Shown: piece after piece, positions 1-64,000 of the stretch | Layout of the letters: each line of letters opens with the position of its first letter | Position numbering within the stretch: the first letter of the stretch is position 1 | Source: Actinomycetes bacterium | GTDB taxonomy: Bacteria > Actinomycetota > Thermoleophilia > BMS3ABIN01 | Assembly (NCBI GenBank): GCA_021787475.1 | Contig: JAJYLW010000012.1 | Location: 3,074 to 67,073 of the forward strand | DNA length: 64,000 bases | Direction: 5' to 3' | Notes under the pieces: model-generated | What the model was told of the DNA's origin: nothing | The model's input: the letters and a program-made list of their open reading frames with translations, nothing else | Database searches by the model: none | Made by a program: the position numbers and the translations under genes

Positions 1-2
1 TG

Positions 3-608
3 ATTGCTGATGCTGCCGGTGGCAAGTGGCCGGAACGGGCCAGAAAGGCAGCGCTTGCGCTCTCAGGCGAACACGAGCCCGAAGACGATTCATTAGGCGT
101 CCGCCTGCTGGCTGATTGCCAAACGGTATTTGAGAAAACGGGGAAAGATCGTCTGCCATCCAAGGACCTGCTCGGTCACCTTGCCGAACTCGAAGAATCA
201 CCATGGAATGACATCGGCCTCACGGTTCGAAAGTTGGCGTCCATGCTCAAGCGTTACGACGTTAAGTCCAAACAGCTTAATCTTGAAAGTAGCAATCCCC
301 GCGGCTACCCAAAAACCGCTTTTTTAGACGCTTGGAAGCGCTATTCTGCCTCCAAAGTGCTTGAAGTGCTTAAACCCGCTGATAGAGCGGAAAACAGCCA
401 TTTTCAAAGTGCTTGCGGTTCAGATTCCAAGCACTTAAAAAACAGTCAAAAACCCGCTGATAGAGCGAAACAAGCACTTCAAGCAGATAAAACCCCAAAT
501 ATAGGGGCGGGAGAGAAAAGAGAGGAATCAAAACCGCCCGGCCAAACCCTGCCGCTGGCATCACTTGAACCGGAATCCGAGCCAGAAATGGAGGTCGATT
601 ACTTTTGA
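3..608 (+). CDS. DUF3631-like replication-associated protein, 5'-truncated by the window edge
   Basis: Frame open from base 3: IADAAGGKWPERARKAA...LGVRLLADC...LAELEESPW...LASMLKRYDVKS...RGY..AFLDAWKRY, which matches the DUF3631 pattern. Confidence 0.75.
   Translation: MADAAGGKWPERARKAALALSGEHEPEDDSLGVRLLADCQTVFEKTGKDRLPSKDLLGHLAELEESPWNDIGLTVRKLASMLKRYDVKSKQLNLESSNPRGYPKTAFLDAWKRYSASKVLEVLKPADRAENSHFQSACGSDSKHLKNSQKPADRAKQALQADKTPNIGAGEKREESKPPGQTLPLASLEPESEPEMEVDYF
355..479. repeat. Iteron-like cluster: AAGTGCTT x3 forward, x2 inverted, plus an 18-bp direct repeat
   Basis: AAGTGCTT at 355, 364, 407; AAGCACTT at 429, 472; AAACCCGCTGATAGAGCG at 372 and 450. Confidence 0.7.
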
Positions 609-1021
609 TCACGCCAGAAAAAATCATCCAAAAAGTAAAGGCCCTCGGCTTCGAGCTGAGGGCCTCGGAGGGTAACCTCAAACTAGAGCGGCCTGCTGGC
701 TCCACACTGCCGCCGGAACTGGCCACTGCCATAAAAGAGACCAAGCAAGAGCTACTAATGCACCTCACGCACCAGACAAAAAAACTAATCCACTGCGGCC
801 ACACTGACTTTAACGCTTGGCGACTCGACCAGGACGGCGGCAAGTGGATATGCGGAATCTGCCACCCGCCGGGCAGGGATGACGTAATCTTTGCCGGCGG
901 CTGCGTGATCGCCTACTCAAACGGCGTGCGGGTCATTCCCGGTTCGCTCACGTGGGAGCAGGCCGGGGAACTGCTGGAAAAAGCCAGGCGCGAATCACGC
1001 AAAGAGGCTATGGCGATATGA
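605..1021 (+). CDS. Element-encoded protein with TubC-N/primase-associated-like N-terminus and Cys/His motif
   Basis: LGFELRASEGNLKL...LPPELATAIKETKQELL; CGH...CGICHP; 4-bp overlap with the upstream gene. Confidence 0.6.
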   Translation: MITPEKIIQKVKALGFELRASEGNLKLERPAGSTLPPELATAIKETKQELLMHLTHQTKKLIHCGHTDFNAWRLDQDGGKWICGICHPPGRDDVIFAGGCVIAYSNGVRVIPGSLTWEQAGELLEKARRESRKEAMAI

Positions 1022-1434
1022 GCGGAAAGAAACGGTAGCGCAAATAACAGACGAAGAATTATTTTAATGGTGCAAATAATTTTTGTGGGACAGCCTGCAA
1101 ATCTAGACATTTTCTGCTGAAATTTCAGGCCAGGGGCCATTTTTAAGGTGCAATAATTTTTGTGGGATAATTACTAACGCGCGCGCGCATTCAAAAATGC
1201 ACCCGGCCCGGCGGCCAGGGGCTTATCAGGCGCACTGAGAGCGATTCTGCGGCGTTCACAGACGGAAGACGGCAGGGGATCCCGATTCGCGACCGGGCGC
1301 TAGAAATAAATGATGCAATTTGCGGGCTTGTGCGGTGTGTTACTAACTCCCCGGTCAGGCAGTTTCAGGACCTCGTCGGGAGTCTTTCATTTTAACTCTC
1401 AGGCCGGCCTCAAACGCTTAAAAACGGCGCGGTA

Positions 1435-1455
1435 TGTGGTGAATAGTGTGGTGAA
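1435..1455. repeat. Tandem 9-bp repeat TGTGGTGAA, putative integrase arm-type sites
   Basis: Copies at 1435-1443 and 1447-1455, about 70 bp from the tRNA fragment. Confidence 0.55.
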
Positions 1456-1526
1456 CATTGAACTAACATCCTTTCCAGCCAACAAATAGACTGAATAAAA
1501 TGTCATTACTTGCAGGCAAAAATGTT

Positions 1527-1576
1527 TGGAGCGGATGACGGGGATCGAACCCGCGGTCTTCGGCTCTTGAAGCCAA
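1527..1576 (-). pseudogene. tRNA 3'-half fragment (tRNA-Gly-like), att-site remnant
   Basis: Minus strand TTGGC-TTCAAGA-GCCGA-AGAC-CGCGGGTTCGATCCCCGTCATCCGCTCCA has a T-arm, acceptor 3' strand and CCA. No matching 5' GCGGATG or D-arm upstream. Confidence 0.75.
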
Positions 1577-1604
1577 TCTGTACTTCTGCGCCGCCGGCGG
1601 ATAG

Positions 1605-4061
1605 TTATGCCGTTCTCGCGGCCTTGAAGCGCCGCAGCCGAAGCGAGTTGCTGACAACCGTTACCGAAGACAGCCCCATGGCGCCGGCGGCAAAGATAGG
1701 GTTAAGCAGCAGGCCAAAAACCGGATAAAAGACGCCCGCGGCAATCGGGATCAGGGCGATGTTGTAAAAAAAGGCCCAGAACAGGTTCTGCCGGATCACC
1801 TGGATGGTGCGGCGGCTGAGAGAGATTGAAGTCACAACTCCCTTGAGGTCGCCGGAGATGAGGGTGATATCGGCCGCCTCCATGGCGATGTCCGTGCCTG
1901 TGCCGATGGCGATGCCGACATCCGCCTGGGCCAGCGCCGGCGCGTCGTTGATGCCGTCGCCGACCATTGCCACAATATGGCCCCCCGCCTGGAGGCGCTC
2001 GATTTCGCGAGTCTTGCCGCTGGGCAGCACCTCGGCGAGGACCCGATCCACGCCCGCCTGGACGCCGATGGCCTCGGCGGTTCGCCGGTTGTCGCCGGTG
2101 AGCATGACGACCTCGAGTCCCAGCCGGCGGAGCGCCGCCACTGCTTCCGGCGAGCCTTCCTTGAGGGTGTCGGCCACGCCGATGACGGCCGCCGCCTCGC
2201 TGTCAATGGCAATGAACACCGGCGTTTTCCCCTCCCTCGACAGGACGCGCGCCCTTTCCTCAAACCCGTTCAGCGCCAGCCCCCTGGCGGCAAGCAGGCC
2301 GGCGTTTCCGGCCAGCACCGCATGCCCGCCGACGCTGGCCTGAACACCCTGGCCGGCGAGAGCCTGGAAAGATTGGCAACTTTCCAGAGGTAGGCCCCGG
2401 GCGGCGGCGCCGCTGACAATCGCCTCCCCAAGGGGATGCTCGGAGCCCTGCTCCGCGGCCGCCACCAGCGCCAGCAGTTGCCGCTCATCCCATGCGTCGG
2501 TAATGATGTCGGTGACGGCCGGCTGCCCCGTTGTCAAGGTGCCGGTCTTGTCGAGAACAATTGTGTCAATTTTATGCGCCGTCTCAAGGGAATCGCCGCC
2601 GCGGATAAGCACGCCCGCTTCGGCCCCCTTGCCGGTGCCAACCATGATCGCCGTCGGCGTCGCCAGACCGAGGGCGCAGGGGCAGGCGATGATCAGCACG
2701 GCGACGAAATTAAGCAGCGCGTGCGTAAATGCCGGCGCCGGCCCAAGGGCCGCCCAGATGACAAAGGTAAGCGCCGCCGCCGCAAAAACCCCCGGGACGA
2801 AGAAGCCGGCGATAACATCGGCCAGCCGCGCAATCGGCGGCTTGCCGCCCTGTGCTTCCTCGACTAGCCGGATGATCTGGGCGAGGGCCGTCTCCCGGCC
2901 GACTCTGGTCGCCCGGAACCGGAAACTGCCCGTCTTGTTGATGGTGGCGCCGATCACCTCGTCACCGGGCTGCTTGGCCGCCGGCATGCTCTCCCCCGTG
3001 ATCATCGATTCATCGATGCTGGAGCCGCCCTCGACGAGGACGCCATCAACGGGCACGCGCTCGCCAGGGCGCATGATGACAATATCGCCGGCGTTGACAT
3101 CATCTACCGGCACGTCAACCTGCCGCCCGCCGCGCAGCACCCGCGCCGTCTTGGGCTTAAGCCCCATCAGCTTCCTGATCGCTTCCGACGTCTGGCCTCG
3201 CGCCCGCGCCTCCAGCATGCGGCCAAAAAGAATGAGCGTAATGATGATTGCCGCCGTGTCAAAATACATAGGGGTTCCCAACCCCTGGTTTTTAAAGAAG
3301 GAGGGAAACAGAACGCCGGCGACGCTGTAGAGGTAGGCAGAGGACGACCCCACCGCCACCAGGGTGTTCATGTTGGTGGACCGGTGCCTGGCCGCCCCGG
3401 CGGCGCCGGTGTAGAACTGCCAGCCCACCCAAAACTGCACCGGAGTGGCAAGAGCCCACATAACATACACATTGTTAAGCGGCCCCAGCGAGCCGAACCA
3501 GTGGGAGAAGCTGCCGGCGAAAACCGGGATTGAGAGCAGCGCGCCCACCAGCACCTTTAGTTGCAGGCGGCGGTACGCGCGCCGCCGCAGCCGCGCCTCG
3601 GCATCCTCACCGCCGGCCCCGGCAGCTTCCTCGCCCGTCCTGATGACCTTGTAACCGGCGGCCGCCACCACCCGGGCCAGATCTTCCGGCGTCGTTTCGC
3701 CGGCGATATATTCAACAGTCGCCTTCTCGGTGGCGAAATTGACCGATGTCGAGATAACGCCGTCCGCCGCCTGAAGCGCTTTCCCCACCCGCTCCGCACA
3801 GGAGGCGCAGGTCATGCCGCCAATGGCTAGGGTCGCTTTTTCCGTTATTGCCTTGTATCCGGCGCTTCTGACCGCTTCCGCCAGCGCGGCCGGTCCGGTC
3901 AGCCTCGGGTCGAACTTGACTACCGCTTTCTGCGTGCCAAAGTTGACATCGGCCTCCTTGATGCCCGGCAACTGCCTGAGCGCGCGCGCGTTGCGCTCGG
4001 CGCAGGTGGCGCAGCTCATGCCTTCGATGGGAATGGAAATCTGTTTGATTTTGGCGGGCAT
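1605..4061 (-). CDS. copA: Copper-translocating P1B-type ATPase
   Basis: Two GMxCxxC HMA domains, [34 protein letters not shown] and MxxSS motifs. Confidence 0.96.
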
Positions 4062-4107
4062 CGCAATAATATTCTAGTGAATCAAAGAGCGATTTGTGCG
4101 GTTTCCC

Positions 4108-4135
4108 AACGCAAAACGCGAAACTCAAAACGCGA
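4108..4135 (+). repeat. 7-bp-period array (AACGCGA-like x4)
   Basis: aacgcaa aacgcga aactcaa aacgcga. Confidence 0.75.
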
Positions 4136-4145
4136 AGCTTATTTT

Positions 4146-5051
4146 ATGGTCATCGAAGCCCGGGCACTCAATAAAAGGTACGGCGACATCGTGGCGGTGG
4201 AGTCGCTCAACTTCAGCGTCGAAAAAGGCCGCTGCTACGGCCTCGTCGGCCCCAACGGCGCCGGCAAGACAACCACGATGAAGATGGTTTACTGCATCGT
4301 GACGCCGACGGCCGGCTCTTTGCGGGTGTTCGGCCTTGACGTCCGGGAGCATCCGCGCCGGATAAAGGCGCGGCTGGGAGTAGTGCCCCAGGAGAACAAC
4401 CTCGATCCCGACCTCACAACCTGGCAGAACCTGATGGTCTACGCCCGCTATTTCGGCCTGCCGCGGCAACTGGCGCGCGCTCGCTGCCGCGAGCAGCTTG
4501 ATTTTATGCACCTGAGCGACCGCGCCGACACGCCCGTGCCGGACCTCTCCGGCGGCATGAAGCGGCGGCTGATCATGTCGCGGGCGCTTGTCAACGATCC
4601 GGAGTTGATCATCCTCGACGAGCCGACAACGGGCCTGGACCCGCAGGTGCGCCACCTTATCTGGGACAAGCTGCTTGAGCTCAGGGATCGCGGCATAACG
4701 CTGCTGATGACTACCCACTACATGGACGAGGCGCAGAAGCTCTGCGATGAAATCATCATCATGGATGAAGCCCGGCGCATTGACGAAGGCAGCCCCGACG
4801 ATCTGATCCACAGGCACCTGCCCCCTTACGTGCTGGAAGTGAGGGCGGGCCGCGCGCTGGCGGCTGACATCCGCGGCCGCTTTCCGCAGATCAGCCACCA
4901 GGAGAGCGGCCGGAGCCTCTACTTTTACGGCGGCTCTTCGGCTGACTTCGACGGCATCCTGTCAACCTGGCCGCAGGTTGAGCGCGTGCTTAGGCCCGCC
5001 TCACTCGAGGACGTCTTCCTCAAGCTGACCGGCAGGGAGATACGGGCGTGA
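4146..5051 (+). CDS. ABC-2 exporter ATP-binding protein, NodI-like
   Basis: GPNGAGKTT, LSGGMKRR, LDEPTTGLD, VVPQENNLDPDL; ATG 4146 preferred as start. Confidence 0.92.
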   Translation: MVIEARALNKRYGDIVAVESLNFSVEKGRCYGLVGPNGAGKTTTMKMVYCIVTPTAGSLRVFGLDVREHPRRIKARLGVVPQENNLDPDLTTWQNLMVYARYFGLPRQLARARCREQLDFMHLSDRADTPVPDLSGGMKRRLIMSRALVNDPELIILDEPTTGLDPQVRHLIWDKLLELRDRGITLLMTTHYMDEAQKLCDEIIIMDEARRIDEGSPDDLIHRHLPPYVLEVRAGRALAADIRGRFPQISHQESGRSLYFYGGSSADFDGILSTWPQVERVLRPASLEDVFLKLTGREIRA

Positions 5052-5824
5052 GAAATGGGCTGCTGACAGTTACCCCCGCCTTTTTTAAGGTCTGGCTCAG
5101 AAACGCCCAGGTATACGTGGCGCTGCTTAAATTCAACATTATCCCGGCGCTGGTGGAGCCGATGCTTTTCATCATTGTCTTTGGCCTCGGACTTGGCTCC
5201 TACATTTCGGAGATCGAAGGCGTTCCTTACGTGAAATTCGTGGCCGCCGGCATCCTCGGCAGCGCTTCGATCATGCAAGCGACCTTTGAGTGCACTTACG
5301 GCTCCTTTTTCCGGATGAAGATCCAAAACACATTTGAGGGAATGATCTCAACGCCGATCAGCGCCGGCGAGGTTAGCCTGGCGGAGATACTCTGGGGCGC
5401 CAGCCGCGGTTTCTTCAACTCGGTGCTGGTCTTGAGCGCCCTCCTGGTTTTGGGCGTCGTCAATCACTGGCAGGCAGTTTTTGCGCCAGTGTTCATGTTT
5501 CTGGCCGCATTCAACTTTGCCGCCCTGGCGATACTGGTGACCAGCCGCATTGCCCAAATGGAGTACTTCCGCTTCTATTTCGCCGGCTTTGTCCTGCCGG
5601 CCCAGTTTCTGTGCGGCACATTCTTTCCCGTCTCCCGCTTTCCCGAGCCGGTGCAGCTGTTCGCCTGGGCAATTCCGTTTACCAGCTATGTGGACATAAC
5701 CAGGTCGCTGCTGCTGGACCGGCCCTCCTGGAGGCTGGGCCTGGAGGCAATCTACGCGCTCGCGGCCACGCTGCTCTTTACTGAGATAGCCGTCAGGAGC
5801 ATGCACAAGCGGCTCATTACTTAA
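5048..5824 (+). CDS. ABC-2 exporter permease, NodJ-like
   Basis: VWLRN, EPMLF...GLGLG, multiple TM segments, overlaps the ATPase gene. Confidence 0.9.
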   Translation: MRNGLLTVTPAFFKVWLRNAQVYVALLKFNIIPALVEPMLFIIVFGLGLGSYISEIEGVPYVKFVAAGILGSASIMQATFECTYGSFFRMKIQNTFEGMISTPISAGEVSLAEILWGASRGFFNSVLVLSALLVLGVVNHWQAVFAPVFMFLAAFNFAALAILVTSRIAQMEYFRFYFAGFVLPAQFLCGTFFPVSRFPEPVQLFAWAIPFTSYVDITRSLLLDRPSWRLGLEAIYALAATLLFTEIAVRSMHKRLIT

Positions 5825-5885
5825 ACTGATCATCCTCGCGAACACTTCTTCTTCCTGGCGCAAACAAAGTAAAATTGAAGGGATA

Positions 5886-6596
5886 ATGTTTACCGTAATC
5901 CTCCCAACCTATAACGAGTGCGAGAACCTGGAGCGGTTCGTCTCTTCCCTCAAGGAAGCTTTCCGGTCAAATGGCCTCGACGGGCGCATTATCGTCGTTG
6001 ATGACAATTCCCCCGACGGCACGGGCCGCATCGCCGACGAACTGGCAAGCTCGAACGGCCGCCTGTCCGTAATTCACCGGCCCAGGAAACGGGGAATCGG
6101 CCCCGCTTATGTGACCGGTTTCCGCGAGGCCCTGAAGACCGGCACCAGCTATATTTTTGAGATGGACTGCGATTTTTCGCACAATCCCGGCTACCTGCCC
6201 GACTTCCTCGACGCGATCAAGGAAGCCGACCTAGTATTGGGCTCCCGCTATGTTTCCGGCGGCCAGGTGGAAAACTGGGGTCTGGGCAGGCGCATGATCA
6301 GCCAGGGAGGCAGCCTGTACGCCAGGGCCATCCTTGGCGTCGGCGTTCATGACCTGACTGGCGGTTTCAAGTGCTTTCGCCGGGAAGTGCTGGAGGCACT
6401 CGACTTAAACAATGTGTCTTCGCAGGGATACGGCTTCCAGATTGAGATGACCTACAAAGCAATCAGGCTCGGGTTCAGGGTGAAAGAAATTCCGATAACG
6501 TTTTCTGACCGCCAACTGGGCCAGTCGAAAATGTCAAAAAAAATATTCCTGGAGGCGGCACCGCTGGTCTGGAAGCTGAGGCTTGGCCGGATTTGA
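5886..6596 (+). CDS. Polyprenol monophosphomannose synthase (GT2, Ppm1/DPM1-like)
   Basis: LPTYNE, VDDNSPDGTG, MDCDFSH, DLTGGFKCFRR, GYGFQIE. Confidence 0.92.
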   Translation: MFTVILPTYNECENLERFVSSLKEAFRSNGLDGRIIVVDDNSPDGTGRIADELASSNGRLSVIHRPRKRGIGPAYVTGFREALKTGTSYIFEMDCDFSHNPGYLPDFLDAIKEADLVLGSRYVSGGQVENWGLGRRMISQGGSLYARAILGVGVHDLTGGFKCFRREVLEALDLNNVSSQGYGFQIEMTYKAIRLGFRVKEIPITFSDRQLGQSKMSKKIFLEAAPLVWKLRLGRI

Positions 6597-6635
6597 TGCC
6601 TGCGGAACCGGAATCCTTTCCTGTCTCCGGCACTG

Positions 6636-7019
6636 CTACTTGATTCCAAGCTTCCGCTTGTCGAGCGCCTTGGCGACTGCTTCTTTTAACTCGGAGGGAG
6701 TGAACGGCTTGACCACGAATTCCCGAGCGCCCAGCCTGTCTGACTGGGTGGCCATGTCAAAAGTGCCCAGGCCGGTGATGACGATGGTGCTGATGTCCAT
6801 GCCCGCCTTTTTAATTATCTCGAGCAGGTCAAGTCCGGACATGTCCGGCATCATGATATCGGTAATCACCGCGTCGAAGTGACGGCTGCCAACGAGGTGG
6901 ATGGCCTGTTTTCCCGTTGACGCCGTGGTGACTTTGTATCCTTCCCCTTCCAGAATCTGAGTGCAGACCTCGCGGATTACTTCCTCATCGTCCACTACAA
7001 GGATACTTTCATCTATCAT
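6636..7019 (-). CDS. Single-domain response regulator (CheY-like receiver)
   Basis: ILVVDDE, DIMMPDMSG, ITG, KPF; no output domain. Confidence 0.9.
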   Translation of the reverse strand: MIDESILVVDDEEVIREVCTQILEGEGYKVTTASTGKQAIHLVGSRHFDAVITDIMMPDMSGLDLLEIIKKAGMDISTIVITGLGTFDMATQSDRLGAREFVVKPFTPSELKEAVAKALDKRKLGIK

Positions 7020-7065
7020 ATAATCTGGACCCCCAAAGTGGTTGGTGACAGGGCGTGTTTAATTT

Positions 7066-7093
7066 TTGTCGGAAAGCCGGTACAAATACTTGA
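7066..7093 (-). promoter_or_regulatory. Sigma-28-like promoter of the receiver-domain gene
   Basis: Minus strand TCAA-N16-TCCGACAA, similar to the FliA/SigD consensus TAAA-N15/16-GCCGATAA. Confidence 0.5.
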
Positions 7094-7140
7094 GAGGCGC
7101 GTTTTACATCCGAGTCAGAAACCGCCTCCACGAGTCTTAA

Positions 7141-7204
7141 GAGCCTGTCCCGGTCAGTAATTCGTGGCGACGCCGCAGCAGGATACACCTGCCGTGATAG
7201 GCTC
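7141..7204. repeat. MITE-like structured repeat, copy 1
   Basis: Terminal inverted repeat GAGCCTGTC/GATAGGCTC with two internal hairpins; homologous to 40802-40858. Confidence 0.6.
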
Positions 7205-7217
7205 CAAGGGAGGAAGC

Positions 7218-7400
7218 ATGTGCGAGATAACAGCGTACCTCGTCAGCAGCGGCAATGAAGAAGAGGTGATGCAGGATGTTGCCGTCATCGAAGCGGATGG
7301 CGACAAGCTGGTTCTGACGGACATCCTTGGCCAGAAAAAAACCATCAGTGCGCGCATCCGTGAAATCAGGCTGCTGGAGCACAAGGTTTACCTGGAGTAA
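7218..7400 (+). CDS. cooT: CooT-family nickel-binding protein
   Basis: MCE N-terminus, VMQDV, DILGQKK, LLEHKV; GGAGG Shine-Dalgarno (SD). Confidence 0.85.
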   Translation: MCEITAYLVSSGNEEEVMQDVAVIEADGDKLVLTDILGQKKTISARIREIRLLEHKVYLE

Positions 7401-8402
7401 ATGCATATTCCCGACGGCTATATCAGCCCCCAGACCGCCGGCGGGCTCTGGGCCCTGATGGTGCCGGTATGGTACGCCGCCGGCAACAGGATCAAGCGGA
7501 CCCTAAAGGCGCGGCAGGCCCCGCTGGTGGCAATCGGAGCCGCCTTCACTTTTATTGTCATGATGTTCAACGTTCCGGTGCCGGGCGGAACCAGCGGCCA
7601 CGCCGTCGGGGGCACGCTGGTGGCGGTGGTGCTGGGGCCCTGGGCGGCGGTCATTTCGGTCTCCGTGGCCCTTGTGATCCAGGCCTTTTTCTTTGGTGAC
7701 GGCGGCATCCTTGCCATCGGCGCCAACTGCTTCAACATGGCGTTTGCCCTGCCGGTGGCAGGGTACTACGTCTATCGGCTGGCGGCGGCCGGGTCGCCGC
7801 TGAGCAGCTTCCGGCGCTGGGCCGGCGCCGGCTTTGGCGCCTTCGCCGGCATCAACATTTCCGCTTTTCTGACAGCGACGGAGATAGGCATCCAGCCGGG
7901 CCTCTTTCATACTGCCAACGGCACGGCGCTCTACTCCCCTTACGGGCTTTCGCAAACCATTCCGGCGATGATGCTCGTCCACCTGACGGTTATCGGTTTC
8001 ATTGAGTTTGCCGTCACCGCCCTGGCGGTAGCCTACTTGCAGCGGGGCCATCTGGAGCTTCTGGGCGCACGGGCGACTGCCGCCGGCGGCTCCCGCTTAA
8101 AGCCGCTGCTTGTCGGGCTGCTGCTGGCGCTGATTTTCGTTCCCCTTGGGCTGATCGCCAGCGCCACCGCCTGGGGCGAATGGAGCCCGGATCAAATCAG
8201 GCAGCGGTTTGGCTTTGTGCCGAGGGGTATGAGCAGGTTTGCCGGGCTCTGGCAGGGGATAATCCCGCATTACGGCGCCGGCGGCGGCTTCTGGTCATCG
8301 ACCTCCGGCTATTTTCTGTCCGGCGCCATCGGGCTGGCGGCGGCCCTGGGTCTTGCTTTTCTGGTCGTGAAACTTATCCGCAGGGCAGACAGGCATGCCT
8401 GA
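7401..8402 (+). CDS. cbiM: ECF Ni/Co transporter S component CbiM/NikM fused to a CbiN/PDGLE-like region
   Basis: MHIPDG N-terminus, GGTSGH, FGDGG..AIGANCFNM, WGEW. Confidence 0.92.
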   Translation: MHIPDGYISPQTAGGLWALMVPVWYAAGNRIKRTLKARQAPLVAIGAAFTFIVMMFNVPVPGGTSGHAVGGTLVAVVLGPWAAVISVSVALVIQAFFFGDGGILAIGANCFNMAFALPVAGYYVYRLAAAGSPLSSFRRWAGAGFGAFAGINISAFLTATEIGIQPGLFHTANGTALYSPYGLSQTIPAMMLVHLTVIGFIEFAVTALAVAYLQRGHLELLGARATAAGGSRLKPLLVGLLLALIFVPLGLIASATAWGEWSPDQIRQRFGFVPRGMSRFAGLWQGIIPHYGAGGGFWSSTSGYFLSGAIGLAAALGLAFLVVKLIRRADRHA

Positions 8403-9369
8403 CCAGGATCCAAGCAAAACGGCACCGCCAACCGGACTGCCGGCCTGGATGGGCGGCGCCCGGCCGGCAACGGTCATGGCCGCCGTGCCGGGGCGGCGGC
8501 GCAAAGACAGCGCCGTCCAGAAAACGATCGAGGGCATCGCGGCGGCGCTCAAGACCAGCGTCTTTTCCGAAAAAATCGCGTCCCGCCCCGGCCTGCTGCA
8601 AAAAATGGATCCCCGGGCAAAGGCGGTATCGCTTCTGGGACTGCTCGTCGCGGCTGCCCTGGTCAGGCAGCCGCTGATCCTGCTGGGTCTTTATGCAGTT
8701 ACTACCGCCGCCGCCGGCGCTTCCCGCATCTCGCTCAAGTTCTTTTTAAAAAGAGTGTGGCTGTTTATCCCCGTCTTTGCCGGACTGATCGTCCTGCCAA
8801 GCATATTCAATGTAGTCAAAGCGGGCGATCCGCTGCTCACAATCTGGAATTTCGGCCATGAAGTCAGGCTCGGGCCGTGGTCGCTGGGAACTTCAATTGC
8901 GATCACGAAGCAGGGCCTCACCGGGGCGGCCATCCTCGTCCTCAGGGTCGCGGTGTCGGTTTCGCTGGCGGTGCTGCTGGCGCTCACCACCCGCTGGTCG
9001 GACCTGCTCAAGGCGCTGCGCGTGCTGTTTGTGCCGCGCGTGTTCATCCTGATTCTGTCGATGACGTACCGTTACATCTTCCTTCTTCTTGATCTTGCCG
9101 CTGAAATGTTTACGGCCCGCCGCAGCCGCATGGTGGGGCCATCGAGCCCCCGGGAAGACCGCCACTTTGCCGCCGCCAGCATCGGGACGCTATTGGGAAA
9201 ATCACATGCCCTCAGTGAAGAAGTCTACGCCGCCATGGTCAGCCGGGGCTATGACGGCGAGCCGCTTTCACTGCGCAGATTTCATATGCGCGGTCCGGAC
9301 TGGCTGCTTGCGCTTGCGGCCGCCGCCGCGGCGGCGGCCGCGATTGGAGCAGACCGCCTGCTGGGATAA
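8395..9369 (+). CDS. cbiQ: ECF Ni/Co transporter T component
   Basis: LQKMDPRAK, YRYIFLL, ARRSR, AMVSRGY. Confidence 0.9.
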   Translation: MPDQDPSKTAPPTGLPAWMGGARPATVMAAVPGRRRKDSAVQKTIEGIAAALKTSVFSEKIASRPGLLQKMDPRAKAVSLLGLLVAAALVRQPLILLGLYAVTTAAAGASRISLKFFLKRVWLFIPVFAGLIVLPSIFNVVKAGDPLLTIWNFGHEVRLGPWSLGTSIAITKQGLTGAAILVLRVAVSVSLAVLLALTTRWSDLLKALRVLFVPRVFILILSMTYRYIFLLLDLAAEMFTARRSRMVGPSSPREDRHFAAASIGTLLGKSHALSEEVYAAMVSRGYDGEPLSLRRFHMRGPDWLLALAAAAAAAAAIGADRLLG

Positions 9370-9384
9370 AATCGGGAATGATTT

Positions 9385-10197
9385 ATGACCGCCAACGCAT
9401 TTGAAGTCAAATCAGTAAGCTACCACTACGAGGACGCCGCCGGCCTGGACGGCGTCAGCCTGACGGTGGCGGCAGGGGAAAAGGTTGCGCTCCTTGGCGC
9501 CAACGGATCCGGCAAATCGACGATGCTGAAAATCCTGGACGGCCTCATTCTTCCCAATGAAGGCACGGTGGCCGCCTTCGGCGAGAAGCTTACCGAAGAA
9601 ACCCTGAACGACGAGGGCTTCTCAAAGGCGTTCCGCCGCCGCGTCGGCTTTGTCTTCCAGAACCCGGAGGCGCAGCTGTTTTCCTCAAGCGTTTGGGAGG
9701 AGATTGCGTTTGGCCCGCTGCATCTGGGACTTGAGCATGACGAAATAATCACCCGGGTTGAGGACACCATGCATATTCTCGGGATCAACCACCTGAAGGA
9801 CCGTCCTCCCTATCACCTTAGCGGCGGTGAGAAAAAGAAGGTAGCGTTGGCGTCAGTGCTCGCCATCAACCCGGAAGTGCTGTTGCTGGACGAACCCTCC
9901 GCCGGACTTGACCCAAAAACAGAGGATTTCCTGATCCATCTGATCAGCGATCTGAACCGGGCCGGCAAAACAGTCATTACCGCCACTCAGGATCTTGGCA
10001 TCGTGCCGCAGATCGCCAGCAGGGCGATAGTGCTCGGTGAAGACCACCGCCTGTCGGGAGCAGGCCCTGCCGGCGAGGTGCTCGGCGACGAGGAGCTGCT
10101 CCGGCTGGCCAATCTGGTTCATTACCACGCCCATGAGCATGACGGCCTGCGTCATTATCACCCCCACAGCCATGTTGAAGAACACGATCACCATTAA
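9385..10197 (+). CDS. cbiO: ECF Ni/Co transporter ATPase with His-rich tail
   Basis: GANGSGKST, FQNPEAQLF, LSGGEKKK, LDEP; C-terminal HAHEH..HYHPHSH. Confidence 0.92.
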   Translation: MTANAFEVKSVSYHYEDAAGLDGVSLTVAAGEKVALLGANGSGKSTMLKILDGLILPNEGTVAAFGEKLTEETLNDEGFSKAFRRRVGFVFQNPEAQLFSSSVWEEIAFGPLHLGLEHDEIITRVEDTMHILGINHLKDRPPYHLSGGEKKKVALASVLAINPEVLLLDEPSAGLDPKTEDFLIHLISDLNRAGKTVITATQDLGIVPQIASRAIVLGEDHRLSGAGPAGEVLGDEELLRLANLVHYHAHEHDGLRHYHPHSHVEEHDHH

Positions 10198-10296
10198 CAT
10201 AAAGCTGATCTTCCAATTCTCTCTGGAGTGAACTCGGGGCTTGCCTCGATCTGCCGATGTCCGGCCGGCTCCGCTACGCCGGACGGCGGCCGGCTG

Positions 10297-10590
10297 CTAA
10301 TGATGGCTGCTTTTGACTTCAAACGAAGGCAGGTTTTCCGGCGGCTCGGAGCGATCATCGACTATGTTGTCAACATGAGCGTGGGGAGGGCCGTCATGGC
10401 AAAGCGCCACCATTTGCCTGACGATGCCCGCCGGTCCCTCGAAAACCGCTTCAACCCGCCCGTCGAAGAGATTGCGCACCCAGCCGTGGATCCCCAGCCG
10501 GGAGGCATGCTCCGCCACCCAGGAGCGGAAAAAAACGCCCTGGACGCGACCGCTGATATAAACATGAACGCGTGTAAGCCCGGTTGACAC
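10297..10590 (-). CDS. acyP: Acylphosphatase
   Basis: ISGRVQGVFFR, GWVRNLFDGRVE, GPPHAHV. Confidence 0.93.
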   Translation of the reverse strand: MSTGLTRVHVYISGRVQGVFFRSWVAEHASRLGIHGWVRNLFDGRVEAVFEGPAGIVRQMVALCHDGPPHAHVDNIVDDRSEPPENLPSFEVKSSHH

Positions 10591-10706
10591 TGTGATTAAT
10601 CAAACGTTAGAGTTCCGACTTTTAAAAACTAAAACAAATATAACGTTTGTCAAGTAACGTTATGTTATTGACTTTTCGTTCAGCAATCCAAATCCGCATT
10701 CCGAAT

Positions 10707-11276
10707 TTAAACAAGCACCCTCAGTCCCTTGTATTTCATCTTCTTGAGCCGCCGCACCCTCAGCGCCAGCCAGACGACAAGCAGAAAAACCGGATATCCT
10801 GCCGGGGGCAGCAGCATCATCGGGACTGCCAGGACCAGTACCGAGAAATCGAGCGCCGCCCCCGGGTCGGACCCCCCCGCGGTGATTGTTAGCCCTTGGC
10901 GAACGTACATGCCCATCAGCGCCAAGACGGCGCCGGCCGGCAGCGCCGCCAGATAAACGGGTCCGCCCACTTCTCCCGAAACCGGAGCGGTAAGCAGCAG
11001 GGCCCCGGCGGCGACGGCAAGGGGCAAGCGCAAGAACAGGCCCAGCCTGTCAAGCAGCGGCAGGTAGCTTATGGCAATCTCAAGGGCGATCAGCGCGATC
11101 AGCACGGCGATAGCGCCAACGGATTGCATGAAATTCAAGGGCGTCCCCTGAGTCCGGAATCCCCAGGCCCAGCCAAACCTGGCGAAGAAAATAAAGACGG
11201 CCAGCGGGATGGAGGGACGCACCCCGGCAAGCGCCGCCAGCCCCGCACCGGCCCCAATTGCCCAAACGGTTGGCAT
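10707..11276 (-). CDS. DUF4126-like membrane protein
   Basis: GLAALAGVRP, hydrophobic helices, C-terminal KYKGLRVL. Confidence 0.65.
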   Translation of the reverse strand: MPTVWAIGAGAGLAALAGVRPSIPLAVFIFFARFGWAWGFRTQGTPLNFMQSVGAIAVLIALIALEIAISYLPLLDRLGLFLRLPLAVAAGALLLTAPVSGEVGGPVYLAALPAGAVLALMGMYVRQGLTITAGGSDPGAALDFSVLVLAVPMMLLPPAGYPVFLLVVWLALRVRRLKKMKYKGLRVLV

Positions 11277-11456
11277 TTACACTCCTTTTAAACAAGCTGA
11301 TCATACGGTTTTATTCAGGAATCTGCTCAGGGTTTTACATTTCTCCTGGCTATCCCGAGTTGGTTGGCTGATCAGTCTAAACAATGATGAACAAAGCTGC
11401 ATTCTACCATTCCCGCGTTGTTGCTTAAAGCTACAGGCGAGACTAGAATCAAGGAA

Positions 11457-12704
11457 ATGACAAAAATCGATTTTGACAAATATGAAGAATTCTATGCTAA
11501 ACGCTCAGGCGAGATGCGATCATCGGTCATGCGCGACCTGATGGCGGTGGTGGCGCGGCCGGAGGTTATCTCGCTGGCCGGCGGCTTGCCCAGCACGGAG
11601 AGCTTTTCCCGCAAGATGCTGGCAAAAATCATGCACGACGTCTCGATGCACGAGTCGGCGGCGGCGCTTCAGTACGGCCCCACCGAGGGTTTCGATGAAA
11701 CAAAACAGAACATCGCCAAAGTGATGGCCGCCGAGGGCACCCATGTTGACATTGACGATCTGATTGTGACGACCGGCGCCCAGCAGGGAATCGACCTGTC
11801 GGCGCGGCTGCTGATCGACCCGGGCGATGTCATTATTGCCGAGGCGCCCACCTATCCGGGCGCGATTCCTTCCTTCACGAACTTTCAGGCCGAAGTGATC
11901 CAGATTCCTCTTGATGAAGACGGTCTTCGCACAGATTTGACCAGGAAAGAAGTTGAGCGGCTGGCCAAAAACGGCAGAAAGCCAAAATTCATCTACGTCA
12001 TTCCCAATTTTCACAACCCGGCCGGAGTTTCCCTGAGCCTGCGCCGCCGGCACGAGTTGGTGGCCCTGGCAAAAGAGCACGGGCTTATCATCCTCGAGGA
12101 CAATCCTTATGGCCAGCTCCGTTTCGAGGGAGAGCCGCTGCCAAACCTGTTCTCGCTTGACAATGACAATAATGTCATCTACCTGGGCACATTTTCGAAA
12201 ATCCTGTCGCCGGGGATCAGGCTCGGCTGGGTGGCGGCCCCGGCGCCGCTGCTGGCGAAGTTTAATCTGGGCAAGCAGGCGGCTGACCTGTGCCCGTCTA
12301 CACTGGCGCAGATGATGGTCAACCGGTATTTTAGTGAAGCCCGCTGGCAGGATTACGTCGAGAAGGTGATCGGGGTCTACCGCGCCCGCCGCGACGTGAT
12401 GCTGGCGGCGCTGGCAGAGTACTTCCCCGAGGAGGCCAGCTGGACGCGCCCCCAGGGCGGCTTTTACGTCTGGGCGACACTGCCCGGATACCTCAACAGT
12501 GTTGACCTGCTGGCGCTGGCGCTGGAGGAAGAGCAGGTTGCGTTTGTGCCCGGGTCGGGCGCCTGGGCCGACGGCGTCAGCGGCGCCAACCACTTGCGCC
12601 TGGCGTTCTGCGGCGTGCCGCAAGACAAGATCGTGGAAGGCATCAAGCGGATCGGCAAGGTCATCAGAGAGCAGATGGAGCTGTTCCGGGCGCTGGGTGG
12701 ATAA
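11457..12704 (+). CDS. PLP-dependent aminotransferase class I/II (LysN/MocR-like catalytic domain)
   Basis: ISLAGGLP, LQYGPTEG, PNFHNPAG, EDNPY, GTFSKILSPGIRLGW. Confidence 0.92.
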   Translation: MTKIDFDKYEEFYAKRSGEMRSSVMRDLMAVVARPEVISLAGGLPSTESFSRKMLAKIMHDVSMHESAAALQYGPTEGFDETKQNIAKVMAAEGTHVDIDDLIVTTGAQQGIDLSARLLIDPGDVIIAEAPTYPGAIPSFTNFQAEVIQIPLDEDGLRTDLTRKEVERLAKNGRKPKFIYVIPNFHNPAGVSLSLRRRHELVALAKEHGLIILEDNPYGQLRFEGEPLPNLFSLDNDNNVIYLGTFSKILSPGIRLGWVAAPAPLLAKFNLGKQAADLCPSTLAQMMVNRYFSEARWQDYVEKVIGVYRARRDVMLAALAEYFPEEASWTRPQGGFYVWATLPGYLNSVDLLALALEEEQVAFVPGSGAWADGVSGANHLRLAFCGVPQDKIVEGIKRIGKVIREQMELFRALGG

Positions 12705-12705
12705 G

Positions 12706-12747
12706 AATGGAGTCCGGATTTTGGATATTGGATGCCCGACGCTTGAT
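12706..12747 (+). repeat. 7-bp-period array (NNYGGAT-like)
   Basis: aatggag tccggat tttggat attggat gcccgac gcttgat directly after the stop codon. Confidence 0.65.
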
Positions 12748-12819
12748 GAACAGCTTAAATCTTCGGCCTGAAGACGAAGCGCGAAGAATAAAAACGATTC
12801 CTGAACCGGGAGGGAAGCA

Positions 12820-13755
12820 ATGGGCAAGAAAATTGCGGTTTTGAAGGGCGGGCGCTCGCTGGAGCGCAACATTTCCCTTAAGTCCGGCGCCAGGGTGGAA
12901 AAGGCGCTTGCGAAGCTGGGCTACCGCGCCGAAGGCATCGATGTTGATGCGCGGCTGGTAAAAAAGCTGAAGAAAATGAAACCCGATGCAGCTTTTATCG
13001 CCATGCACGGCAAGAGCGGGGAAGACGGCACCGTGCAGGAACTCCTCGACATTCTCGGCATTCCCTACACCGGATCGGAGGTGCTGCCCTCCATCCGCTG
13101 CATGGACAAGGTCCTTTCCAAGCATATTTTTGTCGCCGACCGCATCCCGACGCCCCGTTTCTACGCCTTCAACCGGGACGCCTTCCAGGAGCTCGGCGCT
13201 GTTGACACCATGCCTACCATTGCCGGCGAACTGGGATTGCCAATCGTCGTCAAGCCTTCCGGCCAGGGCTCGGCGCTGGGCGTCCGGTTTGCGCACACGG
13301 TGGAGGAGCTGCCAGCGGCGTTGATATCAGCATTTAGCTTTGATAATAAGGTCCTGCTGGAGAAATACGTCAAGGGCCAGGAGTTGGCGGTCAGCATCAT
13401 CGGCAGGCAGCCGCGGGCGCTGCCGATTGTCGAGGCTGTACCGAAAACCGAGTTCTTCGATTTCGAATCACGCTACACGATGGGCAAGGCGGATTACATC
13501 GTCCCGGCTGAGATTCCCGACGACATCGCCGCCAGGGCGGTCGATGTTTCATTGAGCGCCTTTAACTCCCTCCAGTGCTCCGGGTTTGGCAGGGTGGACC
13601 TGATTCTGGATGAAAACAGCGACGTCTGGTGCCTGGAGATCAACACTATTCCCGGTTTTACGGAAACCAGCCTGCTGCCGATGGCTGCTCAGGCCGCCGG
13701 CCTGAGCTTCAACGAGATGGTTGAGGAAATATTGCTCTGCGCCATGGAGGGTTAG
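12820..13755 (+). CDS. ddl: D-alanine--D-alanine ligase family protein (aminotransferase-linked paralog)
   Basis: GGRSLER..SLKSG, HGKSGEDG, CMDK, GSALG, EINTIPG. Confidence 0.9.
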   Translation: MGKKIAVLKGGRSLERNISLKSGARVEKALAKLGYRAEGIDVDARLVKKLKKMKPDAAFIAMHGKSGEDGTVQELLDILGIPYTGSEVLPSIRCMDKVLSKHIFVADRIPTPRFYAFNRDAFQELGAVDTMPTIAGELGLPIVVKPSGQGSALGVRFAHTVEELPAALISAFSFDNKVLLEKYVKGQELAVSIIGRQPRALPIVEAVPKTEFFDFESRYTMGKADYIVPAEIPDDIAARAVDVSLSAFNSLQCSGFGRVDLILDENSDVWCLEINTIPGFTETSLLPMAAQAAGLSFNEMVEEILLCAMEG

Positions 13756-13777
13756 TTTGCATCCACCATCCTTTTTT

Positions 13778-13853
13778 TGGCGCCCCGAGAAGGAATCGAA
13801 CCTTCGGCCTACCGCTTAGGAGGCGGTCGCTCTATCCCCTGAGCTATCGGGGC
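13778..13853 (-). tRNA. tRNA-Arg (anticodon CCT)
   Basis: 76 nt cloverleaf: GCCCCGA/TCGGGGC acceptor stem, ACCGC-CTCCTAA-GCGGT anticodon arm, GGTTCGATTCC, encoded CCA. Confidence 0.97.
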
Positions 13854-13866
13854 CCATAAATCGGGT

Positions 13867-14020
13867 GATGGATTTTAGATGTCGAATTTTGGATATAAGA
13901 TAAACCGGATACCGGATGCGATTCCGGCTCCTGGAAAACTCAACTCCTGTGAAAACAATTAAGGGTAATCTCTTGTCAGGTTATTATCCAGAATCCGGTG
14001 TCCAGAATCCAGGATCCGCT
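13867..14020. repeat. Two oppositely oriented 7-bp-period arrays in a divergent intergenic region
   Basis: GGAT-type units 13867-13917; ATCC-type units 13986-14020. Confidence 0.7.
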
Positions 14021-14085
14021 TTACATTGCATATCGAGACGCGATGAACTAGGATGCTTTTCAATGACCGCAGCGAATCTTAAGTT

Positions 14086-15531
14086 ATGAAAGTTCTTCTT
14101 GTACAACCTCCGCAGTTCGGCAAACCCGGCTTTACCAAGGTGGCGCTGGTGGAGCCCCTCGGTCTGGAGATGGTTGGCGGCGCCCTCAGGAACGAACACG
14201 AGGTCCGCATCCATGACATGCGCGTCGATGGCGATTTCGCCGGGGCGGTCCGGTCGTTCAAACCCGACGCTGTCGGCATCAGTTGTTCTTTTACCATAGA
14301 TGTATACCGTAGCCGGAAGATCGCCGGGCAAGCGAAGGATTGTGGCGCGCCCTTCGTTTTCGTGGGCGGCCTGCATGCCTCTTTGAATCCGGCTGATTTC
14401 AACGACCCGGCGATTGACTGCGTTGTCATCGGCGAGGGCGAGTTTACTTCACTGGAGCTGATGAACACGCTCCGGGACGGCGCCGATTTAAACGGGGTGC
14501 AAGGCTTGGCCATCAACACCCCGGAAGGCCAGCATTCTACCGGGCGGCGGCCGCCGATAGCAAAAATGGATGATCTGCCGCTGCCGGCGCGCGACCTGCT
14601 GCCCGCCGGCCGCCGCCACCGTTATTTCTTTAATTTTTGGAAGCCGCTGGCGACGCTTGAGACGGCCCGCGGCTGCCCGCACCGCTGCAACTTCTGCAGC
14701 GTCTGGGCCTTCTTTGAAGGTCGCTGCCGCACGAAGAGCCCGGAACGGGTTGTCGATGAGCTGGGGCGGCTGAAAGAAAAATATGTTTTTATTACTGATG
14801 ATAACTTCCTGCTAAACGTCAAGCGGGCGAGCAAAATCGCCGACCTGATCCAAAGCCGTCACATCAGAAAAACGTATACTTTCCAGGCCCGCAGCGACAC
14901 CATTGTCAAGCATCCCGAGATCATTTCCCAGTGGCGAAAGATCGGGCTCAAGCACATTTTCATCGGCTTTGAGAGCATCGACCAGGAAGAACTGAAGGCA
15001 GTCAACAAGCGCAACAGCGTTGAAACAAACGAGGCGGCGCTTGAGATTATTCATAAGCACCACAACATCTCGGTTACGGGCGCTTTTATCGTCAATCCGC
15101 AATATGGCCACCGCGAGTTCGAGCAGTTGCGCAAGTACGTGTCCGCGCACGGCATCAACGTTCCGCAATTCTCAGTGCTGACGCCGCTGCCGGGAACGGA
15201 TCTTTTCCGGGAAATCGAGAGCAAGATAACCAACAAGAATTACGAGCTTTATGACTTTCTCCACTCGGTCGTGGAAACCAAGCTGGATGCCGCCGAGTTT
15301 TACAAGGAGTTGGCCGAGCTGTACCGGTCTGCTTACATAAACTCCGGCGTTGTCGTTAAGAGGGCGTTGCCTCTGATTGTCGGCCTGGCCACGCGGAGGC
15401 TGACCCTGAACCACATGCGGCTGATTGTGAAATCAGCCCGCGAGTTTGCCGATGCGCGCAACTATCTTAAACCCCTGGGGGCGGTAAGCACGCTGAAGCC
15501 GACCAGCAACCCCGGCAAGGCCGGTAGTTGA
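14086..15531 (+). CDS. Cobalamin-binding radical SAM protein (class B methyltransferase-like)
   Basis: EPLGL, VGGLHA, VIGEGE, RGCPHRCNFC, DDNF, IGFES, TPLPGT. Confidence 0.9.
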   Translation: MKVLLVQPPQFGKPGFTKVALVEPLGLEMVGGALRNEHEVRIHDMRVDGDFAGAVRSFKPDAVGISCSFTIDVYRSRKIAGQAKDCGAPFVFVGGLHASLNPADFNDPAIDCVVIGEGEFTSLELMNTLRDGADLNGVQGLAINTPEGQHSTGRRPPIAKMDDLPLPARDLLPAGRRHRYFFNFWKPLATLETARGCPHRCNFCSVWAFFEGRCRTKSPERVVDELGRLKEKYVFITDDNFLLNVKRASKIADLIQSRHIRKTYTFQARSDTIVKHPEIISQWRKIGLKHIFIGFESIDQEELKAVNKRNSVETNEAALEIIHKHHNISVTGAFIVNPQYGHREFEQLRKYVSAHGINVPQFSVLTPLPGTDLFREIESKITNKNYELYDFLHSVVETKLDAAEFYKELAELYRSAYINSGVVVKRALPLIVGLATRRLTLNHMRLIVKSAREFADARNYLKPLGAVSTLKPTSNPGKAGS

Positions 15532-15546
15532 TACAAACGCCGTAAC

Positions 15547-16575
15547 GTGGCTGCAGTGGGTTCAACTGACCGCGCCTTGACAACCGTAGCTGAGGCTCTC
15601 GCGGCGGAAACGAAAATCCTGATCACCTGTCATGTCAATCCCGACGGTGACGCCCTTGGATCTGTAATTGCCCTCCACCTTGCGCTTTCTTCACTTGGCG
15701 CCGACAGCGTCATGTACTTGTCCCAGACGGATCCTGTCGCGCCAGAATGGTGCTTCCTGGGCGGGCTGAAGCAGATAATTAAAGGCGATCTTCCCGCAGA
15801 TTATCAGCTCCGGACGCTCGTGGCGCTGGACTGCGGCAGCGCCGAGCGCATCGGCAATGAAGAGCTGGTGAAATCGTCGCCGAGGATTATCAATATCGAC
15901 CACCATGCGGACAACACCCGCTTTGGCGAGATTAACCTGGTTGTCAACGGCGCCAGCTCCACCGCCGAGATCCTGTTTTTCATAATGCAAAAAATGGGCT
16001 TTGATATTACGGCCGAAATTTCCGAAGCGCTTTACACCGGCATCCTTGTGGACAGCGGCCGGTTTCAGTATGCCTCCGCCTCGCCGACCACCTTTCGGGT
16101 CGCGGCCGATCTGATCGGGCGGGGGGCCCGCCACACAGATATCTTCCGCCATGTGTATGAAACGGTGCCGCTGGCAAAAACCCGCCTTTCCTGCCGCATG
16201 TTCGATCATCTGTCGCTTGCTTGCGACGGCCGGCTGGCGGTTTCCGTTTTGGAGGCGGAAGACTTTCGCCAAGCCGCCGCCGGCGACAACCTGACTGAAG
16301 GGCTGGTGGACAGCCTCCGGGCAATTGAAGGGGTAATAGTTGCGGCGCTTATTTATGCGAAGCCCGATCAGGAAAAAGCGGAAGCGTCATCCTACCGGCT
16401 CAGCCTCCGGTCTTCCTCTGGCGCCGTCAATGTGCAAAGAATCGCCAAGGCAAAAGGCGGTGGCGGACATCCCCAGGCGGCCGGGGCGTCAATAAACGGT
16501 GAGACAGCTGCGCAGATTACCGAATTTCTTGCTGACAGGGTCAACAGGGCCATTGCCAGGGCCGGATTGAAATGA
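15547..16575 (+). CDS. nrnA: DHH/DHHA1 phosphoesterase (NrnA-like nanoRNase/pAp phosphatase)
   Basis: HVNPDGDALGS, IDHH, DSGRF, SLRS, GGGGHPQAAG. Confidence 0.88.
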   Translation: MAAVGSTDRALTTVAEALAAETKILITCHVNPDGDALGSVIALHLALSSLGADSVMYLSQTDPVAPEWCFLGGLKQIIKGDLPADYQLRTLVALDCGSAERIGNEELVKSSPRIINIDHHADNTRFGEINLVVNGASSTAEILFFIMQKMGFDITAEISEALYTGILVDSGRFQYASASPTTFRVAADLIGRGARHTDIFRHVYETVPLAKTRLSCRMFDHLSLACDGRLAVSVLEAEDFRQAAAGDNLTEGLVDSLRAIEGVIVAALIYAKPDQEKAEASSYRLSLRSSSGAVNVQRIAKAKGGGGHPQAAGASINGETAAQITEFLADRVNRAIARAGLK

Positions 16576-16626
16576 TGGCCGCGGGGGAAATTACCAACTG
16601 AATTCGAAGTCCCGAGCTCCGCGTCC

Positions 16627-16672
16627 GTAGGGGGCGCGGGCATCAGCACGCTATGGCGCGTATGCTGCGCCC
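16627..16672. repeat. GTAG-type REP-like palindrome
   Basis: GTAGGGGGCGCGGGCAT...ATGCTGCGCCC. Confidence 0.45.
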
Positions 16673-16760
16673 GTCAATGTTAACAATCATTTTGGTCAAT
16701 AAATAAACGAATTGGCAGGTCATTTCGAATATTTCTCAGCACAGAAAAGGAGCGTTCAGA

Positions 16761-16795
16761 AACTTTGAACTTTGAACACGGAACTTGGAACCCGG
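16761..16795 (+). repeat. 7-bp-period array (AACYYKG x5)
   Basis: aactttg aactttg aacacgg aacttgg aacccgg, 13 bp before the ATG. Confidence 0.75.
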
Positions 16796-16808
16796 TTAAA
16801 GCAACGCC

Positions 16809-17828
16809 ATGAAAATTGCGATGCTGGCTCCGCCCTGGATCAAGATACCGCCTGCCGGTTACGGCGGCATCGAGTGGGTGGTTCATTATCTGACGGATGC
16901 GATGGTGGATCAGGGCCATGATGTCACACTTTTCGCCGCGGGCAACTCAAGCACGAAAGCAAAGCTTGTCGCCGTCTTTCCCGGCGAGATGCCGGACCGG
17001 ATAGGACAAACAATGTATGAAGTCAAGCAGGTGGCTTCCTGCTTCCGGCAGGCGGGCGGCTTTGATGTCATTCACGACCACTCCGGTTTTTCCGCCGTGC
17101 CGTTTGCTTCCTTGATCGAAACTCCGGTGGTGCACACCCTTCACGGCCCTTTCAGCGGCGACATCTGCCCATTTTACGAGACATTCCATGACTCGGCTCA
17201 TTATGTCGCCATCAGCGAGTATCAGCGAAGCTGCTGTCCAGGGCTACAGTACGCGGGAACCGTTTATAACCCGATCGACATCAACAACTGGCCGTTCCGG
17301 GACCGGGACGAAAAGGAAGATTATCTGCTTGCCTTCGGCCGCCTCTGCGCAGAAAAAGGATTCCATACTGCCGTCGAGGTTGCCAAACGCACCGGCAACC
17401 GGCTAATAATAGCCGGTGCCGTCCAGCATGTATACCGCGATTATTATGAAACGGTGATCAAGCCTCAGGTCGACGGTGATCAAATCCGTTTCGTAGGAGA
17501 AGTTAGCCTGACGGAGAAATGGAACCTGTTCTCCAAGGCAAAGGCGTTCCTGTTTCCGATCGAGTGGCCGGAACCGTTCGGGCTGGTAATGATCGAGGCC
17601 ATGGCCTGCGGGACACCGGTGCTGGCGTTTCCGGAAGGGTCCGTGCCCGAAGTCGTGTCCGACGGTGTCACCGGCTTTGTCGTGGGCGATGTTGACGAGA
17701 TGGTGGACCGGCTGGGCGGAATCGATGAGATTGACGCCGCCGCCTGCCGCCGGTATGTGCAGGAAAAGTTCAGCGTTTCAAAGGCTGCCGATGGCTATGA
17801 GCGTATTTACAGGGAGATTGCCGGCTGA
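16809..17828 (+). CDS. Glycosyltransferase family 4
   Basis: PPAGYGGIE, HTLHG, EKG, WPEPFGLVMIEAMACGTPV. Confidence 0.93.
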   Translation: MKIAMLAPPWIKIPPAGYGGIEWVVHYLTDAMVDQGHDVTLFAAGNSSTKAKLVAVFPGEMPDRIGQTMYEVKQVASCFRQAGGFDVIHDHSGFSAVPFASLIETPVVHTLHGPFSGDICPFYETFHDSAHYVAISEYQRSCCPGLQYAGTVYNPIDINNWPFRDRDEKEDYLLAFGRLCAEKGFHTAVEVAKRTGNRLIIAGAVQHVYRDYYETVIKPQVDGDQIRFVGEVSLTEKWNLFSKAKAFLFPIEWPEPFGLVMIEAMACGTPVLAFPEGSVPEVVSDGVTGFVVGDVDEMVDRLGGIDEIDAAACRRYVQEKFSVSKAADGYERIYREIAG

Positions 17829-17967
17829 TGCCGGCTGAGAGACTTATCCTGGTAAATTGTATCCTGCTGGGACAAGCTCTTAAGTGGCTTGCCTGCGCCG
17901 AAAGGGGCGCAGTATAATATTTCGGCCTCCTGGAGGCTGCTTTTGTAAGCGGGAAGTTGAGAAGCCG

Positions 17968-19713
17968 ATGAGAATATTTAACCGCGGGAGGCATTACAAA
18001 AAAACTGCGCCTTGGAAGAGGATTATCAGGTGGACCGTCCTTTCTCTTCTGGCGACGATAATCATTGTCGGCCTCGCCGGCTTTATTTTCGTCTATCGCA
18101 CGCTGGGGAAGATTAACCAAAACACCGGCGTCATCGTCCAGGCGCAAAAGTCCCTCGACATTCCCGCACCTGATCAGCCGGAAAATATCCTCGTCATGGG
18201 CGCCGACAAGGACCCGGACGACAACACTCACCGCTCGGACACTATGATGTTGATCCGGGTGAATCCTCAGGGTGACTGTCTCTCGATTCTGTCAATTCCG
18301 CGCGATCTGATCGTCAGCATTCCCGGCCATGGCCAGGACAAGATCAATGCCGCCTACGCCTGGGGAGGCGCTCCTCTGGCGATCCAGACGGTGAAAAAGC
18401 TCACCGGGGAGCCAATCCATCATTTCGTCGTGGTTAATTTTGATGGATTTTCCAAAGCTGTTGACGCCTTGGGCGGCATTTACGTCGACGTTGACCACCG
18501 CTATTTCAATGACAACAGCAATGCTGCGCCCGGGCAGGATTATGACCCGATCGACATTGACCCGGGTTACCAGCGGCTCAACGGCCACGACGCGCTCGCA
18601 TACGTTCGTTTCCGTCATACCGACAGCGATTTTATGCGCATCAAGCGCCAGCAACTCTTCATCCAAGACGCCAAGTCGCAATCACTGCAGTGGGGCAACA
18701 TCACCAAGATTCCGGAGATCGCCGACGCATTTGCCAGCAATACAACTTCGGACATTGGCCGGGAGGAAGTCCTGTCGCTGGCAAAATTTTTGCTGGATCT
18801 CAACAGGAGCCATATCTACCAGGCGCAGGTTCCTGTCAAGGCGACCCCTGACACCGTCCTTCTTGACAAGACCGCCCTTCCCGGAATCCTGCGGCAGTTC
18901 GATTCTCCAACTTTTAAAACGCCGCAGCCAGCGGTTCCCGGCGCGCCGCCGCCCCAGATCCCTTCCGACAACACCAGGAAGCTGTCTATCGAAGTGCTTA
19001 ACGGCAACGGCCAGGCAGGCTTAGCCGCGCTGGCGGCCGGGCTCTTAAAACAAAAGGGCTGCGCCAGCGCCAGCGTCGGCGGCGATGCTATGAACAGCTA
19101 TGCCGACAATGAAATATATTTCCAGAGCGGCCAGGACGCGGCCGCAAACGAGCTGGCTACGCTGTTCAAGCCATGCAAGGTTGAACCGATGCCATCCGGA
19201 CTTTCCAACGCTCAGCTTGTGGTTGTCGTCGGCGCCAATTTCGCCGGCGCCCTCACCGGGCGGCAGCCGACAGTCAAGGCCCCGCTTCATTTTGTCAACA
19301 ACTCCCAGGCCGGGCAGCGCGACTGGGAGGCAGCTTCGCTTCAGCTTCCATTCAAGGTAGAGAAGCCGTCGAGCTTTCCCAAGGAATTCAATTATGCCGA
19401 TGCCGGCTTTCGCACCTACAACATCGACACAGACGACGGCCCCAAACCGGCGCTCAAGGTTGTGGGACAGGATCAGAATGGAGACTACTGGGGCATTATG
19501 GAAACAACCTTTACCGATGCGCCGCTGCTTCAGGCCCCCAGCGTCCAGAAGCAGATCAGCGGCAGGACCTACCGGTTTTACTACGAGGGAGACCAGCTCC
19601 GCTATCTCGCCTGGCAGGACGGCGATGTTGTCTGCTGGATCACAAACTCCCTTCAGGGTTCGCTCGGCGAAGAAACGATGGTTCAGTTGGCAACTTCCTT
19701 TAAGCCCCTGTGA
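17968..19713 (+). CDS. LCP (LytR-CpsA-Psr) family protein with LytR C-terminal domain
   Basis: N-terminal TM, RSDTMML, SIPRD, KINAAY, ALAYVRFRH, RQQ, VLNGNG. Confidence 0.92.
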   Translation: MRIFNRGRHYKKTAPWKRIIRWTVLSLLATIIIVGLAGFIFVYRTLGKINQNTGVIVQAQKSLDIPAPDQPENILVMGADKDPDDNTHRSDTMMLIRVNPQGDCLSILSIPRDLIVSIPGHGQDKINAAYAWGGAPLAIQTVKKLTGEPIHHFVVVNFDGFSKAVDALGGIYVDVDHRYFNDNSNAAPGQDYDPIDIDPGYQRLNGHDALAYVRFRHTDSDFMRIKRQQLFIQDAKSQSLQWGNITKIPEIADAFASNTTSDIGREEVLSLAKFLLDLNRSHIYQAQVPVKATPDTVLLDKTALPGILRQFDSPTFKTPQPAVPGAPPPQIPSDNTRKLSIEVLNGNGQAGLAALAAGLLKQKGCASASVGGDAMNSYADNEIYFQSGQDAAANELATLFKPCKVEPMPSGLSNAQLVVVVGANFAGALTGRQPTVKAPLHFVNNSQAGQRDWEAASLQLPFKVEKPSSFPKEFNYADAGFRTYNIDTDDGPKPALKVVGQDQNGDYWGIMETTFTDAPLLQAPSVQKQISGRTYRFYYEGDQLRYLAWQDGDVVCWITNSLQGSLGEETMVQLATSFKPL

Positions 19714-19828
19714 GCCGCGCCGATAACTGCACCATGTCCTTCCAGCAAATATCCGCCAGGCTGCAGTCGCATCCGACCAATTGGCAGGATTTGACCGACC
19801 CCGAAGCCGGGTTTCCGGGAGGTCACGA

Positions 19829-21124
19829 ATGAACAAAGCCCGGGAATGCATTGGCGTTGTCGGCATCGGTTACGTGGGCCTGGTGACGGCAACCTGCTTG
19901 GCGGAGCTCGGCAACACCGTCGTCTGCATGGATATTGATGTGGAAAAAATCGCCCTGCTGAAGAAAGGCGGCGTTCCCATCTATGAGCCCGGCCTGGCCG
20001 AGCTGATCGGGAAAAACAACGGGCGGATGACTTTTACAACCGCCCTGGAGGATGTACTCCGGCAATGCGAGATCGTCTTTATCGCGGTTGACACACCGCC
20101 CACCAGTACGGGCGACGCCGATTTAAGCCGCGTGTTTGCCGTTGTATCGGCGCTGCCGGGCCTTTCTTCCAGCCATCATGTCCTGGTGATGAAGAGCACG
20201 TTGCCGGTCGGAACCGGCATGAAGATCAGCGTCGAGCTCGCCCGCCAGGAGATGAATAACATCGATTACGTCTCCAACCCCGAGTTCCTCCGCGAAGGCT
20301 CGGCAATCGGCGACTTCCTCAACCCCGACCGCATTATAATTGGATCAAGGGAGGCGGCGGCCAGCCACAAGGTGGCGTCGCTTTACCGGCAAATCAGCGC
20401 GCCCGTACTTGAAACAGGCATTCCCACCGCCGAGATGATCAAGTACGCATCAAACGCTTTCCTGGCAACCAAGATCTCGTTTATCAACGAAATCGCCAAC
20501 GTCTGTGAAGAAATCGGCGCCGATGTTACCGAGGTTGCCCGGGGAATGGGATATGACAAACGGATTGGCAGCCATTTCCTCAATGCCGGCATCGGCTTCG
20601 GCGGCTCCTGCTTCCCCAAGGACGTGGCGGCGCTAAAGCAGATTGCCGGCAACTCCGGCTATCATTTTCAGCTGCTCACTGCCGTGATCGAGGTAAACGA
20701 GCTGCAAAAACGCCGGGTCGTCAACAAGCTGAAGAAGCACCTGGGGTCACTGACCGACAAGACGATAACCCTGCTCGGCCTGGCATTCAAACCAAACACA
20801 AACGACCTCCGGGAAGCTTCCTCGATCGTGCTTGCCTCCCGGCTGCTTGGGGACGGCGCCTACGTCAAGGCCTATGATCCAGTCGCCATTCCCGATGCCG
20901 CCAGGGCGGTGCGCGGCGTGCTCCTCTGTGACGACACGCTCTCGGCGGTCGAGGACAGCGACGCCGTCGTCCTGGTCACCGAATGGGAAGAGTTTGCCCG
21001 CCTGCCGCTGGCGGAGATGAAGAAGCGGATGCGCCAGCACCTAATCATCGACGGCCGCAATTTCCTCGATCCGGCCGAAGTAAAATCAGCCGGTTTCACG
21101 TACGAAGGGATTGGAAGAAGCTAG
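19829..21124 (+). CDS. ugd: UDP-glucose/GDP-mannose dehydrogenase
   Basis: GIGYVG, NPEFLREG, KYASNAFLA, GFGGSCFPKD, FKPNTNDLRE. Confidence 0.94.
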   Translation: MNKARECIGVVGIGYVGLVTATCLAELGNTVVCMDIDVEKIALLKKGGVPIYEPGLAELIGKNNGRMTFTTALEDVLRQCEIVFIAVDTPPTSTGDADLSRVFAVVSALPGLSSSHHVLVMKSTLPVGTGMKISVELARQEMNNIDYVSNPEFLREGSAIGDFLNPDRIIIGSREAAASHKVASLYRQISAPVLETGIPTAEMIKYASNAFLATKISFINEIANVCEEIGADVTEVARGMGYDKRIGSHFLNAGIGFGGSCFPKDVAALKQIAGNSGYHFQLLTAVIEVNELQKRRVVNKLKKHLGSLTDKTITLLGLAFKPNTNDLREASSIVLASRLLGDGAYVKAYDPVAIPDAARAVRGVLLCDDTLSAVEDSDAVVLVTEWEEFARLPLAEMKKRMRQHLIIDGRNFLDPAEVKSAGFTYEGIGRS

Positions 21125-22230
21125 AACCTGATCGTCCCCGCCTTTATCACCGTTCCCGGATAGACGCGGATGTTGTTGGCAAGGACGTTGTTCCCCTCGA
21201 CAGTGGCTTCCTCGCCGACCACCGCCCCGGCCGTCACCACGGTCCCCGGACCAATCTGCGCGCCACGGGCAATAATGCTGCGCCTGACTGTTACATCTTC
21301 TTCCAGCATTGAGTCAGCCTGAATGACCGACTCCTCAACGACGCTGCCGGTTCCGACCACGCAGCCGGGGCCAATCACGGCCATCCGCCCGACGCGAGCG
21401 CCTGAGTTAATCACGGAGCCGGCCCCGATTATCACCGGCGGCACAAGCTTTGCGCCCGCCTCCAGGCGCACATCTCCCTCCACGCAGACATAATCCTCGT
21501 TCAGGCAGACTGACACGGCAGTGCGGACATTTTTTTCGAGGATGTCATAATGCGCCTGCAGGTACTTTTCCGGCGTACCGATATCCATCCAGTAGGAATC
21601 GCTGCTGAACCCGAATAGCCCCCCGCCCACAAGCCTGGGGAAAACACCCCGCTCGAACGAGTATTCCACGCCCGCCGGAATCATGTCCAGCACCTCTGCC
21701 TTAAGCGCGTACGTGCCTGCATTTATCAAGTTGGTGTCAATCTGGTCCCAGCTCGGCTTCTCCAGAAACCCAAGCACTTCTCCTTCCGCGCCGGTGCGCA
21801 CAAGACCGTAAGCGGTTGGGTCGTCCACCGGCGTTAGGGAAATGGTGCCGCTGGCTCCTTTTTGCCGGTGAAATTCCACCAGGGCGCGCAGGTCGAGGTC
21901 CGTGAGGATGTCGCCGTTTAACACCAGGAAATCGCCGTCCTGGATATGCTGTTCCACATTCTTGACCGCCCCGGCCGTGCCGAGCGGATGATCCTCGACC
22001 GCATACGTCAGCTTTATTCCGAAATCCGAGCCGTCGCCAAAATAGGACTTGATGCCGTCGGGAAGATAGCCCATCGAGAAAACGACCTCATTGACGCCGT
22101 TCTGCCGCAGATGCTCGAGCACGTAAGACACAAACGGCTTGTTCGCCAGAGGCACCATCGGTTTGGGGACGCCCACAGTCAAAGGGCGCAGCCGCGTTCC
22201 CTGGCCGCCGACGAGGATGACGGCCTTCAC
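21121..22230 (-). CDS. NDP-sugar pyrophosphorylase (mannose-1-phosphate guanylyltransferase-like)
   Basis: GGQGTRLRPLT..PKP, LGTAGA, NGD, FLEKP, WMDIGTP, C-terminal hexapeptide repeats. Confidence 0.9.
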   Translation of the reverse strand: MKAVILVGGQGTRLRPLTVGVPKPMVPLANKPFVSYVLEHLRQNGVNEVVFSMGYLPDGIKSYFGDGSDFGIKLTYAVEDHPLGTAGAVKNVEQHIQDGDFLVLNGDILTDLDLRALVEFHRQKGASGTISLTPVDDPTAYGLVRTGAEGEVLGFLEKPSWDQIDTNLINAGTYALKAEVLDMIPAGVEYSFERGVFPRLVGGGLFGFSSDSYWMDIGTPEKYLQAHYDILEKNVRTAVSVCLNEDYVCVEGDVRLEAGAKLVPPVIIGAGSVINSGARVGRMAVIGPGCVVGTGSVVEESVIQADSMLEEDVTVRRSIIARGAQIGPGTVVTAGAVVGEEATVEGNNVLANNIRVYPGTVIKAGTIRF

Positions 22231-22248
22231 TGGACCGCCCGGATGACG

Positions 22249-22283
22249 TTGCGTTTCGCGTTTCGCGTTTGGTGTTTCGCGTT
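22249..22283 (-). repeat. 7-bp-period array (AACGCGA on minus strand, x5)
   Basis: ttgcgtt tcgcgtt tcgcgtt tggtgtt tcgcgtt. Confidence 0.8.
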
Positions 22284-22321
22284 GATGATCATCTGGTCCC
22301 AGTTTGGAAGAAAATTAGATG

Positions 22322-22828
22322 CTACGCCGTGGCATATCCCAGGTACCGCCGCCACGACCGACGGATCTCCAAAACCGCCAGCTGGATGAAAGCAAACGGG
22401 GCAGGAGGCCGGGGATTTGTGCGCGGGTGCATGCCAGCTTCACGGGGCAGCCTGTCCCCTTTGCGGGCGTTGCAGGGGGCGCAGGAAGTTACAATATTGT
22501 CCCAGGTCGTGGCGCCGCCGCGGCTTTTCGGGACAACATGATCGATCGTCAGGTGAGCGCGCGAGCCGCAGTACTGGCACGAATGATTATCGCGCGCAAG
22601 GACGGCGCGGCGCGAAACCTTGCGCATCTCGGCGCGCGGCACTTTGACAAAATAGTTCAGCTTGATGACATCGGGAAGGGGGTGAGAGTTGGCAGCAGAA
22701 TGAAAAAACCGCCCCGAAGTCTCGAGCGCCTCCGCCTTTTGCTTAAACATCAGCACAATGGCTCTTTTTGCCGTGCATATATTCAAGGGCTCATAGGTAG
22801 CGTTCAGAACCAATACATCATCCCTCAA
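22322..22828 (-). CDS. HNH endonuclease family protein
   Basis: VLVLNATYEP, RDNHSCQYCG, TIDHVVPKSRGG, CAPCNARK. Confidence 0.92.
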   Translation of the reverse strand: MRDDVLVLNATYEPLNICTAKRAIVLMFKQKAEALETSGRFFHSAANSHPLPDVIKLNYFVKVPRAEMRKVSRRAVLARDNHSCQYCGSRAHLTIDHVVPKSRGGATTWDNIVTSCAPCNARKGDRLPREAGMHPRTNPRPPAPFAFIQLAVLEIRRSWRRYLGYATA

Positions 22829-22982
22829 TTGAACAGTTCCTTTCCTTCTATCATACAGCCAGGATCTCGCCGGCGGGAGCCGCCCAGCCTGGCAAAATTG
22901 TAGCCTGCGGCGGCATCAACGGCAAGGACAAATGGGCCGCGGCACAAGGATTATTATAGAGTGGGCGTGTTAAAATCAGGTT

Positions 22983-24306
22983 ATGGGAAACCAAAAGCTT
23001 TTTGACCTGCAAAAGGACGATATTTATGAAAAAAGCGCGCCGTTGGCGTTTCGAATGCGCCCGGCCGGCCTGGAAGAATTTGCGGGGCAGGAAAAAGATC
23101 ATCGCCCCCGGGAGCGCTCTGTGGCAGGCAATTGAAGCCGACCGCCTGCCCTCAATGATTTTTTTCGGCCCGCCCGGCACCGGCAAAACCAGCCTGGCGC
23201 GAATCATCGCCCTAAAAACCAGGGCAAATTTCCACCAGGTGAGCGCGGTCAGCTCCGGGGTGGCCGAGCTGCGCCGGATATTTGCGGAAGCCGAAGACGA
23301 GCTTGGTCTCCATCAAAGACCGACTATCCTTTTTATTGATGAAATCCACCGGTTCAGCAAAGCCCAGCAGGACGCGCTGCTTCCAATGGTTGAGAGCGGC
23401 GTCATTACCCTGATCGGGGCGACGACGGAGAATCCATATTTTGAAGTGACCGGACCGCTAATCAGCCGCTGCGAGCTGTTCGAGTTTCTTCCCCTTGGAG
23501 CGGAGGCAATCCGGACTATTACCGGGCGCGCCCTTAAGGACTCCGGCCGCGGGCTGGGGAAAACGGGTCTAAAGCTGGATCGCCGGGGACTGGACGAGAT
23601 TGTCCGGGCGTCTGCCGGCGATGCGCGCGCGGCCCTGATCATTCTTGAGGCCGCCGCTGCGCTCCTTCCTCCCGGCAAAAAGGGCGTCATTCCACTGGCG
23701 ATCATCAATGAAGCAATCCGCCACAAACCTGTTTTTTATCAAAAAGGGGGAGACCTTCACTATGATGCAATCTCCGCTTTTATCAAAAGCATGCGTGGCA
23801 GCGATGCTGATGCGGCCCTTTATTGGCTGGCGGTGATGCTGGCCGGCGGCGAAGACCCCAAGTTTATTGCCCGCCGCATGGTTATCTTTGCTTCCGAGGA
23901 CGTCGGCAACGCCGATCCCCAGGCGCTCCTGGTCGCAACTGCCGTGTCCCGGGCTGTCGAGTTCGTCGGACTGCCCGAGTGCCAGCTCAACATGGCCCAG
24001 GGAACCGTCTACCTGGCCCTGGCGCCGAAGAGCAATTCCGCCACCACAGCGATTGGCGCGGCCATGGCCGATGTCGAAGCCGGGGGAACCATGCGCCCGC
24101 CGAAGCACCTGCGCGACTCGCATTATCCCGGCGCAAGGAAGCTGGGGCATGGAACAGGCTACAAGTATCCCCATAACTTTCCCGGCGGTTATGTCAAGCA
24201 GGATTATCTGCCCCCTGGCATGGAACGCCGCGTTTACTACCATCCAACAGGCCGCGGGTTTGAGAAAGAACTCCGGCGGAGACTTAAGGAACTGAAAGGA
24301 AAATAG
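22983..24306 (+). CDS. rarA: Replication-associated recombination protein RarA/MgsA, with a +1 frameshift at about 23092-23096
   Basis: ATG 22983 frame gives APLAFRMRPAGLEEFAGQEK; next frame continues IIAPG...GPPGTGKT, DEIHRF, ATTENP, SAFIKSMRGSD, SEDVG. Confidence 0.88.
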
Positions 24307-24395
24307 TAAAAAAGGCTGAACGCCGCCGGTTTTTCCATTCTTTCATTTTACCGAAACAGATATTAAGATGGACCCATCGCAAACGGAGGTCTAAA

Positions 24396-25145
24396 GTGCC
24401 CAAATTATCCAGATTTCTTCTTGGCGGCGCCGTGGGCGCCGGCCTGGCGCTTTTGTTCGCGCCAAAACCGGGGCGGGAACTGCGGCGGATGTTGATGGGG
24501 GGCGGGCGGCGGATGCTGCCGTCCCCGGAAACGGAAAGCGTTGACATTCCCCCGACAATTGACAGGGCGAGCCTGGAGTCGAGGATAGAGGAAACCCGCC
24601 AGCAACTGGCAACCCAACTGGGTCAGGAAGAGGCGGCCGGTGCGGCCGAGGAGGAAGCCAAAGAAGAACTTGAGGCCGTGGCCCAGGCGGCCGAAGAAGA
24701 AGATTTCGTGGTCGAGGAAGCCCCGCCAGAGGCGCAAACTCGGGAAAGAGAAGCCGCGGAAACCGGTGCGGCCGGTGCCGGGGAAGCAGCTTCAGCCGAG
24801 CCATGGGAAGAAGAAATCGCGGCGCTTAAAACTCCGGCTGCCGGCGAGCCGGATCATGAGGGAACCGTCAAGAAAGAAGAACCGGTAAAGGAGGAAGAAC
24901 ACTCTGCCGAAGCGCCGGCGAATGCTCTGCCGGAGCCTTCAGGCTTCGACCAGGAAGAGATGCGGCGGCGCATTGACGCCACGCGGGCCCGCCTTAAGGC
25001 CAAGGCCTTCGATACGATGGTAAGCGGAGAAACGTTCATCGAAACGGAAGCCGACAAAGCCGCAAAGACAGAAAAACCGGCCGGTCCCCGGCTTGAAGAA
25101 GACATCGAAAAACAGATCGACGAATCGCTGAAGGAACAAGATTAA
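24396..25145 (+). CDS. YtxH-domain protein, acidic, with two RIxxTRxxL motifs
   Basis: FLLGGAVGAGLALLFAPKPGRELR; ESRIEETRQQL; RRIDATRARLKAK. Confidence 0.75.
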   Translation: MPKLSRFLLGGAVGAGLALLFAPKPGRELRRMLMGGGRRMLPSPETESVDIPPTIDRASLESRIEETRQQLATQLGQEEAAGAAEEEAKEELEAVAQAAEEEDFVVEEAPPEAQTREREAAETGAAGAGEAASAEPWEEEIAALKTPAAGEPDHEGTVKKEEPVKEEEHSAEAPANALPEPSGFDQEEMRRRIDATRARLKAKAFDTMVSGETFIETEADKAAKTEKPAGPRLEEDIEKQIDESLKEQD

Positions 25146-25193
25146 GCGGATTCTTGATGCCGGCTGCCGAAATTCCGTGAAACGGTCCCGGTT

Positions 25194-25892
25194 CTATGTA
25201 TCGCGATCAGCGGCTTTTGGCAGGTCAAGCGGCCGGCGGAAATAATTCTCCAACTCCGGCCACGAAACCCGTCCCCTCCCGGCCACAACTTCAAAAAAGC
25301 CTTTCACGCGAGCGTCAAGATTATCGACATGGTGAAGCACCAGCGACTCGGCGTTCAGAGGGCGCTTGGGGGCCCCCCATTCAAGCTCGCCGTGATGACT
25401 GATTACAGCATGGATGAGCTTTAACTCCTTCTCGCGGGGAAAGCCCCGGGGGAGCGCGGCGATTTTCCGTTCTATCATCCGCTCGCCGATAAGGATGTGC
25501 CCGAGCAGCTCTCCCCGGCGGCTGGTTCTGATTCTCTCTTCACAACAAATCTCTTCAACCTTGCCAATGTCGTGCAGGAGGGCGGCGGTTACGAGCAGGT
25601 CCGAGTCCAGACGGGAGTGCTGCACGGCAACGTGCTGGCAAAGCGTGGCAACGGAGAGCGTGTGCTCCAGAAGGCCGCCCAGATAGGCATGGTGCGAGCT
25701 GACATGCCCGGGCGCAAGGACAAACTTTTCCATGAATTCTTCCTGCAGGAAAAATTCGTCCAGCAGGGCGGAGTAATCGCGGTCATAAACCTCAGTCAGA
25801 AAATAACTGAGGAAACCGGCCATCTCCGCGCCGCTTCTGTAGGCGCGCGGAAGCTTTTTCCCCTGCTTCTGGCCGGGCTGCCTGTCGGACAT
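25194..25892 (-). CDS. HD-domain protein, YhaM-like, lacking the N-terminal OB fold
   Basis: HHAYLGGLLEH, LLHDIGK, LLGHI, SHHGELEWG, DNLDA. Confidence 0.85.
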   Translation of the reverse strand: MSDRQPGQKQGKKLPRAYRSGAEMAGFLSYFLTEVYDRDYSALLDEFFLQEEFMEKFVLAPGHVSSHHAYLGGLLEHTLSVATLCQHVAVQHSRLDSDLLVTAALLHDIGKVEEICCEERIRTSRRGELLGHILIGERMIERKIAALPRGFPREKELKLIHAVISHHGELEWGAPKRPLNAESLVLHHVDNLDARVKGFFEVVAGRGRVSWPELENYFRRPLDLPKAADRDT

Positions 25893-25949
25893 ATAAGCAA
25901 TTACTCGTCAACAAACCAAACCGGTAGCATCTTATCACGCCACCAGAGG

Positions 25950-26165
25950 CTATCTCAAAAGGATTTTCGCTGCTTCTTCAGCCTTTTTTCCAGAACCCAG
26001 GGTGCGGTGCGGCCCGCGGAAAACAACGGTGCCGCACTCAATGCAGACGCCGCTGAAATCACCATCCGGAAGCGGCACCCCGGCGCCACACCAGGGGCAC
26101 GAGATATCGACTGCCTGCAGGTTTCTGTGCAGCTGAAATCCACGAAAAGCTGTCTTTGCCTCCAT
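25950..26165 (-). CDS. Small zinc-ribbon protein
   Basis: CPWCG...CIECG; AAGGAAGGA SD-like sequence before ATG 26165. Confidence 0.55.
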   Translation of the reverse strand: MEAKTAFRGFQLHRNLQAVDISCPWCGAGVPLPDGDFSGVCIECGTVVFRGPHRTLGSGKKAEEAAKILLR

Positions 26166-26443
26166 CTTGTGTTCCTTCCTTTCTTTTTTACGCGAATTCA
26201 GGCCTTGGGCCCCTTCTTCTTCTACGCCGTGCCGGGCTATCCTTTTTGATAACTGGTCATCCTCTTCACCCGTGATAATCAAAAAAATAATGATGCGAGG
26301 GGCTTGCCTGGATCTGGCCGCAGAAAAGCCGAAGCGGAGCAAGGAGGACGGCGGCGCCCACGGCGATATGGTAGACTTTTTTGGTGGCTGTCCCGGGAAA
26401 AACCTCAAGTTAGTTTCCAAAACAAAGAAGATTGGGGGGGGAA

Positions 26444-26653
26444 ATGCAGCAAGTTACGCTTAATATTCCGAAAATGTCTTGCGGACACTGCACGATGACC
26501 GTAGAGGGCGCCGGGAGCGCTCTGGCCGGTGTCAGCTCGATAAAAGCCGACCTGGGAACAAAACTAGTGGAAGTCTCCTACGACGAGGACACTGTCACCC
26601 TGGAAGAGATCAGGCAGGCGCTCGCGGCCGCCGGATACCCCCCGGAAGCATGA
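26444..26653 (+). CDS. copZ: Copper chaperone / HMA-domain protein
   Basis: MSCGHC, 69 aa, ALAAAGY. Confidence 0.88.
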   Translation: MQQVTLNIPKMSCGHCTMTVEGAGSALAGVSSIKADLGTKLVEVSYDEDTVTLEEIRQALAAAGYPPEA

Positions 26654-26680
26654 TGAATGCCGGCACGGCATTCATCATGC
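26648..26680. terminator. Perfect 15-bp hairpin between convergent copZ and jag
   Basis: GCATGATGAATGCCG-GCA-CGGCATTCATCATGC; no U-tail. Confidence 0.55.
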
Positions 26681-27418
26681 ATTTCCAGTGAGGATTATTA
26701 CCACCCGCCGGAAGGGCTCGTTGCCCTCGCTCGTTGTCTCTATGCCTTTGTGATCCTGAAGATACATGTGAATGATGCGGCGCTCTGATGCCGTCATCGG
26801 GCTCAGCTCATAGCGCGGTTTGCCTTTCAGAACCTCACTGGCGCCGCGCTCCGCCAGAGACCTTAAAACCTCGCTGCGCCGCACTCGGTAGTCTTCTGCG
26901 TCCACGACTATCCGTTTCCGCCCCTGCATCCCCCGGAAGACGATAATGTTCGCCAGGTACTGGACAGCGTCAATGGTCTGGCCATGCCTGCCAATCAGCA
27001 GTCCAAGACCGTCACCGCTGACATTGGCCACCAGGGCGTCATGCCGGTCAGAAACAGAAACGGATGTGTTAAGCTGAAATCCTTCCAGGACGCGGCTTAA
27101 GTACTGCGCCAGTCTCTCCTCTGCCTCGGCCCCGGCCGGCTCAATTTCTTCCTCGACGAAGGCTTCCTCTTCCGGATGAGGCTGGGGCTCGTCCCGATAA
27201 TATTCCCCATCGGATACCAAGTCCGCGCCCTTCTCGCCGGGGAGCGACGCCTCCACCTGTGCCATCTGGGAGCCAACCCCCAGGAATCCCTTTGAACCCT
27301 CCGAGATAACAACCAGCTCGACTTCGTGCCTCTGAAACGGGCCCGCGATCTCTTCCAGTTTGGCGAGCGCGTCTGCCTGGGCTTCGACCACGGTCTTGCC
27401 GCTACCGATCACTTTCAT
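26675..27418 (-). CDS. jag: Jag/EloR/KhpB RNA-binding protein (Jag-N, KH, R3H)
   Basis: GKTVVEA, KGFLG, LIGRHGQTIDAVQYL, ERRIIH, SEGNEPFRRV; follows yidC. Confidence 0.92.
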   Translation of the reverse strand: MKVIGSGKTVVEAQADALAKLEEIAGPFQRHEVELVVISEGSKGFLGVGSQMAQVEASLPGEKGADLVSDGEYYRDEPQPHPEEEAFVEEEIEPAGAEAEERLAQYLSRVLEGFQLNTSVSVSDRHDALVANVSGDGLGLLIGRHGQTIDAVQYLANIIVFRGMQGRKRIVVDAEDYRVRRSEVLRSLAERGASEVLKGKPRYELSPMTASERRIIHMYLQDHKGIETTSEGNEPFRRVVIILTGNA

Positions 27419-27419
27419 G

Positions 27420-28151
27420 TCAGCGGCGCTTTCTTTTTGATTTTGATTTCTTTGCATGTGAAACGCCTCCGTTTTTCTTGGGAGGCGGCGGCGGGGCGGC
27501 CGGCTCCACCGGCTCCGCGCTGGCCTCCCGGCCTTTGATAACCTCTCTAACAATCAGTTGTTGACCAACCATCAAAATATTCGATGTGGCCCAGAACAGA
27601 ATCGCCCCGGCGGGAAACTTGTAAATCAGAATTCCAAAAAATACCGGCATCCCCAGCATCAGCATCCGTTGCGACTTGTCTGTCGTGGTGGTCAACATCA
27701 GGCTGGAAGCCAGCTGGCTGGCAATATAGATAAGCACGAGGATCAAGTCCGGGTTGTTAATGTTGCTGATCCACAGGAACCCATTGCCCGGCGGCCCGAG
27801 GGGAGAACTTCTGATCATCAGGTACAGCGCCAGCGTAATCGGAAGCTGGATCAGCATCGGCAGGCAGGAGCCAAACGGATTAACCTTGTGCTCCCGGTAA
27901 AGCTTCATGATCTCTTCGTTGAGCTTCTGGCGGTCGTCCTTGAATTTCTTCTGCAGTTCTTTCATCTTTGGCTGCAGCTTCTGCATCGCCCGCATCGAGG
28001 TATATTGCTTGATCGTCAACGGAGTGAGGACCAGCCTGAGGCCGATTGTGAGTACAATAATTGCCAGCGCCCACGACAGGCCGAGGTTGTTATGCAGGTA
28101 GAAAAGGGCCTGCCGGAGCGGCTCGATCAGGAAATTAAGAGCGCTGGTCAT
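27420..28151 (-). CDS. yidC: Membrane protein insertase YidC
   Basis: WALAIIVLT..RL, MQKLQPKMKELQKK, VNPFGSCLPMLIQ, GFLWI. Confidence 0.95.
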   Translation of the reverse strand: MTSALNFLIEPLRQALFYLHNNLGLSWALAIIVLTIGLRLVLTPLTIKQYTSMRAMQKLQPKMKELQKKFKDDRQKLNEEIMKLYREHKVNPFGSCLPMLIQLPITLALYLMIRSSPLGPPGNGFLWISNINNPDLILVLIYIASQLASSLMLTTTTDKSQRMLMLGMPVFFGILIYKFPAGAILFWATSNILMVGQQLIVREVIKGREASAEPVEPAAPPPPPKKNGGVSHAKKSKSKRKRR

Positions 28152-28372
28152 CCGCGCGGCTTCTTTCTGACAGGATCAAAACCGCCGCGTGAAAACGGGT
28201 TGCACCGAAGCAGCCGCCAGGCTGTCAACCCCAGGCCGCGGAAAAACCCCCATTCCTGGAACGCTTCCAAGGAATAGGCCGAGCAACTGGGATAGTACTT
28301 GCAGCGTTGTGGAAATAGTGGTGAAATCAGCTTCCGGTAGAAGCTGATCAGCAACATTGGCAATCGCTTCAA
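28148..28372 (-). CDS. yidD: Membrane protein insertion efficiency factor
   Basis: CKYYPSCSAY, RLLRCNPF..GGFDPV. Confidence 0.95.
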   Translation of the reverse strand: MKRLPMLLISFYRKLISPLFPQRCKYYPSCSAYSLEAFQEWGFFRGLGLTAWRLLRCNPFSRGGFDPVRKKPRG

Positions 28373-28744
28373 TTAGTCTGCTTCCTGAACTAGGTTTGCC
28401 CGCCGGAAAAGGTCTCTCATCATTGCGGCAATCGTATCAAGCCGGTTCTTTACTATGTACTCCGCCAGACCTGGCCGGGCGATAATCACGTAATCATAAC
28501 CGGGCGCCACGTCTTTCTGCATCGAACGGAAAGCTTCCTTGAGCACCCGTTTTACCTGGTTGCGCACGACGGCGCCGCCAACTTTTTTCGATACCGAAAG
28601 TCCCAAGCGTGGCTGGGCGCTTTCATTTGAATGGTCAAAATAATATAGGACTGCGTACCGGCCGGCGACCGACTCGCCCCGCCGGTAAACCCGCCTGAAG
28701 TCAGCCGACCTCGTCAGCCGGTTTTTCTTGCCAGCTTGGACCGT
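28373..28744 (-). CDS. rnpA: Ribonuclease P protein component; start uncertain, apparently non-canonical (ACG 28744 or ATA 28756)
   Basis: RLTRSADFRRVYRRG...PRLGLSVSKKVGGAVVRNQVKR; no in-frame ATG/GTG/TTG upstream of the conserved N-terminus. Confidence 0.9.
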   Translation of the reverse strand, partial: TVQAGKKNRLTRSADFRRVYRRGESVAGRYAVLYYFDHSNESAQPRLGLSVSKKVGGAVVRNQVKRVLKEAFRSMQKDVAPGYDYVIIARPGLAEYIVKNRLDTIAAMMRDLFRRANLVQEAD

Positions 28745-28752
28745 AGCCGCCT

Positions 28753-28887
28753 TTATGCGGATAGAATTTTCCTGCCCTTGTCACGTCGCCGCTTAAGGAC
28801 ACGGCGGCCGGCTTTGCTGCTCATCCGCTGGCGGAAGCCGTGCGTCTTTTTCCTTTTCCTCTTGTTTGGCTGGTATGTCCGCTTCAA
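28753..28887 (-). CDS. rpmH: 50S ribosomal protein L34 (not in the ORF track)
   Basis: TTG start, [44 protein letters not shown]; AAGGAG SD. Confidence 0.97.
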
Positions 28888-28932
28888 AAAAAGCTCCTTT
28901 GCACTCTGACGAGGTGACAGTATACAGCCACT

Positions 28933-29285
28933 TTTTCCAGAAAGTCAACAACGCGGGTTCCCGCGCTCACCCTGTGGAAAGTGTGGAAAACACGCCTCTT
29001 CCAGACATCCAAAATCAGGCTTATGACGCTCCTGACGACGGAGCGGAAATCTTATTAAAAAAGTCAGGAAGACTGCCATTAAAAAATATACCTGCAAATG
29101 AAGCTGTTTGCAAAAAAAGGCTTGAACGGAAACCGTCAGCCGGCCTTAAGAAAGGCCAGCCGGCAGCGGATCATTTGTCGCTTGAATGCCGCAACGAAGT
29201 TATCCACAAAAACGGGACGTTGGACATGGATTAAATAAATTGATTATACAACTCGCCCGGGATAACCACGGAAATGTATTATTGC
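28933..29285. promoter_or_regulatory. DnaA-box-containing intergenic region (oriC-like or dnaA-promoter remnant)
   Basis: TGTGGAAAA 28982-28990 and TTATCCACA 29200-29208 (consensus matches), TGTGGAAAG 28973 and TTTTCCAGA 28933 (1 mismatch), AT-rich 29230-29285. Confidence 0.55.
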
Positions 29286-29347
29286 GAGAGGCTTGCCGGG
29301 ATTTGGCCGCAGGGAGGCCGAAGCGGAGCAAGGCCAATATCCGGTTT

Positions 29348-30019
29348 CTAAAGGTAAGACTCGCTGCGGAAGCTCATAAACCGGCTACGCGCCACGATGA
29401 CGTGATCAAGCACTTCGATGCCAAGCAGGCGGCCGGCTTCGGCCAGCCTTGACGTCAGCTTCAGGTCCTCGTTGCTGGGGGAGACATCTCCGGAAGGATG
29501 ATTATGAACCAGAATTACCGCCGCCGCCCCCTGGGCAATTGCTGGCCTGAAGACCTCGCGCGGGTGGACGATGTTTGCGTTCAGGCTGCCGACTGAGACA
29601 ATTTCCCTGTTTATTATCACATTTCTGGCATCAAGATAAAGAGCCAGGAAATGTTCCTTGCCGGCATTCCTGATATCGGCAGCGGCACGGCAGGCGTCCT
29701 GCGGCGTGCGCACCGGGCCGCGGCCGTCATCCGGCCAGAGCAGCCGCTTGGAAAGCTCGATAGCGGCAGATAGCCGCGCCGCCGACCGCGCCGAGAGGCC
29801 GCAGGCGCTGCTGAGCTCGGCGGTCGTCACCGGCGACAGCGCCCTTCCCGACAGGAGGGCAAATATGCGTTCCGAAATGCCCGCCAGGCGCTCCCCTCCC
29901 GGCTCATCCAAAAGGATGCCGACAAGTTCGTGGTCGAACAAGGCCGGCGCGGATGACGCCGCTTCCCTGACTATTTCAGCCGCTTCGGCGTCATTGCTGG
30001 GTTGAGATTGATATGACAA
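29348..30019 (-). CDS. radC: RadC/JAB-domain protein
   Basis: EHF..YLD, GSLNANIVHPREVF, HNHPSG..PS.ED, LDHVIV. Confidence 0.92.
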   Translation of the reverse strand: MSYQSQPSNDAEAAEIVREAASSAPALFDHELVGILLDEPGGERLAGISERIFALLSGRALSPVTTAELSSACGLSARSAARLSAAIELSKRLLWPDDGRGPVRTPQDACRAAADIRNAGKEHFLALYLDARNVIINREIVSVGSLNANIVHPREVFRPAIAQGAAAVILVHNHPSGDVSPSNEDLKLTSRLAEAGRLLGIEVLDHVIVARSRFMSFRSESYL

Positions 30020-30090
30020 AAATTATTTCGCCTCTCGAGACTATCTTAAAAAAACATCTTGACAGTCCCAAAGCAGAGCGGCGCGGGAAA

Positions 30091-30188
30091 TAACGAGGGA
30101 GGATTTATCTTATACGTTTGAGCCGCACATGGCAAGCAGGTGAACCTTCAGGCGGGTGAGGCCGGCCCGGTTCCAAGACCCTTCGTCA
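30091..30188 (-). ncRNA. Putative structured RNA with 6S-like motifs (short)
   Basis: Ends pair (TGACGAAGGG / CCCTCGTTA; GTCTT / AAGAT); internal CTTGGAACC and CACCTGC...GCGGCTCAAAC. Confidence 0.3.
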
Positions 30189-31103
30189 TGCGGAATTGGG
30201 CATTTGCTCATGCGCCATCGCTCTCAGGATCTTGATCCGCTGCTGGATTGGCGGATGGGTGTCGAACAGGCCGCGGGAGCGCTTCTCGAATTTCTTGATC
30301 GGCTGGGCGATATAAAGGTGGGCTGTGGCGCGGTTGGCAGCCGCCAAAACCTCATTATCATCGGCGATCTTCTGCAAAGCATCGGCAAGGCCATCGGGGT
30401 CGCGGGTCAGCTGAACTGCCGACGCATCAGCAAGCAACTCGCGCTTGCGGGATATCGCCAGCTGGACAAGGCGGGCGGCGATGGGAGCGAGAACGGCCAG
30501 TAGCAGAGCCACCACCAGCAAGATCGCGCCAAGGGCGCCGCTGTTATCGTCATTGCTGCGCCGCCCGCCGCCAAACAGGGTCCAGCGCAGGAAAAAGTCA
30601 GCCATTAGCGCAATCGCTCCGACCATGATTCCCACCAGCGTCGCAAACAGGATGTCGTAATTGCGCACGTGCGACATCTCGTGAGCGATTACACCCTGCA
30701 GCTCCTCGCGGTTCATCTTTGCCAGGAGCCCGGAAGTCACGGCAATTGACGAGTGTGCCGGGTCCCTGCCGGTGGCGAAAGCGTTCGGAGCCGCGTCGTC
30801 GATAATGTACAAGGACGGCATCGGGTTGCCCGAGGCAATGGACATCTCCTCGGCCACGTTGAACAGCTGCGGCGCATCGTCATGGCTCACCGGCCGGGCG
30901 TGGCTGACCGCCAGCACCATTTTGTCACCCTTGTAGTAGCCCGCCGACCCCATCGCAATCGCGATCGCCAAGGCAATGGCAAGGCCGAACCAGCCAATGC
31001 CGATCGCCATCCCGACCGCGTAGCCAAGCACAATCAGCAGCGCCGTCACAATCACAATCAGGAAATAGGAAAGGTGCTTATTCTTTGCTATCTGTTCATA
31101 CAT
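30186..31103 (-). CDS. htpX: M48 zinc metalloprotease HtpX
   Basis: PNAFATG, HEMSH, SRKRE..AD, THPP; downstream of lemA. Confidence 0.93.
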   Translation of the reverse strand: MYEQIAKNKHLSYFLIVIVTALLIVLGYAVGMAIGIGWFGLAIALAIAIAMGSAGYYKGDKMVLAVSHARPVSHDDAPQLFNVAEEMSIASGNPMPSLYIIDDAAPNAFATGRDPAHSSIAVTSGLLAKMNREELQGVIAHEMSHVRNYDILFATLVGIMVGAIALMADFFLRWTLFGGGRRSNDDNSGALGAILLVVALLLAVLAPIAARLVQLAISRKRELLADASAVQLTRDPDGLADALQKIADDNEVLAAANRATAHLYIAQPIKKFEKRSRGLFDTHPPIQQRIKILRAMAHEQMPNSA

Positions 31104-31110
31104 AAACCCG

Positions 31111-31145
31111 GATGGTAGATGGTGGATGGTGGACGATGGATAAAA
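31111..31145 (-). repeat. 7-bp-period array (CACCATC on minus strand)
   Basis: gatggta gatggtg gatggtg gacgatg gataaaa, 7 bp before the htpX ATG. Confidence 0.75.
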
Positions 31146-31180
31146 TCAAACAAAACCGGGTTTTTATCCGAATTGCCTGT

Positions 31181-31735
31181 TTACCGCAGTTCCACCTTGA
31201 CTGGTTCTTTTTCCTCTTCGGGCACTTCGAAGTATTCGCGGGCCCTGAAGCCAAAAATCCCGGCGATTACGTTTGAAGGGAAGGTCTGCACCCGGTTGTT
31301 GAAACTCATCACCGTATCATTATAAAGCTGCCGCGCAAAAGAAATCTTGTTTTCGGTAGAAGTCAGCTCTTCCTGCAACTGCGAAACATTCTGGTTGGCT
31401 TTCAGGTCGGGGTAATTCTCCGCGACCGCAAACAACGATTTCAGCGCTCCCGTGAGCATGTTCTCCGCTTTTGCCGAGTCGGCAGGCCCCTGGGCCTGCA
31501 TCGCCTCCGACCGGGCCTTTGTCACATTTTGCAGCACTTCCTGTTCGTATGACATGTAATCCTTGACCATCTCCACCAGATTTGGGATCAAATCATGACG
31601 GCGTTTGAGCTGAACGTCTATCTGGCGCCAGGAATTGTCAACTTTGTTGCGCGATCTTACAAGGGAGTTGTAGATGCCAATCAGGATGGCAATCAGCAAG
31701 ACAACCGCCACGATGACAATGATTGAGACTATCAA
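31181..31735 (-). CDS. lemA: LemA family protein
   Basis: [41 protein letters not shown]. Confidence 0.96.
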
Positions 31736-31892
31736 CGTTTCCTCCTTTCGCTTCTCATTCTTTTTTCTTATTTTATACTATCTGCTTCCGACAATATTTC
31801 CGGCCGCCGGCGGTTCGCCTTGCGGCCCGGCCAGCAAATATCTAGAATGCAAGCAGCGCTATTCAAACATGTTTTTATCTGGAGGCGGAAAG

Positions 31893-32150
31893 ATGGCCAT
31901 TTGCAAGCACAGACGCTGCTCTTTGTTTTTTTTCGGGGCGGGGATAGGCGCAGTCGCCGGCGTGCTTCTGGCTCCCAAATCAGGACGGGAGATTCGCCGG
32001 GAACTATTTGGCGGCTCCCCTGATTTGTTTGCCGGGGAGGAATCGGCGGCGGCGCAAACAGAGCCAGCGGCGGACCTCAAAGCCAGAATCGAGGAAACGC
32101 GGGCAAGGCTGAAAGACGAGGTCGAAGCCGAACAGGAAAAGAAATCCTGA
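31893..32150 (+). CDS. Short YtxH-domain protein
   Basis: GGAGG SD; FGAGIGAVAGVLLAPKSGREIR; ARIEETRARLK. Confidence 0.75.
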   Translation: MAICKHRRCSLFFFGAGIGAVAGVLLAPKSGREIRRELFGGSPDLFAGEESAAAQTEPAADLKARIEETRARLKDEVEAEQEKKS

Positions 32151-32281
32151 CCCCTCCCATCCTCGCTGGTACAACATCCTCGCCCGCCGGTGGAGCAGAC
32201 CGGCAAAATTAACTGTTTCTTGGCCTTAAAGACAATCATTAGCATCGTCACCGAAACTGCTGCCAAACGGAAAGATCCTCA

Positions 32282-33235
32282 ATGAGCAAGCCTTTCTGGG
32301 TAGCCTTGGAGGCGGCGGCAATGGTGGGCGTTGCCGCAACCGGCTACATGCTGTTCGAGGCCCAGTGGCTTCGGCTTGTGCGCAGGCAGCTGGAGGTCCC
32401 GGGGCTGCCGCCGGGGCTTGACGGCCTGATGGTGCTTCACGCCAGCGATCTGCATGCCGGCGCGCCCGGCTTTAACACACGCGTTATCCGAAAATTCATC
32501 GAAACCGCCCGCAGCGCAGAGCCGGATGTCATCTTGCTGACCGGGGACCTGACCGACAAAAAGAAAGACCTCACCCCGTTTATCGAAGGCTTGGGCTCTC
32601 TGTCGGCGCGCCACGGCAAGTTTGCCTGCCTCGGCAATCACGATCATGGGCTCAGAAAAACCGTCATTGAGGACTTCGTCCGCAGGCTTGCCGGCCGCGG
32701 TCTGCATCGGCCCGTTACAGGCCAAAAAAAGAGAACAGTATCAACGATGCGGGGAATGCTGGCGGAGGCGGGCGTGCGCCTGCTTGAAAATGAATGCATC
32801 ACCGCCAAGATCGGCTCTGACGTTGTGCAGTTTTGCGGTATTGATGACTTCAACTATGGCTATGCGGATCTTGTCTCGGTGGCCGGACAGCTTCAGAGCA
32901 GCGCCGGGCTTCGGATCCTGCTGTCGCACAGCCCCGATGTCATCGGCGAACTCCAACGCGGCAGCTTCCAGGTGGTGCTGGCGGGCCACACCCACGGCGG
33001 CCAGATCTGCGTGCCCAACCCGGGGAGCGACAAGATCATGCTCTCGACATCCGGCTCCAATTACGGGGAAGGACAGTTTCAAGTAAACGGCGCCGTCATG
33101 CATGTTTCCCGGGGAGTCGGCACAACGCTGGTTCCTTTTCGCTTTTTCAGCAGGCCGGAAATCACTCTGCTTGAGCTAAGAGCCATCCCGGCAGGTCAAA
33201 CCCCCGCTTCTAATCCCGCTGCCTCAGGGTTATAA
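32282..33235 (+). CDS. Metallophosphoesterase (YkuE/YaeI-like)
   Basis: SDLH, TGD, GNHD, SHSP, GHTHGGQ, SRGVG. Confidence 0.92.
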   Translation: MSKPFWVALEAAAMVGVAATGYMLFEAQWLRLVRRQLEVPGLPPGLDGLMVLHASDLHAGAPGFNTRVIRKFIETARSAEPDVILLTGDLTDKKKDLTPFIEGLGSLSARHGKFACLGNHDHGLRKTVIEDFVRRLAGRGLHRPVTGQKKRTVSTMRGMLAEAGVRLLENECITAKIGSDVVQFCGIDDFNYGYADLVSVAGQLQSSAGLRILLSHSPDVIGELQRGSFQVVLAGHTHGGQICVPNPGSDKIMLSTSGSNYGEGQFQVNGAVMHVSRGVGTTLVPFRFFSRPEITLLELRAIPAGQTPASNPAASGL

Positions 33236-33268
33236 TATTTTGACCGTTCAGTTTCGCGTTTCAGAAAT

Positions 33269-33907
33269 ATGCATTTCCAGCTTCAAAATCTCACCCGGGA
33301 CACGTTTCCACTGCTGCCGGACAGCTGCATCCATTGCGGATGGTGGCAGGGTCACAACCGGGGCTGGAGTACAGAGGCGGCGGAGGAATGGAGCCGGGCC
33401 GCGGAAGCGCAGTTTGGCCGCTGGGGCAAACTGGCCACTGTCGATGGAAAATTGCTGGGGATGATCCAGTTTGCGCCGGCGCCGCTCTACTCTCGCAGCC
33501 TTCCGTGCGGTCCCCCGGACAGAAAATCAGTCCTGCTCGGCTGCGGCCTGAATGGCGGAGGCGGGCCGGATTCAGTGGGGAAGAGCCTGGTGCTGGCTGC
33601 TCTGGCCGAGATTAAGGATGATAATGTCGATCTTGTTGAGGCCTTTTGCCGGCCCAGTGGTCCAGCTTCCGATTGCCGCTTTCTCAGCCAGGATTTCCTC
33701 CGGGACTGCGGCTTCTCTCCGCTCCGGAGCCTGGATGGTTTCCAGCTAATGCGGCTGGAGTTGGGGGGGTTGACACGGGTAAGCAAGCTTGCCCGGCACC
33801 CGCACCGCGGCATTCTGCGGCGGATCAGGCACCCATCGCCGGCGCCGGTGGTCTTTTTCGGCGCCAACCGGGATCTGCCACTTTTGCGCGGCGCCGGCAG
33901 CATCTAG
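33269..33907 (+). CDS. GNAT-fold protein resembling the origin-proximal actinobacterial Rv3916c type
   Basis: LP..CIHCGWW, FGRWGK, QFAP, GPP, VEAF, FL..CGF, LMRLEL. Confidence 0.65.
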   Translation: MHFQLQNLTRDTFPLLPDSCIHCGWWQGHNRGWSTEAAEEWSRAAEAQFGRWGKLATVDGKLLGMIQFAPAPLYSRSLPCGPPDRKSVLLGCGLNGGGGPDSVGKSLVLAALAEIKDDNVDLVEAFCRPSGPASDCRFLSQDFLRDCGFSPLRSLDGFQLMRLELGGLTRVSKLARHPHRGILRRIRHPSPAPVVFFGANRDLPLLRGAGSI

Positions 33908-33911
33908 GCGG

Positions 33912-35354
33912 ATGGGGAGCCTGCCCCGGCCGTCACCGAGATTCTCCTTCTTTTATTGCTTCGCTTTTTTCCTTCTGATCGCGGCTTTTCTGGCCGCCGG
34001 GATTGCCGCCATTGATAACAGCTGCCTGGACGCTGCCGACGGAGCCTACCTGATATCCGGAAATGCCGTCGCCCATGGGCTTTTCCCTTACCGGGACTTT
34101 CTCGCCGCCCACCCTCCCGCCATCTACCTGCTGGGAGGGTTGCTGGCCCGCCTGGGAAAAGGCGTGGCTCCATTCCGCATCTTCTCCCTGCTTTTAAGCG
34201 CAGGTTTGGGCCTTGCCGTTTGGCGGCTGGCGCTCAGGATCACAGGCAAACGCGCCGAGGCGTTGCTTGCCGGGACGCTGGCAATGTTCGCCCCCCTCGG
34301 GGTTTATTTCTCGAAACTCTATTTAAACGATTCCATGGTGGCGCTCCTCACCGCCGCCACTTTCTTCCTCCTCCTGGGCGGCTCCCGCCGTCAGACAGCT
34401 GCGGCAGGAGCGCTGTCCGTAACCGGTATGCTGACCAAGCTGACATATTTCCCTGTGCTGGCGGCGGCGGTTGTGTTTGTCCTTGTCTGGCGGCGCGCGC
34501 AGCTGCGCCTTTTCCTGGGGGTGGCGTTTATTGGCGTAGCAGTTACGGCGCTTCTTCTGGAAGCGTTCACAAGCGGCGCCTATCTGGCGGACATCATTGG
34601 CGCCCAGGCGAGCAAGGGGGCCAGCTTCGCCAATTTTTACGAAGGGATGCACCGTATTTGGCAAATGGATTGGCCCCTGCTTGTGCCGGCCGCCGGCGGG
34701 CTCTGGTTTTCGATCAGCGATCTTGCCGGGAAAAAGAAGGACACTGCCGGGCATCGGGAGGGTCAGGCGCTGGTGCTGCTCTGGTTGGCGGCAGGCCTTG
34801 CCTCCCTGGCCACTCTCCCCGCTGAAGGTCATGACACCAACCTGTTTCAGGTGGCCGAGCCTGCAATCGCCATCCTGGCCGCAACCGGCCTTGGCCGCCT
34901 TGCCAGGGGGCGTATTGCCCTGGGCCCCGCCGTTGCGGTGGCTCTGATGGCGGTAATGTTTCCGGCCATTGCCGTAAAGGACCGCTCGTTTCTGACACGC
35001 AGCAATGCATCCGTGACGGCGGCGATCGTGGCGGAAATCGATAGCGCCGCTAGGCCCGGCGATCAGGTTCTGGCGCCGGGTTGCCCGGCGCTGGAGGCCG
35101 GTAGGCCGGTGGCGGATAACTTTTTTGACCAGTTCCTGTGGGAAGAAAAGTTCAAGCGGGGAGACAGCGATGCCACAAAGCTTTTCCTTGGCATTGCCGG
35201 GGAAATAGGCTCGGGACGGCTGCCGGCGGTTGCCTTCCAGCAGGGCCAGCCCAGCCAAAGCATATTCCTAAATCAGCTTCAGCGGCATTACTACCCGGTC
35301 CGCTTCCCGGACAAGGTAACCCCGCCGCTAACTCTCTGGCTGCTGAAAAAATAG
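33912..35354 (+). CDS. GT-C membrane glycosyltransferase (ArnT/GT39-like)
   Basis: DGAY, G..PYRDF..HPP, many TM helices, TK motif. Confidence 0.75.
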   Translation: MGSLPRPSPRFSFFYCFAFFLLIAAFLAAGIAAIDNSCLDAADGAYLISGNAVAHGLFPYRDFLAAHPPAIYLLGGLLARLGKGVAPFRIFSLLLSAGLGLAVWRLALRITGKRAEALLAGTLAMFAPLGVYFSKLYLNDSMVALLTAATFFLLLGGSRRQTAAAGALSVTGMLTKLTYFPVLAAAVVFVLVWRRAQLRLFLGVAFIGVAVTALLLEAFTSGAYLADIIGAQASKGASFANFYEGMHRIWQMDWPLLVPAAGGLWFSISDLAGKKKDTAGHREGQALVLLWLAAGLASLATLPAEGHDTNLFQVAEPAIAILAATGLGRLARGRIALGPAVAVALMAVMFPAIAVKDRSFLTRSNASVTAAIVAEIDSAARPGDQVLAPGCPALEAGRPVADNFFDQFLWEEKFKRGDSDATKLFLGIAGEIGSGRLPAVAFQQGQPSQSIFLNQLQRHYYPVRFPDKVTPPLTLWLLKK

Positions 35355-35388
35355 TTCCGGGTTCCGGGTTCCGGGTTCCGGGTTCCGG
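35354..35388 (+). repeat. Perfect heptamer tandem repeat (GTTCCGG)5
   Basis: Five exact copies starting at the last base of the stop codon. Confidence 0.95.
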
Positions 35389-35451
35389 AAAATGACGCCT
35401 GCTTTATTCTTCTTGTCAAGTTAATTATTCGGGACCGCGTCCAGCATCCGT

Positions 35452-35820
35452 TTAACTCGGTTCTTCTTCTTCGGTCCGGGTGACTACGAAGCCGGTATCG
35501 GGCTCCTCCACCCGCGCCCTCTTTCCATACACCTTCGCCTCCAGTACGGCAATGCGGCGCTCCAGCTCATCGACATAGCCGCGGCTGGCAATTCCCATCG
35601 CCCGGAGCGTATCCTGATAGGCATCGGAAAAACGGTCCGCTGCCCGGGATCCCTCACTTTCACCCTTGGAAACCGCCTGATCAACGATCTTCTGTCCTTC
35701 CTCCCTTGTCAGCTGGCCGCGCCGCACCATCTCATCAATCAGCTCGTTGATTTTCTCCCTCGTCAGAGAAGCAGCACCGATGCCGAGCAGCAAAATTTTT
35801 TCAATCAAGCTTTCACTCAT
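35452..35820 (-). CDS. Phasin-like (PhaF/PhaI-type) protein
   Basis: LLGIGAASLTREK..ELIDEMVRRGQLTREEG...LERRIAVLE; AAGGAG SD. Confidence 0.75.
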   Translation of the reverse strand: MSESLIEKILLLGIGAASLTREKINELIDEMVRRGQLTREEGQKIVDQAVSKGESEGSRAADRFSDAYQDTLRAMGIASRGYVDELERRIAVLEAKVYGKRARVEEPDTGFVVTRTEEEEPS

Positions 35821-35843
35821 TATATCTCCTTTCGCCAAGCCAA

Positions 35844-37319
35844 TTAATCAGACATTTTATTCTTTATGTCAACAAACTGCGTGTCAATCCATTTATGGAT
35901 GTCATTATGCCTGACCGTGCTTTTAATCTTACCCGCCAGCTGCTTTTTCTCATCCCCGGTCATCGTGAGCGCCCGGTAAATGGCGTCCGCCTGGCTGTCA
36001 ATGTCAAACGGGTTCACGGAGGCGCAGAATTCACCCAACTCCTCGTGGGCGCCGGCGTTTTCAGACAGGATGATGACGCCATGGCGCTCGTTGACAAGTC
36101 CCGCTTCTTTGGCAATAAGATTCATGCCATCGTAGATGGCGTTGACCATCAGAACGTCGAACTGTTTGTACGCCGCCACCGACCTGTTGAAGTTGTCCTG
36201 CATGCGCAGATCGATCGGCATCCAGTTAGGAGTGCCGTGCTTGGTGTTGATAACCTCGACGACGCGCATGATCTTCTCACGGTACTGAACATACTCTTCC
36301 ACATCCTCCCGCGATGGCTGAAGCAGAGCCAGGAAGCTGAGGCGCTGCTTGAACTCGGGATGCCGGTCGAGAAACAGGTCGAACGCCTTGAAGCCACGGA
36401 CGATATTCTTCGAAAGATCCATGCGGTCAACACGCAGGAGCAGGTGCTCACGCCTCAGCTCCCTGATCTTTTCTTCCTCTTTGAGGACCGGGGCGCTGGC
36501 GGCGAGGCGCTCAAACTCGGCGCAGTCAATTGAAATCGGATAGGCGCGCACCCAGACTTCCCTGCCGCCGGCAATTACGGTCGCGCTGCCATGATCGACT
36601 TCAAGCCCCAGCAACTCCTCGCAGCTGATCAGAAAGTTGCGCACGTACCGCCTTGTGTGGAAGGCGACAATGTCGTTTGCCAGGAGGCCGTTGATGATTG
36701 CCCTGCGGATGTCCCGGGGCAGCACCCGCCACGAATCGGACTGGGGCCAGGGAATGTGGACAAACTGGTGCAGGAAAGCGTCCGGATGCCGCTGGCGCAC
36801 AAGCTCGGGGCACGTATACAGGTGATAATCATGGAACATCACCACCGGCCGCTCGCCGCGGCGCTGCTCAAGCTCGTCCGAGACCACATCCGCAAACTGG
36901 CTGTTCACCACCAGGTAGCCGTTCCGCCACGCCTCCATTTCGCTCTGGCGAATGTCCGGCGCCACGGACAGGTCCCAGAGATAATGCTGGATGAACCAGA
37001 TCATCGGGTTGGCGATGACGCTGTAATAGAGGTGATAGGTATCCGGATCGACGACGACAAACCTGAGGCCGAGTTTATGCTCCGCATGGCTGACGGTAAC
37101 GCGGCCGCCGCCGGCTCTGAGGCTGACCTCAGCATCCTCAGCGGTCATGGCGCTGGCGATCCAGGAGACTTCGCAGGAGGCGGCCACCCCCAGAAGGGCG
37201 GTGACCAGCCCGCCGCCGCCTCGAACTGTCGTCAGCTCACCCGATTCATCCCGGGTGTAAGAGACAGGGCCCCGGTTCGAGACAAGAATCAGCTCGTTTT
37301 CAAACAGGCATTGTTCCAT
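35844..37319 (-). CDS. otsA: Trehalose-6-phosphate synthase (GT20)
   Basis: VSNRGP, GGGGLV, HDYHL, HIPWP, RVDRMDLSKN, DGMNLIAKE, LSENAGA. Confidence 0.93.
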   Translation of the reverse strand: MEQCLFENELILVSNRGPVSYTRDESGELTTVRGGGGLVTALLGVAASCEVSWIASAMTAEDAEVSLRAGGGRVTVSHAEHKLGLRFVVVDPDTYHLYYSVIANPMIWFIQHYLWDLSVAPDIRQSEMEAWRNGYLVVNSQFADVVSDELEQRRGERPVVMFHDYHLYTCPELVRQRHPDAFLHQFVHIPWPQSDSWRVLPRDIRRAIINGLLANDIVAFHTRRYVRNFLISCEELLGLEVDHGSATVIAGGREVWVRAYPISIDCAEFERLAASAPVLKEEEKIRELRREHLLLRVDRMDLSKNIVRGFKAFDLFLDRHPEFKQRLSFLALLQPSREDVEEYVQYREKIMRVVEVINTKHGTPNWMPIDLRMQDNFNRSVAAYKQFDVLMVNAIYDGMNLIAKEAGLVNERHGVIILSENAGAHEELGEFCASVNPFDIDSQADAIYRALTMTGDEKKQLAGKIKSTVRHNDIHKWIDTQFVDIKNKMSD

Positions 37320-37340
37320 TTTCCTCCGGAAGCCCTCCTG

Positions 37341-38570
37341 TCACTTTAGCTCCGTAAACAGTTTCAGGTAATCCCTGAGCAGCCTCGGAGCAAGAAAATT
37401 GGCGCGCACATGCTCTTTGCCGGCCCGGCCCATTTCCTTCGCCTCCTCCGGATGGTCAAGCAGCCACATTGAGCGCTCGGCGCATTGCTCGACCGAGTCC
37501 ACCAGAAAGCCGGTCCGGCCATCCTCGATCTGGGTGGGGATGCCGCCGACATTGCCGCCCACGGTCGGCTTGACCTTCCAGAGTGCTTCGCTGACCGTGA
37601 GTCCGAATCCTTCCCGGAGCGATTTCTGGATGACAACATCGGCACGTGATTGAAATGCATTCACCTCCAGATTGCCAACGTTATTGAGATTTGACAATAT
37701 GAGCACGTCGCCGTCATCACCGGCATGCTCGACCGTGTTGGTGAAAAAGCTCCATCCCTCCGGGTCATCGGTCGCCATTGACCCCACCAGCGCCAGCTGC
37801 ACCGAGGCAAACTCTTTCTTCACCATCTTGTAGGCGTCGATCACGCCGAGCGGATCTTTCCAGGGATCAAACCGGGAGACCTGCAAAAGCAGTGGCGGCC
37901 CTGGCTCCAGCCCGAACTGGCTGACCACATAATCAGCATCTTCCGGTGAGAGAGCCATGTTCTTCGTTGACAGGGGGTCAATCGCCGGCATGAATACGCG
38001 CACCGGAATATTGAGTCCTGACAAAATGTACCCTTCGATGCTGAAAATGGCGGTGTCATAAAGCTGAATGTGAGGGAGCAGGTAATCGGCAAGCTGCCGG
38101 TGGGGTGAAGACGTGTCGATATGGCAGCGCCAGACCCAACTGGCTCCCAGGTCCCCGGCAAAATGGCGCAGCAGCAGCGGCTGCGGATCGTGGACGACAA
38201 TGAAATCAAACCCGCCGCCGAGAGACTGGGCGGCGAGCCGGCTCTGCTCTTCGTAGACCTCTGTTTGAGTTGCATTCAGGCCGGAAGAGCTGCCCTGCAA
38301 GCAATTGTGAATAACCTTGGTTGCTTCGTAAAATTCCTGGGGCGCCATGATTACGCGCCAGTCCGTGTCCAGGCCGACATCCCGCATCAGCGGCACCAGC
38401 GTATAGAGGATCTCGGCGACGCCGCCGCCAAACGAAGTAGCGTTGATATGAAGGATCCGTTTTCCCTTCAGGGGCTCGGCCAGGTCCCTGATCTCCTCGA
38501 TCAGCGGTTTTACCACCACGCTTTGATAGTCGGCCAATGACTTATGGCCGACATGAACTTCTTGCAGCAA
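37341..38570 (-). CDS. treT: Trehalose synthase TreT-like GT4 glycosyltransferase
   Basis: NATSFGGGVAEIL, HDPQP, WRCHID, QVSRFDPWKDP, QKSLREGFGLTVSEA. Confidence 0.85.
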   Translation of the reverse strand: MLQEVHVGHKSLADYQSVVVKPLIEEIRDLAEPLKGKRILHINATSFGGGVAEILYTLVPLMRDVGLDTDWRVIMAPQEFYEATKVIHNCLQGSSSGLNATQTEVYEEQSRLAAQSLGGGFDFIVVHDPQPLLLRHFAGDLGASWVWRCHIDTSSPHRQLADYLLPHIQLYDTAIFSIEGYILSGLNIPVRVFMPAIDPLSTKNMALSPEDADYVVSQFGLEPGPPLLLQVSRFDPWKDPLGVIDAYKMVKKEFASVQLALVGSMATDDPEGWSFFTNTVEHAGDDGDVLILSNLNNVGNLEVNAFQSRADVVIQKSLREGFGLTVSEALWKVKPTVGGNVGGIPTQIEDGRTGFLVDSVEQCAERSMWLLDHPEEAKEMGRAGKEHVRANFLAPRLLRDYLKLFTELK

Positions 38571-38687
38571 AAAACGTCCTCCTTAAGAAACTTGAGATCC
38601 GTTGAAGACAATTGCCGGGCCGGGCCGCATCCGGGCTTTCAATAAATATTGGCGGCATGATCAATTGCCACAAGCCTGCCGGCGGCT

Positions 38688-39758
38688 TCAGACAGCTTCC
38701 CGGCGCCCCTCGCGCGCGGCCGGTGCCTGCACAATGTTCAAATCTTCACCACAGAAGGCGCAGTAACCTTCCCTGACATTCATTTCCTCGACCCGGTAGC
38801 CGTCCCGGCGTACAACCACCCGCCTGCAGTTTGGACAAACTGTATTCTCTGCCGGATGCCCGGGAACATTGCCGATATAAATAAACTTCAGCCCCTCTTC
38901 GCGTCCGATCTCCATCGCCCGCTCCAACGTTTCAATCGGCGTTGCCGGCAGGTAATCCAGCTCCAGGTAAGGATAGAAGCGGGTCACGTGCCAGGGCGTT
39001 TTCTCACCCAGCCTGGCGGCGATCCAGGCGGCAATTGAGCGCAGCGTTTCCTCATCGTCATTTATCGTCGGGATGACATTTGTTACTATTTCGACATGGC
39101 AGCCGTGCTTGTGCCTGGCGGCCACAGCCGCATCGAAAATGGGCTCAACATTCTTCAGCTTCGCCAGGAACCTGTATGTTTCAGGCCGGAAGCCCTTGAT
39201 GTCAACACGGTAAGCGTCAAGCAGCGGCCCCACCAGGTCCAGGGATTCCTCGGTGATATAGCCATTCGTGACAAAGACAGTGTACTGGAACGGCTGATGC
39301 CCGTGGCAGGCGCGGGCGCCGTCGATCGGGTATTCCAGCCAGATAGTGGGCTCGTTATAGGTCCAGGCCACCCCGCGGCAGTCGTTGTTTTCCGCAACGG
39401 CCGGCAGTTTTTCCGGCGGCAGGTCGCGGAGCTGATCGCTCTCCTGGAGGGCGTCGGCATGCGCGATCTGCCAGTTCTGACAGTGGATGCAGCGCATGTT
39501 GCAGCCAAGGGTGCCCAGTGACAGCACTCTCGTGCCGGGATAAAAATGAAAAAGAGGCTTCTTCTCGATCGGGTCGGCGACAACCGTGCAGACCTTGCCG
39601 TAAATGAGAGTATAGCATTTGCCGCCGATGTTCTTCCGGGTCTGGCATATTCCCAGACGCCCCTCGGCGATGATGCAGAGGCGGGGGCAAACATTACACT
39701 TAACCTTGCCGTCAGGGCGCCTCTCGTATAGCAGTCCTTCGTGAAGGGTGGTAGTCAC
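38688..39758 (-). CDS. amrS: AmmeMemoRadiSam-system radical SAM enzyme
   Basis: CNVCPRLC, DPIEKKPLFHF, GCNMRCIHCQNW, YNEP, YIGNV, CPNC/CAFC. Confidence 0.9.
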   Translation of the reverse strand: MTTTLHEGLLYERRPDGKVKCNVCPRLCIIAEGRLGICQTRKNIGGKCYTLIYGKVCTVVADPIEKKPLFHFYPGTRVLSLGTLGCNMRCIHCQNWQIAHADALQESDQLRDLPPEKLPAVAENNDCRGVAWTYNEPTIWLEYPIDGARACHGHQPFQYTVFVTNGYITEESLDLVGPLLDAYRVDIKGFRPETYRFLAKLKNVEPIFDAAVAARHKHGCHVEIVTNVIPTINDDEETLRSIAAWIAARLGEKTPWHVTRFYPYLELDYLPATPIETLERAMEIGREEGLKFIYIGNVPGHPAENTVCPNCRRVVVRRDGYRVEEMNVREGYCAFCGEDLNIVQAPAAREGRREAV

Positions 39759-39810
39759 TTTTTATGATTGATCGGGATTTACCTTGATGGCATCGAGTGG
39801 TTGCTGCCCT

Positions 39811-40779
39811 CTAAAACGCCTTTCCAAACTTGTCTTTCAGCCTGCCAATGCCTGCGTCGACAGCGGCGACCACCTGCGCCGCCAGCTCAGCATTTGCGGC
39901 CGCAATGCAGGACATTTGATATTCCGCCCCCGAGCCAAGCAGAAGGCGGCTGTCCAGCGGCCGCCCGCAGCCGTCAGCAAAAAATATGCCGGCTTCGCGG
40001 GCAATCAGCCCGGCCGCGGCCAGGTCATGAGGAGAATTGTTGAGCACCGCCCCCTTGCCCACTTCCTCGAACAGTCTCTTGGTTTCGGGAACCTCATCAA
40101 TCATCCTCGGCCCGATGTCAACATAGGCGTCAAGCTGCCCGGTGAGGATGCGAGTGATGGAAAAAGTGGCGCTGCCCAGGTCAAACACGGCGCCATCAAC
40201 TGAAGAACGGTCGACAAGATCTCCCAGGGTCTCGATCAGCGCCCGCGCCGGACGGCCGCGAAAGCCTATCGTCCAAAAAAGGCGGTTCAGTTCGGTATTT
40301 TCTGACAAATTGACCGGTGCCGCTTCGCCGCCTGGCGCCGTGATTGTAACGCCGCCGTTGCGGACTGCGGTAAAAAGGGCGCCGCTCTTGATCTCCCGCA
40401 GGCAGCCAAAGACAACGTCGCCCATCGTTGGCTTTTCCTTAAGCTCGGCAACCGCTATCGAGACCATTGCCCCTTCCAGCCCCGCGGCGGCGGGGCGGGT
40501 GCCGTCAACCGGATCGACAATGAGGATATGCTCCGGCTCGCCAAACTTGAGCAGGCCCCGGTCTTCCGAGTACATGGCCACATTGGCCCCCTGATCCTCC
40601 AGATAACCGACCAGGAAGTCTTCCGCGACCTCATCAATGGCAAATGTTACGTCGCCGCCAATAGCGGTGCCGGCATGAACGCGGGCCTCAGCCCGGCCCA
40701 GCTCAGGCAATACCTTCTTCCTGATTGCCGCCGAGAGCTCGACCGTCATGTCCTGGATGTTGATAGAGGCGCGGCTCAC
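39811..40779 (-). CDS. Inositol monophosphatase / FBPase family protein
   Basis: GDVTFAID..AE, SED, DPVDGT, DLAAA..IAREAG. Confidence 0.85.
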   Translation of the reverse strand: MSRASINIQDMTVELSAAIRKKVLPELGRAEARVHAGTAIGGDVTFAIDEVAEDFLVGYLEDQGANVAMYSEDRGLLKFGEPEHILIVDPVDGTRPAAAGLEGAMVSIAVAELKEKPTMGDVVFGCLREIKSGALFTAVRNGGVTITAPGGEAAPVNLSENTELNRLFWTIGFRGRPARALIETLGDLVDRSSVDGAVFDLGSATFSITRILTGQLDAYVDIGPRMIDEVPETKRLFEEVGKGAVLNNSPHDLAAAGLIAREAGIFFADGCGRPLDSRLLLGSGAEYQMSCIAAANAELAAQVVAAVDAGIGRLKDKFGKAF

Positions 40780-40801
40780 GGCGGATAGTATACCTTATTT
40801 A

Positions 40802-40858
40802 GAGCCTGTCTCAGTAGGCAACTCGTGGCGAGGTCGAGCGAAGGCCATCGCTCTCGCC
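40802..40858. repeat. MITE-like structured repeat, copy 2 (partial)
   Basis: GAGCCTGTCTCAGTAGGCAACTCGTGGCGA aligns without gaps to 7141-7170; internal hairpin. Confidence 0.6.
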
Positions 40859-40861
40859 GGT

Positions 40862-42025
40862 CTAGGCGGCGCCGAGGATGGGGAAAACTTTCTTTTGGAT
40901 CAGCTCGATCGACTTGCGCGCGGCCGCGCGGGCTTTTTCCTGATCGCTTGGCGGAATGGGCGGCGCCTCTTCCCTGACCAGGTATGCCGGCGCCGGCCCG
41001 TGCTCGAACCGGGCGCACGCCTGCCGCCATTCTTCCGGGATGCGATCGTCAAGCTTTCTGCCGGCAATCACTGACGCCAGTACGGTCCAGGCGCGCGGCA
41101 CCGTCGTGTAAGCCTGGTAACCACCGCCGCCCAAAGCCAGCCAGCGGCCGGCGGCAAATTCGTGGACGAGCCTGTGCTCGCGGCGGAAAAGCTCCTGAAA
41201 GCCGGCCATCGTCAGAGCAAGGTGGGAAAGCGGATCGGACCAGTGGGCGTCGCAGCCATTCTGTGTTACCAAGATGTCGGGCGCAAATGCGCGCGCGAGG
41301 GGGAAAACCAGCTCGTCAAACACCTCAAGGTAGATTTCGTCGCTGGAGAAAGGAGAAAGCGGCACGTTAACAGCGTAACCGGCTCCTTCACCCCTGCCGG
41401 TATCTTCTGCAAATCCGGTGCCAGGGAAAAGGCAAGCGCCCGATTCATGGATTGAAACTGTCAGCACCTGCGGATCGTCCTCAAAGGCATACTGAACGCC
41501 GTCGCCATGATGCGCATCGATATCCAGGTAGAGGACGCGGGCGACTTGGCGGGCCTTAAGATCGGCAATCGCGATTGCCGGATCGTTATAGATGCAGAAG
41601 CCGGAAGCCCTTGCTCTGAGCGCATGGTGGAGGCCGCCTCCCATGTGAAAGGCGTGGGCAATTTCGCCGTCCACGATTTTGCGCCCGGCGACCAGGGCGC
41701 CGCCAACGGCAATGGCGGCAGCCGTGTGCATGCCAGCAAAAACGGGATTGTCGCCGGTCCCCAGGCCCCAGCCGTAGCCGGCCAGGCCTTCCGCCCCGGC
41801 GACGCTATTCTCTTTGACTTTTTCAATATAGGCGCGGTCATGGACAAGCGCCAGCTCATCATCCGTAGCCGGCCCGGGCTCAACCAGGCGCATAACGTCC
41901 AGCAGGCCGTAGGCGCGAATGAGTTCATAGGTCAGAGCCAATCTCACCGGCTTCATTGGATGCCAGGGACCGAAGTCGTATTTCTGGTAGCTGCCGCTGT
42001 AGATGAGGGCGGAGGTATGGGGCAT
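40862..42025 (-). CDS. acuC: Acetoin utilization protein AcuC / Zn-dependent deacetylase
   Basis: HPMKPVR, GTGDNP, GGLHHA, SGFCIYND, DIDAHHGDG, FPGTG, GGGGY. Confidence 0.92.
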   Translation of the reverse strand: MPHTSALIYSGSYQKYDFGPWHPMKPVRLALTYELIRAYGLLDVMRLVEPGPATDDELALVHDRAYIEKVKENSVAGAEGLAGYGWGLGTGDNPVFAGMHTAAAIAVGGALVAGRKIVDGEIAHAFHMGGGLHHALRARASGFCIYNDPAIAIADLKARQVARVLYLDIDAHHGDGVQYAFEDDPQVLTVSIHESGACLFPGTGFAEDTGRGEGAGYAVNVPLSPFSSDEIYLEVFDELVFPLARAFAPDILVTQNGCDAHWSDPLSHLALTMAGFQELFRREHRLVHEFAAGRWLALGGGGYQAYTTVPRAWTVLASVIAGRKLDDRIPEEWRQACARFEHGPAPAYLVREEAPPIPPSDQEKARAAARKSIELIQKKVFPILGAA

Positions 42026-42029
42026 GGCG

Positions 42030-42070
42030 TCGCGTTTCACGTCTCGCGTCTCGCTTTCACGTTTCGCGAA
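42030..42070 (-). repeat. 7-bp-period array (RACGYGA on minus strand)
   Basis: tcgcgtt tcacgtc tcgcgtc tcgctt tcacgtt tcgcgaa. Confidence 0.75.
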
Positions 42071-42072
42071 AA

Positions 42073-42101
42073 ATTATAGGGGCTATTGACTGCCTGTCAA
42101 T
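42073..42101 (-). promoter_or_regulatory. Consensus sigma-70 promoter for acuC with an overlapping inverted repeat
   Basis: TTGACA-N16-TATAAT on the minus strand; ATTGAC-N5-GTCAAT at 42085-42101. Confidence 0.75.
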
Positions 42102-42144
42102 TAATTCTTAAGGTTTTACAGGTTTTATCCGCTTTTATAAATGC

Positions 42145-42171
42145 GCAGAGACGCGCTGGGCGCGTCTCTGC
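42145..42171. repeat. REP-like hairpin / possible htrA terminator
   Basis: GCAGAGACGCG-CTGGG-CGCGTCTCTGC. Confidence 0.6.
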
Positions 42172-42252
42172 CAAACGACATTCCTGCTGGAGCAAACAGT
42201 TATGTCTGAGTTGATTTAAGCGGTTTTGCGAACGCTGATAAACTCCGCTGAA

Positions 42253-43461
42253 TCATCCAGTCGGCCGCTGGCCAAGTGTAAGGTCTGTGTCATGTGAATC
42301 CTTGCCGCGGGTATAAGTCACCTTGATTTTATCCCCGGGCTTTTTCTGCACCAGGTAGGCAGTAATGTCTTCCATGGAGTTCATTGTCTGGCTATCAATT
42401 GCCGTGATTATGTCGCCCTGCTTCAGGCCGGCCTTGTCCGCCGGGCTGCCCGACTGAACCTCTGTCAGCAGCGCGCCGTGGTCCACGGAAAGCGCCTGTG
42501 TCTTGGCCAGATCTTTATCGACCGTTTGACCCACAACCCCCATGAAAGCGTACTGCACGTGCCCCGTCTTGATGATCTGGGCCTCCACCTTTTTGGCGAT
42601 ATTGATCGGCACGGCGAAGCCGACGCCCTCGGAGCCGCCGCTGGTTGTCGCAATCTGCTCGTTGAGGCCGATGACTTCTCCGCGGGAATTGAACAGCGGC
42701 CCGCCGCTGTTGCCGCGGTTGATGGCGGCGTCGGTCTGGATAGCATTATTGATCGTAAAGCCCTGCTGCGGCGATTCAACTGTGCGGTTGACGGCGCTGA
42801 CAACTCCTGCAGTCAGTGAACTCGAGTAGACGCCGAAGGGACTGCCAATCGCAACCACCGGCTCGCCCACTTTCAGCTGGTCAGAGTCCCCGAGAACAGC
42901 CGGCACCAGATTGAGTCCCTTTGGATCCACTTTCAGCACGGCGACGTCGCTGCTGGTAAGGTCGTAGCCGACGACCTGCGCTTGCGCTGTCTTGCCGTCC
43001 CTGAACTTGACCTGCACCTTTGAAGCCTTTTCCGCCGGCGAGCCTCCAAATCCGCCCTGCTGGATGTCGCCGGTATTTGCCACTACATGGGCATTGGTCA
43101 GGATATAGCCATCTTTAGAAGCCACAAAGCCGGAACCGACTCCCTCCTGGGCCGGTTGCTGGCCGGTGTTAAAGAAACCGCCCTCGCCGCCCTGGGCCTG
43201 GAAGGTGGAATCGACCTCCACGGCGGAGTCGCCATACTTCTGGAAAATCTGCTCGGCGTTCATTGTCGTTCCGGCCGGCGGCGCCGACGCCTGCGTAAAT
43301 TCCCGCGGCGCTGCCGCCCCTGTCTGCGCCGGCTGGGCCGGTGCAGCCGCCTGATTGCCGAGGCCGCCGATGTGAAGGGCAAAAGCAAGCAGCAGGAATA
43401 TGGCCGCTCCGGCAACCCCTGCCGCTGTGTTGTTAATTAAACTTAGAATCTTGTCTTTCAT
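42253..43461 (-). CDS. htrA: HtrA/DegP-family serine protease with one PDZ domain
   Basis: TNAHV, DVAV, QTDAAINRGNSGGPL, GFAVP, SPADKAGL. Confidence 0.95.
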   Translation of the reverse strand: MKDKILSLINNTAAGVAGAAIFLLLAFALHIGGLGNQAAAPAQPAQTGAAAPREFTQASAPPAGTTMNAEQIFQKYGDSAVEVDSTFQAQGGEGGFFNTGQQPAQEGVGSGFVASKDGYILTNAHVVANTGDIQQGGFGGSPAEKASKVQVKFRDGKTAQAQVVGYDLTSSDVAVLKVDPKGLNLVPAVLGDSDQLKVGEPVVAIGSPFGVYSSSLTAGVVSAVNRTVESPQQGFTINNAIQTDAAINRGNSGGPLFNSRGEVIGLNEQIATTSGGSEGVGFAVPINIAKKVEAQIIKTGHVQYAFMGVVGQTVDKDLAKTQALSVDHGALLTEVQSGSPADKAGLKQGDIITAIDSQTMNSMEDITAYLVQKKPGDKIKVTYTRGKDSHDTDLTLGQRPTG

Positions 43462-43577
43462 AAATGCTACCTATATCAAAAATGAGCGCCGGAGGAAAAT
43501 TTGATGATTGTCTGATGCCTCATACCGTACTGTAAACCATTATACTCGCTACGGAACAAACTCCAATATAGAACCGG

Positions 43578-43602
43578 TTAAGAGAAATTAAGAAATGTTA
43601 AG
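43578..43602 (-). promoter_or_regulatory. Three direct repeats (CTTAA, 10-bp period) upstream of htrA
   Basis: TTAAG at 43578, 43588, 43598; TATATT -10-like box just downstream on the minus strand. Confidence 0.55.
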
Positions 43603-43761
43603 TTGACATATCTACAAAGCATGCCAGAAAAAACCGGATTCCTTGATTCTGGATGCTGGATTCCGGGCAAACATTCATCCAGCGATTGCCGCCTAACGCC
43701 AGGAACTGGCCCAAAGGGCAAGCGCCCGGCCGAGAGCAGCCGAAGACGCCTGATGGGGCTC

Positions 43762-45540
43762 TTACATGGGAGCGCCAGCCCGGACAGGCGAGCCATTTGC
43801 CGGCAGGGTGACTGTGAAAGCGGCGCCGCTATCCGCGCATTCTGCCACAATATTGCCATTCATCAATCTGGCAAGCTCGTAAGCAATCGAAAGGCCAAGA
43901 CCGGTTCCCCGCACCCGGCCGGCGCTGCGGCCGCGGTAAAATCGCTCAAATACGCGGTTCAATTCCTCTTTTGGAATCCCGGGACCCTGATTGGCCACGG
44001 TAAAGATGACCGCCCCGTCGTTGGCGGCGCCCCGGACCGTCACCGTTGAATGCGGCGGTGAGTATTTAAGGGCATTGTCCAAAAGGATCCTGACCAGCTG
44101 CGCAGTCCGGTCCCGGTCACAGATTGCCGCCAGGCCGCCAGGCAGGTTCGCTGTGTCAACGCGGGGATCGCTGTTTACCTGCTGGGCGGCAAACTCCCTG
44201 GCGACGGAATCGACGACCTCCTTAATCCCGACCCGGGTAGCATGGACGCTCATGGCGCCGGAATCCATCCGCGACAGATCAAGCAAGTCGCGCGCCAGGC
44301 CGGCAAGCCGGTCAACCTGTTCCCGCATGGTGGCAATAAACTCTTTCTTGGTTCGCTCTTCGACATCTTCGTCCTGCAGAATCTCAAGAAATCCGCCTAA
44401 TGAGAACAGAGGCGTCTTCAGCTCATGCGAAGCATTGGCAATGAAATCGCGGCGGGAACGCTCGAGTTTCACCTCCTGGCTCACATCCCTGATGACAATC
44501 AGTGATGACAATTCAGCCTGATCGGAAAGAAATGAGCTGCGCGCCGCCAATGCCTGCTCCCTTTCCAGCACAAACGTATCCTCCCGCTGCGGGTGTTCGG
44601 CGCTCATCGAGTTCCAGAGATCGAAAATTTCCTCAGGCACGCACTCGCCGAGAGGCGACGGCGGTCTGATCTCTTTGCCCAGAAGCCGCTCCGCAGCTGG
44701 ATTGGCGACGATGACCAGCCCTTCCGTATCGATGCCGATCACGCCCTCGCTGAGGTCGTCGAGCAGCAGCTTGGCCCGCTTTTTCTCCACATCTATCCGC
44801 GCGAAAGCTGAGCCCAGCTTGCTGCCCATTTCGTTAAAGGCGCCTGCCAGCTGACCCAGTTCATCCTGCGACCCAACCGGCACTTTGGTGTCGAAATCGC
44901 CCTGGGCGATCTGCAGGGCTCCCGCTTCGATGCCCCGAACCCGCCGCGCCAGGAAATGAGAGACCAGGTAAATCGCCACCAGCGCCAGCACCAGGGCCAC
45001 ACCGGCTGCAATCGCCAAAAGCCTCTGTACCAGCGAGACGGCCGATTCGACGCCGCTCATGGACTGCGAGACCACGATAACGCCGACGACACGGCTGCCG
45101 CTGGCCACCGGCACCGCCGACATGGCGTACTTCCGGCCGTCGTTCAAGTTAACAACGTTAGTGAGGGGACTGCGCTTATAAATGGCGCTCTTGGCAATAG
45201 AATAGTCGTTTGGATTATAAGCCTGGCCTTTAAGCGAATCCGCCACCAGGTTGCCGGCGCTGTCCATGAACAGGATGCGGGCGTCCGCCCTTTCCGCATA
45301 CTCCTGGGTGAGCAGGTCCAGGTAAACGGGTGACGCGCCCTGGTTTTCAGCCGCCAGAAAGCTCTCCGAGAACAGACTGGCGTATCTGCCAACGTCTGAC
45401 TTTTTCTGATTGGTGAGGTTATTCTCAAGCTGGGGAACGACAGCCAAGTAAATAATCGCTACCACCATCACAAACACCAGCGAGAAGATGAGGCTGAGGC
45501 GGATGGCTATGCTGAAGCGGATTTTATTTAGTATCGACAT
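43762..45540 (-). CDS. Sensor histidine kinase (HAMP, PAS, HisKA, HATPase)
   Basis: DELGQLAGAFN, SHELKTPL, LLDNALKY, FERFYR, GTGLGL. Confidence 0.95.
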   Translation of the reverse strand: MSILNKIRFSIAIRLSLIFSLVFVMVVAIIYLAVVPQLENNLTNQKKSDVGRYASLFSESFLAAENQGASPVYLDLLTQEYAERADARILFMDSAGNLVADSLKGQAYNPNDYSIAKSAIYKRSPLTNVVNLNDGRKYAMSAVPVASGSRVVGVIVVSQSMSGVESAVSLVQRLLAIAAGVALVLALVAIYLVSHFLARRVRGIEAGALQIAQGDFDTKVPVGSQDELGQLAGAFNEMGSKLGSAFARIDVEKKRAKLLLDDLSEGVIGIDTEGLVIVANPAAERLLGKEIRPPSPLGECVPEEIFDLWNSMSAEHPQREDTFVLEREQALAARSSFLSDQAELSSLIVIRDVSQEVKLERSRRDFIANASHELKTPLFSLGGFLEILQDEDVEERTKKEFIATMREQVDRLAGLARDLLDLSRMDSGAMSVHATRVGIKEVVDSVAREFAAQQVNSDPRVDTANLPGGLAAICDRDRTAQLVRILLDNALKYSPPHSTVTVRGAANDGAVIFTVANQGPGIPKEELNRVFERFYRGRSAGRVRGTGLGLSIAYELARLMNGNIVAECADSGAAFTVTLPANGSPVRAGAPM

Positions 45541-45560
45541 TTAAACCACCAAGGCGCACA

Positions 45561-45626
45561 GTGGGGGCGACCCGCCGGGGCCACCCCTGCGGGACGTGAA
45601 AACAGGCAGGGGCGCACGCCGTGCGC
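45561..45626. repeat. Two degenerate GTAG-type REP-like palindromes
   Basis: GTGGGGGCGACCCGCCGGGGCCACCCCTGC and GCAGGGGCGCACGCCGTGCGC. Confidence 0.45.
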
Positions 45627-45628
45627 TA

Positions 45629-46339
45629 CTACTGGATATCTCTGAACTTGTACCCTGCGCCTCTCACCGTAAATATGTATTCGGGATCATGTGGGTCAGG
45701 CTCAATCTTTTCCCGCAGGTGACGGATGTGAACGTCAACGGTGCGCGGGTCCCGGAAATCCGAGTCCCCCCAAACCAGCTGCAGCAAGACCTCCCTGCCG
45801 AAAACGCGCCCCGGATGACCAACCAGCGTCTTGAGCAGCTCAAATTCCTTGTACGTTAGATCAACTTTCTCGTCACCGACATAAACATTCCGCTTTGGAA
45901 AATCGATTCGCAGCCTTTCCAGGTCGATTATCTCCCTGGCCAGCTCGGCGGGCCTGCCCACCATCTGAGCCCGGCGCAGCTGCGCCTTTACCCGGCTGCG
46001 AAATTCCCTGATGCTAAACGGCTTTGTGATGTAATCGTCGGCGCCGATCTCAAGACCCAGCACCTTGTCAAACTCATCGGACTTGGCGGTGAGCATGATA
46101 ATGGGAACGGTGCTCTGGGCCCTGATCAACCGGCAAACATCAATGCCGCTCATGCCCGGAAGCATGATATCAAGCACGATCAGGTCAAACTGCTGCTGAT
46201 TAAATTTCTCCAGCGCTTCTTCGCCGTCGCGCGCCTGGACTATCTGGTATCCTTCTTTCTCCATAGGATAGGTAAGCAATTTCTGGATGGCCTCTTCGTC
46301 GTCCACCAGAAGTATCCTGGGAGCATTGCTTTCGCTCAA
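45629..46339 (-). CDS. OmpR/PhoB-family response regulator
   Basis: VDDE, LDIMLP, MLTAK, GADDYITKPF, RTVDVHIRHLREK, TVRGAGY. Confidence 0.96.
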   Translation of the reverse strand: MSESNAPRILLVDDEEAIQKLLTYPMEKEGYQIVQARDGEEALEKFNQQQFDLIVLDIMLPGMSGIDVCRLIRAQSTVPIIMLTAKSDEFDKVLGLEIGADDYITKPFSIREFRSRVKAQLRRAQMVGRPAELAREIIDLERLRIDFPKRNVYVGDEKVDLTYKEFELLKTLVGHPGRVFGREVLLQLVWGDSDFRDPRTVDVHIRHLREKIEPDPHDPEYIFTVRGAGYKFRDIQ

Positions 46340-46433
46340 ATTGTTCCTCCTTAAAAGCCCTCATCATTGATTTTAGACCTCGGTATCACACGCCACAAGC
46401 ATAAAACCGGACAATGGACCGCTTCCCCGTCTT

Positions 46434-46467
46434 TCCAAAATCCAAAGTCCAAGTCCAATATCCACTA
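46434..46467 (-). repeat. 7-bp-period array (TTGGA on minus strand)
   Basis: tccaaaa tccaaag tccaag tccaata tccacta abutting the stop codon. Confidence 0.7.
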
Positions 46468-47199
46468 TTAAGCAAGTCCGCGCTCGCGCAGCCAGAGAAG
46501 CCCCTCGTAAGCCTTTTGTCGCGGCATCTCAAAAGTAATGGTAACTTCCTGGGAAAGCGTTTTTAAAGCCGCGAGAATGGGAGCAAAATCGATCCTGCCT
46601 TCTCCCAAGGGCAGGTGCAGATCCTCATAGTACGTATCGCCTCCCACATTGTCATGAATATGGACATGGCCAATCCGGTCCGGATAGCTGCCAATGAAGT
46701 CCAGCGATTTGTTCCTTTCGCTCAGAAGCTCACTGTGGCCGATGTCCACTGTCAGCACCACATCAGGAAGAGCGCTTAGCAGCGGTTGCATGTCGGCGGC
46801 CGCCTCGGCTGTGTTCTCGCAGGCAATCCGGGAGCCATAGCTGCCGGCAACCTCCTGCAGGCGCCCGATCTCGCGCAGCTTTGTTTCAATTGACCCCGGC
46901 GTGTTCGAGAACGGCGCCAGAATAGGATGGATCGTGATTGTCCTCGGCTTAAACACGGCCGCGTATCTGACTGCTTCTTCGATTTTGGCAATTCCTTCCG
47001 GACTGTCCACCCTGAGATCAGGCCCGTGGGCAACAAAGAACATGCCGGCTTTCCGGGCCGCTTTTAATATCTGGCGCTCTTCCCGGCGGACTTTGTCAAT
47101 CTCGTTCAGATTCAGGTCGGCGAAATCAAACCCGTGCCCGGCCAGGAAGGCAATGCCCTCGAGGCCGGCGGCCTGGCCGCCAAAATCAAGCTTTCCCAT
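46468..47199 (-). CDS. Sugar phosphate isomerase/epimerase (AP-endonuclease-2 TIM barrel)
   Basis: HGP, CEN, DIGH, HVHIHDN, DLHLPLGEG.IDF, FE. Confidence 0.85.
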   Translation of the reverse strand: MGKLDFGGQAAGLEGIAFLAGHGFDFADLNLNEIDKVRREERQILKAARKAGMFFVAHGPDLRVDSPEGIAKIEEAVRYAAVFKPRTITIHPILAPFSNTPGSIETKLREIGRLQEVAGSYGSRIACENTAEAAADMQPLLSALPDVVLTVDIGHSELLSERNKSLDFIGSYPDRIGHVHIHDNVGGDTYYEDLHLPLGEGRIDFAPILAALKTLSQEVTITFEMPRQKAYEGLLWLRERGLA

Positions 47200-47277
47200 T
47201 TTATTCCCTCGCTTTTAAAACCATTTTAATTGTATCTGCATTCTGTCATATAGCCAAGGAACCGTTTACCCTCCTGC

Positions 47278-47305
47278 TCAACCCGGGGCGGGGGTTTTCC
47301 GATAA
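47278..47305 (+). promoter_or_regulatory. Sigma-28-like promoter
   Basis: TCAA-N16-TCCGATAA upstream of the FlgM-like ORF. Confidence 0.55.
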
Positions 47306-47361
47306 TAAAAATAGGAACCAGCGGGTAACAGCTTACAACGGAACGGTTCCTTGACATCACA

Positions 47362-47550
47362 GTGAACCTGATGCCTGTTATCGACTTAAGAGAGCTCGCC
47401 CCCGAGGGCCGCCGGCTGCGGGAGCAGAGATTGCGGCGGCTGAAAAAAACGATCAGGAATCGGCGTTATCTTGTCAACCCGGCGTTGTTGGCCGCGGAAA
47501 TCCTGGAAGAAGCCCGCCGGGATGCCGTTTTGCTGAAGAAGGGCTCCTGA
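47362..47550 (+). CDS. Mini anti-sigma-28 FlgM-like protein (C-terminal domain only)
   Basis: REQRLRRLKKTIRNRRYLVNPALLAAEIL resembles the FlgM C-terminal RxxxxxxLKxxIxxxxYxVxxxxIAxxL pattern. Confidence 0.55.
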   Translation: MNLMPVIDLRELAPEGRRLREQRLRRLKKTIRNRRYLVNPALLAAEILEEARRDAVLLKKGS

Positions 47551-47551
47551 T

Positions 47552-48499
47552 CTATGGCAGAAGCGCCGTTGCCAGCATCCGCTCCACCAACTCCCCATAG
47601 CCAATGCCGGCGGCGGCGGCGGCGGCGGGAAGGTCGGAAGTTGCGGTCATGCCCGGGATGGTGTTTATCTCAGTAAGCTGGGGCGTCCCTCCCGGCCCGA
47701 TAATAAAATCGACTCTGCCAAAGCCGCGGCATCCCATCAACCGGAATGCCTGTCTGGCAAGCTCCTGGGCGCGGCCGCTGACTTCTTCCGGCAGCCGGGC
47801 GGGCACGATAAATTCTGTCATCCCCTGGTGATACTTGGCTTTAAAATCATAAAAATCGGCGCCCGGTTTCAGCTGCAGCACCGGCAGCGCCGTAACGGCG
47901 GCGGCCGATTCCAGCAAGCCCACCGTTATCTCGTCCCCGGCCACGAATTCTTCCACCAGGGCGGCATTGTAATCCCGGCAGGTAACGGCCAGAGCGTCTT
48001 TCAGGGAAGCAGGATCATCAACCTTGACAACGCCCAGGCTGGAGCCCTCCTCGCAAGGTTTCACCATGACCGGAAAATTCAGCTGCCGCGCCGCTTCCGC
48101 GGCAGCGCCGCCGGCTGCGGCCTTGCATCCGGCAACCACAAAAGCAGGCGTGGGGATTCCATGCCAGGCGGCAATTTCTTTCGTCCGCACCTTGTTCATG
48201 CAGAGGGCGCTCGCCAGCACGCGCGAGCCGGTATAGGGAATATCCATCAGCTCCAGCAACCCCTGCATGGCGCCGTCCTCTCCAAATCTGCCGTGCAGCG
48301 CCAGGAAAGCGACTTCAACACGTTCTTTTTCAAGCTGCGCGCAAGTATCGCGGCCGATGTCAATCCCGGCGGCGTCGTAGCCGAGGGTCCCCAGCGCCGC
48401 CAGACATCCGACGCCCGACTGCAGGGAGATCTCCCGCTCCCGGGACAGGCCGCCCATCAGCACGCCAATGCGCTTCGCTTTTAAATCCTTCTTGTCCAA
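47552..48499 (-). CDS. ddl: D-alanine--D-alanine ligase
   Basis: GGLSREREISLQSG, LHGRFGEDG, EGSSLG, FYDFKAKY, EINTIPGMT..S. Confidence 0.94.
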   Translation of the reverse strand: MDKKDLKAKRIGVLMGGLSREREISLQSGVGCLAALGTLGYDAAGIDIGRDTCAQLEKERVEVAFLALHGRFGEDGAMQGLLELMDIPYTGSRVLASALCMNKVRTKEIAAWHGIPTPAFVVAGCKAAAGGAAAEAARQLNFPVMVKPCEEGSSLGVVKVDDPASLKDALAVTCRDYNAALVEEFVAGDEITVGLLESAAAVTALPVLQLKPGADFYDFKAKYHQGMTEFIVPARLPEEVSGRAQELARQAFRLMGCRGFGRVDFIIGPGGTPQLTEINTIPGMTATSDLPAAAAAAGIGYGELVERMLATALLP

Positions 48500-48716
48500 G
48501 ATCCGCCCTGCTTTTCAAACCGCTTCGGTGCTTTTAATTAGCTGATCATACAATTCGTCCGGTAACTCCACAAATTCAGCTAGGGGACATGACCCAAAGT
48601 TTCTACCAGCCAGGATACGATCAAGGCCCGCTTTTTTAGTATTATACTCTGCGGCCGGCAAATGACCGGCTGCCCCCACATCAGGAGCAAAAATAGCCCT
48701 AACTGACAAGAACTGG

Positions 48717-49811
48717 TTGCGGCATGGAGCCCGCGTTGTGCTGGGCGGCCTGATTGTGCTGCTGTTGGGCATGCTGATAAGGCGGGAGATCGACCATGGC
48801 TGGGGGGATATTTTTGTTATCGGTCATGGAAAGTGGGACCTGCTGCCTCTGGCGGCCGTCGCAATCCTCACTGGGCTGACTTATGGTAAAAAAGGCCTCC
48901 GCCTGGCGGCGCAGGCAATCCTGGTGGGAGCGGTTTTTCTTTTCCTTGGTCGCGCTATCCACGATGACTGGGGGCAAATAACAGGGAGAACATGGAATTT
49001 CAAGCTCCCCTGGATGGCGGCCTCACTCGCCCTGATGAGCAGTCTCTATTTCACCCAGGCGAGCGGATGGCTGCTCATCCTGAGACGCTTTGGCTACCGG
49101 GTGCCGTTTCTGCCGGGCATCTTCGTCTGGTCAAAATCACTACTGGCGCGATACGTTCCTGGAAACGTGCTTATGGTCGTCGGCCGCGTGGTGATGATCG
49201 AGCCTTTCGGCGTTCCCAAGCGGGTGTCCTTCAGCAGCGTTATTTATGAACAGTCGCTGCTGGCGGCGGCTTCGGCTTCAGTCGTCGCTATTGCCCTGCC
49301 GCTGTGGCCGGCCTTAAGGGGGGTCTCGCCGCTCATCTGGCTTATACTGCTGATCCCGCCGGCCGCCATCCTGGGCCTCTCTCCAAAAGTCTTTGGCGGC
49401 GTGGCCAACTTCCTGCTGAAAAAGGCCCACCGGCAGCCAATTGAAGAGTTCCTGCCGTTTAAATCGGTAATCGCCTTCATCGGCTATTACGGCCTTACCC
49501 TCACCTTGTCCGGTCTCGGGCTCTTTTCCCTGGTGAGGGCGGTTACCACTATCAGCTTCATCAACTTGCCGATCGTCATTGCCAGCGCCCCCCTGGCCTG
49601 GCTGCTGGCGCTATTTGTTTTTATCTCGCCCAGCGGCCTTGGAGTCAGGGAGGGCGTCTACAGCTTCACCCTCGCATTTGCTTTTAACCATGAATCAGGA
49701 GTGGCGTCTGCATTCGCGATCCTGGCCCGTTTCTGGCAGACAATGATCGAGGTCAGCTTCGCGCTCACGATCATTCTGCTGGTGAAGAAGTTTCACCGCC
49801 GACGGAGTTGA
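48717..49811 (+). CDS. Lysylphosphatidylglycerol-synthase TM / flippase-like membrane protein
   Basis: RYVPGNV, PSGLGVRE, many TM segments. Confidence 0.78.
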   Translation: MRHGARVVLGGLIVLLLGMLIRREIDHGWGDIFVIGHGKWDLLPLAAVAILTGLTYGKKGLRLAAQAILVGAVFLFLGRAIHDDWGQITGRTWNFKLPWMAASLALMSSLYFTQASGWLLILRRFGYRVPFLPGIFVWSKSLLARYVPGNVLMVVGRVVMIEPFGVPKRVSFSSVIYEQSLLAAASASVVAIALPLWPALRGVSPLIWLILLIPPAAILGLSPKVFGGVANFLLKKAHRQPIEEFLPFKSVIAFIGYYGLTLTLSGLGLFSLVRAVTTISFINLPIVIASAPLAWLLALFVFISPSGLGVREGVYSFTLAFAFNHESGVASAFAILARFWQTMIEVSFALTIILLVKKFHRRRS

Positions 49812-49918
49812 ATTTGAAAACAGTCGCGCCGGTTCTGTCCCGTCTTTTCCGGTTGGCGCTATGTTATAATCAGGCATATGCTGAATCTTGATTTTGCACT
49901 ATCCGGAGGAAAACGAGC

Positions 49919-50620
49919 ATGTATTTTTTCCCTTTTTATAATCCACTCTTTTTCGGCAGCCTGATCATTCTGATTCCAGGCGTCATTGCCGGCGCCTACG
50001 CGCAGCATAAAGTCAAAAGCACGTACGCCAAATACGCAAAAGTCGCAGCCGCCAGCGGCCTTACCGGCGCCCAGGCAAGCCGGCAGCTGCTTGACCGGGC
50101 CGGCCTGTCCGACGTCTCGATCGAGGAGATTCCCGGCTCCCTGACAGACAATTACGATCCGCGCACCAGAGTACTGAGACTGAGCCAGGGAGTTGCCCGC
50201 AGCCGCTCGCTGGCGGCGCTGGGCGTCGCCGCCCATGAGACCGGGCATGCCCTCCAGGACGCCGGCGGTTACGCGCCCATGCGCATAAGGTCGACGCTGG
50301 TGCCGGCGGCCCAGTTTGGCTCCAACTTTGGCTGGATAATTTTTATCATGGGCATGATCATCAGCAGTTTCCGGCCACTGATGACGATCGGCATTGTCAT
50401 TTTCACGGCGGCGGTGATCTTTCAGATTGTGACGCTGCCGGTTGAGCTGGACGCCTCGTCCCGGGCGATGAAAATGCTTCAGTCAGACGGCATCGTCGTC
50501 GTCGGTGAGGCCGACGGCGCCCGACAGGTCTTGAGAGCCGCGGCGCTGACCTATATGGCGGCCGCCTTGATGTCGATCCTGATGCTCGTCCGCATGCTGA
50601 TTCTTAGCCGGGAACGTTAA
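49919..50620 (+). CDS. Neutral zinc metallopeptidase (YugP-like)
   Basis: LTDNYDP, AAHETGHALQ, TLPVELDAS.RA, VLRAAALTY. Confidence 0.92.
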   Translation: MYFFPFYNPLFFGSLIILIPGVIAGAYAQHKVKSTYAKYAKVAAASGLTGAQASRQLLDRAGLSDVSIEEIPGSLTDNYDPRTRVLRLSQGVARSRSLAALGVAAHETGHALQDAGGYAPMRIRSTLVPAAQFGSNFGWIIFIMGMIISSFRPLMTIGIVIFTAAVIFQIVTLPVELDASSRAMKMLQSDGIVVVGEADGARQVLRAAALTYMAAALMSILMLVRMLILSRER

Positions 50621-50623
50621 AAA

Positions 50624-50650
50624 ACCGGATGTTGGACTTTGGATAAAACC
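50624..50650 (+). repeat. 7-bp-period array ending in GGATAAAACC
   Basis: accggat gttggac tttggat aaaacc directly after the stop codon. Confidence 0.6.
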
Positions 50651-50786
50651 AGCGAACCGAGGATGAGAGTCCCCGGTTTTTTTGCCAGTCAGCATAAACA
50701 AATATTCACCTCTTTGGCATATTTGCGGTTTTTCTGTATAATTGCGCGGTTAAATCAGGCCTGAACATCCAACCTTGTGAGCCTTC

Positions 50787-51752
50787 TTGAAAGTTCTGAT
50801 CACGGGAATTACCGGGTTTGCCGGCGGCCATCTGGCCGCCTATCTGGCCAAAGTCAAAAACGTGGATGTGGCGGGGCTGGATTTAAACCCACCGCCGGAG
50901 CATTTTGCCGCCGGGCCGGGCATAGACGTTCACTGCTGCAATCTTGCCGATACCGGCCGGGTGCAATCTCTGATTGAGCGGGAGCGCCCTGACGCAATCA
51001 TTCACCTGGCGGCGCGGGCCCAGGTGGCCGGCGCCTGGGAGGACGCCGCCGCCATCATGGAAGCCAACGTCGTCTGCACCCAGTCCCTGATGCAGGCGGC
51101 GCACGGGGGGGCGCCGGGAGCGCGCGTGCTGCTGATCAGCTCCAGCGAGGTATACGGCAAGGTGCCGCCGGGGCAGATGCCAATCACGGAAGACAGCCCC
51201 CTTAAACCAAATAATCCTTACTCGGCAAGCAAGGTGGCAGTGGAGTATATTGGCCTGGAATATTTCTACGCCTTCAGCGCCCCGGTTGTAATTGCGAGGC
51301 CCTTCAATCATATCGGCCCCGGCCAGCGGGGAAACTTTGTCGTCCCCGCGCTCGCCTCCCAGATTGCCGAAATCGAAGCCGGCCTGAAAGAACCAGTGCT
51401 CAAGGTAGGCTGGCTGGATTCTGAGCGGGACTTCACCGACGTGCGGGACATTGTCCGCGCTTACTGGCTGCTGGTTCAGAAGGGTGAGCCCGGACAGGCA
51501 TACAACATTGCCTCCGGCGGGCATCACAAAATCAGGGAAATACTTGATACACTACTTGAGCTGAGCGAGATCAGGCCGGCCGTCGAGAGCTCCCCGGAGC
51601 TAATGCGGCCCTCGGATACGCCGTTGGTGGTTGGCGACGCCTCCCGCCTGCGCAAGCTGGACCGCTGGGAGCCGCGGATTCCACTAAAAGACAGCCTTAG
51701 CGATGCGCTTGAGTTCTGGCGCCGCGCTACGCGCTCGCAGCTTTCTCAATAA
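50787..51752 (+). CDS. GDP-4-keto-6-deoxymannose reductase-like extended SDR (Rmd-like)
   Basis: [36 protein letters not shown]; adjacent to gmd. Confidence 0.8.
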
Positions 51753-51769
51753 CCAAAGAAAGGGCGCAG

Positions 51770-52765
51770 ATGCAAAAAACCGCATTGATTACGGGCATTA
51801 CCGGACAGGACGGATCCTACCTGGCCGAGCTTCTGCTTGAGAAAGGCTACCGCGTCTTTGGCATGGTGCGGCGCTCAAGCACCGAGAATTTTGAGCGCAT
51901 CGAGCACATCCGCAACCGCGTCACCCTGATCCAGGCAGACCTGCTTGATCAAATGTCACTGATTTCTGCCATAAGCGAATCGCAGCCGGACGAGATTTAT
52001 AACCTGGCCGCTCAGAGCTTCGTGCCTACCTCCTGGACAAAACCGGTGCTGACGGCAGAGTTTACCGCCCTCGGAGTCACGCGCATGCTTGAGGCGCTGC
52101 GCCTGGTGAAAAGGGACGCCAAATTTTACCAGGCCTCTTCCTCGGAGATGTTTGGCAAGGTCAAGGAACTTCCACAAACCGAGTCAACGCCGTTCCATCC
52201 CCGCAGCCCTTACGGAGTCGCCAAGGTTTACGGCCACTTTATCACCGTCAACTACCGGGAGAGCTATGACCTGTTTGCCTGCTCGGGGATTCTCTTTAAC
52301 CACGAGTCGCCCCGGCGCGGACTGGAGTTTGTCACCCGCAAAGTCAGCCACGCTGTGGCGCGGATCAGGCTGGGCGTGCAGGCGGAGCTGGCCCTTGGCA
52401 ACCTTGAGGCAAAGCGGGACTGGGGCTACGCCCTTGATTACGTGAAAATGATGTGGATGATGCTGCAGCAGGAGGACCCGGATGACTACGTCATTGCTTC
52501 CGGCGAAAGCCACTCTGTCCGTGAGCTGGTAAAAGCAGCTTTTGGTCACGTTGACCTCAATTGGGAAGATTATGTAAAAACCGATCCCAAGCTTGTGCGG
52601 CCAGCCGAGGTTGACATGCTCATTGGCAATCCTGCCAAGGCAAGAGAAAAACTGGGCTGGGAGCCAAAAGTTTCTTTCCGGGAACTGGTGGAGATGATGG
52701 TTGACAACGATCTCGATCAGGTGCAGAAACAGATTGACGCCGGGGTGCTGGACCCGAAGCGATAG
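51770..52765 (+). CDS. gmd: GDP-mannose 4,6-dehydratase
   Basis: [46 protein letters not shown]. Confidence 0.97.
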
Positions 52766-52814
52766 CGGCGGCGCCAGACGGGAGTCAGCTGGCTGCCAAT
52801 CCGCCCTGGCGCAG

Positions 52815-53663
52815 TCACTGGATCGATTCCTCCTCCAGCGCCGCCAGCCGGCTGGAGAGCTCCGGCACCAGATTGACATCGCGCCGGAGGAGAATGCTGT
52901 CTATCTGGCGCACCGGGCAGACGCCAAGCACGCTCCCGGTTAGGAAGGCCGCCGTTTCCCGCGGCCTCAGCCCGCCAAATTCGAACGCCTTAAGCCGGGC
53001 TTCGAAGCCAAGCGTTTCCGCCAGCTCGATCAGCTTCGCCCGGGTCACCCCGGCAAGGATGTTTTCCTCTTCCGGCGCGGTATACAGACTCCCCGAATGG
53101 ATGAAGAAGATATTGCTGTAGGAGCCCTCCAGCATGCGCCCGCCGCGCCTTGTATAAATTGCTTCCCGGGCGCCGCCGCGGCGGGCGGCTTCGCGGGCGA
53201 GGACGGCGCCGAGCAGGTTGGTTGACTTTATCGAAGCAAAGTAGCCGCGGTTGAAAGGAACGGTCAGGCAGGAAACTCCCTGCCGGTATATCTCGTCAGG
53301 GTAAGCAAATGACTGGGCCGTTACCAGCAGCGTCAGCGAGCTTTCCTTCCCCGGGTCGGGCCCCCCCGGAGCCGGTGGCGTGCCTCGGCTGACCTGAACG
53401 CGGAGGCGGCCGTCGCGGACAGAATTGACCTGCGCCAGGGAAAGAGCCTGATTCCTTAATCCCTCGAAATCAAGATCGCTTCCCATGCTCGCCGCTTCCA
53501 TCCCCAGCGCCAGCCGTTGGAAGTGCTCTGCGAAGAGAACCGGGCGGCCGCGCGCTATCTTGCATGTCTCAAACAAAGCGTCGCCGTATGCAAAGCCGCG
53601 ATCGAAGACCGACACCAGCGCCGCCGCTACCGGCACAAGACGGCTGTTTAAATACACATGCAT
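52815..53663 (-). CDS. Class IV aminotransferase / 4-amino-4-deoxychorismate lyase-like
   Basis: DRGFAYGDALFET, H.QRL, KS.N, EGSYSN, ILAGVTR. Confidence 0.85.
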   Translation of the reverse strand: MHVYLNSRLVPVAAALVSVFDRGFAYGDALFETCKIARGRPVLFAEHFQRLALGMEAASMGSDLDFEGLRNQALSLAQVNSVRDGRLRVQVSRGTPPAPGGPDPGKESSLTLLVTAQSFAYPDEIYRQGVSCLTVPFNRGYFASIKSTNLLGAVLAREAARRGGAREAIYTRRGGRMLEGSYSNIFFIHSGSLYTAPEEENILAGVTRAKLIELAETLGFEARLKAFEFGGLRPRETAAFLTGSVLGVCPVRQIDSILLRRDVNLVPELSSRLAALEEESIQ

Positions 53664-53730
53664 AAAACCGAGGCCCTTCGGCTTGGCACTTGAGCAAGTT
53701 GGATCATCAATTAAATTATTACTCCCATGT

Positions 53731-55236
53731 TTAGGAAACAATCCGCTCCGCAATTTTTTCCTGCTCTGTGGCCAGGCGCACCGCCTTCACCATTGCTTCC
53801 GCCTTGCGCAGCGTTTCCAGGTATTCCCGTCCCGGATCGGAATCGGCGACGATGCCCGCGCCCGCCTGAGCATAAACCATGCCGTCCCGCCGCACCAGCG
53901 TGCGGATGATGATGTTCATGTCCATGTTGCCATTGTAGCCAATGTATCCGAAACTGCCGGTATAGGGGCCGCGACTGACTGGCTCCAGCTCGTCAATGAT
54001 CTGCATGCATCTTACCTTGGGGCAGCCGGTTATAGTGCCGCCAGGGAACATCGCCTTAATCAGATCGAGCGCATCTTTCCCCTCGTGCAGCCTTCCTCGG
54101 ACATTGGAGACAATGTGGATAACATGCGAGTAGGCTTCGTTGACCATCAGCTCGCTTACGCGGACGGAGCCGTAGCTGCAGACTTTGCCGAGGTCATTCC
54201 GCTCCAGGTCAACCAGCATGACGTGCTCGGCGCGCTCTTTCTGATCAAGATTAAGCTCATTGGCTAAAATATCGTCTTCGGGGCTGCCGGCACCCCGGCC
54301 GCGCGTCCCGGCAATTGGGCGCGTCTGCGCCAAAGAGCCGTCAAGCTTGACCAGCCGCTCCGGCGAGGACGAGATCAGCTGGAAGCCGCCCAGGTCAAGA
54401 AAACCGCCAAAAGGAGACGGGTTTATCCGGCGCAGGACGTCATAAAGCGCGAGGCTGTCGCCGGCAAAAGGCATCTCAAGCCGCTGCGACAGGTTTGACT
54501 GGAAAATATCGCCGGCAAAGATATATTCCTTCGCTCTCTGCACCATCTGCTCGTAGCCGGCCCGTGTCATGTTGGAGCCGGCCCTCGCGCTGAGGCCAAA
54601 GTCATGCCTGTCGACGGCGTAGACAGGCGCCGGCTCCTGGCCGGCGCTGCCCAGCAGTGCTTCAGCGGCACGGTCAATGTCGCCTGGCTCGGGATCCTCA
54701 AAAAACAGGTGCGCGGCACCTTTATGATGGTCATAGCAGATCAGCCGCCGGGGGAAAATGAAGCAAAAATCAGGAAGCCCAAGGTCGTCAACCGCCCGCG
54801 GCGGCAGTTTTTCGATATAACGGCAGGCGTTATAACCGATCAAGCCAAGGGCTCCACCCGCAAGCGGCAGCCCCAGGTCCGCCGCCCGGGGAGCGCCATT
54901 CGGCTTCATCCGCGCGAGCAGCCCTCTTAAAAGCGAGAATGGGTCCTGCGTCTTTAATTTAATGAAACCGTTTTCGGGATTGTAAAGGCTGGCAAACCTG
55001 TCCTTTACAGTCAACACAAACGCGGGATCCCAGGCCAGGAATGAGAAGCGGCACAGCGCCGGGGAGCCGCCGGCGCTGTCCAGCAGCACCAGCGGCGTTT
55101 TGCCGGCAAGCCCCATCTCTCGCATCAAGGCTACCGGCGAGTCAAAGGGCGCCTTCACTTGCAAGTGAGCTACGGCGTCGGCCCGGGTGGCAATTTCGTT
55201 GATGATGCCCATGCCCGCTGGCGGGCTGATCCCCAT
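53731..55236 (-). CDS. Chorismate-binding enzyme component I (PabB/TrpE family)
   Basis: LLDSA, GDIFQSNLS, SPERL, RPIAGT, KERAEHVMLVDLERND, FPGGTITGCPK, AGAGIV. Confidence 0.92.
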   Translation of the reverse strand: MGISPPAGMGIINEIATRADAVAHLQVKAPFDSPVALMREMGLAGKTPLVLLDSAGGSPALCRFSFLAWDPAFVLTVKDRFASLYNPENGFIKLKTQDPFSLLRGLLARMKPNGAPRAADLGLPLAGGALGLIGYNACRYIEKLPPRAVDDLGLPDFCFIFPRRLICYDHHKGAAHLFFEDPEPGDIDRAAEALLGSAGQEPAPVYAVDRHDFGLSARAGSNMTRAGYEQMVQRAKEYIFAGDIFQSNLSQRLEMPFAGDSLALYDVLRRINPSPFGGFLDLGGFQLISSSPERLVKLDGSLAQTRPIAGTRGRGAGSPEDDILANELNLDQKERAEHVMLVDLERNDLGKVCSYGSVRVSELMVNEAYSHVIHIVSNVRGRLHEGKDALDLIKAMFPGGTITGCPKVRCMQIIDELEPVSRGPYTGSFGYIGYNGNMDMNIIIRTLVRRDGMVYAQAGAGIVADSDPGREYLETLRKAEAMVKAVRLATEQEKIAERIVS

Positions 55237-55237
55237 G

Positions 55238-56593
55238 CTATTGTTGCCTATATTGTTGCGCTTGTGACCGAAATGATGTGTATGTATCCTGAAACTCCAG
55301 ATGGATGGTCGCCGTCGGGCCGTTGCGGTGTTTGGCGATGATCAACTCGGTGCTGGATTTAAGGTGACCGGACTCGTCCTGGGGACGGTAGATGAACAGC
55401 ACCAGATCGGCGTCCTGCTCGATTGAGCCCGATTCACGCAGGTCGGGCAACTTCGGCCGGGGAGGCTGGCGTTGCTCTACCTGGCGGGAGAGCTGCGAGA
55501 TCGCAATCACCGGCATTTCCAGCTCACGGGCCAGTAACTTCAGGGAGCGCGACATCTTGGAAACCTCCTGCACCCGGTTTTCCGCGCGGCCGTCGTGCAT
55601 CACCAACTGCAGGTAATCGACGATGATGAGGCCCAGGCCGGGATGCTGACTCTTCAGCCGGCGCGTTTTGGACCTGATCTCAAGCGTATTAATATTGGGA
55701 GTATCGTCAACAAAAATTGGCGCTCCCTGCTGTAGCCTGGTGCAGGCCTCGGTTATCTTTGGCCAGTCATCGGCGCCAACCTTGCCGGTCCGGAGGCGGT
55801 GGCTGTCGACCCTGCCCTGAGTGCACATCATCCGCTGCACCAGGTCGGTGGCGCTCATTTCCAGGCTGAATATCGCCACCGGAGTATTTTCCTTAAGGGC
55901 GACGTTCTGAGCAAGATCGAGCGCCATCGCCGTCTTGCCCATCGCCGGCCGGGCCGCCAACACAATCAGGTTCGATGGCTGCAGGCCGGAAGTCTTGTCA
56001 TCCAGGTCAGGAAAGCCGGTCGGCACACCCGTAATCGTCTTGCCGGCCGCCGCCAGCTTTTCAATGCGCTCGAACTGCTCCGAAACCAATTCTTCCAGAG
56101 ACCTGAACCCGCCTTTGATCTGTGCTTGCGAGATATCAAAGACGCTGCTCTCGGCAAGGTCAAGCAGCTCGCGCACTTCTCCCGGGCGTTCATAACCGAG
56201 GGCGGCAATCTTGTTGCCGACGTCAATCAGCGAGCGGAGGATGGCGTTCTCCCGAACGATGCGGGCATACTGGGCGGCATGGGCGGCCGCCGGCACCGTT
56301 GACACCAGCGTATAGATGTATTCCTTGCCGCCAACCTGCGCCAGGACGCCTTTCAACGTCAGCTGCTCGGTCACAGTGATGGGGTCTGCCGGTTCTTTGC
56401 GCGAGTAAAGGTCCATAACGGCGCCGAAGATCTCGCGGTGGGAATCGCGGTAAAAGTCGCCGGCCTGAAGCCGCTCGTCCAGCACCAAGTCAATCGCGCC
56501 GGGCTGAAACATCATCGCGCCCAGCACCGACTCCTCTGCCTCAATATTCTGAGGCGGAACGGGAAGCGGTGAGGGTTTTAGCTCTCGGGCCAT
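55238..56593 (-). CDS. dnaB: Replicative DNA helicase
   Basis: PPQNIEAEESVLG, AARPAMGKT, FSLEM, VDYLQL, SQLSR, DLRESGSIEQDAD, KHRNGP; no intein. Confidence 0.97.
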   Translation of the reverse strand: MARELKPSPLPVPPQNIEAEESVLGAMMFQPGAIDLVLDERLQAGDFYRDSHREIFGAVMDLYSRKEPADPITVTEQLTLKGVLAQVGGKEYIYTLVSTVPAAAHAAQYARIVRENAILRSLIDVGNKIAALGYERPGEVRELLDLAESSVFDISQAQIKGGFRSLEELVSEQFERIEKLAAAGKTITGVPTGFPDLDDKTSGLQPSNLIVLAARPAMGKTAMALDLAQNVALKENTPVAIFSLEMSATDLVQRMMCTQGRVDSHRLRTGKVGADDWPKITEACTRLQQGAPIFVDDTPNINTLEIRSKTRRLKSQHPGLGLIIVDYLQLVMHDGRAENRVQEVSKMSRSLKLLARELEMPVIAISQLSRQVEQRQPPRPKLPDLRESGSIEQDADLVLFIYRPQDESGHLKSSTELIIAKHRNGPTATIHLEFQDTYTSFRSQAQQYRQQ

Positions 56594-57043
56594 CTATTTT
56601 GCGGCGCTGACTATTACCTTCGTGGTGGCGCTTTTGCCCGGGTTGACTTCTATCTCAACCATGTAATCGCCGGTTTCCTTAATCGGCTCAGCCAGCTTTA
56701 TCTTCTTCTTGTCGATCCGCGCCCGGCGCGCCTCAAAGATGGCGTCAGAAACGTCGGCGGCGGTTATGGAGCCGAACAGCCTGCCATCCTCGCCTGCCTG
56801 GGCGGAGATTGTCAGGACGGTTTTGCCCAACGTCTCGGCAAGCTCATCGGCATGCTCGGCATCACGCTGCCGCCTGGCTTCCGCCTCTTGCTGGCGGCGG
56901 CGGACCTCTTCAACCCGGCCGGGCGTCGCCGTCTCGGCCAGCCCGCGCGGCAAGAGATAGTTTCTGGCGTAACCATCGGCAATGGAAACAATCTCTCCGC
57001 TCGAGCCCAGCCCGGTTACGTCCTCCAACAATATCACGTCCAT
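56594..57043 (-). CDS. rplI: 50S ribosomal protein L9
   Basis: VILLEDV.GLG, GYARNYLLP, GRLFGSIT. Confidence 0.97.
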   Translation of the reverse strand: MDVILLEDVTGLGSSGEIVSIADGYARNYLLPRGLAETATPGRVEEVRRRQQEAEARRQRDAEHADELAETLGKTVLTISAQAGEDGRLFGSITAADVSDAIFEARRARIDKKKIKLAEPIKETGDYMVEIEVNPGKSATTKVIVSAAK

Positions 57044-57125
57044 ACGTAAATCTCCTCTCCAATTATTTCCTGGACATGCCGTCCGCAGGAGCGGTCCGGT
57101 AGTCCTTGCCTCGTCAATCCGGCAC

Positions 57126-58088
57126 TCATGTTGACTTTTTCACGCGTTTGTCATAACGACGCCGATAGTCAATCCAGATGTCAAACAGTCCCAGCCAGCT
57201 TGGCAGCGACAACACCAATTGCAGCACCACCAGGCAAATGTATACAATTGCCTGCTTTGCCCGGGAGACTTTCAGCCTGGCCAGGAAAAAAATGGTAATT
57301 GCCAGCGCTTGCACAAAAAAGAGCGCCTCGGAAATGATCAAAAAGTTAAGCCCTGTCAAGCGAAGGGGAGTGGCAATGGACCCTGCCAGATAAGGCGAGG
57401 CAAGGTAACAAACCAGACCGGCAATCATCACGTAAGCAAGCGAAAAATGTAGCCGCAAGTCCCGGAAACAGAAGTCACCCGGAAAAGGCTGCTTCAGGCG
57501 GACAAAGACGCGCCTGGCGGCGAACATTGACATTGCCGAGAAGGCCAGGGAGGCAAGCAGCAGCAGCGACGGCAGTAAATAAGGAAGCTGATTAAAAAAG
57601 GCGCGGAGCTGAACAATGCTGTCCCCGGCTGTCAGCAGCGACGGCACCTTGCTGCTGATTTTAAGAGCCTGATCGGTGGCGCTGCGCACCGCCTCTACCG
57701 GACCCATCCTGGTCGCGGCCAGGACGGCGGCGCCCCAGATCAGCTGCGCTGCCAGGAAAAGGGCGGTCTCCAGCAATAAAAGCATCGACTGGGGGATTCC
57801 GCGCCTAAGCGCGACGCCGGCGCCAATGCCGACAATTGCCGCCAGCAGAAAAGCGATCAGTGCGCCTGCCGGCGGGCCGAGAAGGAAACAGATCGCTCCT
57901 GCAGCAAGCGCAGCCAAAAAAGCTGTCGCCGGCCCGCGTTTCACGGCAAGCCAGGTTACCGGAACTGGAATCAGCGGCGCCGCCAGAATCGCAAGCAGCG
58001 GCATGAAAACCAGCGACAGGCCCAAAGCAGCCGACAGAACCGCTGCCCTGCCCCAATCAGCGAACGCCTTCTCGGAAAAGCCGGTCAA
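57126..58088 (-). CDS. YybS/DUF2232 membrane protein
   Basis: Hydrophobic, C-terminal LGLFDIWIDYR, located between rpsR and rplI. Confidence 0.82.
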   Translation of the reverse strand: MTGFSEKAFADWGRAAVLSAALGLSLVFMPLLAILAAPLIPVPVTWLAVKRGPATAFLAALAAGAICFLLGPPAGALIAFLLAAIVGIGAGVALRRGIPQSMLLLLETALFLAAQLIWGAAVLAATRMGPVEAVRSATDQALKISSKVPSLLTAGDSIVQLRAFFNQLPYLLPSLLLLASLAFSAMSMFAARRVFVRLKQPFPGDFCFRDLRLHFSLAYVMIAGLVCYLASPYLAGSIATPLRLTGLNFLIISEALFFVQALAITIFFLARLKVSRAKQAIVYICLVVLQLVLSLPSWLGLFDIWIDYRRRYDKRVKKST

Positions 58089-58107
58089 GAAAGCTCCTTA
58101 TAATTGC

Positions 58108-58389
58108 CTAGCGCGCCACGTAAGGCAGCAGCGCCATTTCACGGGCGCGCTTGATCGCGATCGCAAGCTGGCGCTGGTGGCGCCGGCAGGTGCCGGTCAC
58201 ACGGCGGGCGCGGATCTTGCCGCGGTCGGAAACAAACCGCTTCAACTGATTGTAGTTTTTATAATCGATCTGATCGATTTTTTCCTTGCAGAAGTAACAA
58301 TACCTGCGCCGCTGCGAACCCTGCCCGCCGCTGCGCCAGGACGGCCGCTTGCTGTTTTTACGAGGCCCTCCTCTTGATGATGCCGGCAT
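58108..58389 (-). CDS. rpsR: 30S ribosomal protein S18 (Zn-binding C+ type)
   Basis: CYFC, IDYKN, RGKI..RRVTG.C..HQR, AIKRAR. Confidence 0.97.
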
Positions 58390-58545
58390 AAGAGATTTCC
58401 TTTCCTGATTTCATTTTCAAACTACTGCCAACAATCTGGTTGGCATCAATTCTGAATATAGCTGCCTATGGTTTTAATGCGTCAACCGAACAGTCAAAGT
58501 TATCCGTCACCTCAGTTTCCGGTTTCCCGTTCCCGGTTACGACAA

Positions 58546-58573
58546 ATTATGGATAACATTTACCATTTGTCAA
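58546..58573 (-). promoter_or_regulatory. Internal sigma-70-type promoter before rpsR with an overlapping DnaA-box-like site
   Basis: TTGACA-N16-CATAAT; TTATCCATA overlaps the spacer and -10. Confidence 0.5.
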
Positions 58574-58607
58574 ATAACACTGATTTTGATTATGATTCTT
58601 GGGTTTT

Positions 58608-58640
58608 GGTTTATCCAAAATCCAGCGTCCAGGATCCGGT
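58608..58640 (-). repeat. 7-bp-period array abutting the ssb stop codon
   Basis: ggttt atccaaa atccagc gtccagg atccggt. Confidence 0.7.
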
Positions 58641-59090
58641 TTAGAAGGGTATATCATCATCGTCCCCGGCGGCGGCCGCCGGCGAATCGAAGTCCGACGT
58701 GTCAGGATTGAGCCCCGATGGTGCGCCGGTGGCAACCGGCGCTCCGGTCGCGGCGGCGTCGCGGGTGCCAAGGAACTGGACCGAGTTGGCGATCACTTCA
58801 ACCTTTGAGCGCTTGCTGCCATCCTGCGCTTCCCAGGAACGGTAGCTGAGCCGGCCGTCCACTGCAACCGGCCGCCCCTTGCTCAGGTAGCGGCTGCAAT
58901 TCTCCGCCTGGGCGCCCCAGGTGACAATATCAAAAAAGTTGGGCTTCTCCACCCATTCGCCGGCATCATTCTTGTACCGGTCATTGACCGCGAGGCCCAG
59001 CGTGCAGACGGACTTCCCGTTCGGGGTTTGCCTGAGCTCCGGGTCGCGGGTCAGGTTCCCGACTAAGACTACCCTGTTTATACTGGCCAT
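58641..59090 (-). CDS. ssb: Single-stranded DNA-binding protein
   Basis: NRVVLVGNLTRDPELR, C-terminal DDDIPF. Confidence 0.98.
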   Translation of the reverse strand: MASINRVVLVGNLTRDPELRQTPNGKSVCTLGLAVNDRYKNDAGEWVEKPNFFDIVTWGAQAENCSRYLSKGRPVAVDGRLSYRSWEAQDGSKRSKVEVIANSVQFLGTRDAAATGAPVATGAPSGLNPDTSDFDSPAAAAGDDDDIPF

Positions 59091-59102
59091 TTTCGGCCTC
59101 CT

Positions 59103-59408
59103 TTAGCTCTCACTGGCAACTTTTTCATTGAGGCTGACCGGCATGAACCGGATGACCTCATCGGTTATTTTAAGGACACGTGCGATCTCATCGAGCGTTT
59201 CCGGCGGCGCGGTGAGAGTGATGACGAAGTAGTGGGCGTCGCGGGTGTGGTTGATCTCGTAAGATAGGCGCTTCTTGCCCCATTCGTCGACATTGCTGAC
59301 TGAGCCCTTGCCCGTCTCCGCCGCCTGCTTAATGCGCTCAATAATTTCGGCGCGGCGCTCCGGCTCGCTGTCCGGGCTCAGCAGCAACATGATTTCGTAG
59401 CTATTCGT
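59103..59408 (-). CDS. rpsF: 30S ribosomal protein S6 (probable ACG start)
   Basis: YEIM.LL.P, WGKKRLSYEI, LKITDEVIRF; GGAGG 8 nt before ACG. Confidence 0.93.
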   Translation of the reverse strand, partial: TNSYEIMLLLSPDSEPERRAEIIERIKQAAETGKGSVSNVDEWGKKRLSYEINHTRDAHYFVITLTAPPETLDEIARVLKITDEVIRFMPVSLNEKVASES

Positions 59409-59413
59409 GGCAA

Positions 59414-59467
59414 TCACCTCCTTCGGTCTTAAGCGGCCCCGTGCCCGAGGCACGGAGCAGGAGTGAG
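59414..59467 (-). ncRNA. S6:S18 ribosomal protein leader
   Basis: CTCCT...hairpin GCTCCGTGCC/GGCACGGGGC...CGCTTAAGACCGAAGGAGG with anti-SD pairing and CCG motif upstream of rpsF. Confidence 0.75.
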
Positions 59468-59700
59468 AGATATCTATTAAAATGTGGGGCCGCGGACGGC
59501 GCCGTGGGAACGCCTATTCCACATTTTTATGACAGAGGCCAGTATAGCAAAACCAGCAGACGGAATAAATTGGCGGGGTAAGGAATGATAAAAATGCTTC
59601 GACGGGTATTATTATATACTAGCGGCGCCGCGGGTTTTCAGCGTCCCGTTTCAGGCTGACCAGGCGGCTCAGCAAGAAGAAGCAACGAAAGACGGCCGAC

Positions 59701-60513
59701 ATGCCTGCAGATTTCATCACATTTTTAAGCGACTTCGGTTACGCCGACGATTTTGTCGGCACCTGCCACGGAGTTATCAAGACAATTGCTCCGGGTGTGG
59801 AAATAATCGACATTACGCATGGCGTTCGCCGCCATGACGTTCAAGGCGGCGCGCTCATCCTGGCAAACACGCTGCCCTACATGCCCGAGAGCGTCATCCT
59901 GGCAGTGGTTGATCCCGGAGTTGGCTCCGGCCGCCGGCCGCTGGCGATTCGCACCGCCGCCGGCCGCTACCTGGTGGGCCCGGACAACGGACTGCTGTCA
60001 CTGGCTGCGAAAAAACTGGGCGGGGCCGCAGAAGCTGTCGAGCTTGCCTGTTCATCATACAGCCTGCCGGAGGTTTGCAAAACGTTTGAGGGACGGGACC
60101 TGTTCGCGCCGGTGGCTGCCCACATTTCCCTGGGAGTGGGGCTGGGGTCCCTGGGGGCGCCTGTGGCGCCGGAAAGCCTCCAGCTAATCGAGCTGCCCGC
60201 TCCTGCCGTGGGAAAAGGCGCGGTTAGGGCCACAGTCATTTACATCGACCGGTTTGGCAATGTGCAGCTGAACCTGAAACGCAGTCAACTGGAGGAGGCA
60301 GGCGCAAAGGCAGGCTCAGAGGTGCTGGCCAGCCATGACCAGGAAAGCTGGCTTGTTCCTTTCGTCTCCACGTATGCTGACGTGGAGCCGGAGAATCTGC
60401 TCATCTTTGAGGATTCATACCGCAATATTTCTTTTTCGGTCAACCAGGGCAGCGCCGCCCGCATCTTCCAGATCCAGGTTGGCGATGAGATGAAGTTTTC
60501 TGTGCCGGCCTGA
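59701..60513 (+). CDS. SAM hydrolase / SAM-dependent halogenase family (DUF62)
   Basis: FLSDFG, DITH, VVDPGVG, GPDNGLL, TFEGRDLFAP, IDRFGN. Confidence 0.9.
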   Translation: MPADFITFLSDFGYADDFVGTCHGVIKTIAPGVEIIDITHGVRRHDVQGGALILANTLPYMPESVILAVVDPGVGSGRRPLAIRTAAGRYLVGPDNGLLSLAAKKLGGAAEAVELACSSYSLPEVCKTFEGRDLFAPVAAHISLGVGLGSLGAPVAPESLQLIELPAPAVGKGAVRATVIYIDRFGNVQLNLKRSQLEEAGAKAGSEVLASHDQESWLVPFVSTYADVEPENLLIFEDSYRNISFSVNQGSAARIFQIQVGDEMKFSVPA

Positions 60514-60520
60514 TTCTGTT

Positions 60521-60778
60521 TTGGCGGATCAGCAAGACACCAATCAGGCCGCCGATCAGAATGCCGGCGTAATTTTTCTTTTTGACACCACCCATGCCGC
60601 GATGGAGGCGGAAGAAACTGTCATTGACGCCGGCTTCTGGTGCGACGTGGTGCCGCGGCCGCCGCAGGCCGCAGCCACACTCTGCGGTCTGGCTATCGAG
60701 GCGCGCCTGGCAGACATGGAGGAAATCTCCCGGCTGCTCGAGAAGGCCGGGATTGCCTTCGAGACATTCAAACCCTAA
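60521..60778 (+). CDS. DUF3343 (putative Se/S-carrier-like) protein
   Basis: FDTTHAAMEAE, VVPRP....CGLAI. Confidence 0.75.
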   Translation: MADQQDTNQAADQNAGVIFLFDTTHAAMEAEETVIDAGFWCDVVPRPPQAAATLCGLAIEARLADMEEISRLLEKAGIAFETFKP

Positions 60779-60849
60779 GAACGTTTCGTGTTTCATCCAT
60801 TCTGATGACGGCTTAGCTGAGCCCAGAGTCACTCGAATGACCAGTTAAA

Positions 60850-61431
60850 ATGAGCGCCAACTCCGGAAAAAATGAAGCATCCCGGCATCTTCCGAGCGGG
60901 GCTGCACCGGTGGGCGGGCAGAACAACCTTGACGTCCGCCTGTTCATTGCTCTGCGCACCAGGGGCCACTGGCGGCCTTTGCAGGCTGCCCTGATTGTAC
61001 TCACGCAACTGGGCAACTGGGGGCTTTTCTGGATCATGCTGGCCGTTGGCTTCTGGCTGGCGGGAGCGGGGGACAGGGGAGTGGTGGTGGCCATGACTAC
61101 GGCATCAGTTTACCTGACATTGTTCCTTAATTTCGCCATCAAGCTGGTGCTGCGGCGCCGGCGGCCAGCCAGCTCCGATCCTGACCTGAGGCCGCTGGTG
61201 CGGCCTCCTGCCAGCATGTCTTTTCCATCATCACACGCCGCCATGTCATTCGCGGCGGCAGGGGTTTTCACGTCTTTCTTTCCGTTCCTGTTTCCGCTTT
61301 TCTACGGCCTGGCCCTGTTAATGTCATTGACAAGAGTCTACGTTGGCGTCCATTACCCTTCCGATATCCTGGGCGGAGCGATTGTTGGCCTGGCGGCCGG
61401 AGGGGCGGCGATGTTGATATTGAACTTGTAG
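60850..61431 (+). CDS. PAP2-family phosphatase
   Basis: K..LRRRRP, SFPSSH, TRVYVGVHYPSD. Confidence 0.9.
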   Translation: MSANSGKNEASRHLPSGAAPVGGQNNLDVRLFIALRTRGHWRPLQAALIVLTQLGNWGLFWIMLAVGFWLAGAGDRGVVVAMTTASVYLTLFLNFAIKLVLRRRRPASSDPDLRPLVRPPASMSFPSSHAAMSFAAAGVFTSFFPFLFPLFYGLALLMSLTRVYVGVHYPSDILGGAIVGLAAGGAAMLILNL

Positions 61432-61487
61432 GGGCGGCCCGCGGGCTCCTCCGGGAAGGAATTTGGCTTTCTCGCACCGCCCGGCTT

Positions 61488-62525
61488 TCAGGCGCTGATC
61501 TTCAGAACCTTGGCGCCGCGGATTTGGCCGGTCTTGAGTTCGTACAGGACCTGACTCGCCTCCTCGAGCTGAAACACCTCGACCTCCGGCCGGAAACCGG
61601 CTTCCACCGCCAGTTCCAGCATCTCGCGCACATCCCTTCTGGCAACGTTGGCGACGCTTTTTATCTCCTTTTCCATCCACAGGTGCGTGGGATAGTCGAT
61701 GCGCAGCAGGCTGTCCTTGTCCGCATCTTCCTTGCGGATGGCGTTGATCACCAGTCTTCCCCCTGGCCCAAGGTCATTCAGGGACTCGACGACAGGTTTC
61801 CAGACCGGTGTGGTGTCGACGACGGCATCGAGCTTTCGCGGCGGGTCGGCGGCGGTGTCTCCGGCCCAGACAGCGCCAAGCTCCCGGGCGAACTCCTGCT
61901 CCTCCTGGCTCCGGGCGAAGACAAAAACCTCGGTTTGCGGCTGAATGTGGCTGAGCAGCTTCAGCATCAGATGGCCGGAGGCGCCGAAGCCCGTCAGGCC
62001 GAGCCGGCCGCCGTCGGCGACGCCGGAGAGACGCAAGGAGCGCCAACCGATGGCGCCGGCGCACAGCAGAGGCGCCGCTTCGGCGTCCGATAGGGCGGAG
62101 GGAATGGGATAAGCGAAATCCTCCAGAACGGTCATCAGTTCGGCGTAGCCGCCATTGACATCCCGTCCGGTCGCTACAAAATCCGGGCACAGGTTCTCGT
62201 TGCCGCCGGCGCAGTGCCCGCAGCTGCCTTTCCCGCAGGCCGAATAAATCCAGGCGACGCCCACCCGGTCGCCGGAACTGAAACGGCCGGAGCCGGGACC
62301 GTGGCCGACCACGCGGCCCACCACCTGGTGGCCCGGCACCACGGGCAGTCGAGGCGGGGGCATCCTTCCCTCGATCTCGTCGAGCTCAGTGTGGCAGACG
62401 CCGCAGACGGACACCCTGATGAGGATCTCTCCCTTTCCGGGGACGGGGTCGGGGAGTTCGACCGGCTTCAGGGGGGACCGGTCCTCGGCGAAGCTGACGA
62501 TCCTGTCGATGACCATTGCGCGCAT
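61488..62525 (-). CDS. Zinc-dependent alcohol dehydrogenase family
   Basis: CGVCHTELD, PGHQVVG, structural Cys cluster, PLLCAG, GFGASG. Confidence 0.92.
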   Translation of the reverse strand: MRAMVIDRIVSFAEDRSPLKPVELPDPVPGKGEILIRVSVCGVCHTELDEIEGRMPPPRLPVVPGHQVVGRVVGHGPGSGRFSSGDRVGVAWIYSACGKGSCGHCAGGNENLCPDFVATGRDVNGGYAELMTVLEDFAYPIPSALSDAEAAPLLCAGAIGWRSLRLSGVADGGRLGLTGFGASGHLMLKLLSHIQPQTEVFVFARSQEEQEFARELGAVWAGDTAADPPRKLDAVVDTTPVWKPVVESLNDLGPGGRLVINAIRKEDADKDSLLRIDYPTHLWMEKEIKSVANVARRDVREMLELAVEAGFRPEVEVFQLEEASQVLYELKTGQIRGAKVLKISA

Positions 62526-62771
62526 GGCGGCATTGCTTTCGTCGTGATTATGCTTTTATCATGCCCAGGTCTTGCCCGCAGCGCCTCTTATGATAAACCA
62601 TCATTGGGGCGGGTCGCCGCCGTGCCCCTTTTTCCGAAAAAACAGCCCTGTAGTGGTCCACCGGCTGGAAGGAGGCTAATGCCGAAATCTTCTTTATGCC
62701 CTTTTCAAGTTGGTCTAAAATGAGAAGTTCAAATTGCGAACGATGGCGCCCTTTCCCCGGAGGTTTCATGC

Positions 62772-63176
62772 ATGACTGAGATAAGACTTTCAACCAAAAA
62801 GCGGACGGAGCTGATCGACATCACGGCAAAGGTGGGCGACGCGGTTGCGGCAGCCGGCATCGTTTCGGGCCTGTGCGTTGTTTACGTGCCGCATACGACT
62901 GCCGGCGTCATCATCAACGAAGGAGCTGACCCGGCTGTCAGGATTGATATTGCCGCATATTTTGACAGGCTTGTCCCCTGGGACAACGATTACCGCCACA
63001 TCGAAGGCAATGCAGCGGCGCATATCAAGGCGGCGCTCGCCGGGTGCTCCGTTTCAACCCTGGTCGAAAAGGGACGGCTCATGCTGGGGACATGGCAGTC
63101 GGTTTATTTCTGCGAGTTCGACGGCCCCCGCTCACGCAAGGCAACAGTCCGGATAATCCCGGCGCCAGGCCCGTAA
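62772..63176 (+). CDS. yjbQ: YjbQ/UPF0047 secondary thiamine-phosphate synthase family
   Basis: HTTAG..INE.AD, H.EGNAAAH, LGTWQ...EFDGPR. Confidence 0.93.
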   Translation: MTEIRLSTKKRTELIDITAKVGDAVAAAGIVSGLCVVYVPHTTAGVIINEGADPAVRIDIAAYFDRLVPWDNDYRHIEGNAAAHIKAALAGCSVSTLVEKGRLMLGTWQSVYFCEFDGPRSRKATVRIIPAPGP

Positions 63177-63200
63177 CTTTTAAGCTTTGGGTTTGGGATT

Positions 63201-63241
63201 GGTTTTATCCGACATCCGGCATCCAGGATCCAGTATCTGGT
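63201..63241 (-). repeat. 7-bp-period array after the lipoprotein stop codon
   Basis: ggtttt atccgac atccggc atccagg atccagt atctggt. Confidence 0.78.
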
Positions 63242-63244
63242 TAA

Positions 63245-63880
63245 TTAGTATCCGGAACTGAAGCCGCCGGAAGTACCGGCGCCGGATGTCGTGGTGTTTG
63301 TGTTTGTGCCGGCGCCACCTGCCGGCGACGTCATCACCCAGGCGAAGACCGCGCTCGTAACCGGGTGATCCAGCTCTCCCGCTTTTGCCTGCAGGCCCGC
63401 GGGATTGGGCGTGACGGTCCCATTGGCGCTGATATTGTAGTACATGCTCTGGGCGGTCAGGGCCGGGTCTCTGGCCATCATCGTGACAGGCCTGTCAAAA
63501 GATCCGATTAGCTGGCCGGTGCTCTCATTTGTCACCTTTAATGCAAACGCCAGCACTGGCTTCATGCCCGCCGGCACCTTGCCGGTGCAAATGCCCGGAT
63601 TCTGGCTGAGGACCTCGAACTTGACCGGGACGGTGAAAGCTCCCACCGGCACCTGAAAAGTATATGGGCCGGCCGTGACCGTACTTGCCTGGCCCGGAGA
63701 CAAATCCATGCTGCCCACCAGGGTGGAAAAGCCCATCATCGACCAGTCAGGCGTTTTTGCCGTGGTGGTGGCCGGCGTTGTCGGCGCCACGGTTGTGGTG
63801 GCTCCGCCGCCACAGGCAGAAATCAACAAAACGATAAGAACAAGGAAAAACACCAATGTCGATGCACGGATGTTTCGCAT
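63245..63880 (-). CDS. Putative lipoprotein of unknown function
   Basis: Signal peptide with ISAC lipobox, Thr/Pro linker, beta-rich domain, Gly/Ser/Thr tail. Confidence 0.75.
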   Translation of the reverse strand: MRNIRASTLVFFLVLIVLLISACGGGATTTVAPTTPATTTAKTPDWSMMGFSTLVGSMDLSPGQASTVTAGPYTFQVPVGAFTVPVKFEVLSQNPGICTGKVPAGMKPVLAFALKVTNESTGQLIGSFDRPVTMMARDPALTAQSMYYNISANGTVTPNPAGLQAKAGELDHPVTSAVFAWVMTSPAGGAGTNTNTTTSGAGTSGGFSSGY

Positions 63881-64000
63881 CTCTCCCCCTTTTTTGGCAT
63901 GTTCTCTTTTTCTAGTACTACCTCCTTGCTGATTTTGTAAACTTTGTCTTGGCGGCCCGATTTACGCCGTATGCCCAAGAGCCTCCCGGCAGGATACACC

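Follow-up and report, generated by a model that had tools for sequence, protein, structure and literature searches.

The window, that is, the whole stretch of 64,000 nucleotides that was analysed, belongs to a 1.84-Mb MAG (G000) of an uncultured Actinomycetota genus, for which gene calls and start sites come from our own rough gene caller (coding share 83.5% by that caller). Pfam supports the gene names given in an earlier note on this DNA (ABC ATPase, DUF4126, aminotransferase, GT4, NTP transferase, M48/HtpX, PMT_2 (GT-C), histone-deacetylase/AcuC, TIM barrel, YugP, SSB, S18 and radical SAM), and ARAGORN and Rfam agree on the tRNA-Arg near 13867. The same note had listed 16 heptamer arrays, and all of them are present in the printed sequence, each with 3–5 degenerate units at 7-nt spacing (Table 1). 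At a score of at least 30, TRF finds nine (4108, 13986, 16761, 22251, 31110, 35354, 42030, 46434 and 58515), a stricter lag-7 test adds 63206-63237, and the other six (10685, 12706, 13867, 43633, 50624 and 58613) are recognized by eye only, as GGAT or ATCC every 7 nt. That no array lies inside a CDS, as had been remarked, is nearly right: TRF places two short period-7 rows within CDSs of the window, at 41345-41359 (2.1 copies) and 59927-59945 (2.7 copies), which is the level of chance.

Table 1. Features of the window; in the rows for arrays, the strand is the one that reads G/T-rich
Feature	Position	Strand	Context	Basis
(AACGCRA)x4 array	4108..4136	-	A/C-rich toward ABC-ATPase start at 4146	TRF, sequence, Pfam
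Degenerate ATCC/TTCC array	10685..10708	-	abuts DUF4126 stop; not found by TRF	by eye; Pfam
DUF4126 gene	10707-11276	-	sense strand of adjoining array G/T-rich	
GGAT-type array	12706..12736	+	directly 3' of aminotransferase stop at 12704	by eye; Pfam
2-unit ATCCACC array and T-run	13759..13777	-	between CDS stop (13755) and tRNA-Arg 3' end; on tRNA-Arg sense strand, AAAAAAGGATGGTGGATGC trailer	
tRNA-Arg(CCT)	13778..13853	-	arrays on both flanks	ARAGORN; Rfam 70.1 bits
GGAT-type array	13867..13901	+	14 nt upstream of tRNA-Arg 5' end; A/C-rich on tRNA sense strand; left hairpin arm	by eye
ATCCRGN array	13986..14017	-	upstream of radical-SAM gene (start 14086); right arm of the same hairpin	TRF, fold, Pfam
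GAACTYG-type array	16761..16795	-	14 nt before GT4 start at 16809	TRF, Pfam
GCGTTTC array	22249..22283	+	A/C-rich toward NTP-transferase start at 22230 (- strand)	TRF, lag test, Pfam
GGATGGT array, then AAAAYC units	31110..31141	+	7 nt from M48/HtpX start at 31103 (- strand)	TRF, lag test
Perfect (GTTCCGG)x5 array	35354..35388	+	overlaps stop of PMT_2 (GT-C) gene	TRF (100% matches); Pfam
TCGCGTT/TCACGTT array	42027..42068	+	5' leader of AcuC-like gene (ATG at 42025, - strand)	TRF, sequence, Pfam
Sigma-70-type promoter TTGACA-16-TATAAT	42073..42100	-	consensus; best promoter match	12/12 matches
GGAT-type array	43633..43667	+	>90 nt from any called gene end; sole ambiguous case	by eye
TCCAAAR array	46434..46464	-	abuts stop of TIM-barrel gene (46468-47199, - strand)	TRF, Pfam
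AAAAACCGGAT(NNNGGAT) module	50624..50650	+	directly 3' of YugP-like stop at 50620	sequence, Pfam
Promoter-like site	50714-50742	+	after 50624 module, ahead of next gene	11/12 matches
CGGAAAC-type leader array (read on - strand)	58512..58538	+	in rpsR leader	TRF
Promoter cassette (TTGACAAATGGTAAATGTTA..CATAAT), one of 23 dispersed copies	58546..58573	-		11/12 promoter matches
ATCC-type array	58613..58640	-	abuts ssb stop; sense strand AAACCGGAT(NNNGGAT)n then AAACC units, upstream part of promoter cassette	by eye
ATCCRNN array, GGTTTNN units before	63207..63237	-	convergent spacer; abuts stop of - strand gene at 63245 (putative lipoprotein, 63245-63880)	lag test, sequence

About 280 short arrays of this kind are found genome-wide, at the ends of genes and tRNAs, and 7 is the commonest tandem-repeat period of the genome, nearly all of it intergenic: TRF returns 336 rows of period 7 (256 intergenic, 17 mixed, 63 coding) vs 121 of period 6 (7, 0, 114) and 75 of period 8 (21, 0, 54). 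Under a stringent self-identity test, tracts of period 7 number 97 in intergenic and 18 in coding DNA, vs 0–5 intergenic tracts for each of the periods 5, 6 and 8-12. The excess of period 7 is far above chance. The units differ between loci (G/T-rich arrays are built of GGATNNN, ACGTTTN, CGAGTTC and others), and a few families recur 20–40 times each; no unit contains the G3-4 tracts of the published Xanthomonas/Nostoc motif, and TAACTGA does not occur among the genome's 60 commonest units.

The arrays had further been described as oriented by start and stop codons, G/T-rich on the sense strand after a stop and A/C-rich before a start. In the window 15 of the 16 sites agree, the exception being the one at 43633 that had already been named ambiguous, and genome-wide the rule is followed by 128 of 150 arrays at most 30 nt from a CDS end, or by 148 of 170 once tRNAs are included as genes. 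It has, however, a strand-symmetric form: outward from any gene end, the array reads G/T-rich. Because the start/stop rule is algebraically the same as this one, which ignores the direction of the gene, it is no evidence of orientation by translation signals, and it follows automatically from any palindromic, inverted-pair element, the two strands of a palindrome being identical in sequence. The polarity is common to many different units and is kept whatever the context, in convergent (14 vs 4) and divergent (7 vs 1) spacers too; about half of the tRNA ends carry arrays, and there it is obeyed in 20 of 20 (5' ends 11 vs 0, 3' ends 9 vs 0). The proposal of an RNA-level punctuation stands as regards its geometry; that tRNA genes show it most clearly favours a reading as transcript boundaries. 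The sampled DNA of the congener G001 gives 37 vs 6 for the rule and 8 pairs in the order G/T-A/C vs 0 in the reverse, and that of another genus (G009) 6 vs 0 and 7 vs 2.

Where a spacer holds two arrays (46 cases), the order is G/T then A/C in 29, G/T-G/T in 11, A/C-A/C in 6 and A/C then G/T in none, and in 17 of the 29 the two arms would pair with an energy of -15 kcal/mol or lower. Of 264 arrays, 48 have a complementary partner 3' of the G/T arm and none has one 5' of it, and about 8 of 10 tRNA-tRNA spacers fold from end to end as one hairpin (-24 to -45.5 kcal/mol). In the window, the arrays 13867-13901 and 13986-14017 are the arms of one hairpin (fold of 13854-14030: -52.5 kcal/mol, z = -2.6), although in divergent spacers like this one neither transcript would hold both arms, which speaks against hairpin RNA. 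Against hairpin arms in general, most arrays are without a nearby complementary partner; moreover, the GGAT-type and GAACTCG-type arrays flanking the promoter cassette are not complementary to each other, so that a hairpin cannot account for every array. The sense fold is the better one in 11 of 26 hairpins and the antisense fold in 15 (p = 0.62), and hence the folds give no strand-specific (G-U) indication that the RNA is under selection; a palindrome acting as DNA fits the folds equally well. Nor do tRNA leaders pair better with their own trailers than with those of other tRNAs.

The promoter cassette has 23 dispersed copies with a conserved promoter spacer, 20 of which stand before a CDS in the same orientation, these CDSs being unrelated in function, and it splits conserved operons (ssb|rpsR, ruvC and ruvB, acpS|nnr). 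In 11 cases an array starts 3–7 nt after the -10 element, vs 0 in the control orientation; the array of the rpsR leader begins 7 nt after it, and that of the AcuC leader at about +1, as it starts 4 nt past the end of its promoter's -10 element. Module ends are defined, with an A-run and then SCRGAT. Other cargo seen in the loop is a small conserved hairpin and, in agreement with the expectation that four-helix-bundle genes might be flanked by arrays, a PF05635 gene which in G003 and G002 stands between a G/T array and a complementary A/C array, an arrangement opposite to that around resident genes; no PF05635 match occurs in G000.

Comparison with five congeners (G001-G005) at orthologous loci, where presence and absence had been proposed as a check, finds arrays in some and not in others. 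At the M48/HtpX site (31110), arrays built of other units occupy the same place in G001 and G002, and G003, G004 and G005 have none; at 43633 an array occupies the same relative place in G003 and G005, with none in G001 and G002; and both the 46434 array and the whole cassette at ssb-rpsR are absent from the corresponding spacers of the five relatives. Between tRNA-Glu and tRNA-Val, an array hairpin exists in G000, G001 and G002 (units GGTAGAT; GCTGGAT/TCTGGAT; TTTGGAT/CTTTGGA, respectively), its arms complementary within each genome, and no array is found in G003, G004 and G005. The arms of a hairpin thus change units between congeners yet stay complementary.

From the anatomy, polarity, turnover and cargo observed, the reading that we prefer, though tentatively, is that the arrays form the arms of modular, palindromic elements of intergenic spacers, a family specific to this lineage, and that these elements may provide trailers rich in GU, leaders rich in AC, and hairpins for processing or insulation. 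A full element has the order A-run, G/T-rich array, loop, complementary A/C-rich array and T-run, each arm abutting a gene end because the element fills the spacer between two genes, and the loop is a few nucleotides long or holds a cargo: a sigma-70-type promoter, the gene of a four-helix-bundle protein of the 23S IVS type (in two congeners) or a small conserved hairpin. The arrays would have been born and changed by replication slippage with a preference for 7 nt, the likeness of the arms being kept by copying between them or by selection for pairing. If the arrays are transcribed, RNAs ending in the spacer would acquire a GU-rich trailer, those from the promoter of the loop would begin at +1 with an A/C-rich leader poor in start codons and lacking a Shine-Dalgarno (SD) site, and read-through RNA would form a hairpin of 20–35 bp as punctuation between tRNAs and cistrons, possibly a site of processing (by cleavage of an RNase III-like type), a 3'-end stabiliser or an insulator. 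In favour of such spacer elements count the specificity of period 7 and its intergenic location; the polarity in every context and its replication in G001 and G009; the order of pairs, their pairing and the hairpins of tRNA spacers; the concerted change of arms; the promoter cassettes and the PF05635 cargo; the presence of an RNase III gene in the genome; and the like polarity and convergent inverted pairs of the published Xanthomonas/Nostoc heptamers (excerpts of PMC4692102).

Rather unlikely, in our estimation, is that the arrays act as single-stranded RNA, selected for composition or protein binding, and not as hairpin arms, the A/C-rich leaders serving SD-independent ribosome loading or the binding of an S1- or Csp-like protein, which has been suggested for the TAACTGA repeats of Beggiatoaceae, and the GU-rich trailers protecting 3' ends or binding another factor. 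This would suit the unpaired state of most arrays, the beginning of leader arrays at the predicted +1, and the SD-like 5-mer found upstream of 5 of 68 array-adjacent starts vs 257 of 1072 other starts, ribosome-binding sites being missing likewise in Beggiatoaceae (excerpts of PMC4679880). However, tRNA genes, which are untranslated, follow this polarity even more closely (20 vs 0), the arrays around the PF05635 cargo genes are placed the other way round, and many units under one rule are hard to square with one sequence-specific binder.

The idea of scars left by an element at gene boundaries, already raised in the earlier note, keeps its support from gain and loss at orthologous sites and from the 23-copy cassette, which precedes unrelated genes and splits operons; taken as what is left of a miniature mobile element (MITE, REPIN or Correia-like) that a transposase moves into gene boundaries, the arrays being its terminal inverted repeats, it is unlikely. 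Defined module ends would agree with it, as would the fact that Correia/NEMIS also carry promoters and form hairpins cleaved by RNase III (excerpts of PMC2229807), but no target-site duplication is recognisable at the ssb-rpsR insertion, the units vary by locus, and by species at one locus, as copies of a single element would not, and the Y1 (RAYT/IS200-type) transposase does not track the arrays: its matches number 1 in G000, 0 in G001, G002, G003 and G005, which carry arrays, and 5 in G004, which has no GGAT-pattern match.

We consider it quite improbable that the arrays are neutral by-products of 7-nt slippage, their polarity arising only from purifying selection that removes harmful orientations (such as those that put start codons or SD-like G-runs into leaders). 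In its favour, the turnover between congeners is high, and heptanucleotides are the commonest class of long simple-sequence repeats in many bacteria, attributed to polymerase slippage (Mrazek 2007, via excerpts of PMC4679880 and PMC4692102); the polarity, however, is no weaker beside the stops of convergent spacers and on either side of tRNAs, a few unit families recur 20–40 times, the arms remain complementary as units change, and the order A/C then G/T is never seen.

Tandem non-coding heptamers of several unit types are also known as the STRR of heterocystous cyanobacteria. Their unit sequences differ from those found here. No published polarity or hairpin geometry of STRR was found in the literature as cited in the excerpts of PMC4692102. 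For the G-rich intergenic heptamers of Xanthomonas (GGGAATC / GGGANTN) and Nostoc (GGGGAYT), Rehm et al. (2015; excerpts of PMC4692102) report the same polarity, together with 70–75 convergent inverted pairs, and for this reason the present pattern cannot be called undescribed, as the earlier note had suggested it might be. As here, tandem 7-nt units, often heterogeneous and typically about four, occur hundreds of times per genome, some 90% of them intergenic, with the G-rich strand near a gene on its 5' side whatever the direction of the gene, with many convergent inverted pairs, and with length and sequence varying among related species. Unlike those, the units here are without G3-4 tracts, several families are without any G-runs, and the host is of a different phylum, Actinomycetota; what is new relative to the 2015 heptamers is the non-G-tract units, the flanking of tRNAs and the dispersed promoter cassette, and neither the last two nor the loop cargo are described in the excerpts of that article. 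That G-quadruplex or i-motif structures of DNA or RNA modulate transcription close to gene ends, a proposal made for those repeats, is very improbable here, for although GGATGGT-type units have two GG runs each and the geometry is that of PMC4692102 (excerpts), the rule is obeyed by arrays with <4 GG runs (85 vs 20) and by the G-run-free AAACG/ACGTTT family (35 vs 5), and no unit has the G3-4 tracts of the published motif.

The TAACTGA heptamers that MacGregor (2015; excerpts of PMC4679880) described just upstream of start codons without an SD site in marine Beggiatoaceae resemble the leader arrays in lying a few nucleotides before starts that lack a canonical ribosome-binding site, in preceding unrelated genes, including those of ribosomal proteins, and in their patchy distribution among lineages; they differ in being a single unit in mostly one orientation (upstream, forward), with only one inverted set and, in those excerpts, no report of trailer arrays or tRNA association. 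Correia/NEMIS, other bacterial MITEs and REPINs are likewise small intergenic inverted-repeat elements whose transcripts are long stem-loops, with filled and empty sites between relatives, and Correia elements carry promoters and are proposed targets of RNase III (excerpts of PMC2229807). What sets the present elements apart is that their arms consist of tandem heptamers and vary from locus to locus, and no target duplication, TA ends or matching transposase were seen, the RAYT-type Y1 not tracking them. In the intervening sequences of 23S rRNA, an inverted-repeat stem is closed by a loop that may hold a PF05635 (S23p four-helix-bundle) gene, and RNase III excises the IVS. The PF05635 genes of G003 and G002, enclosed by complementary heptamer arrays, recall this arrangement, but the elements described here stand between protein and tRNA genes and not within rRNA helices.

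Degenerate heptamer units, three to five of them at 7-nt spacing, are present at all 16 window sites where the earlier note had described gene-end arrays, and this observation is confirmed as well by a genome-wide excess of the same period. TRF at a score of at least 30 reports nine of the sites, a stricter lag-7 test adds one more, and the remaining six are seen by eye only. In the source genome (1,841,141 bp in 36 contigs, 58.4% G+C, 98.7% complete), tandem repeats most often have period 7, which accounts for 336 of the 1289 TRF rows vs 121 at period 6 and 75 at period 8. On gene calls from our own rough hexamer-based caller (1622 genes, 83.5% coding), which under-calls genes and places start sites approximately, the period-7 rows divide into 256 intergenic, 17 mixed and 63 coding, as compared with 21, 0 and 54 at period 8, and 7, 0 and 114 at period 6. 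Under a stringent lag test, requiring at least 80% self-identity at lag p across 3p positions and excluding shorter periods, 97 of the 115 period-7 tracts are intergenic and 18 coding, whereas periods 5, 6 and 8–12 give 0–5 intergenic tracts each; the arrays are thus not equally frequent in CDSs or at other periods. The 336 rows comprise 107 canonical units, headed by ACCATCC (40), AAACGTG (24), AAACGTT (23), AACTCGG (21), AGCATCC (14), AAACGCG (12) and AATCCAG (11), and after the merging of period-7, -14 and -21 rows there are 364 arrays, 282 of them mostly intergenic. The longest period-7 tract in the genome measures 113 nt.

It had been claimed that the arrays are oriented by start and stop codons, with the sense strand G/T-rich after stops and A/C-rich before starts, and when strand is tabulated across the genome the orientation is indeed not random. 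Of the arrays that lie no more than 30 nt from a CDS end, those adjoining stops have a G/T-rich sense strand in 71 cases and an A/C-rich one in 16, and those adjoining starts an A/C-rich one in 56 and a G/T-rich one in 7, with 10 neutral. When they are split by gene-pair context, the rule is followed by 128 of 150 arrays, and by 148 of 170 if tRNAs are counted as genes. It holds in each context (follow:against, '>>' stop 24:1, '>>' start 13:2, '<<' start 36:2, '<<' stop 34:12, convergent stop 14:4, divergent start 7:1) and, with tRNAs counted, in each family (ATCC-type 47:1, AAACG-type 35:5, GAACY-type 7:2, ATTCC/ATTCG 2:0, other 57:14). Most of the 22 exceptions are of two kinds, namely leader arrays that belong to the next gene where the spacer is very short, and T-rich arrays of the GAACT type to which the composition measure gave the wrong score. 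Beyond 60 nt from a gene end, arrays show little bias.

This rule, however, is equal to one that is blind to direction, in which it is the G/T-rich strand that is read on leaving a gene, whichever its end: of the two genes that bound a spacer, the left one adjoins an array that is G/T-rich on the top strand and the right one an array that is A/C-rich there, in all four gene-pair contexts. Because the two are identical, the rule alone cannot establish start and stop codons as the reference for the arrays, so that the earlier interpretation is supported in part: the orientation stands, and start and stop signals as its cause do not follow from it. Where a spacer holds two arrays (46 pairs), the top strand reads G/T then A/C in 29, G/T twice in 11, A/C twice in 6 and A/C then G/T in none, and this strict order of the arms, together with the strand symmetry of the polarity, points to a palindromic element and not to translation signals. 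The reading that we tentatively favor is that of modular palindromic spacer elements with heptamer arrays as arms, which would supply GU-rich trailers, AC-rich leaders and hairpins between genes.

In 17 of the 29 G/T-then-A/C pairs, the two arms are predicted to form a duplex at or below -15 kcal/mol, over loops of 3–117 nt, and a complementary partner lies 3′ of the G/T arm for 48 of the 264 oriented arrays and 5′ of it for none, a count in which each pair enters once per arm. Directly after stop codons, arrays of the ACGTTTN/NAAACGT family fold into near-perfect hairpins, and two window arrays pair over an 85-nt loop at -52.5 kcal/mol (z = -2.6). In the GGAT type, the anatomy outward from the gene end consists of an A-run, (C/G)C(A/G)GAT, (NNNGGAT)n and AAACC-type units, and the reverse complement of this abuts starts. 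Some points, nevertheless, weigh against a reading at the level of RNA only: (i) sense-strand-specific folding was not found, the sense strand being better in 11 and the antisense in 15 of 26 hairpins (p = 0.62); (ii) most arrays, in view of the 48 paired among 264, have no complementary partner nearby; (iii) the two arrays of the promoter cassette, a unit dispersed in 23 copies, are not complementary to each other; (iv) and finally, the pairing of tRNA leaders with trailers is unspecific, at -15.15 kcal/mol with their own trailer vs -15.70 with those of other tRNAs (p = 0.80). Pairing of leader and trailer across a gene or tRNA is not supported; among the 14 genes flanked on both sides, nine have the order A/C-gene-G/T, and only four of those nine form a duplex at or below -15 kcal/mol. 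No RNA sample was listed as a carrier of window 55000-63999, and one partial contig match of 34 nt was all that came from three metatranscriptome runs of the same study. The units as all-frame stop codons, anti-SD complements or T-loop mimics were dropped by eye, since these ideas do not suit the common units.

The tRNA genes, of which ARAGORN finds 45, are the most heavily flanked of all, which links the arrays to transcript boundaries in general. At lag 7, self-identity averages 0.46 in their 5′ flanks and 0.36 in their 3′ flanks, as compared with 0.20–0.27 at lags 5, 6, 8 and 9; an identity of at least 0.5 is reached by 22 of the 45 5′ flanks (18 A/C-rich and 4 G/T-rich, at least two of these four being the trailer of the preceding tRNA) and by 13 of the 45 3′ flanks (12 G/T-rich, 1 A/C-rich), vs 1 and 0 at control lags 6 and 8. 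By eye, (ATCCACC)n-ATCTGCTTTTT stands directly 5′ of about 25 tRNAs and AAAAGCAGAT(GGTAGAT)n directly 3′ of about 17, and several tRNAs with TATAAT about 10 nt upstream, some being the first of their cluster, have no 5′ array. About eight of ten tRNA-tRNA spacers fold as a single hairpin from A-run to U-run (-24 to -45.5 kcal/mol); an intrinsic bidirectional terminator would call for an A-run, a stable stem and a U-run, but here the U-run abuts the next tRNA. In a simple scan, canonical terminators are neither enriched nor depleted by arrays (6/61 vs 81/965), which gives no signal for arrays as their substitutes or companions. Hairpin-plus-U-run terminators are in any case rare in this genome, being detected by that scan in 87 of the 1026 spacers downstream of CDSs.

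The cassette is built around a conserved promoter, TTGACAAATAGTAAATAATC..TATAAT, with 23 occurrences in the source genome at up to 4 mismatches. Upstream there is usually a GGAT array with AAACC units, beginning at the previous stop codon, and downstream usually TTTTCG(GAACTCG)n. A co-oriented CDS follows in 20 of 23 cases, and 18 of the 19 downstream proteins scanned have Pfam families, mutually unrelated: UvrC, glutamine synthetase, FtsA, a laccase-domain protein, an ABC-2 permease, an Fe-S flavoprotein, Sua5, AcpS, NnrD/YjeF, an aldo-keto reductase, Pol III delta′, enolase, RuvC, RuvB, GGDEF, a histidine kinase, ThiS and aminotransferase V. The predicted promoter of the window copy, in the ssb-rpsR spacer, drives rpsR. 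More generally, the -10 element ends 3–7 nt ahead of the first A/C-rich unit in 11 arrays and in none in the control orientation, a promoter-like site of any kind lies within 70 nt of 25/264 arrays vs 8/264 in the control, and between 41 and 60 kb of the window the top three promoter matches all adjoin arrays. Cassettes also split pairs that are usually co-transcribed (ssb/rpsR, ruvC and ruvB, acpS/nnr), and those genes may consequently own separate promoters here. The longest array of the genome, a (GGAACCC)n tract of 11 or more perfect units, lies directly downstream of a cassette promoter, ahead of uvrC.

Locations of arrays, cassettes and other features in the window (C29:3074-67073) and on other contigs (C) of the source genome (G000); G001–G005 are its congeners
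Feature	Location	Strand	Remarks
Array added by the stricter lag-7 test	window 63206-63237
Arrays paired over the 85-nt loop	window 13867 and 13986
Array-bearing spacer	window 31103-31181		arrays in G000, G001, G002 with differing units; none in G003, G004, G005
Array	window 46434		unique to G000 among genomes compared at its orthologous spacer
Array	window 43633		common to G000, G003, G005; absent in G001, G002
Cassette, ssb/rpsR	window 58390-58640
Cassettes, ruvC and ruvB	C31:36560; C31:37870
Cassettes, acpS/nnr	C16:63544; C16:64037
Longest array	C1 ~37440-37560	-
5′ tRNA flanks that are trailers of the preceding tRNA	C15:76552; C14:26777		G/T-rich
Y1-transposase match	C35:53940-54263		within a 224-aa open frame
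TTAAG(A) direct repeats	window ~43575-43625		GTTAAGAGAAATTAAGAAATGTTAAG
Palindrome built on GTCATYCTGAGCGAAGCGAAGGATC	C19:15597-15619; C25:409-431; C31:63448-63470
Fragment related to the AAGAATCTATCTCAAAAGGC/GCCTTTTGAGATAGATTCTTAA repeat	window 40790-40850		within spacer 40779-40862
Rfam tRNA match	window 1530-1589	-	60 nt
tRNA-Gly to tRNA-His spacer	C14:26853-27082		230 nt; GTAGCTCAACTGATAGAGC...

Alternatively, the arrays could be elements that set the composition of untranslated regions or bind a protein, an explanation that we consider unlikely. The leader arrays would suit it, as many are about 10 nt or less from the start codon, and an SD-like 5-mer precedes 5 of the 68 array-adjacent starts vs 257 of the 1072 others; in this they are like the 169 TAACTGA sets described in the available part of MacGregor (2015; PMC4679880), which lie mostly just upstream of SD-less starts and for which binding by S1, Csp or CsrA was proposed, although TAACTGA itself ranks outside the top 60 of the 107 canonical units here. 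On the other hand, tRNAs are untranslated, so the polarity cannot be due solely to ribosome binding or the avoidance of start codons. Moreover, in the two congeners G003 and G002, at one locus each, a gene for PF05635 (the four-helix-bundle IVS protein of 23S rRNA) sits inside the loop, with a G/T array and the complementary A/C array on either side. Seen from this cargo gene the polarity is the opposite of the usual one, as a hairpin element predicts and a composition rule for untranslated regions does not.

That loops contain promoters or an IVS-type gene ties the arrays to promoter-bearing MITEs and to rRNA intervening sequences. Scars of MITEs moved by a transposase, a less likely explanation still, would account for the inverted arms, as in the Correia/NEMIS elements, which carry promoters and are proposed targets of RNase III (PMC2229807, in part). 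The ssb-rpsR cassette, the one clear insertion and present in the source genome alone among six genomes, has insertion flanks too diverged to reveal a target-site duplication. As regards REP/REPIN, a single conserved REP of 20–40 nt in inverted doublets differs from arms made of tandem heptamers of many unit types, and the co-occurrence with a Y1 transposase expected of RAYT is not seen in the PF01797 counts: there is one match in the source genome, none in the array-bearing G001, G002, G003 and G005, and five in G004, which has no hit to the GGAT pattern. A RAYT/IS200 transposase as driver is rejected, since the PF01797 distribution does not track the arrays. The sole match in the source genome is IS200/RAYT-like.

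A bolder proposal, and a doubtful one, is that the array hairpins of Xanthomonas, Nostoc and this clade of Actinomycetota are self-propagating, IVS-like “spacer introns” shared across phyla, which would be palindromes that spread by slippage and arm-to-arm copying, carry promoters or S23p four-helix-bundle genes as cargo in the loop, and be excised from primary transcripts by RNase III. Of a 23S-IVS-type element one would expect an inverted-repeat stem around a PF05635 ORF, an arrangement seen at the one locus each in G003 and G002, and excision by RNase III, for which a gene is present in the source genome. PF05635 has one match each in G002, G003 and the further genome G015, and none in the source genome or G001; the flanking of a four-helix-bundle gene by heptamer units, which the earlier note had suggested looking for, is seen in two congeners and not in these two genomes, and the gene as an obligatory partner of the arrays is rejected for the source genome. 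If true, the proposal would imply a general punctuation system separating tRNAs and cistrons, and would account for the 35-year-old puzzle of STRR-type repeats.

Neutral products of polymerase slippage, filtered by selection, make an explanation that we judge slightly more doubtful again; heptanucleotides were found to be the most abundant class of long simple repeats, for which slippage was held responsible (Mrazek 2007, as summarized in PMC4679880).

Comparison of orthologous spacers shows that arrays have been gained and lost among congeners. The spacer from tRNA-Glu to tRNA-Val is an array hairpin in G000, G001 and G002 (-24, -41 and -39 kcal/mol), with units that differ and arms that are complementary within each genome, while in G003 it is 5 nt long and in G004 and G005 array-free; the arms thus switch units between species and yet keep their complementarity. 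The pattern GGAT-N3 ×4 occurs 20 times in the source genome, 36, 24, 12, 7 and 0 times in G001, G002, G003, G005 and G004, and 14, 2 and 1 times in G009, G008 and G010, of other genera of the same family; of the 41 genomes searched, the remaining 33, G004 included, have none, and the reversed-pattern control is absent from all 41. In G001 (296 kb) there are 65 intergenic and 8 CDS period-7 rows, the rule stands at 37:6, and pairs at 8 G/T-A/C vs 0 A/C-G/T; in G009 (92 kb) the figures are 16 and 2, 6:0, and 7 vs 2, on contigs that in both cases were picked for having GGAT-pattern hits and in related genomes that are non-independent samples.

Intergenic heptamer tandem repeats have been known in bacteria since about 1990. 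The available portions of Rehm et al. (2015; PMC4692102) report 186 and 183 arrays of GGGAATC/(GGGANTN)n in two xanthomonads, and comparable ones of GGGGAYT in Nostoc, 89–93% of the arrays being intergenic, near a gene whatever its orientation, with the G-rich strand antisense upstream of ORFs and sense after stops, and with 70–75 convergent inverted pairs; most are transcribed, their lengths vary among species, and the authors found no function and proposed G-quadruplexes. The polarity was thus already known in two other phyla, and the suggestion of an undescribed system has to be given up. The present arrays match those heptamers in their tandem 7-nt units, perfect or heterogeneous, in their non-coding bias (256/336 intergenic and 17 mixed, 97/115 under the stringent test), in the G-rich strand by the gene on the 5′ side irrespective of orientation (148/170), and in their convergent pairs (29 vs 0 in opposite order); in contrast, the G3–4 tract per unit that could form a G-quadruplex is lacking here (commonest ACCATCC, AAACGTG, AAACGTT, AACTCGG). 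G-quadruplex elements are a very improbable explanation, rejected as the general cause of polarity, because the rule holds among arrays with fewer than four GG runs (85 vs 20) and the polarity is therefore independent of G-tracts, which removes the main published hypothesis in that role. With respect to the available portions of PMC4692102 and PMC4679880, what is new is the Actinomycetota host, the many unit families that obey the rule while lacking G-tracts, the density of arrays around tRNAs, the strict order of the arms and their concerted change, the promoter cassette in 23 copies, and the IVS-type gene carried as cargo. A literature search, not specific to Actinomycetota, found no description of heptamer arrays flanking tRNA genes or in Actinomycetota MAGs. 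These findings can be tested in culturable carriers, such as Xanthomonas and Nostoc, and arrays that mark gene ends and transcription starts offer a practical aid in annotating MAGs of this lineage.

Besides the heptamers there is a second, unrelated repeat family, a palindrome of about 65 nt with three good and three weak copies in the source genome, found after stop codons and within array hairpin loops; it occurs in the loops of the tRNA-Lys to tRNA-Glu spacers of G001, G002, G003 and G005, and G000 has a degenerate copy there. Several G001 spacers have an insertion of yet another palindromic repeat, AAGAATCTATCTCAAAAGGC ... GCCTTTTGAGATAGATTCTTAA, and a related fragment lies in the window. 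The TTAAG(A) run, upstream of the gene after a histidine kinase and kept in all six congeners, looks like a putative response-regulator binding site. The Rfam scan at gathering threshold found tRNAs as the only known RNA families in the window, one match (32.2 bits, gathering 29) being just downstream of the copper-ATPase stop and without an ARAGORN call, which may be a truncated tRNA or tRNA-like remnant; the tRNA-Gly to tRNA-His spacer likewise has a tRNA-like-looking stretch that ARAGORN does not call.
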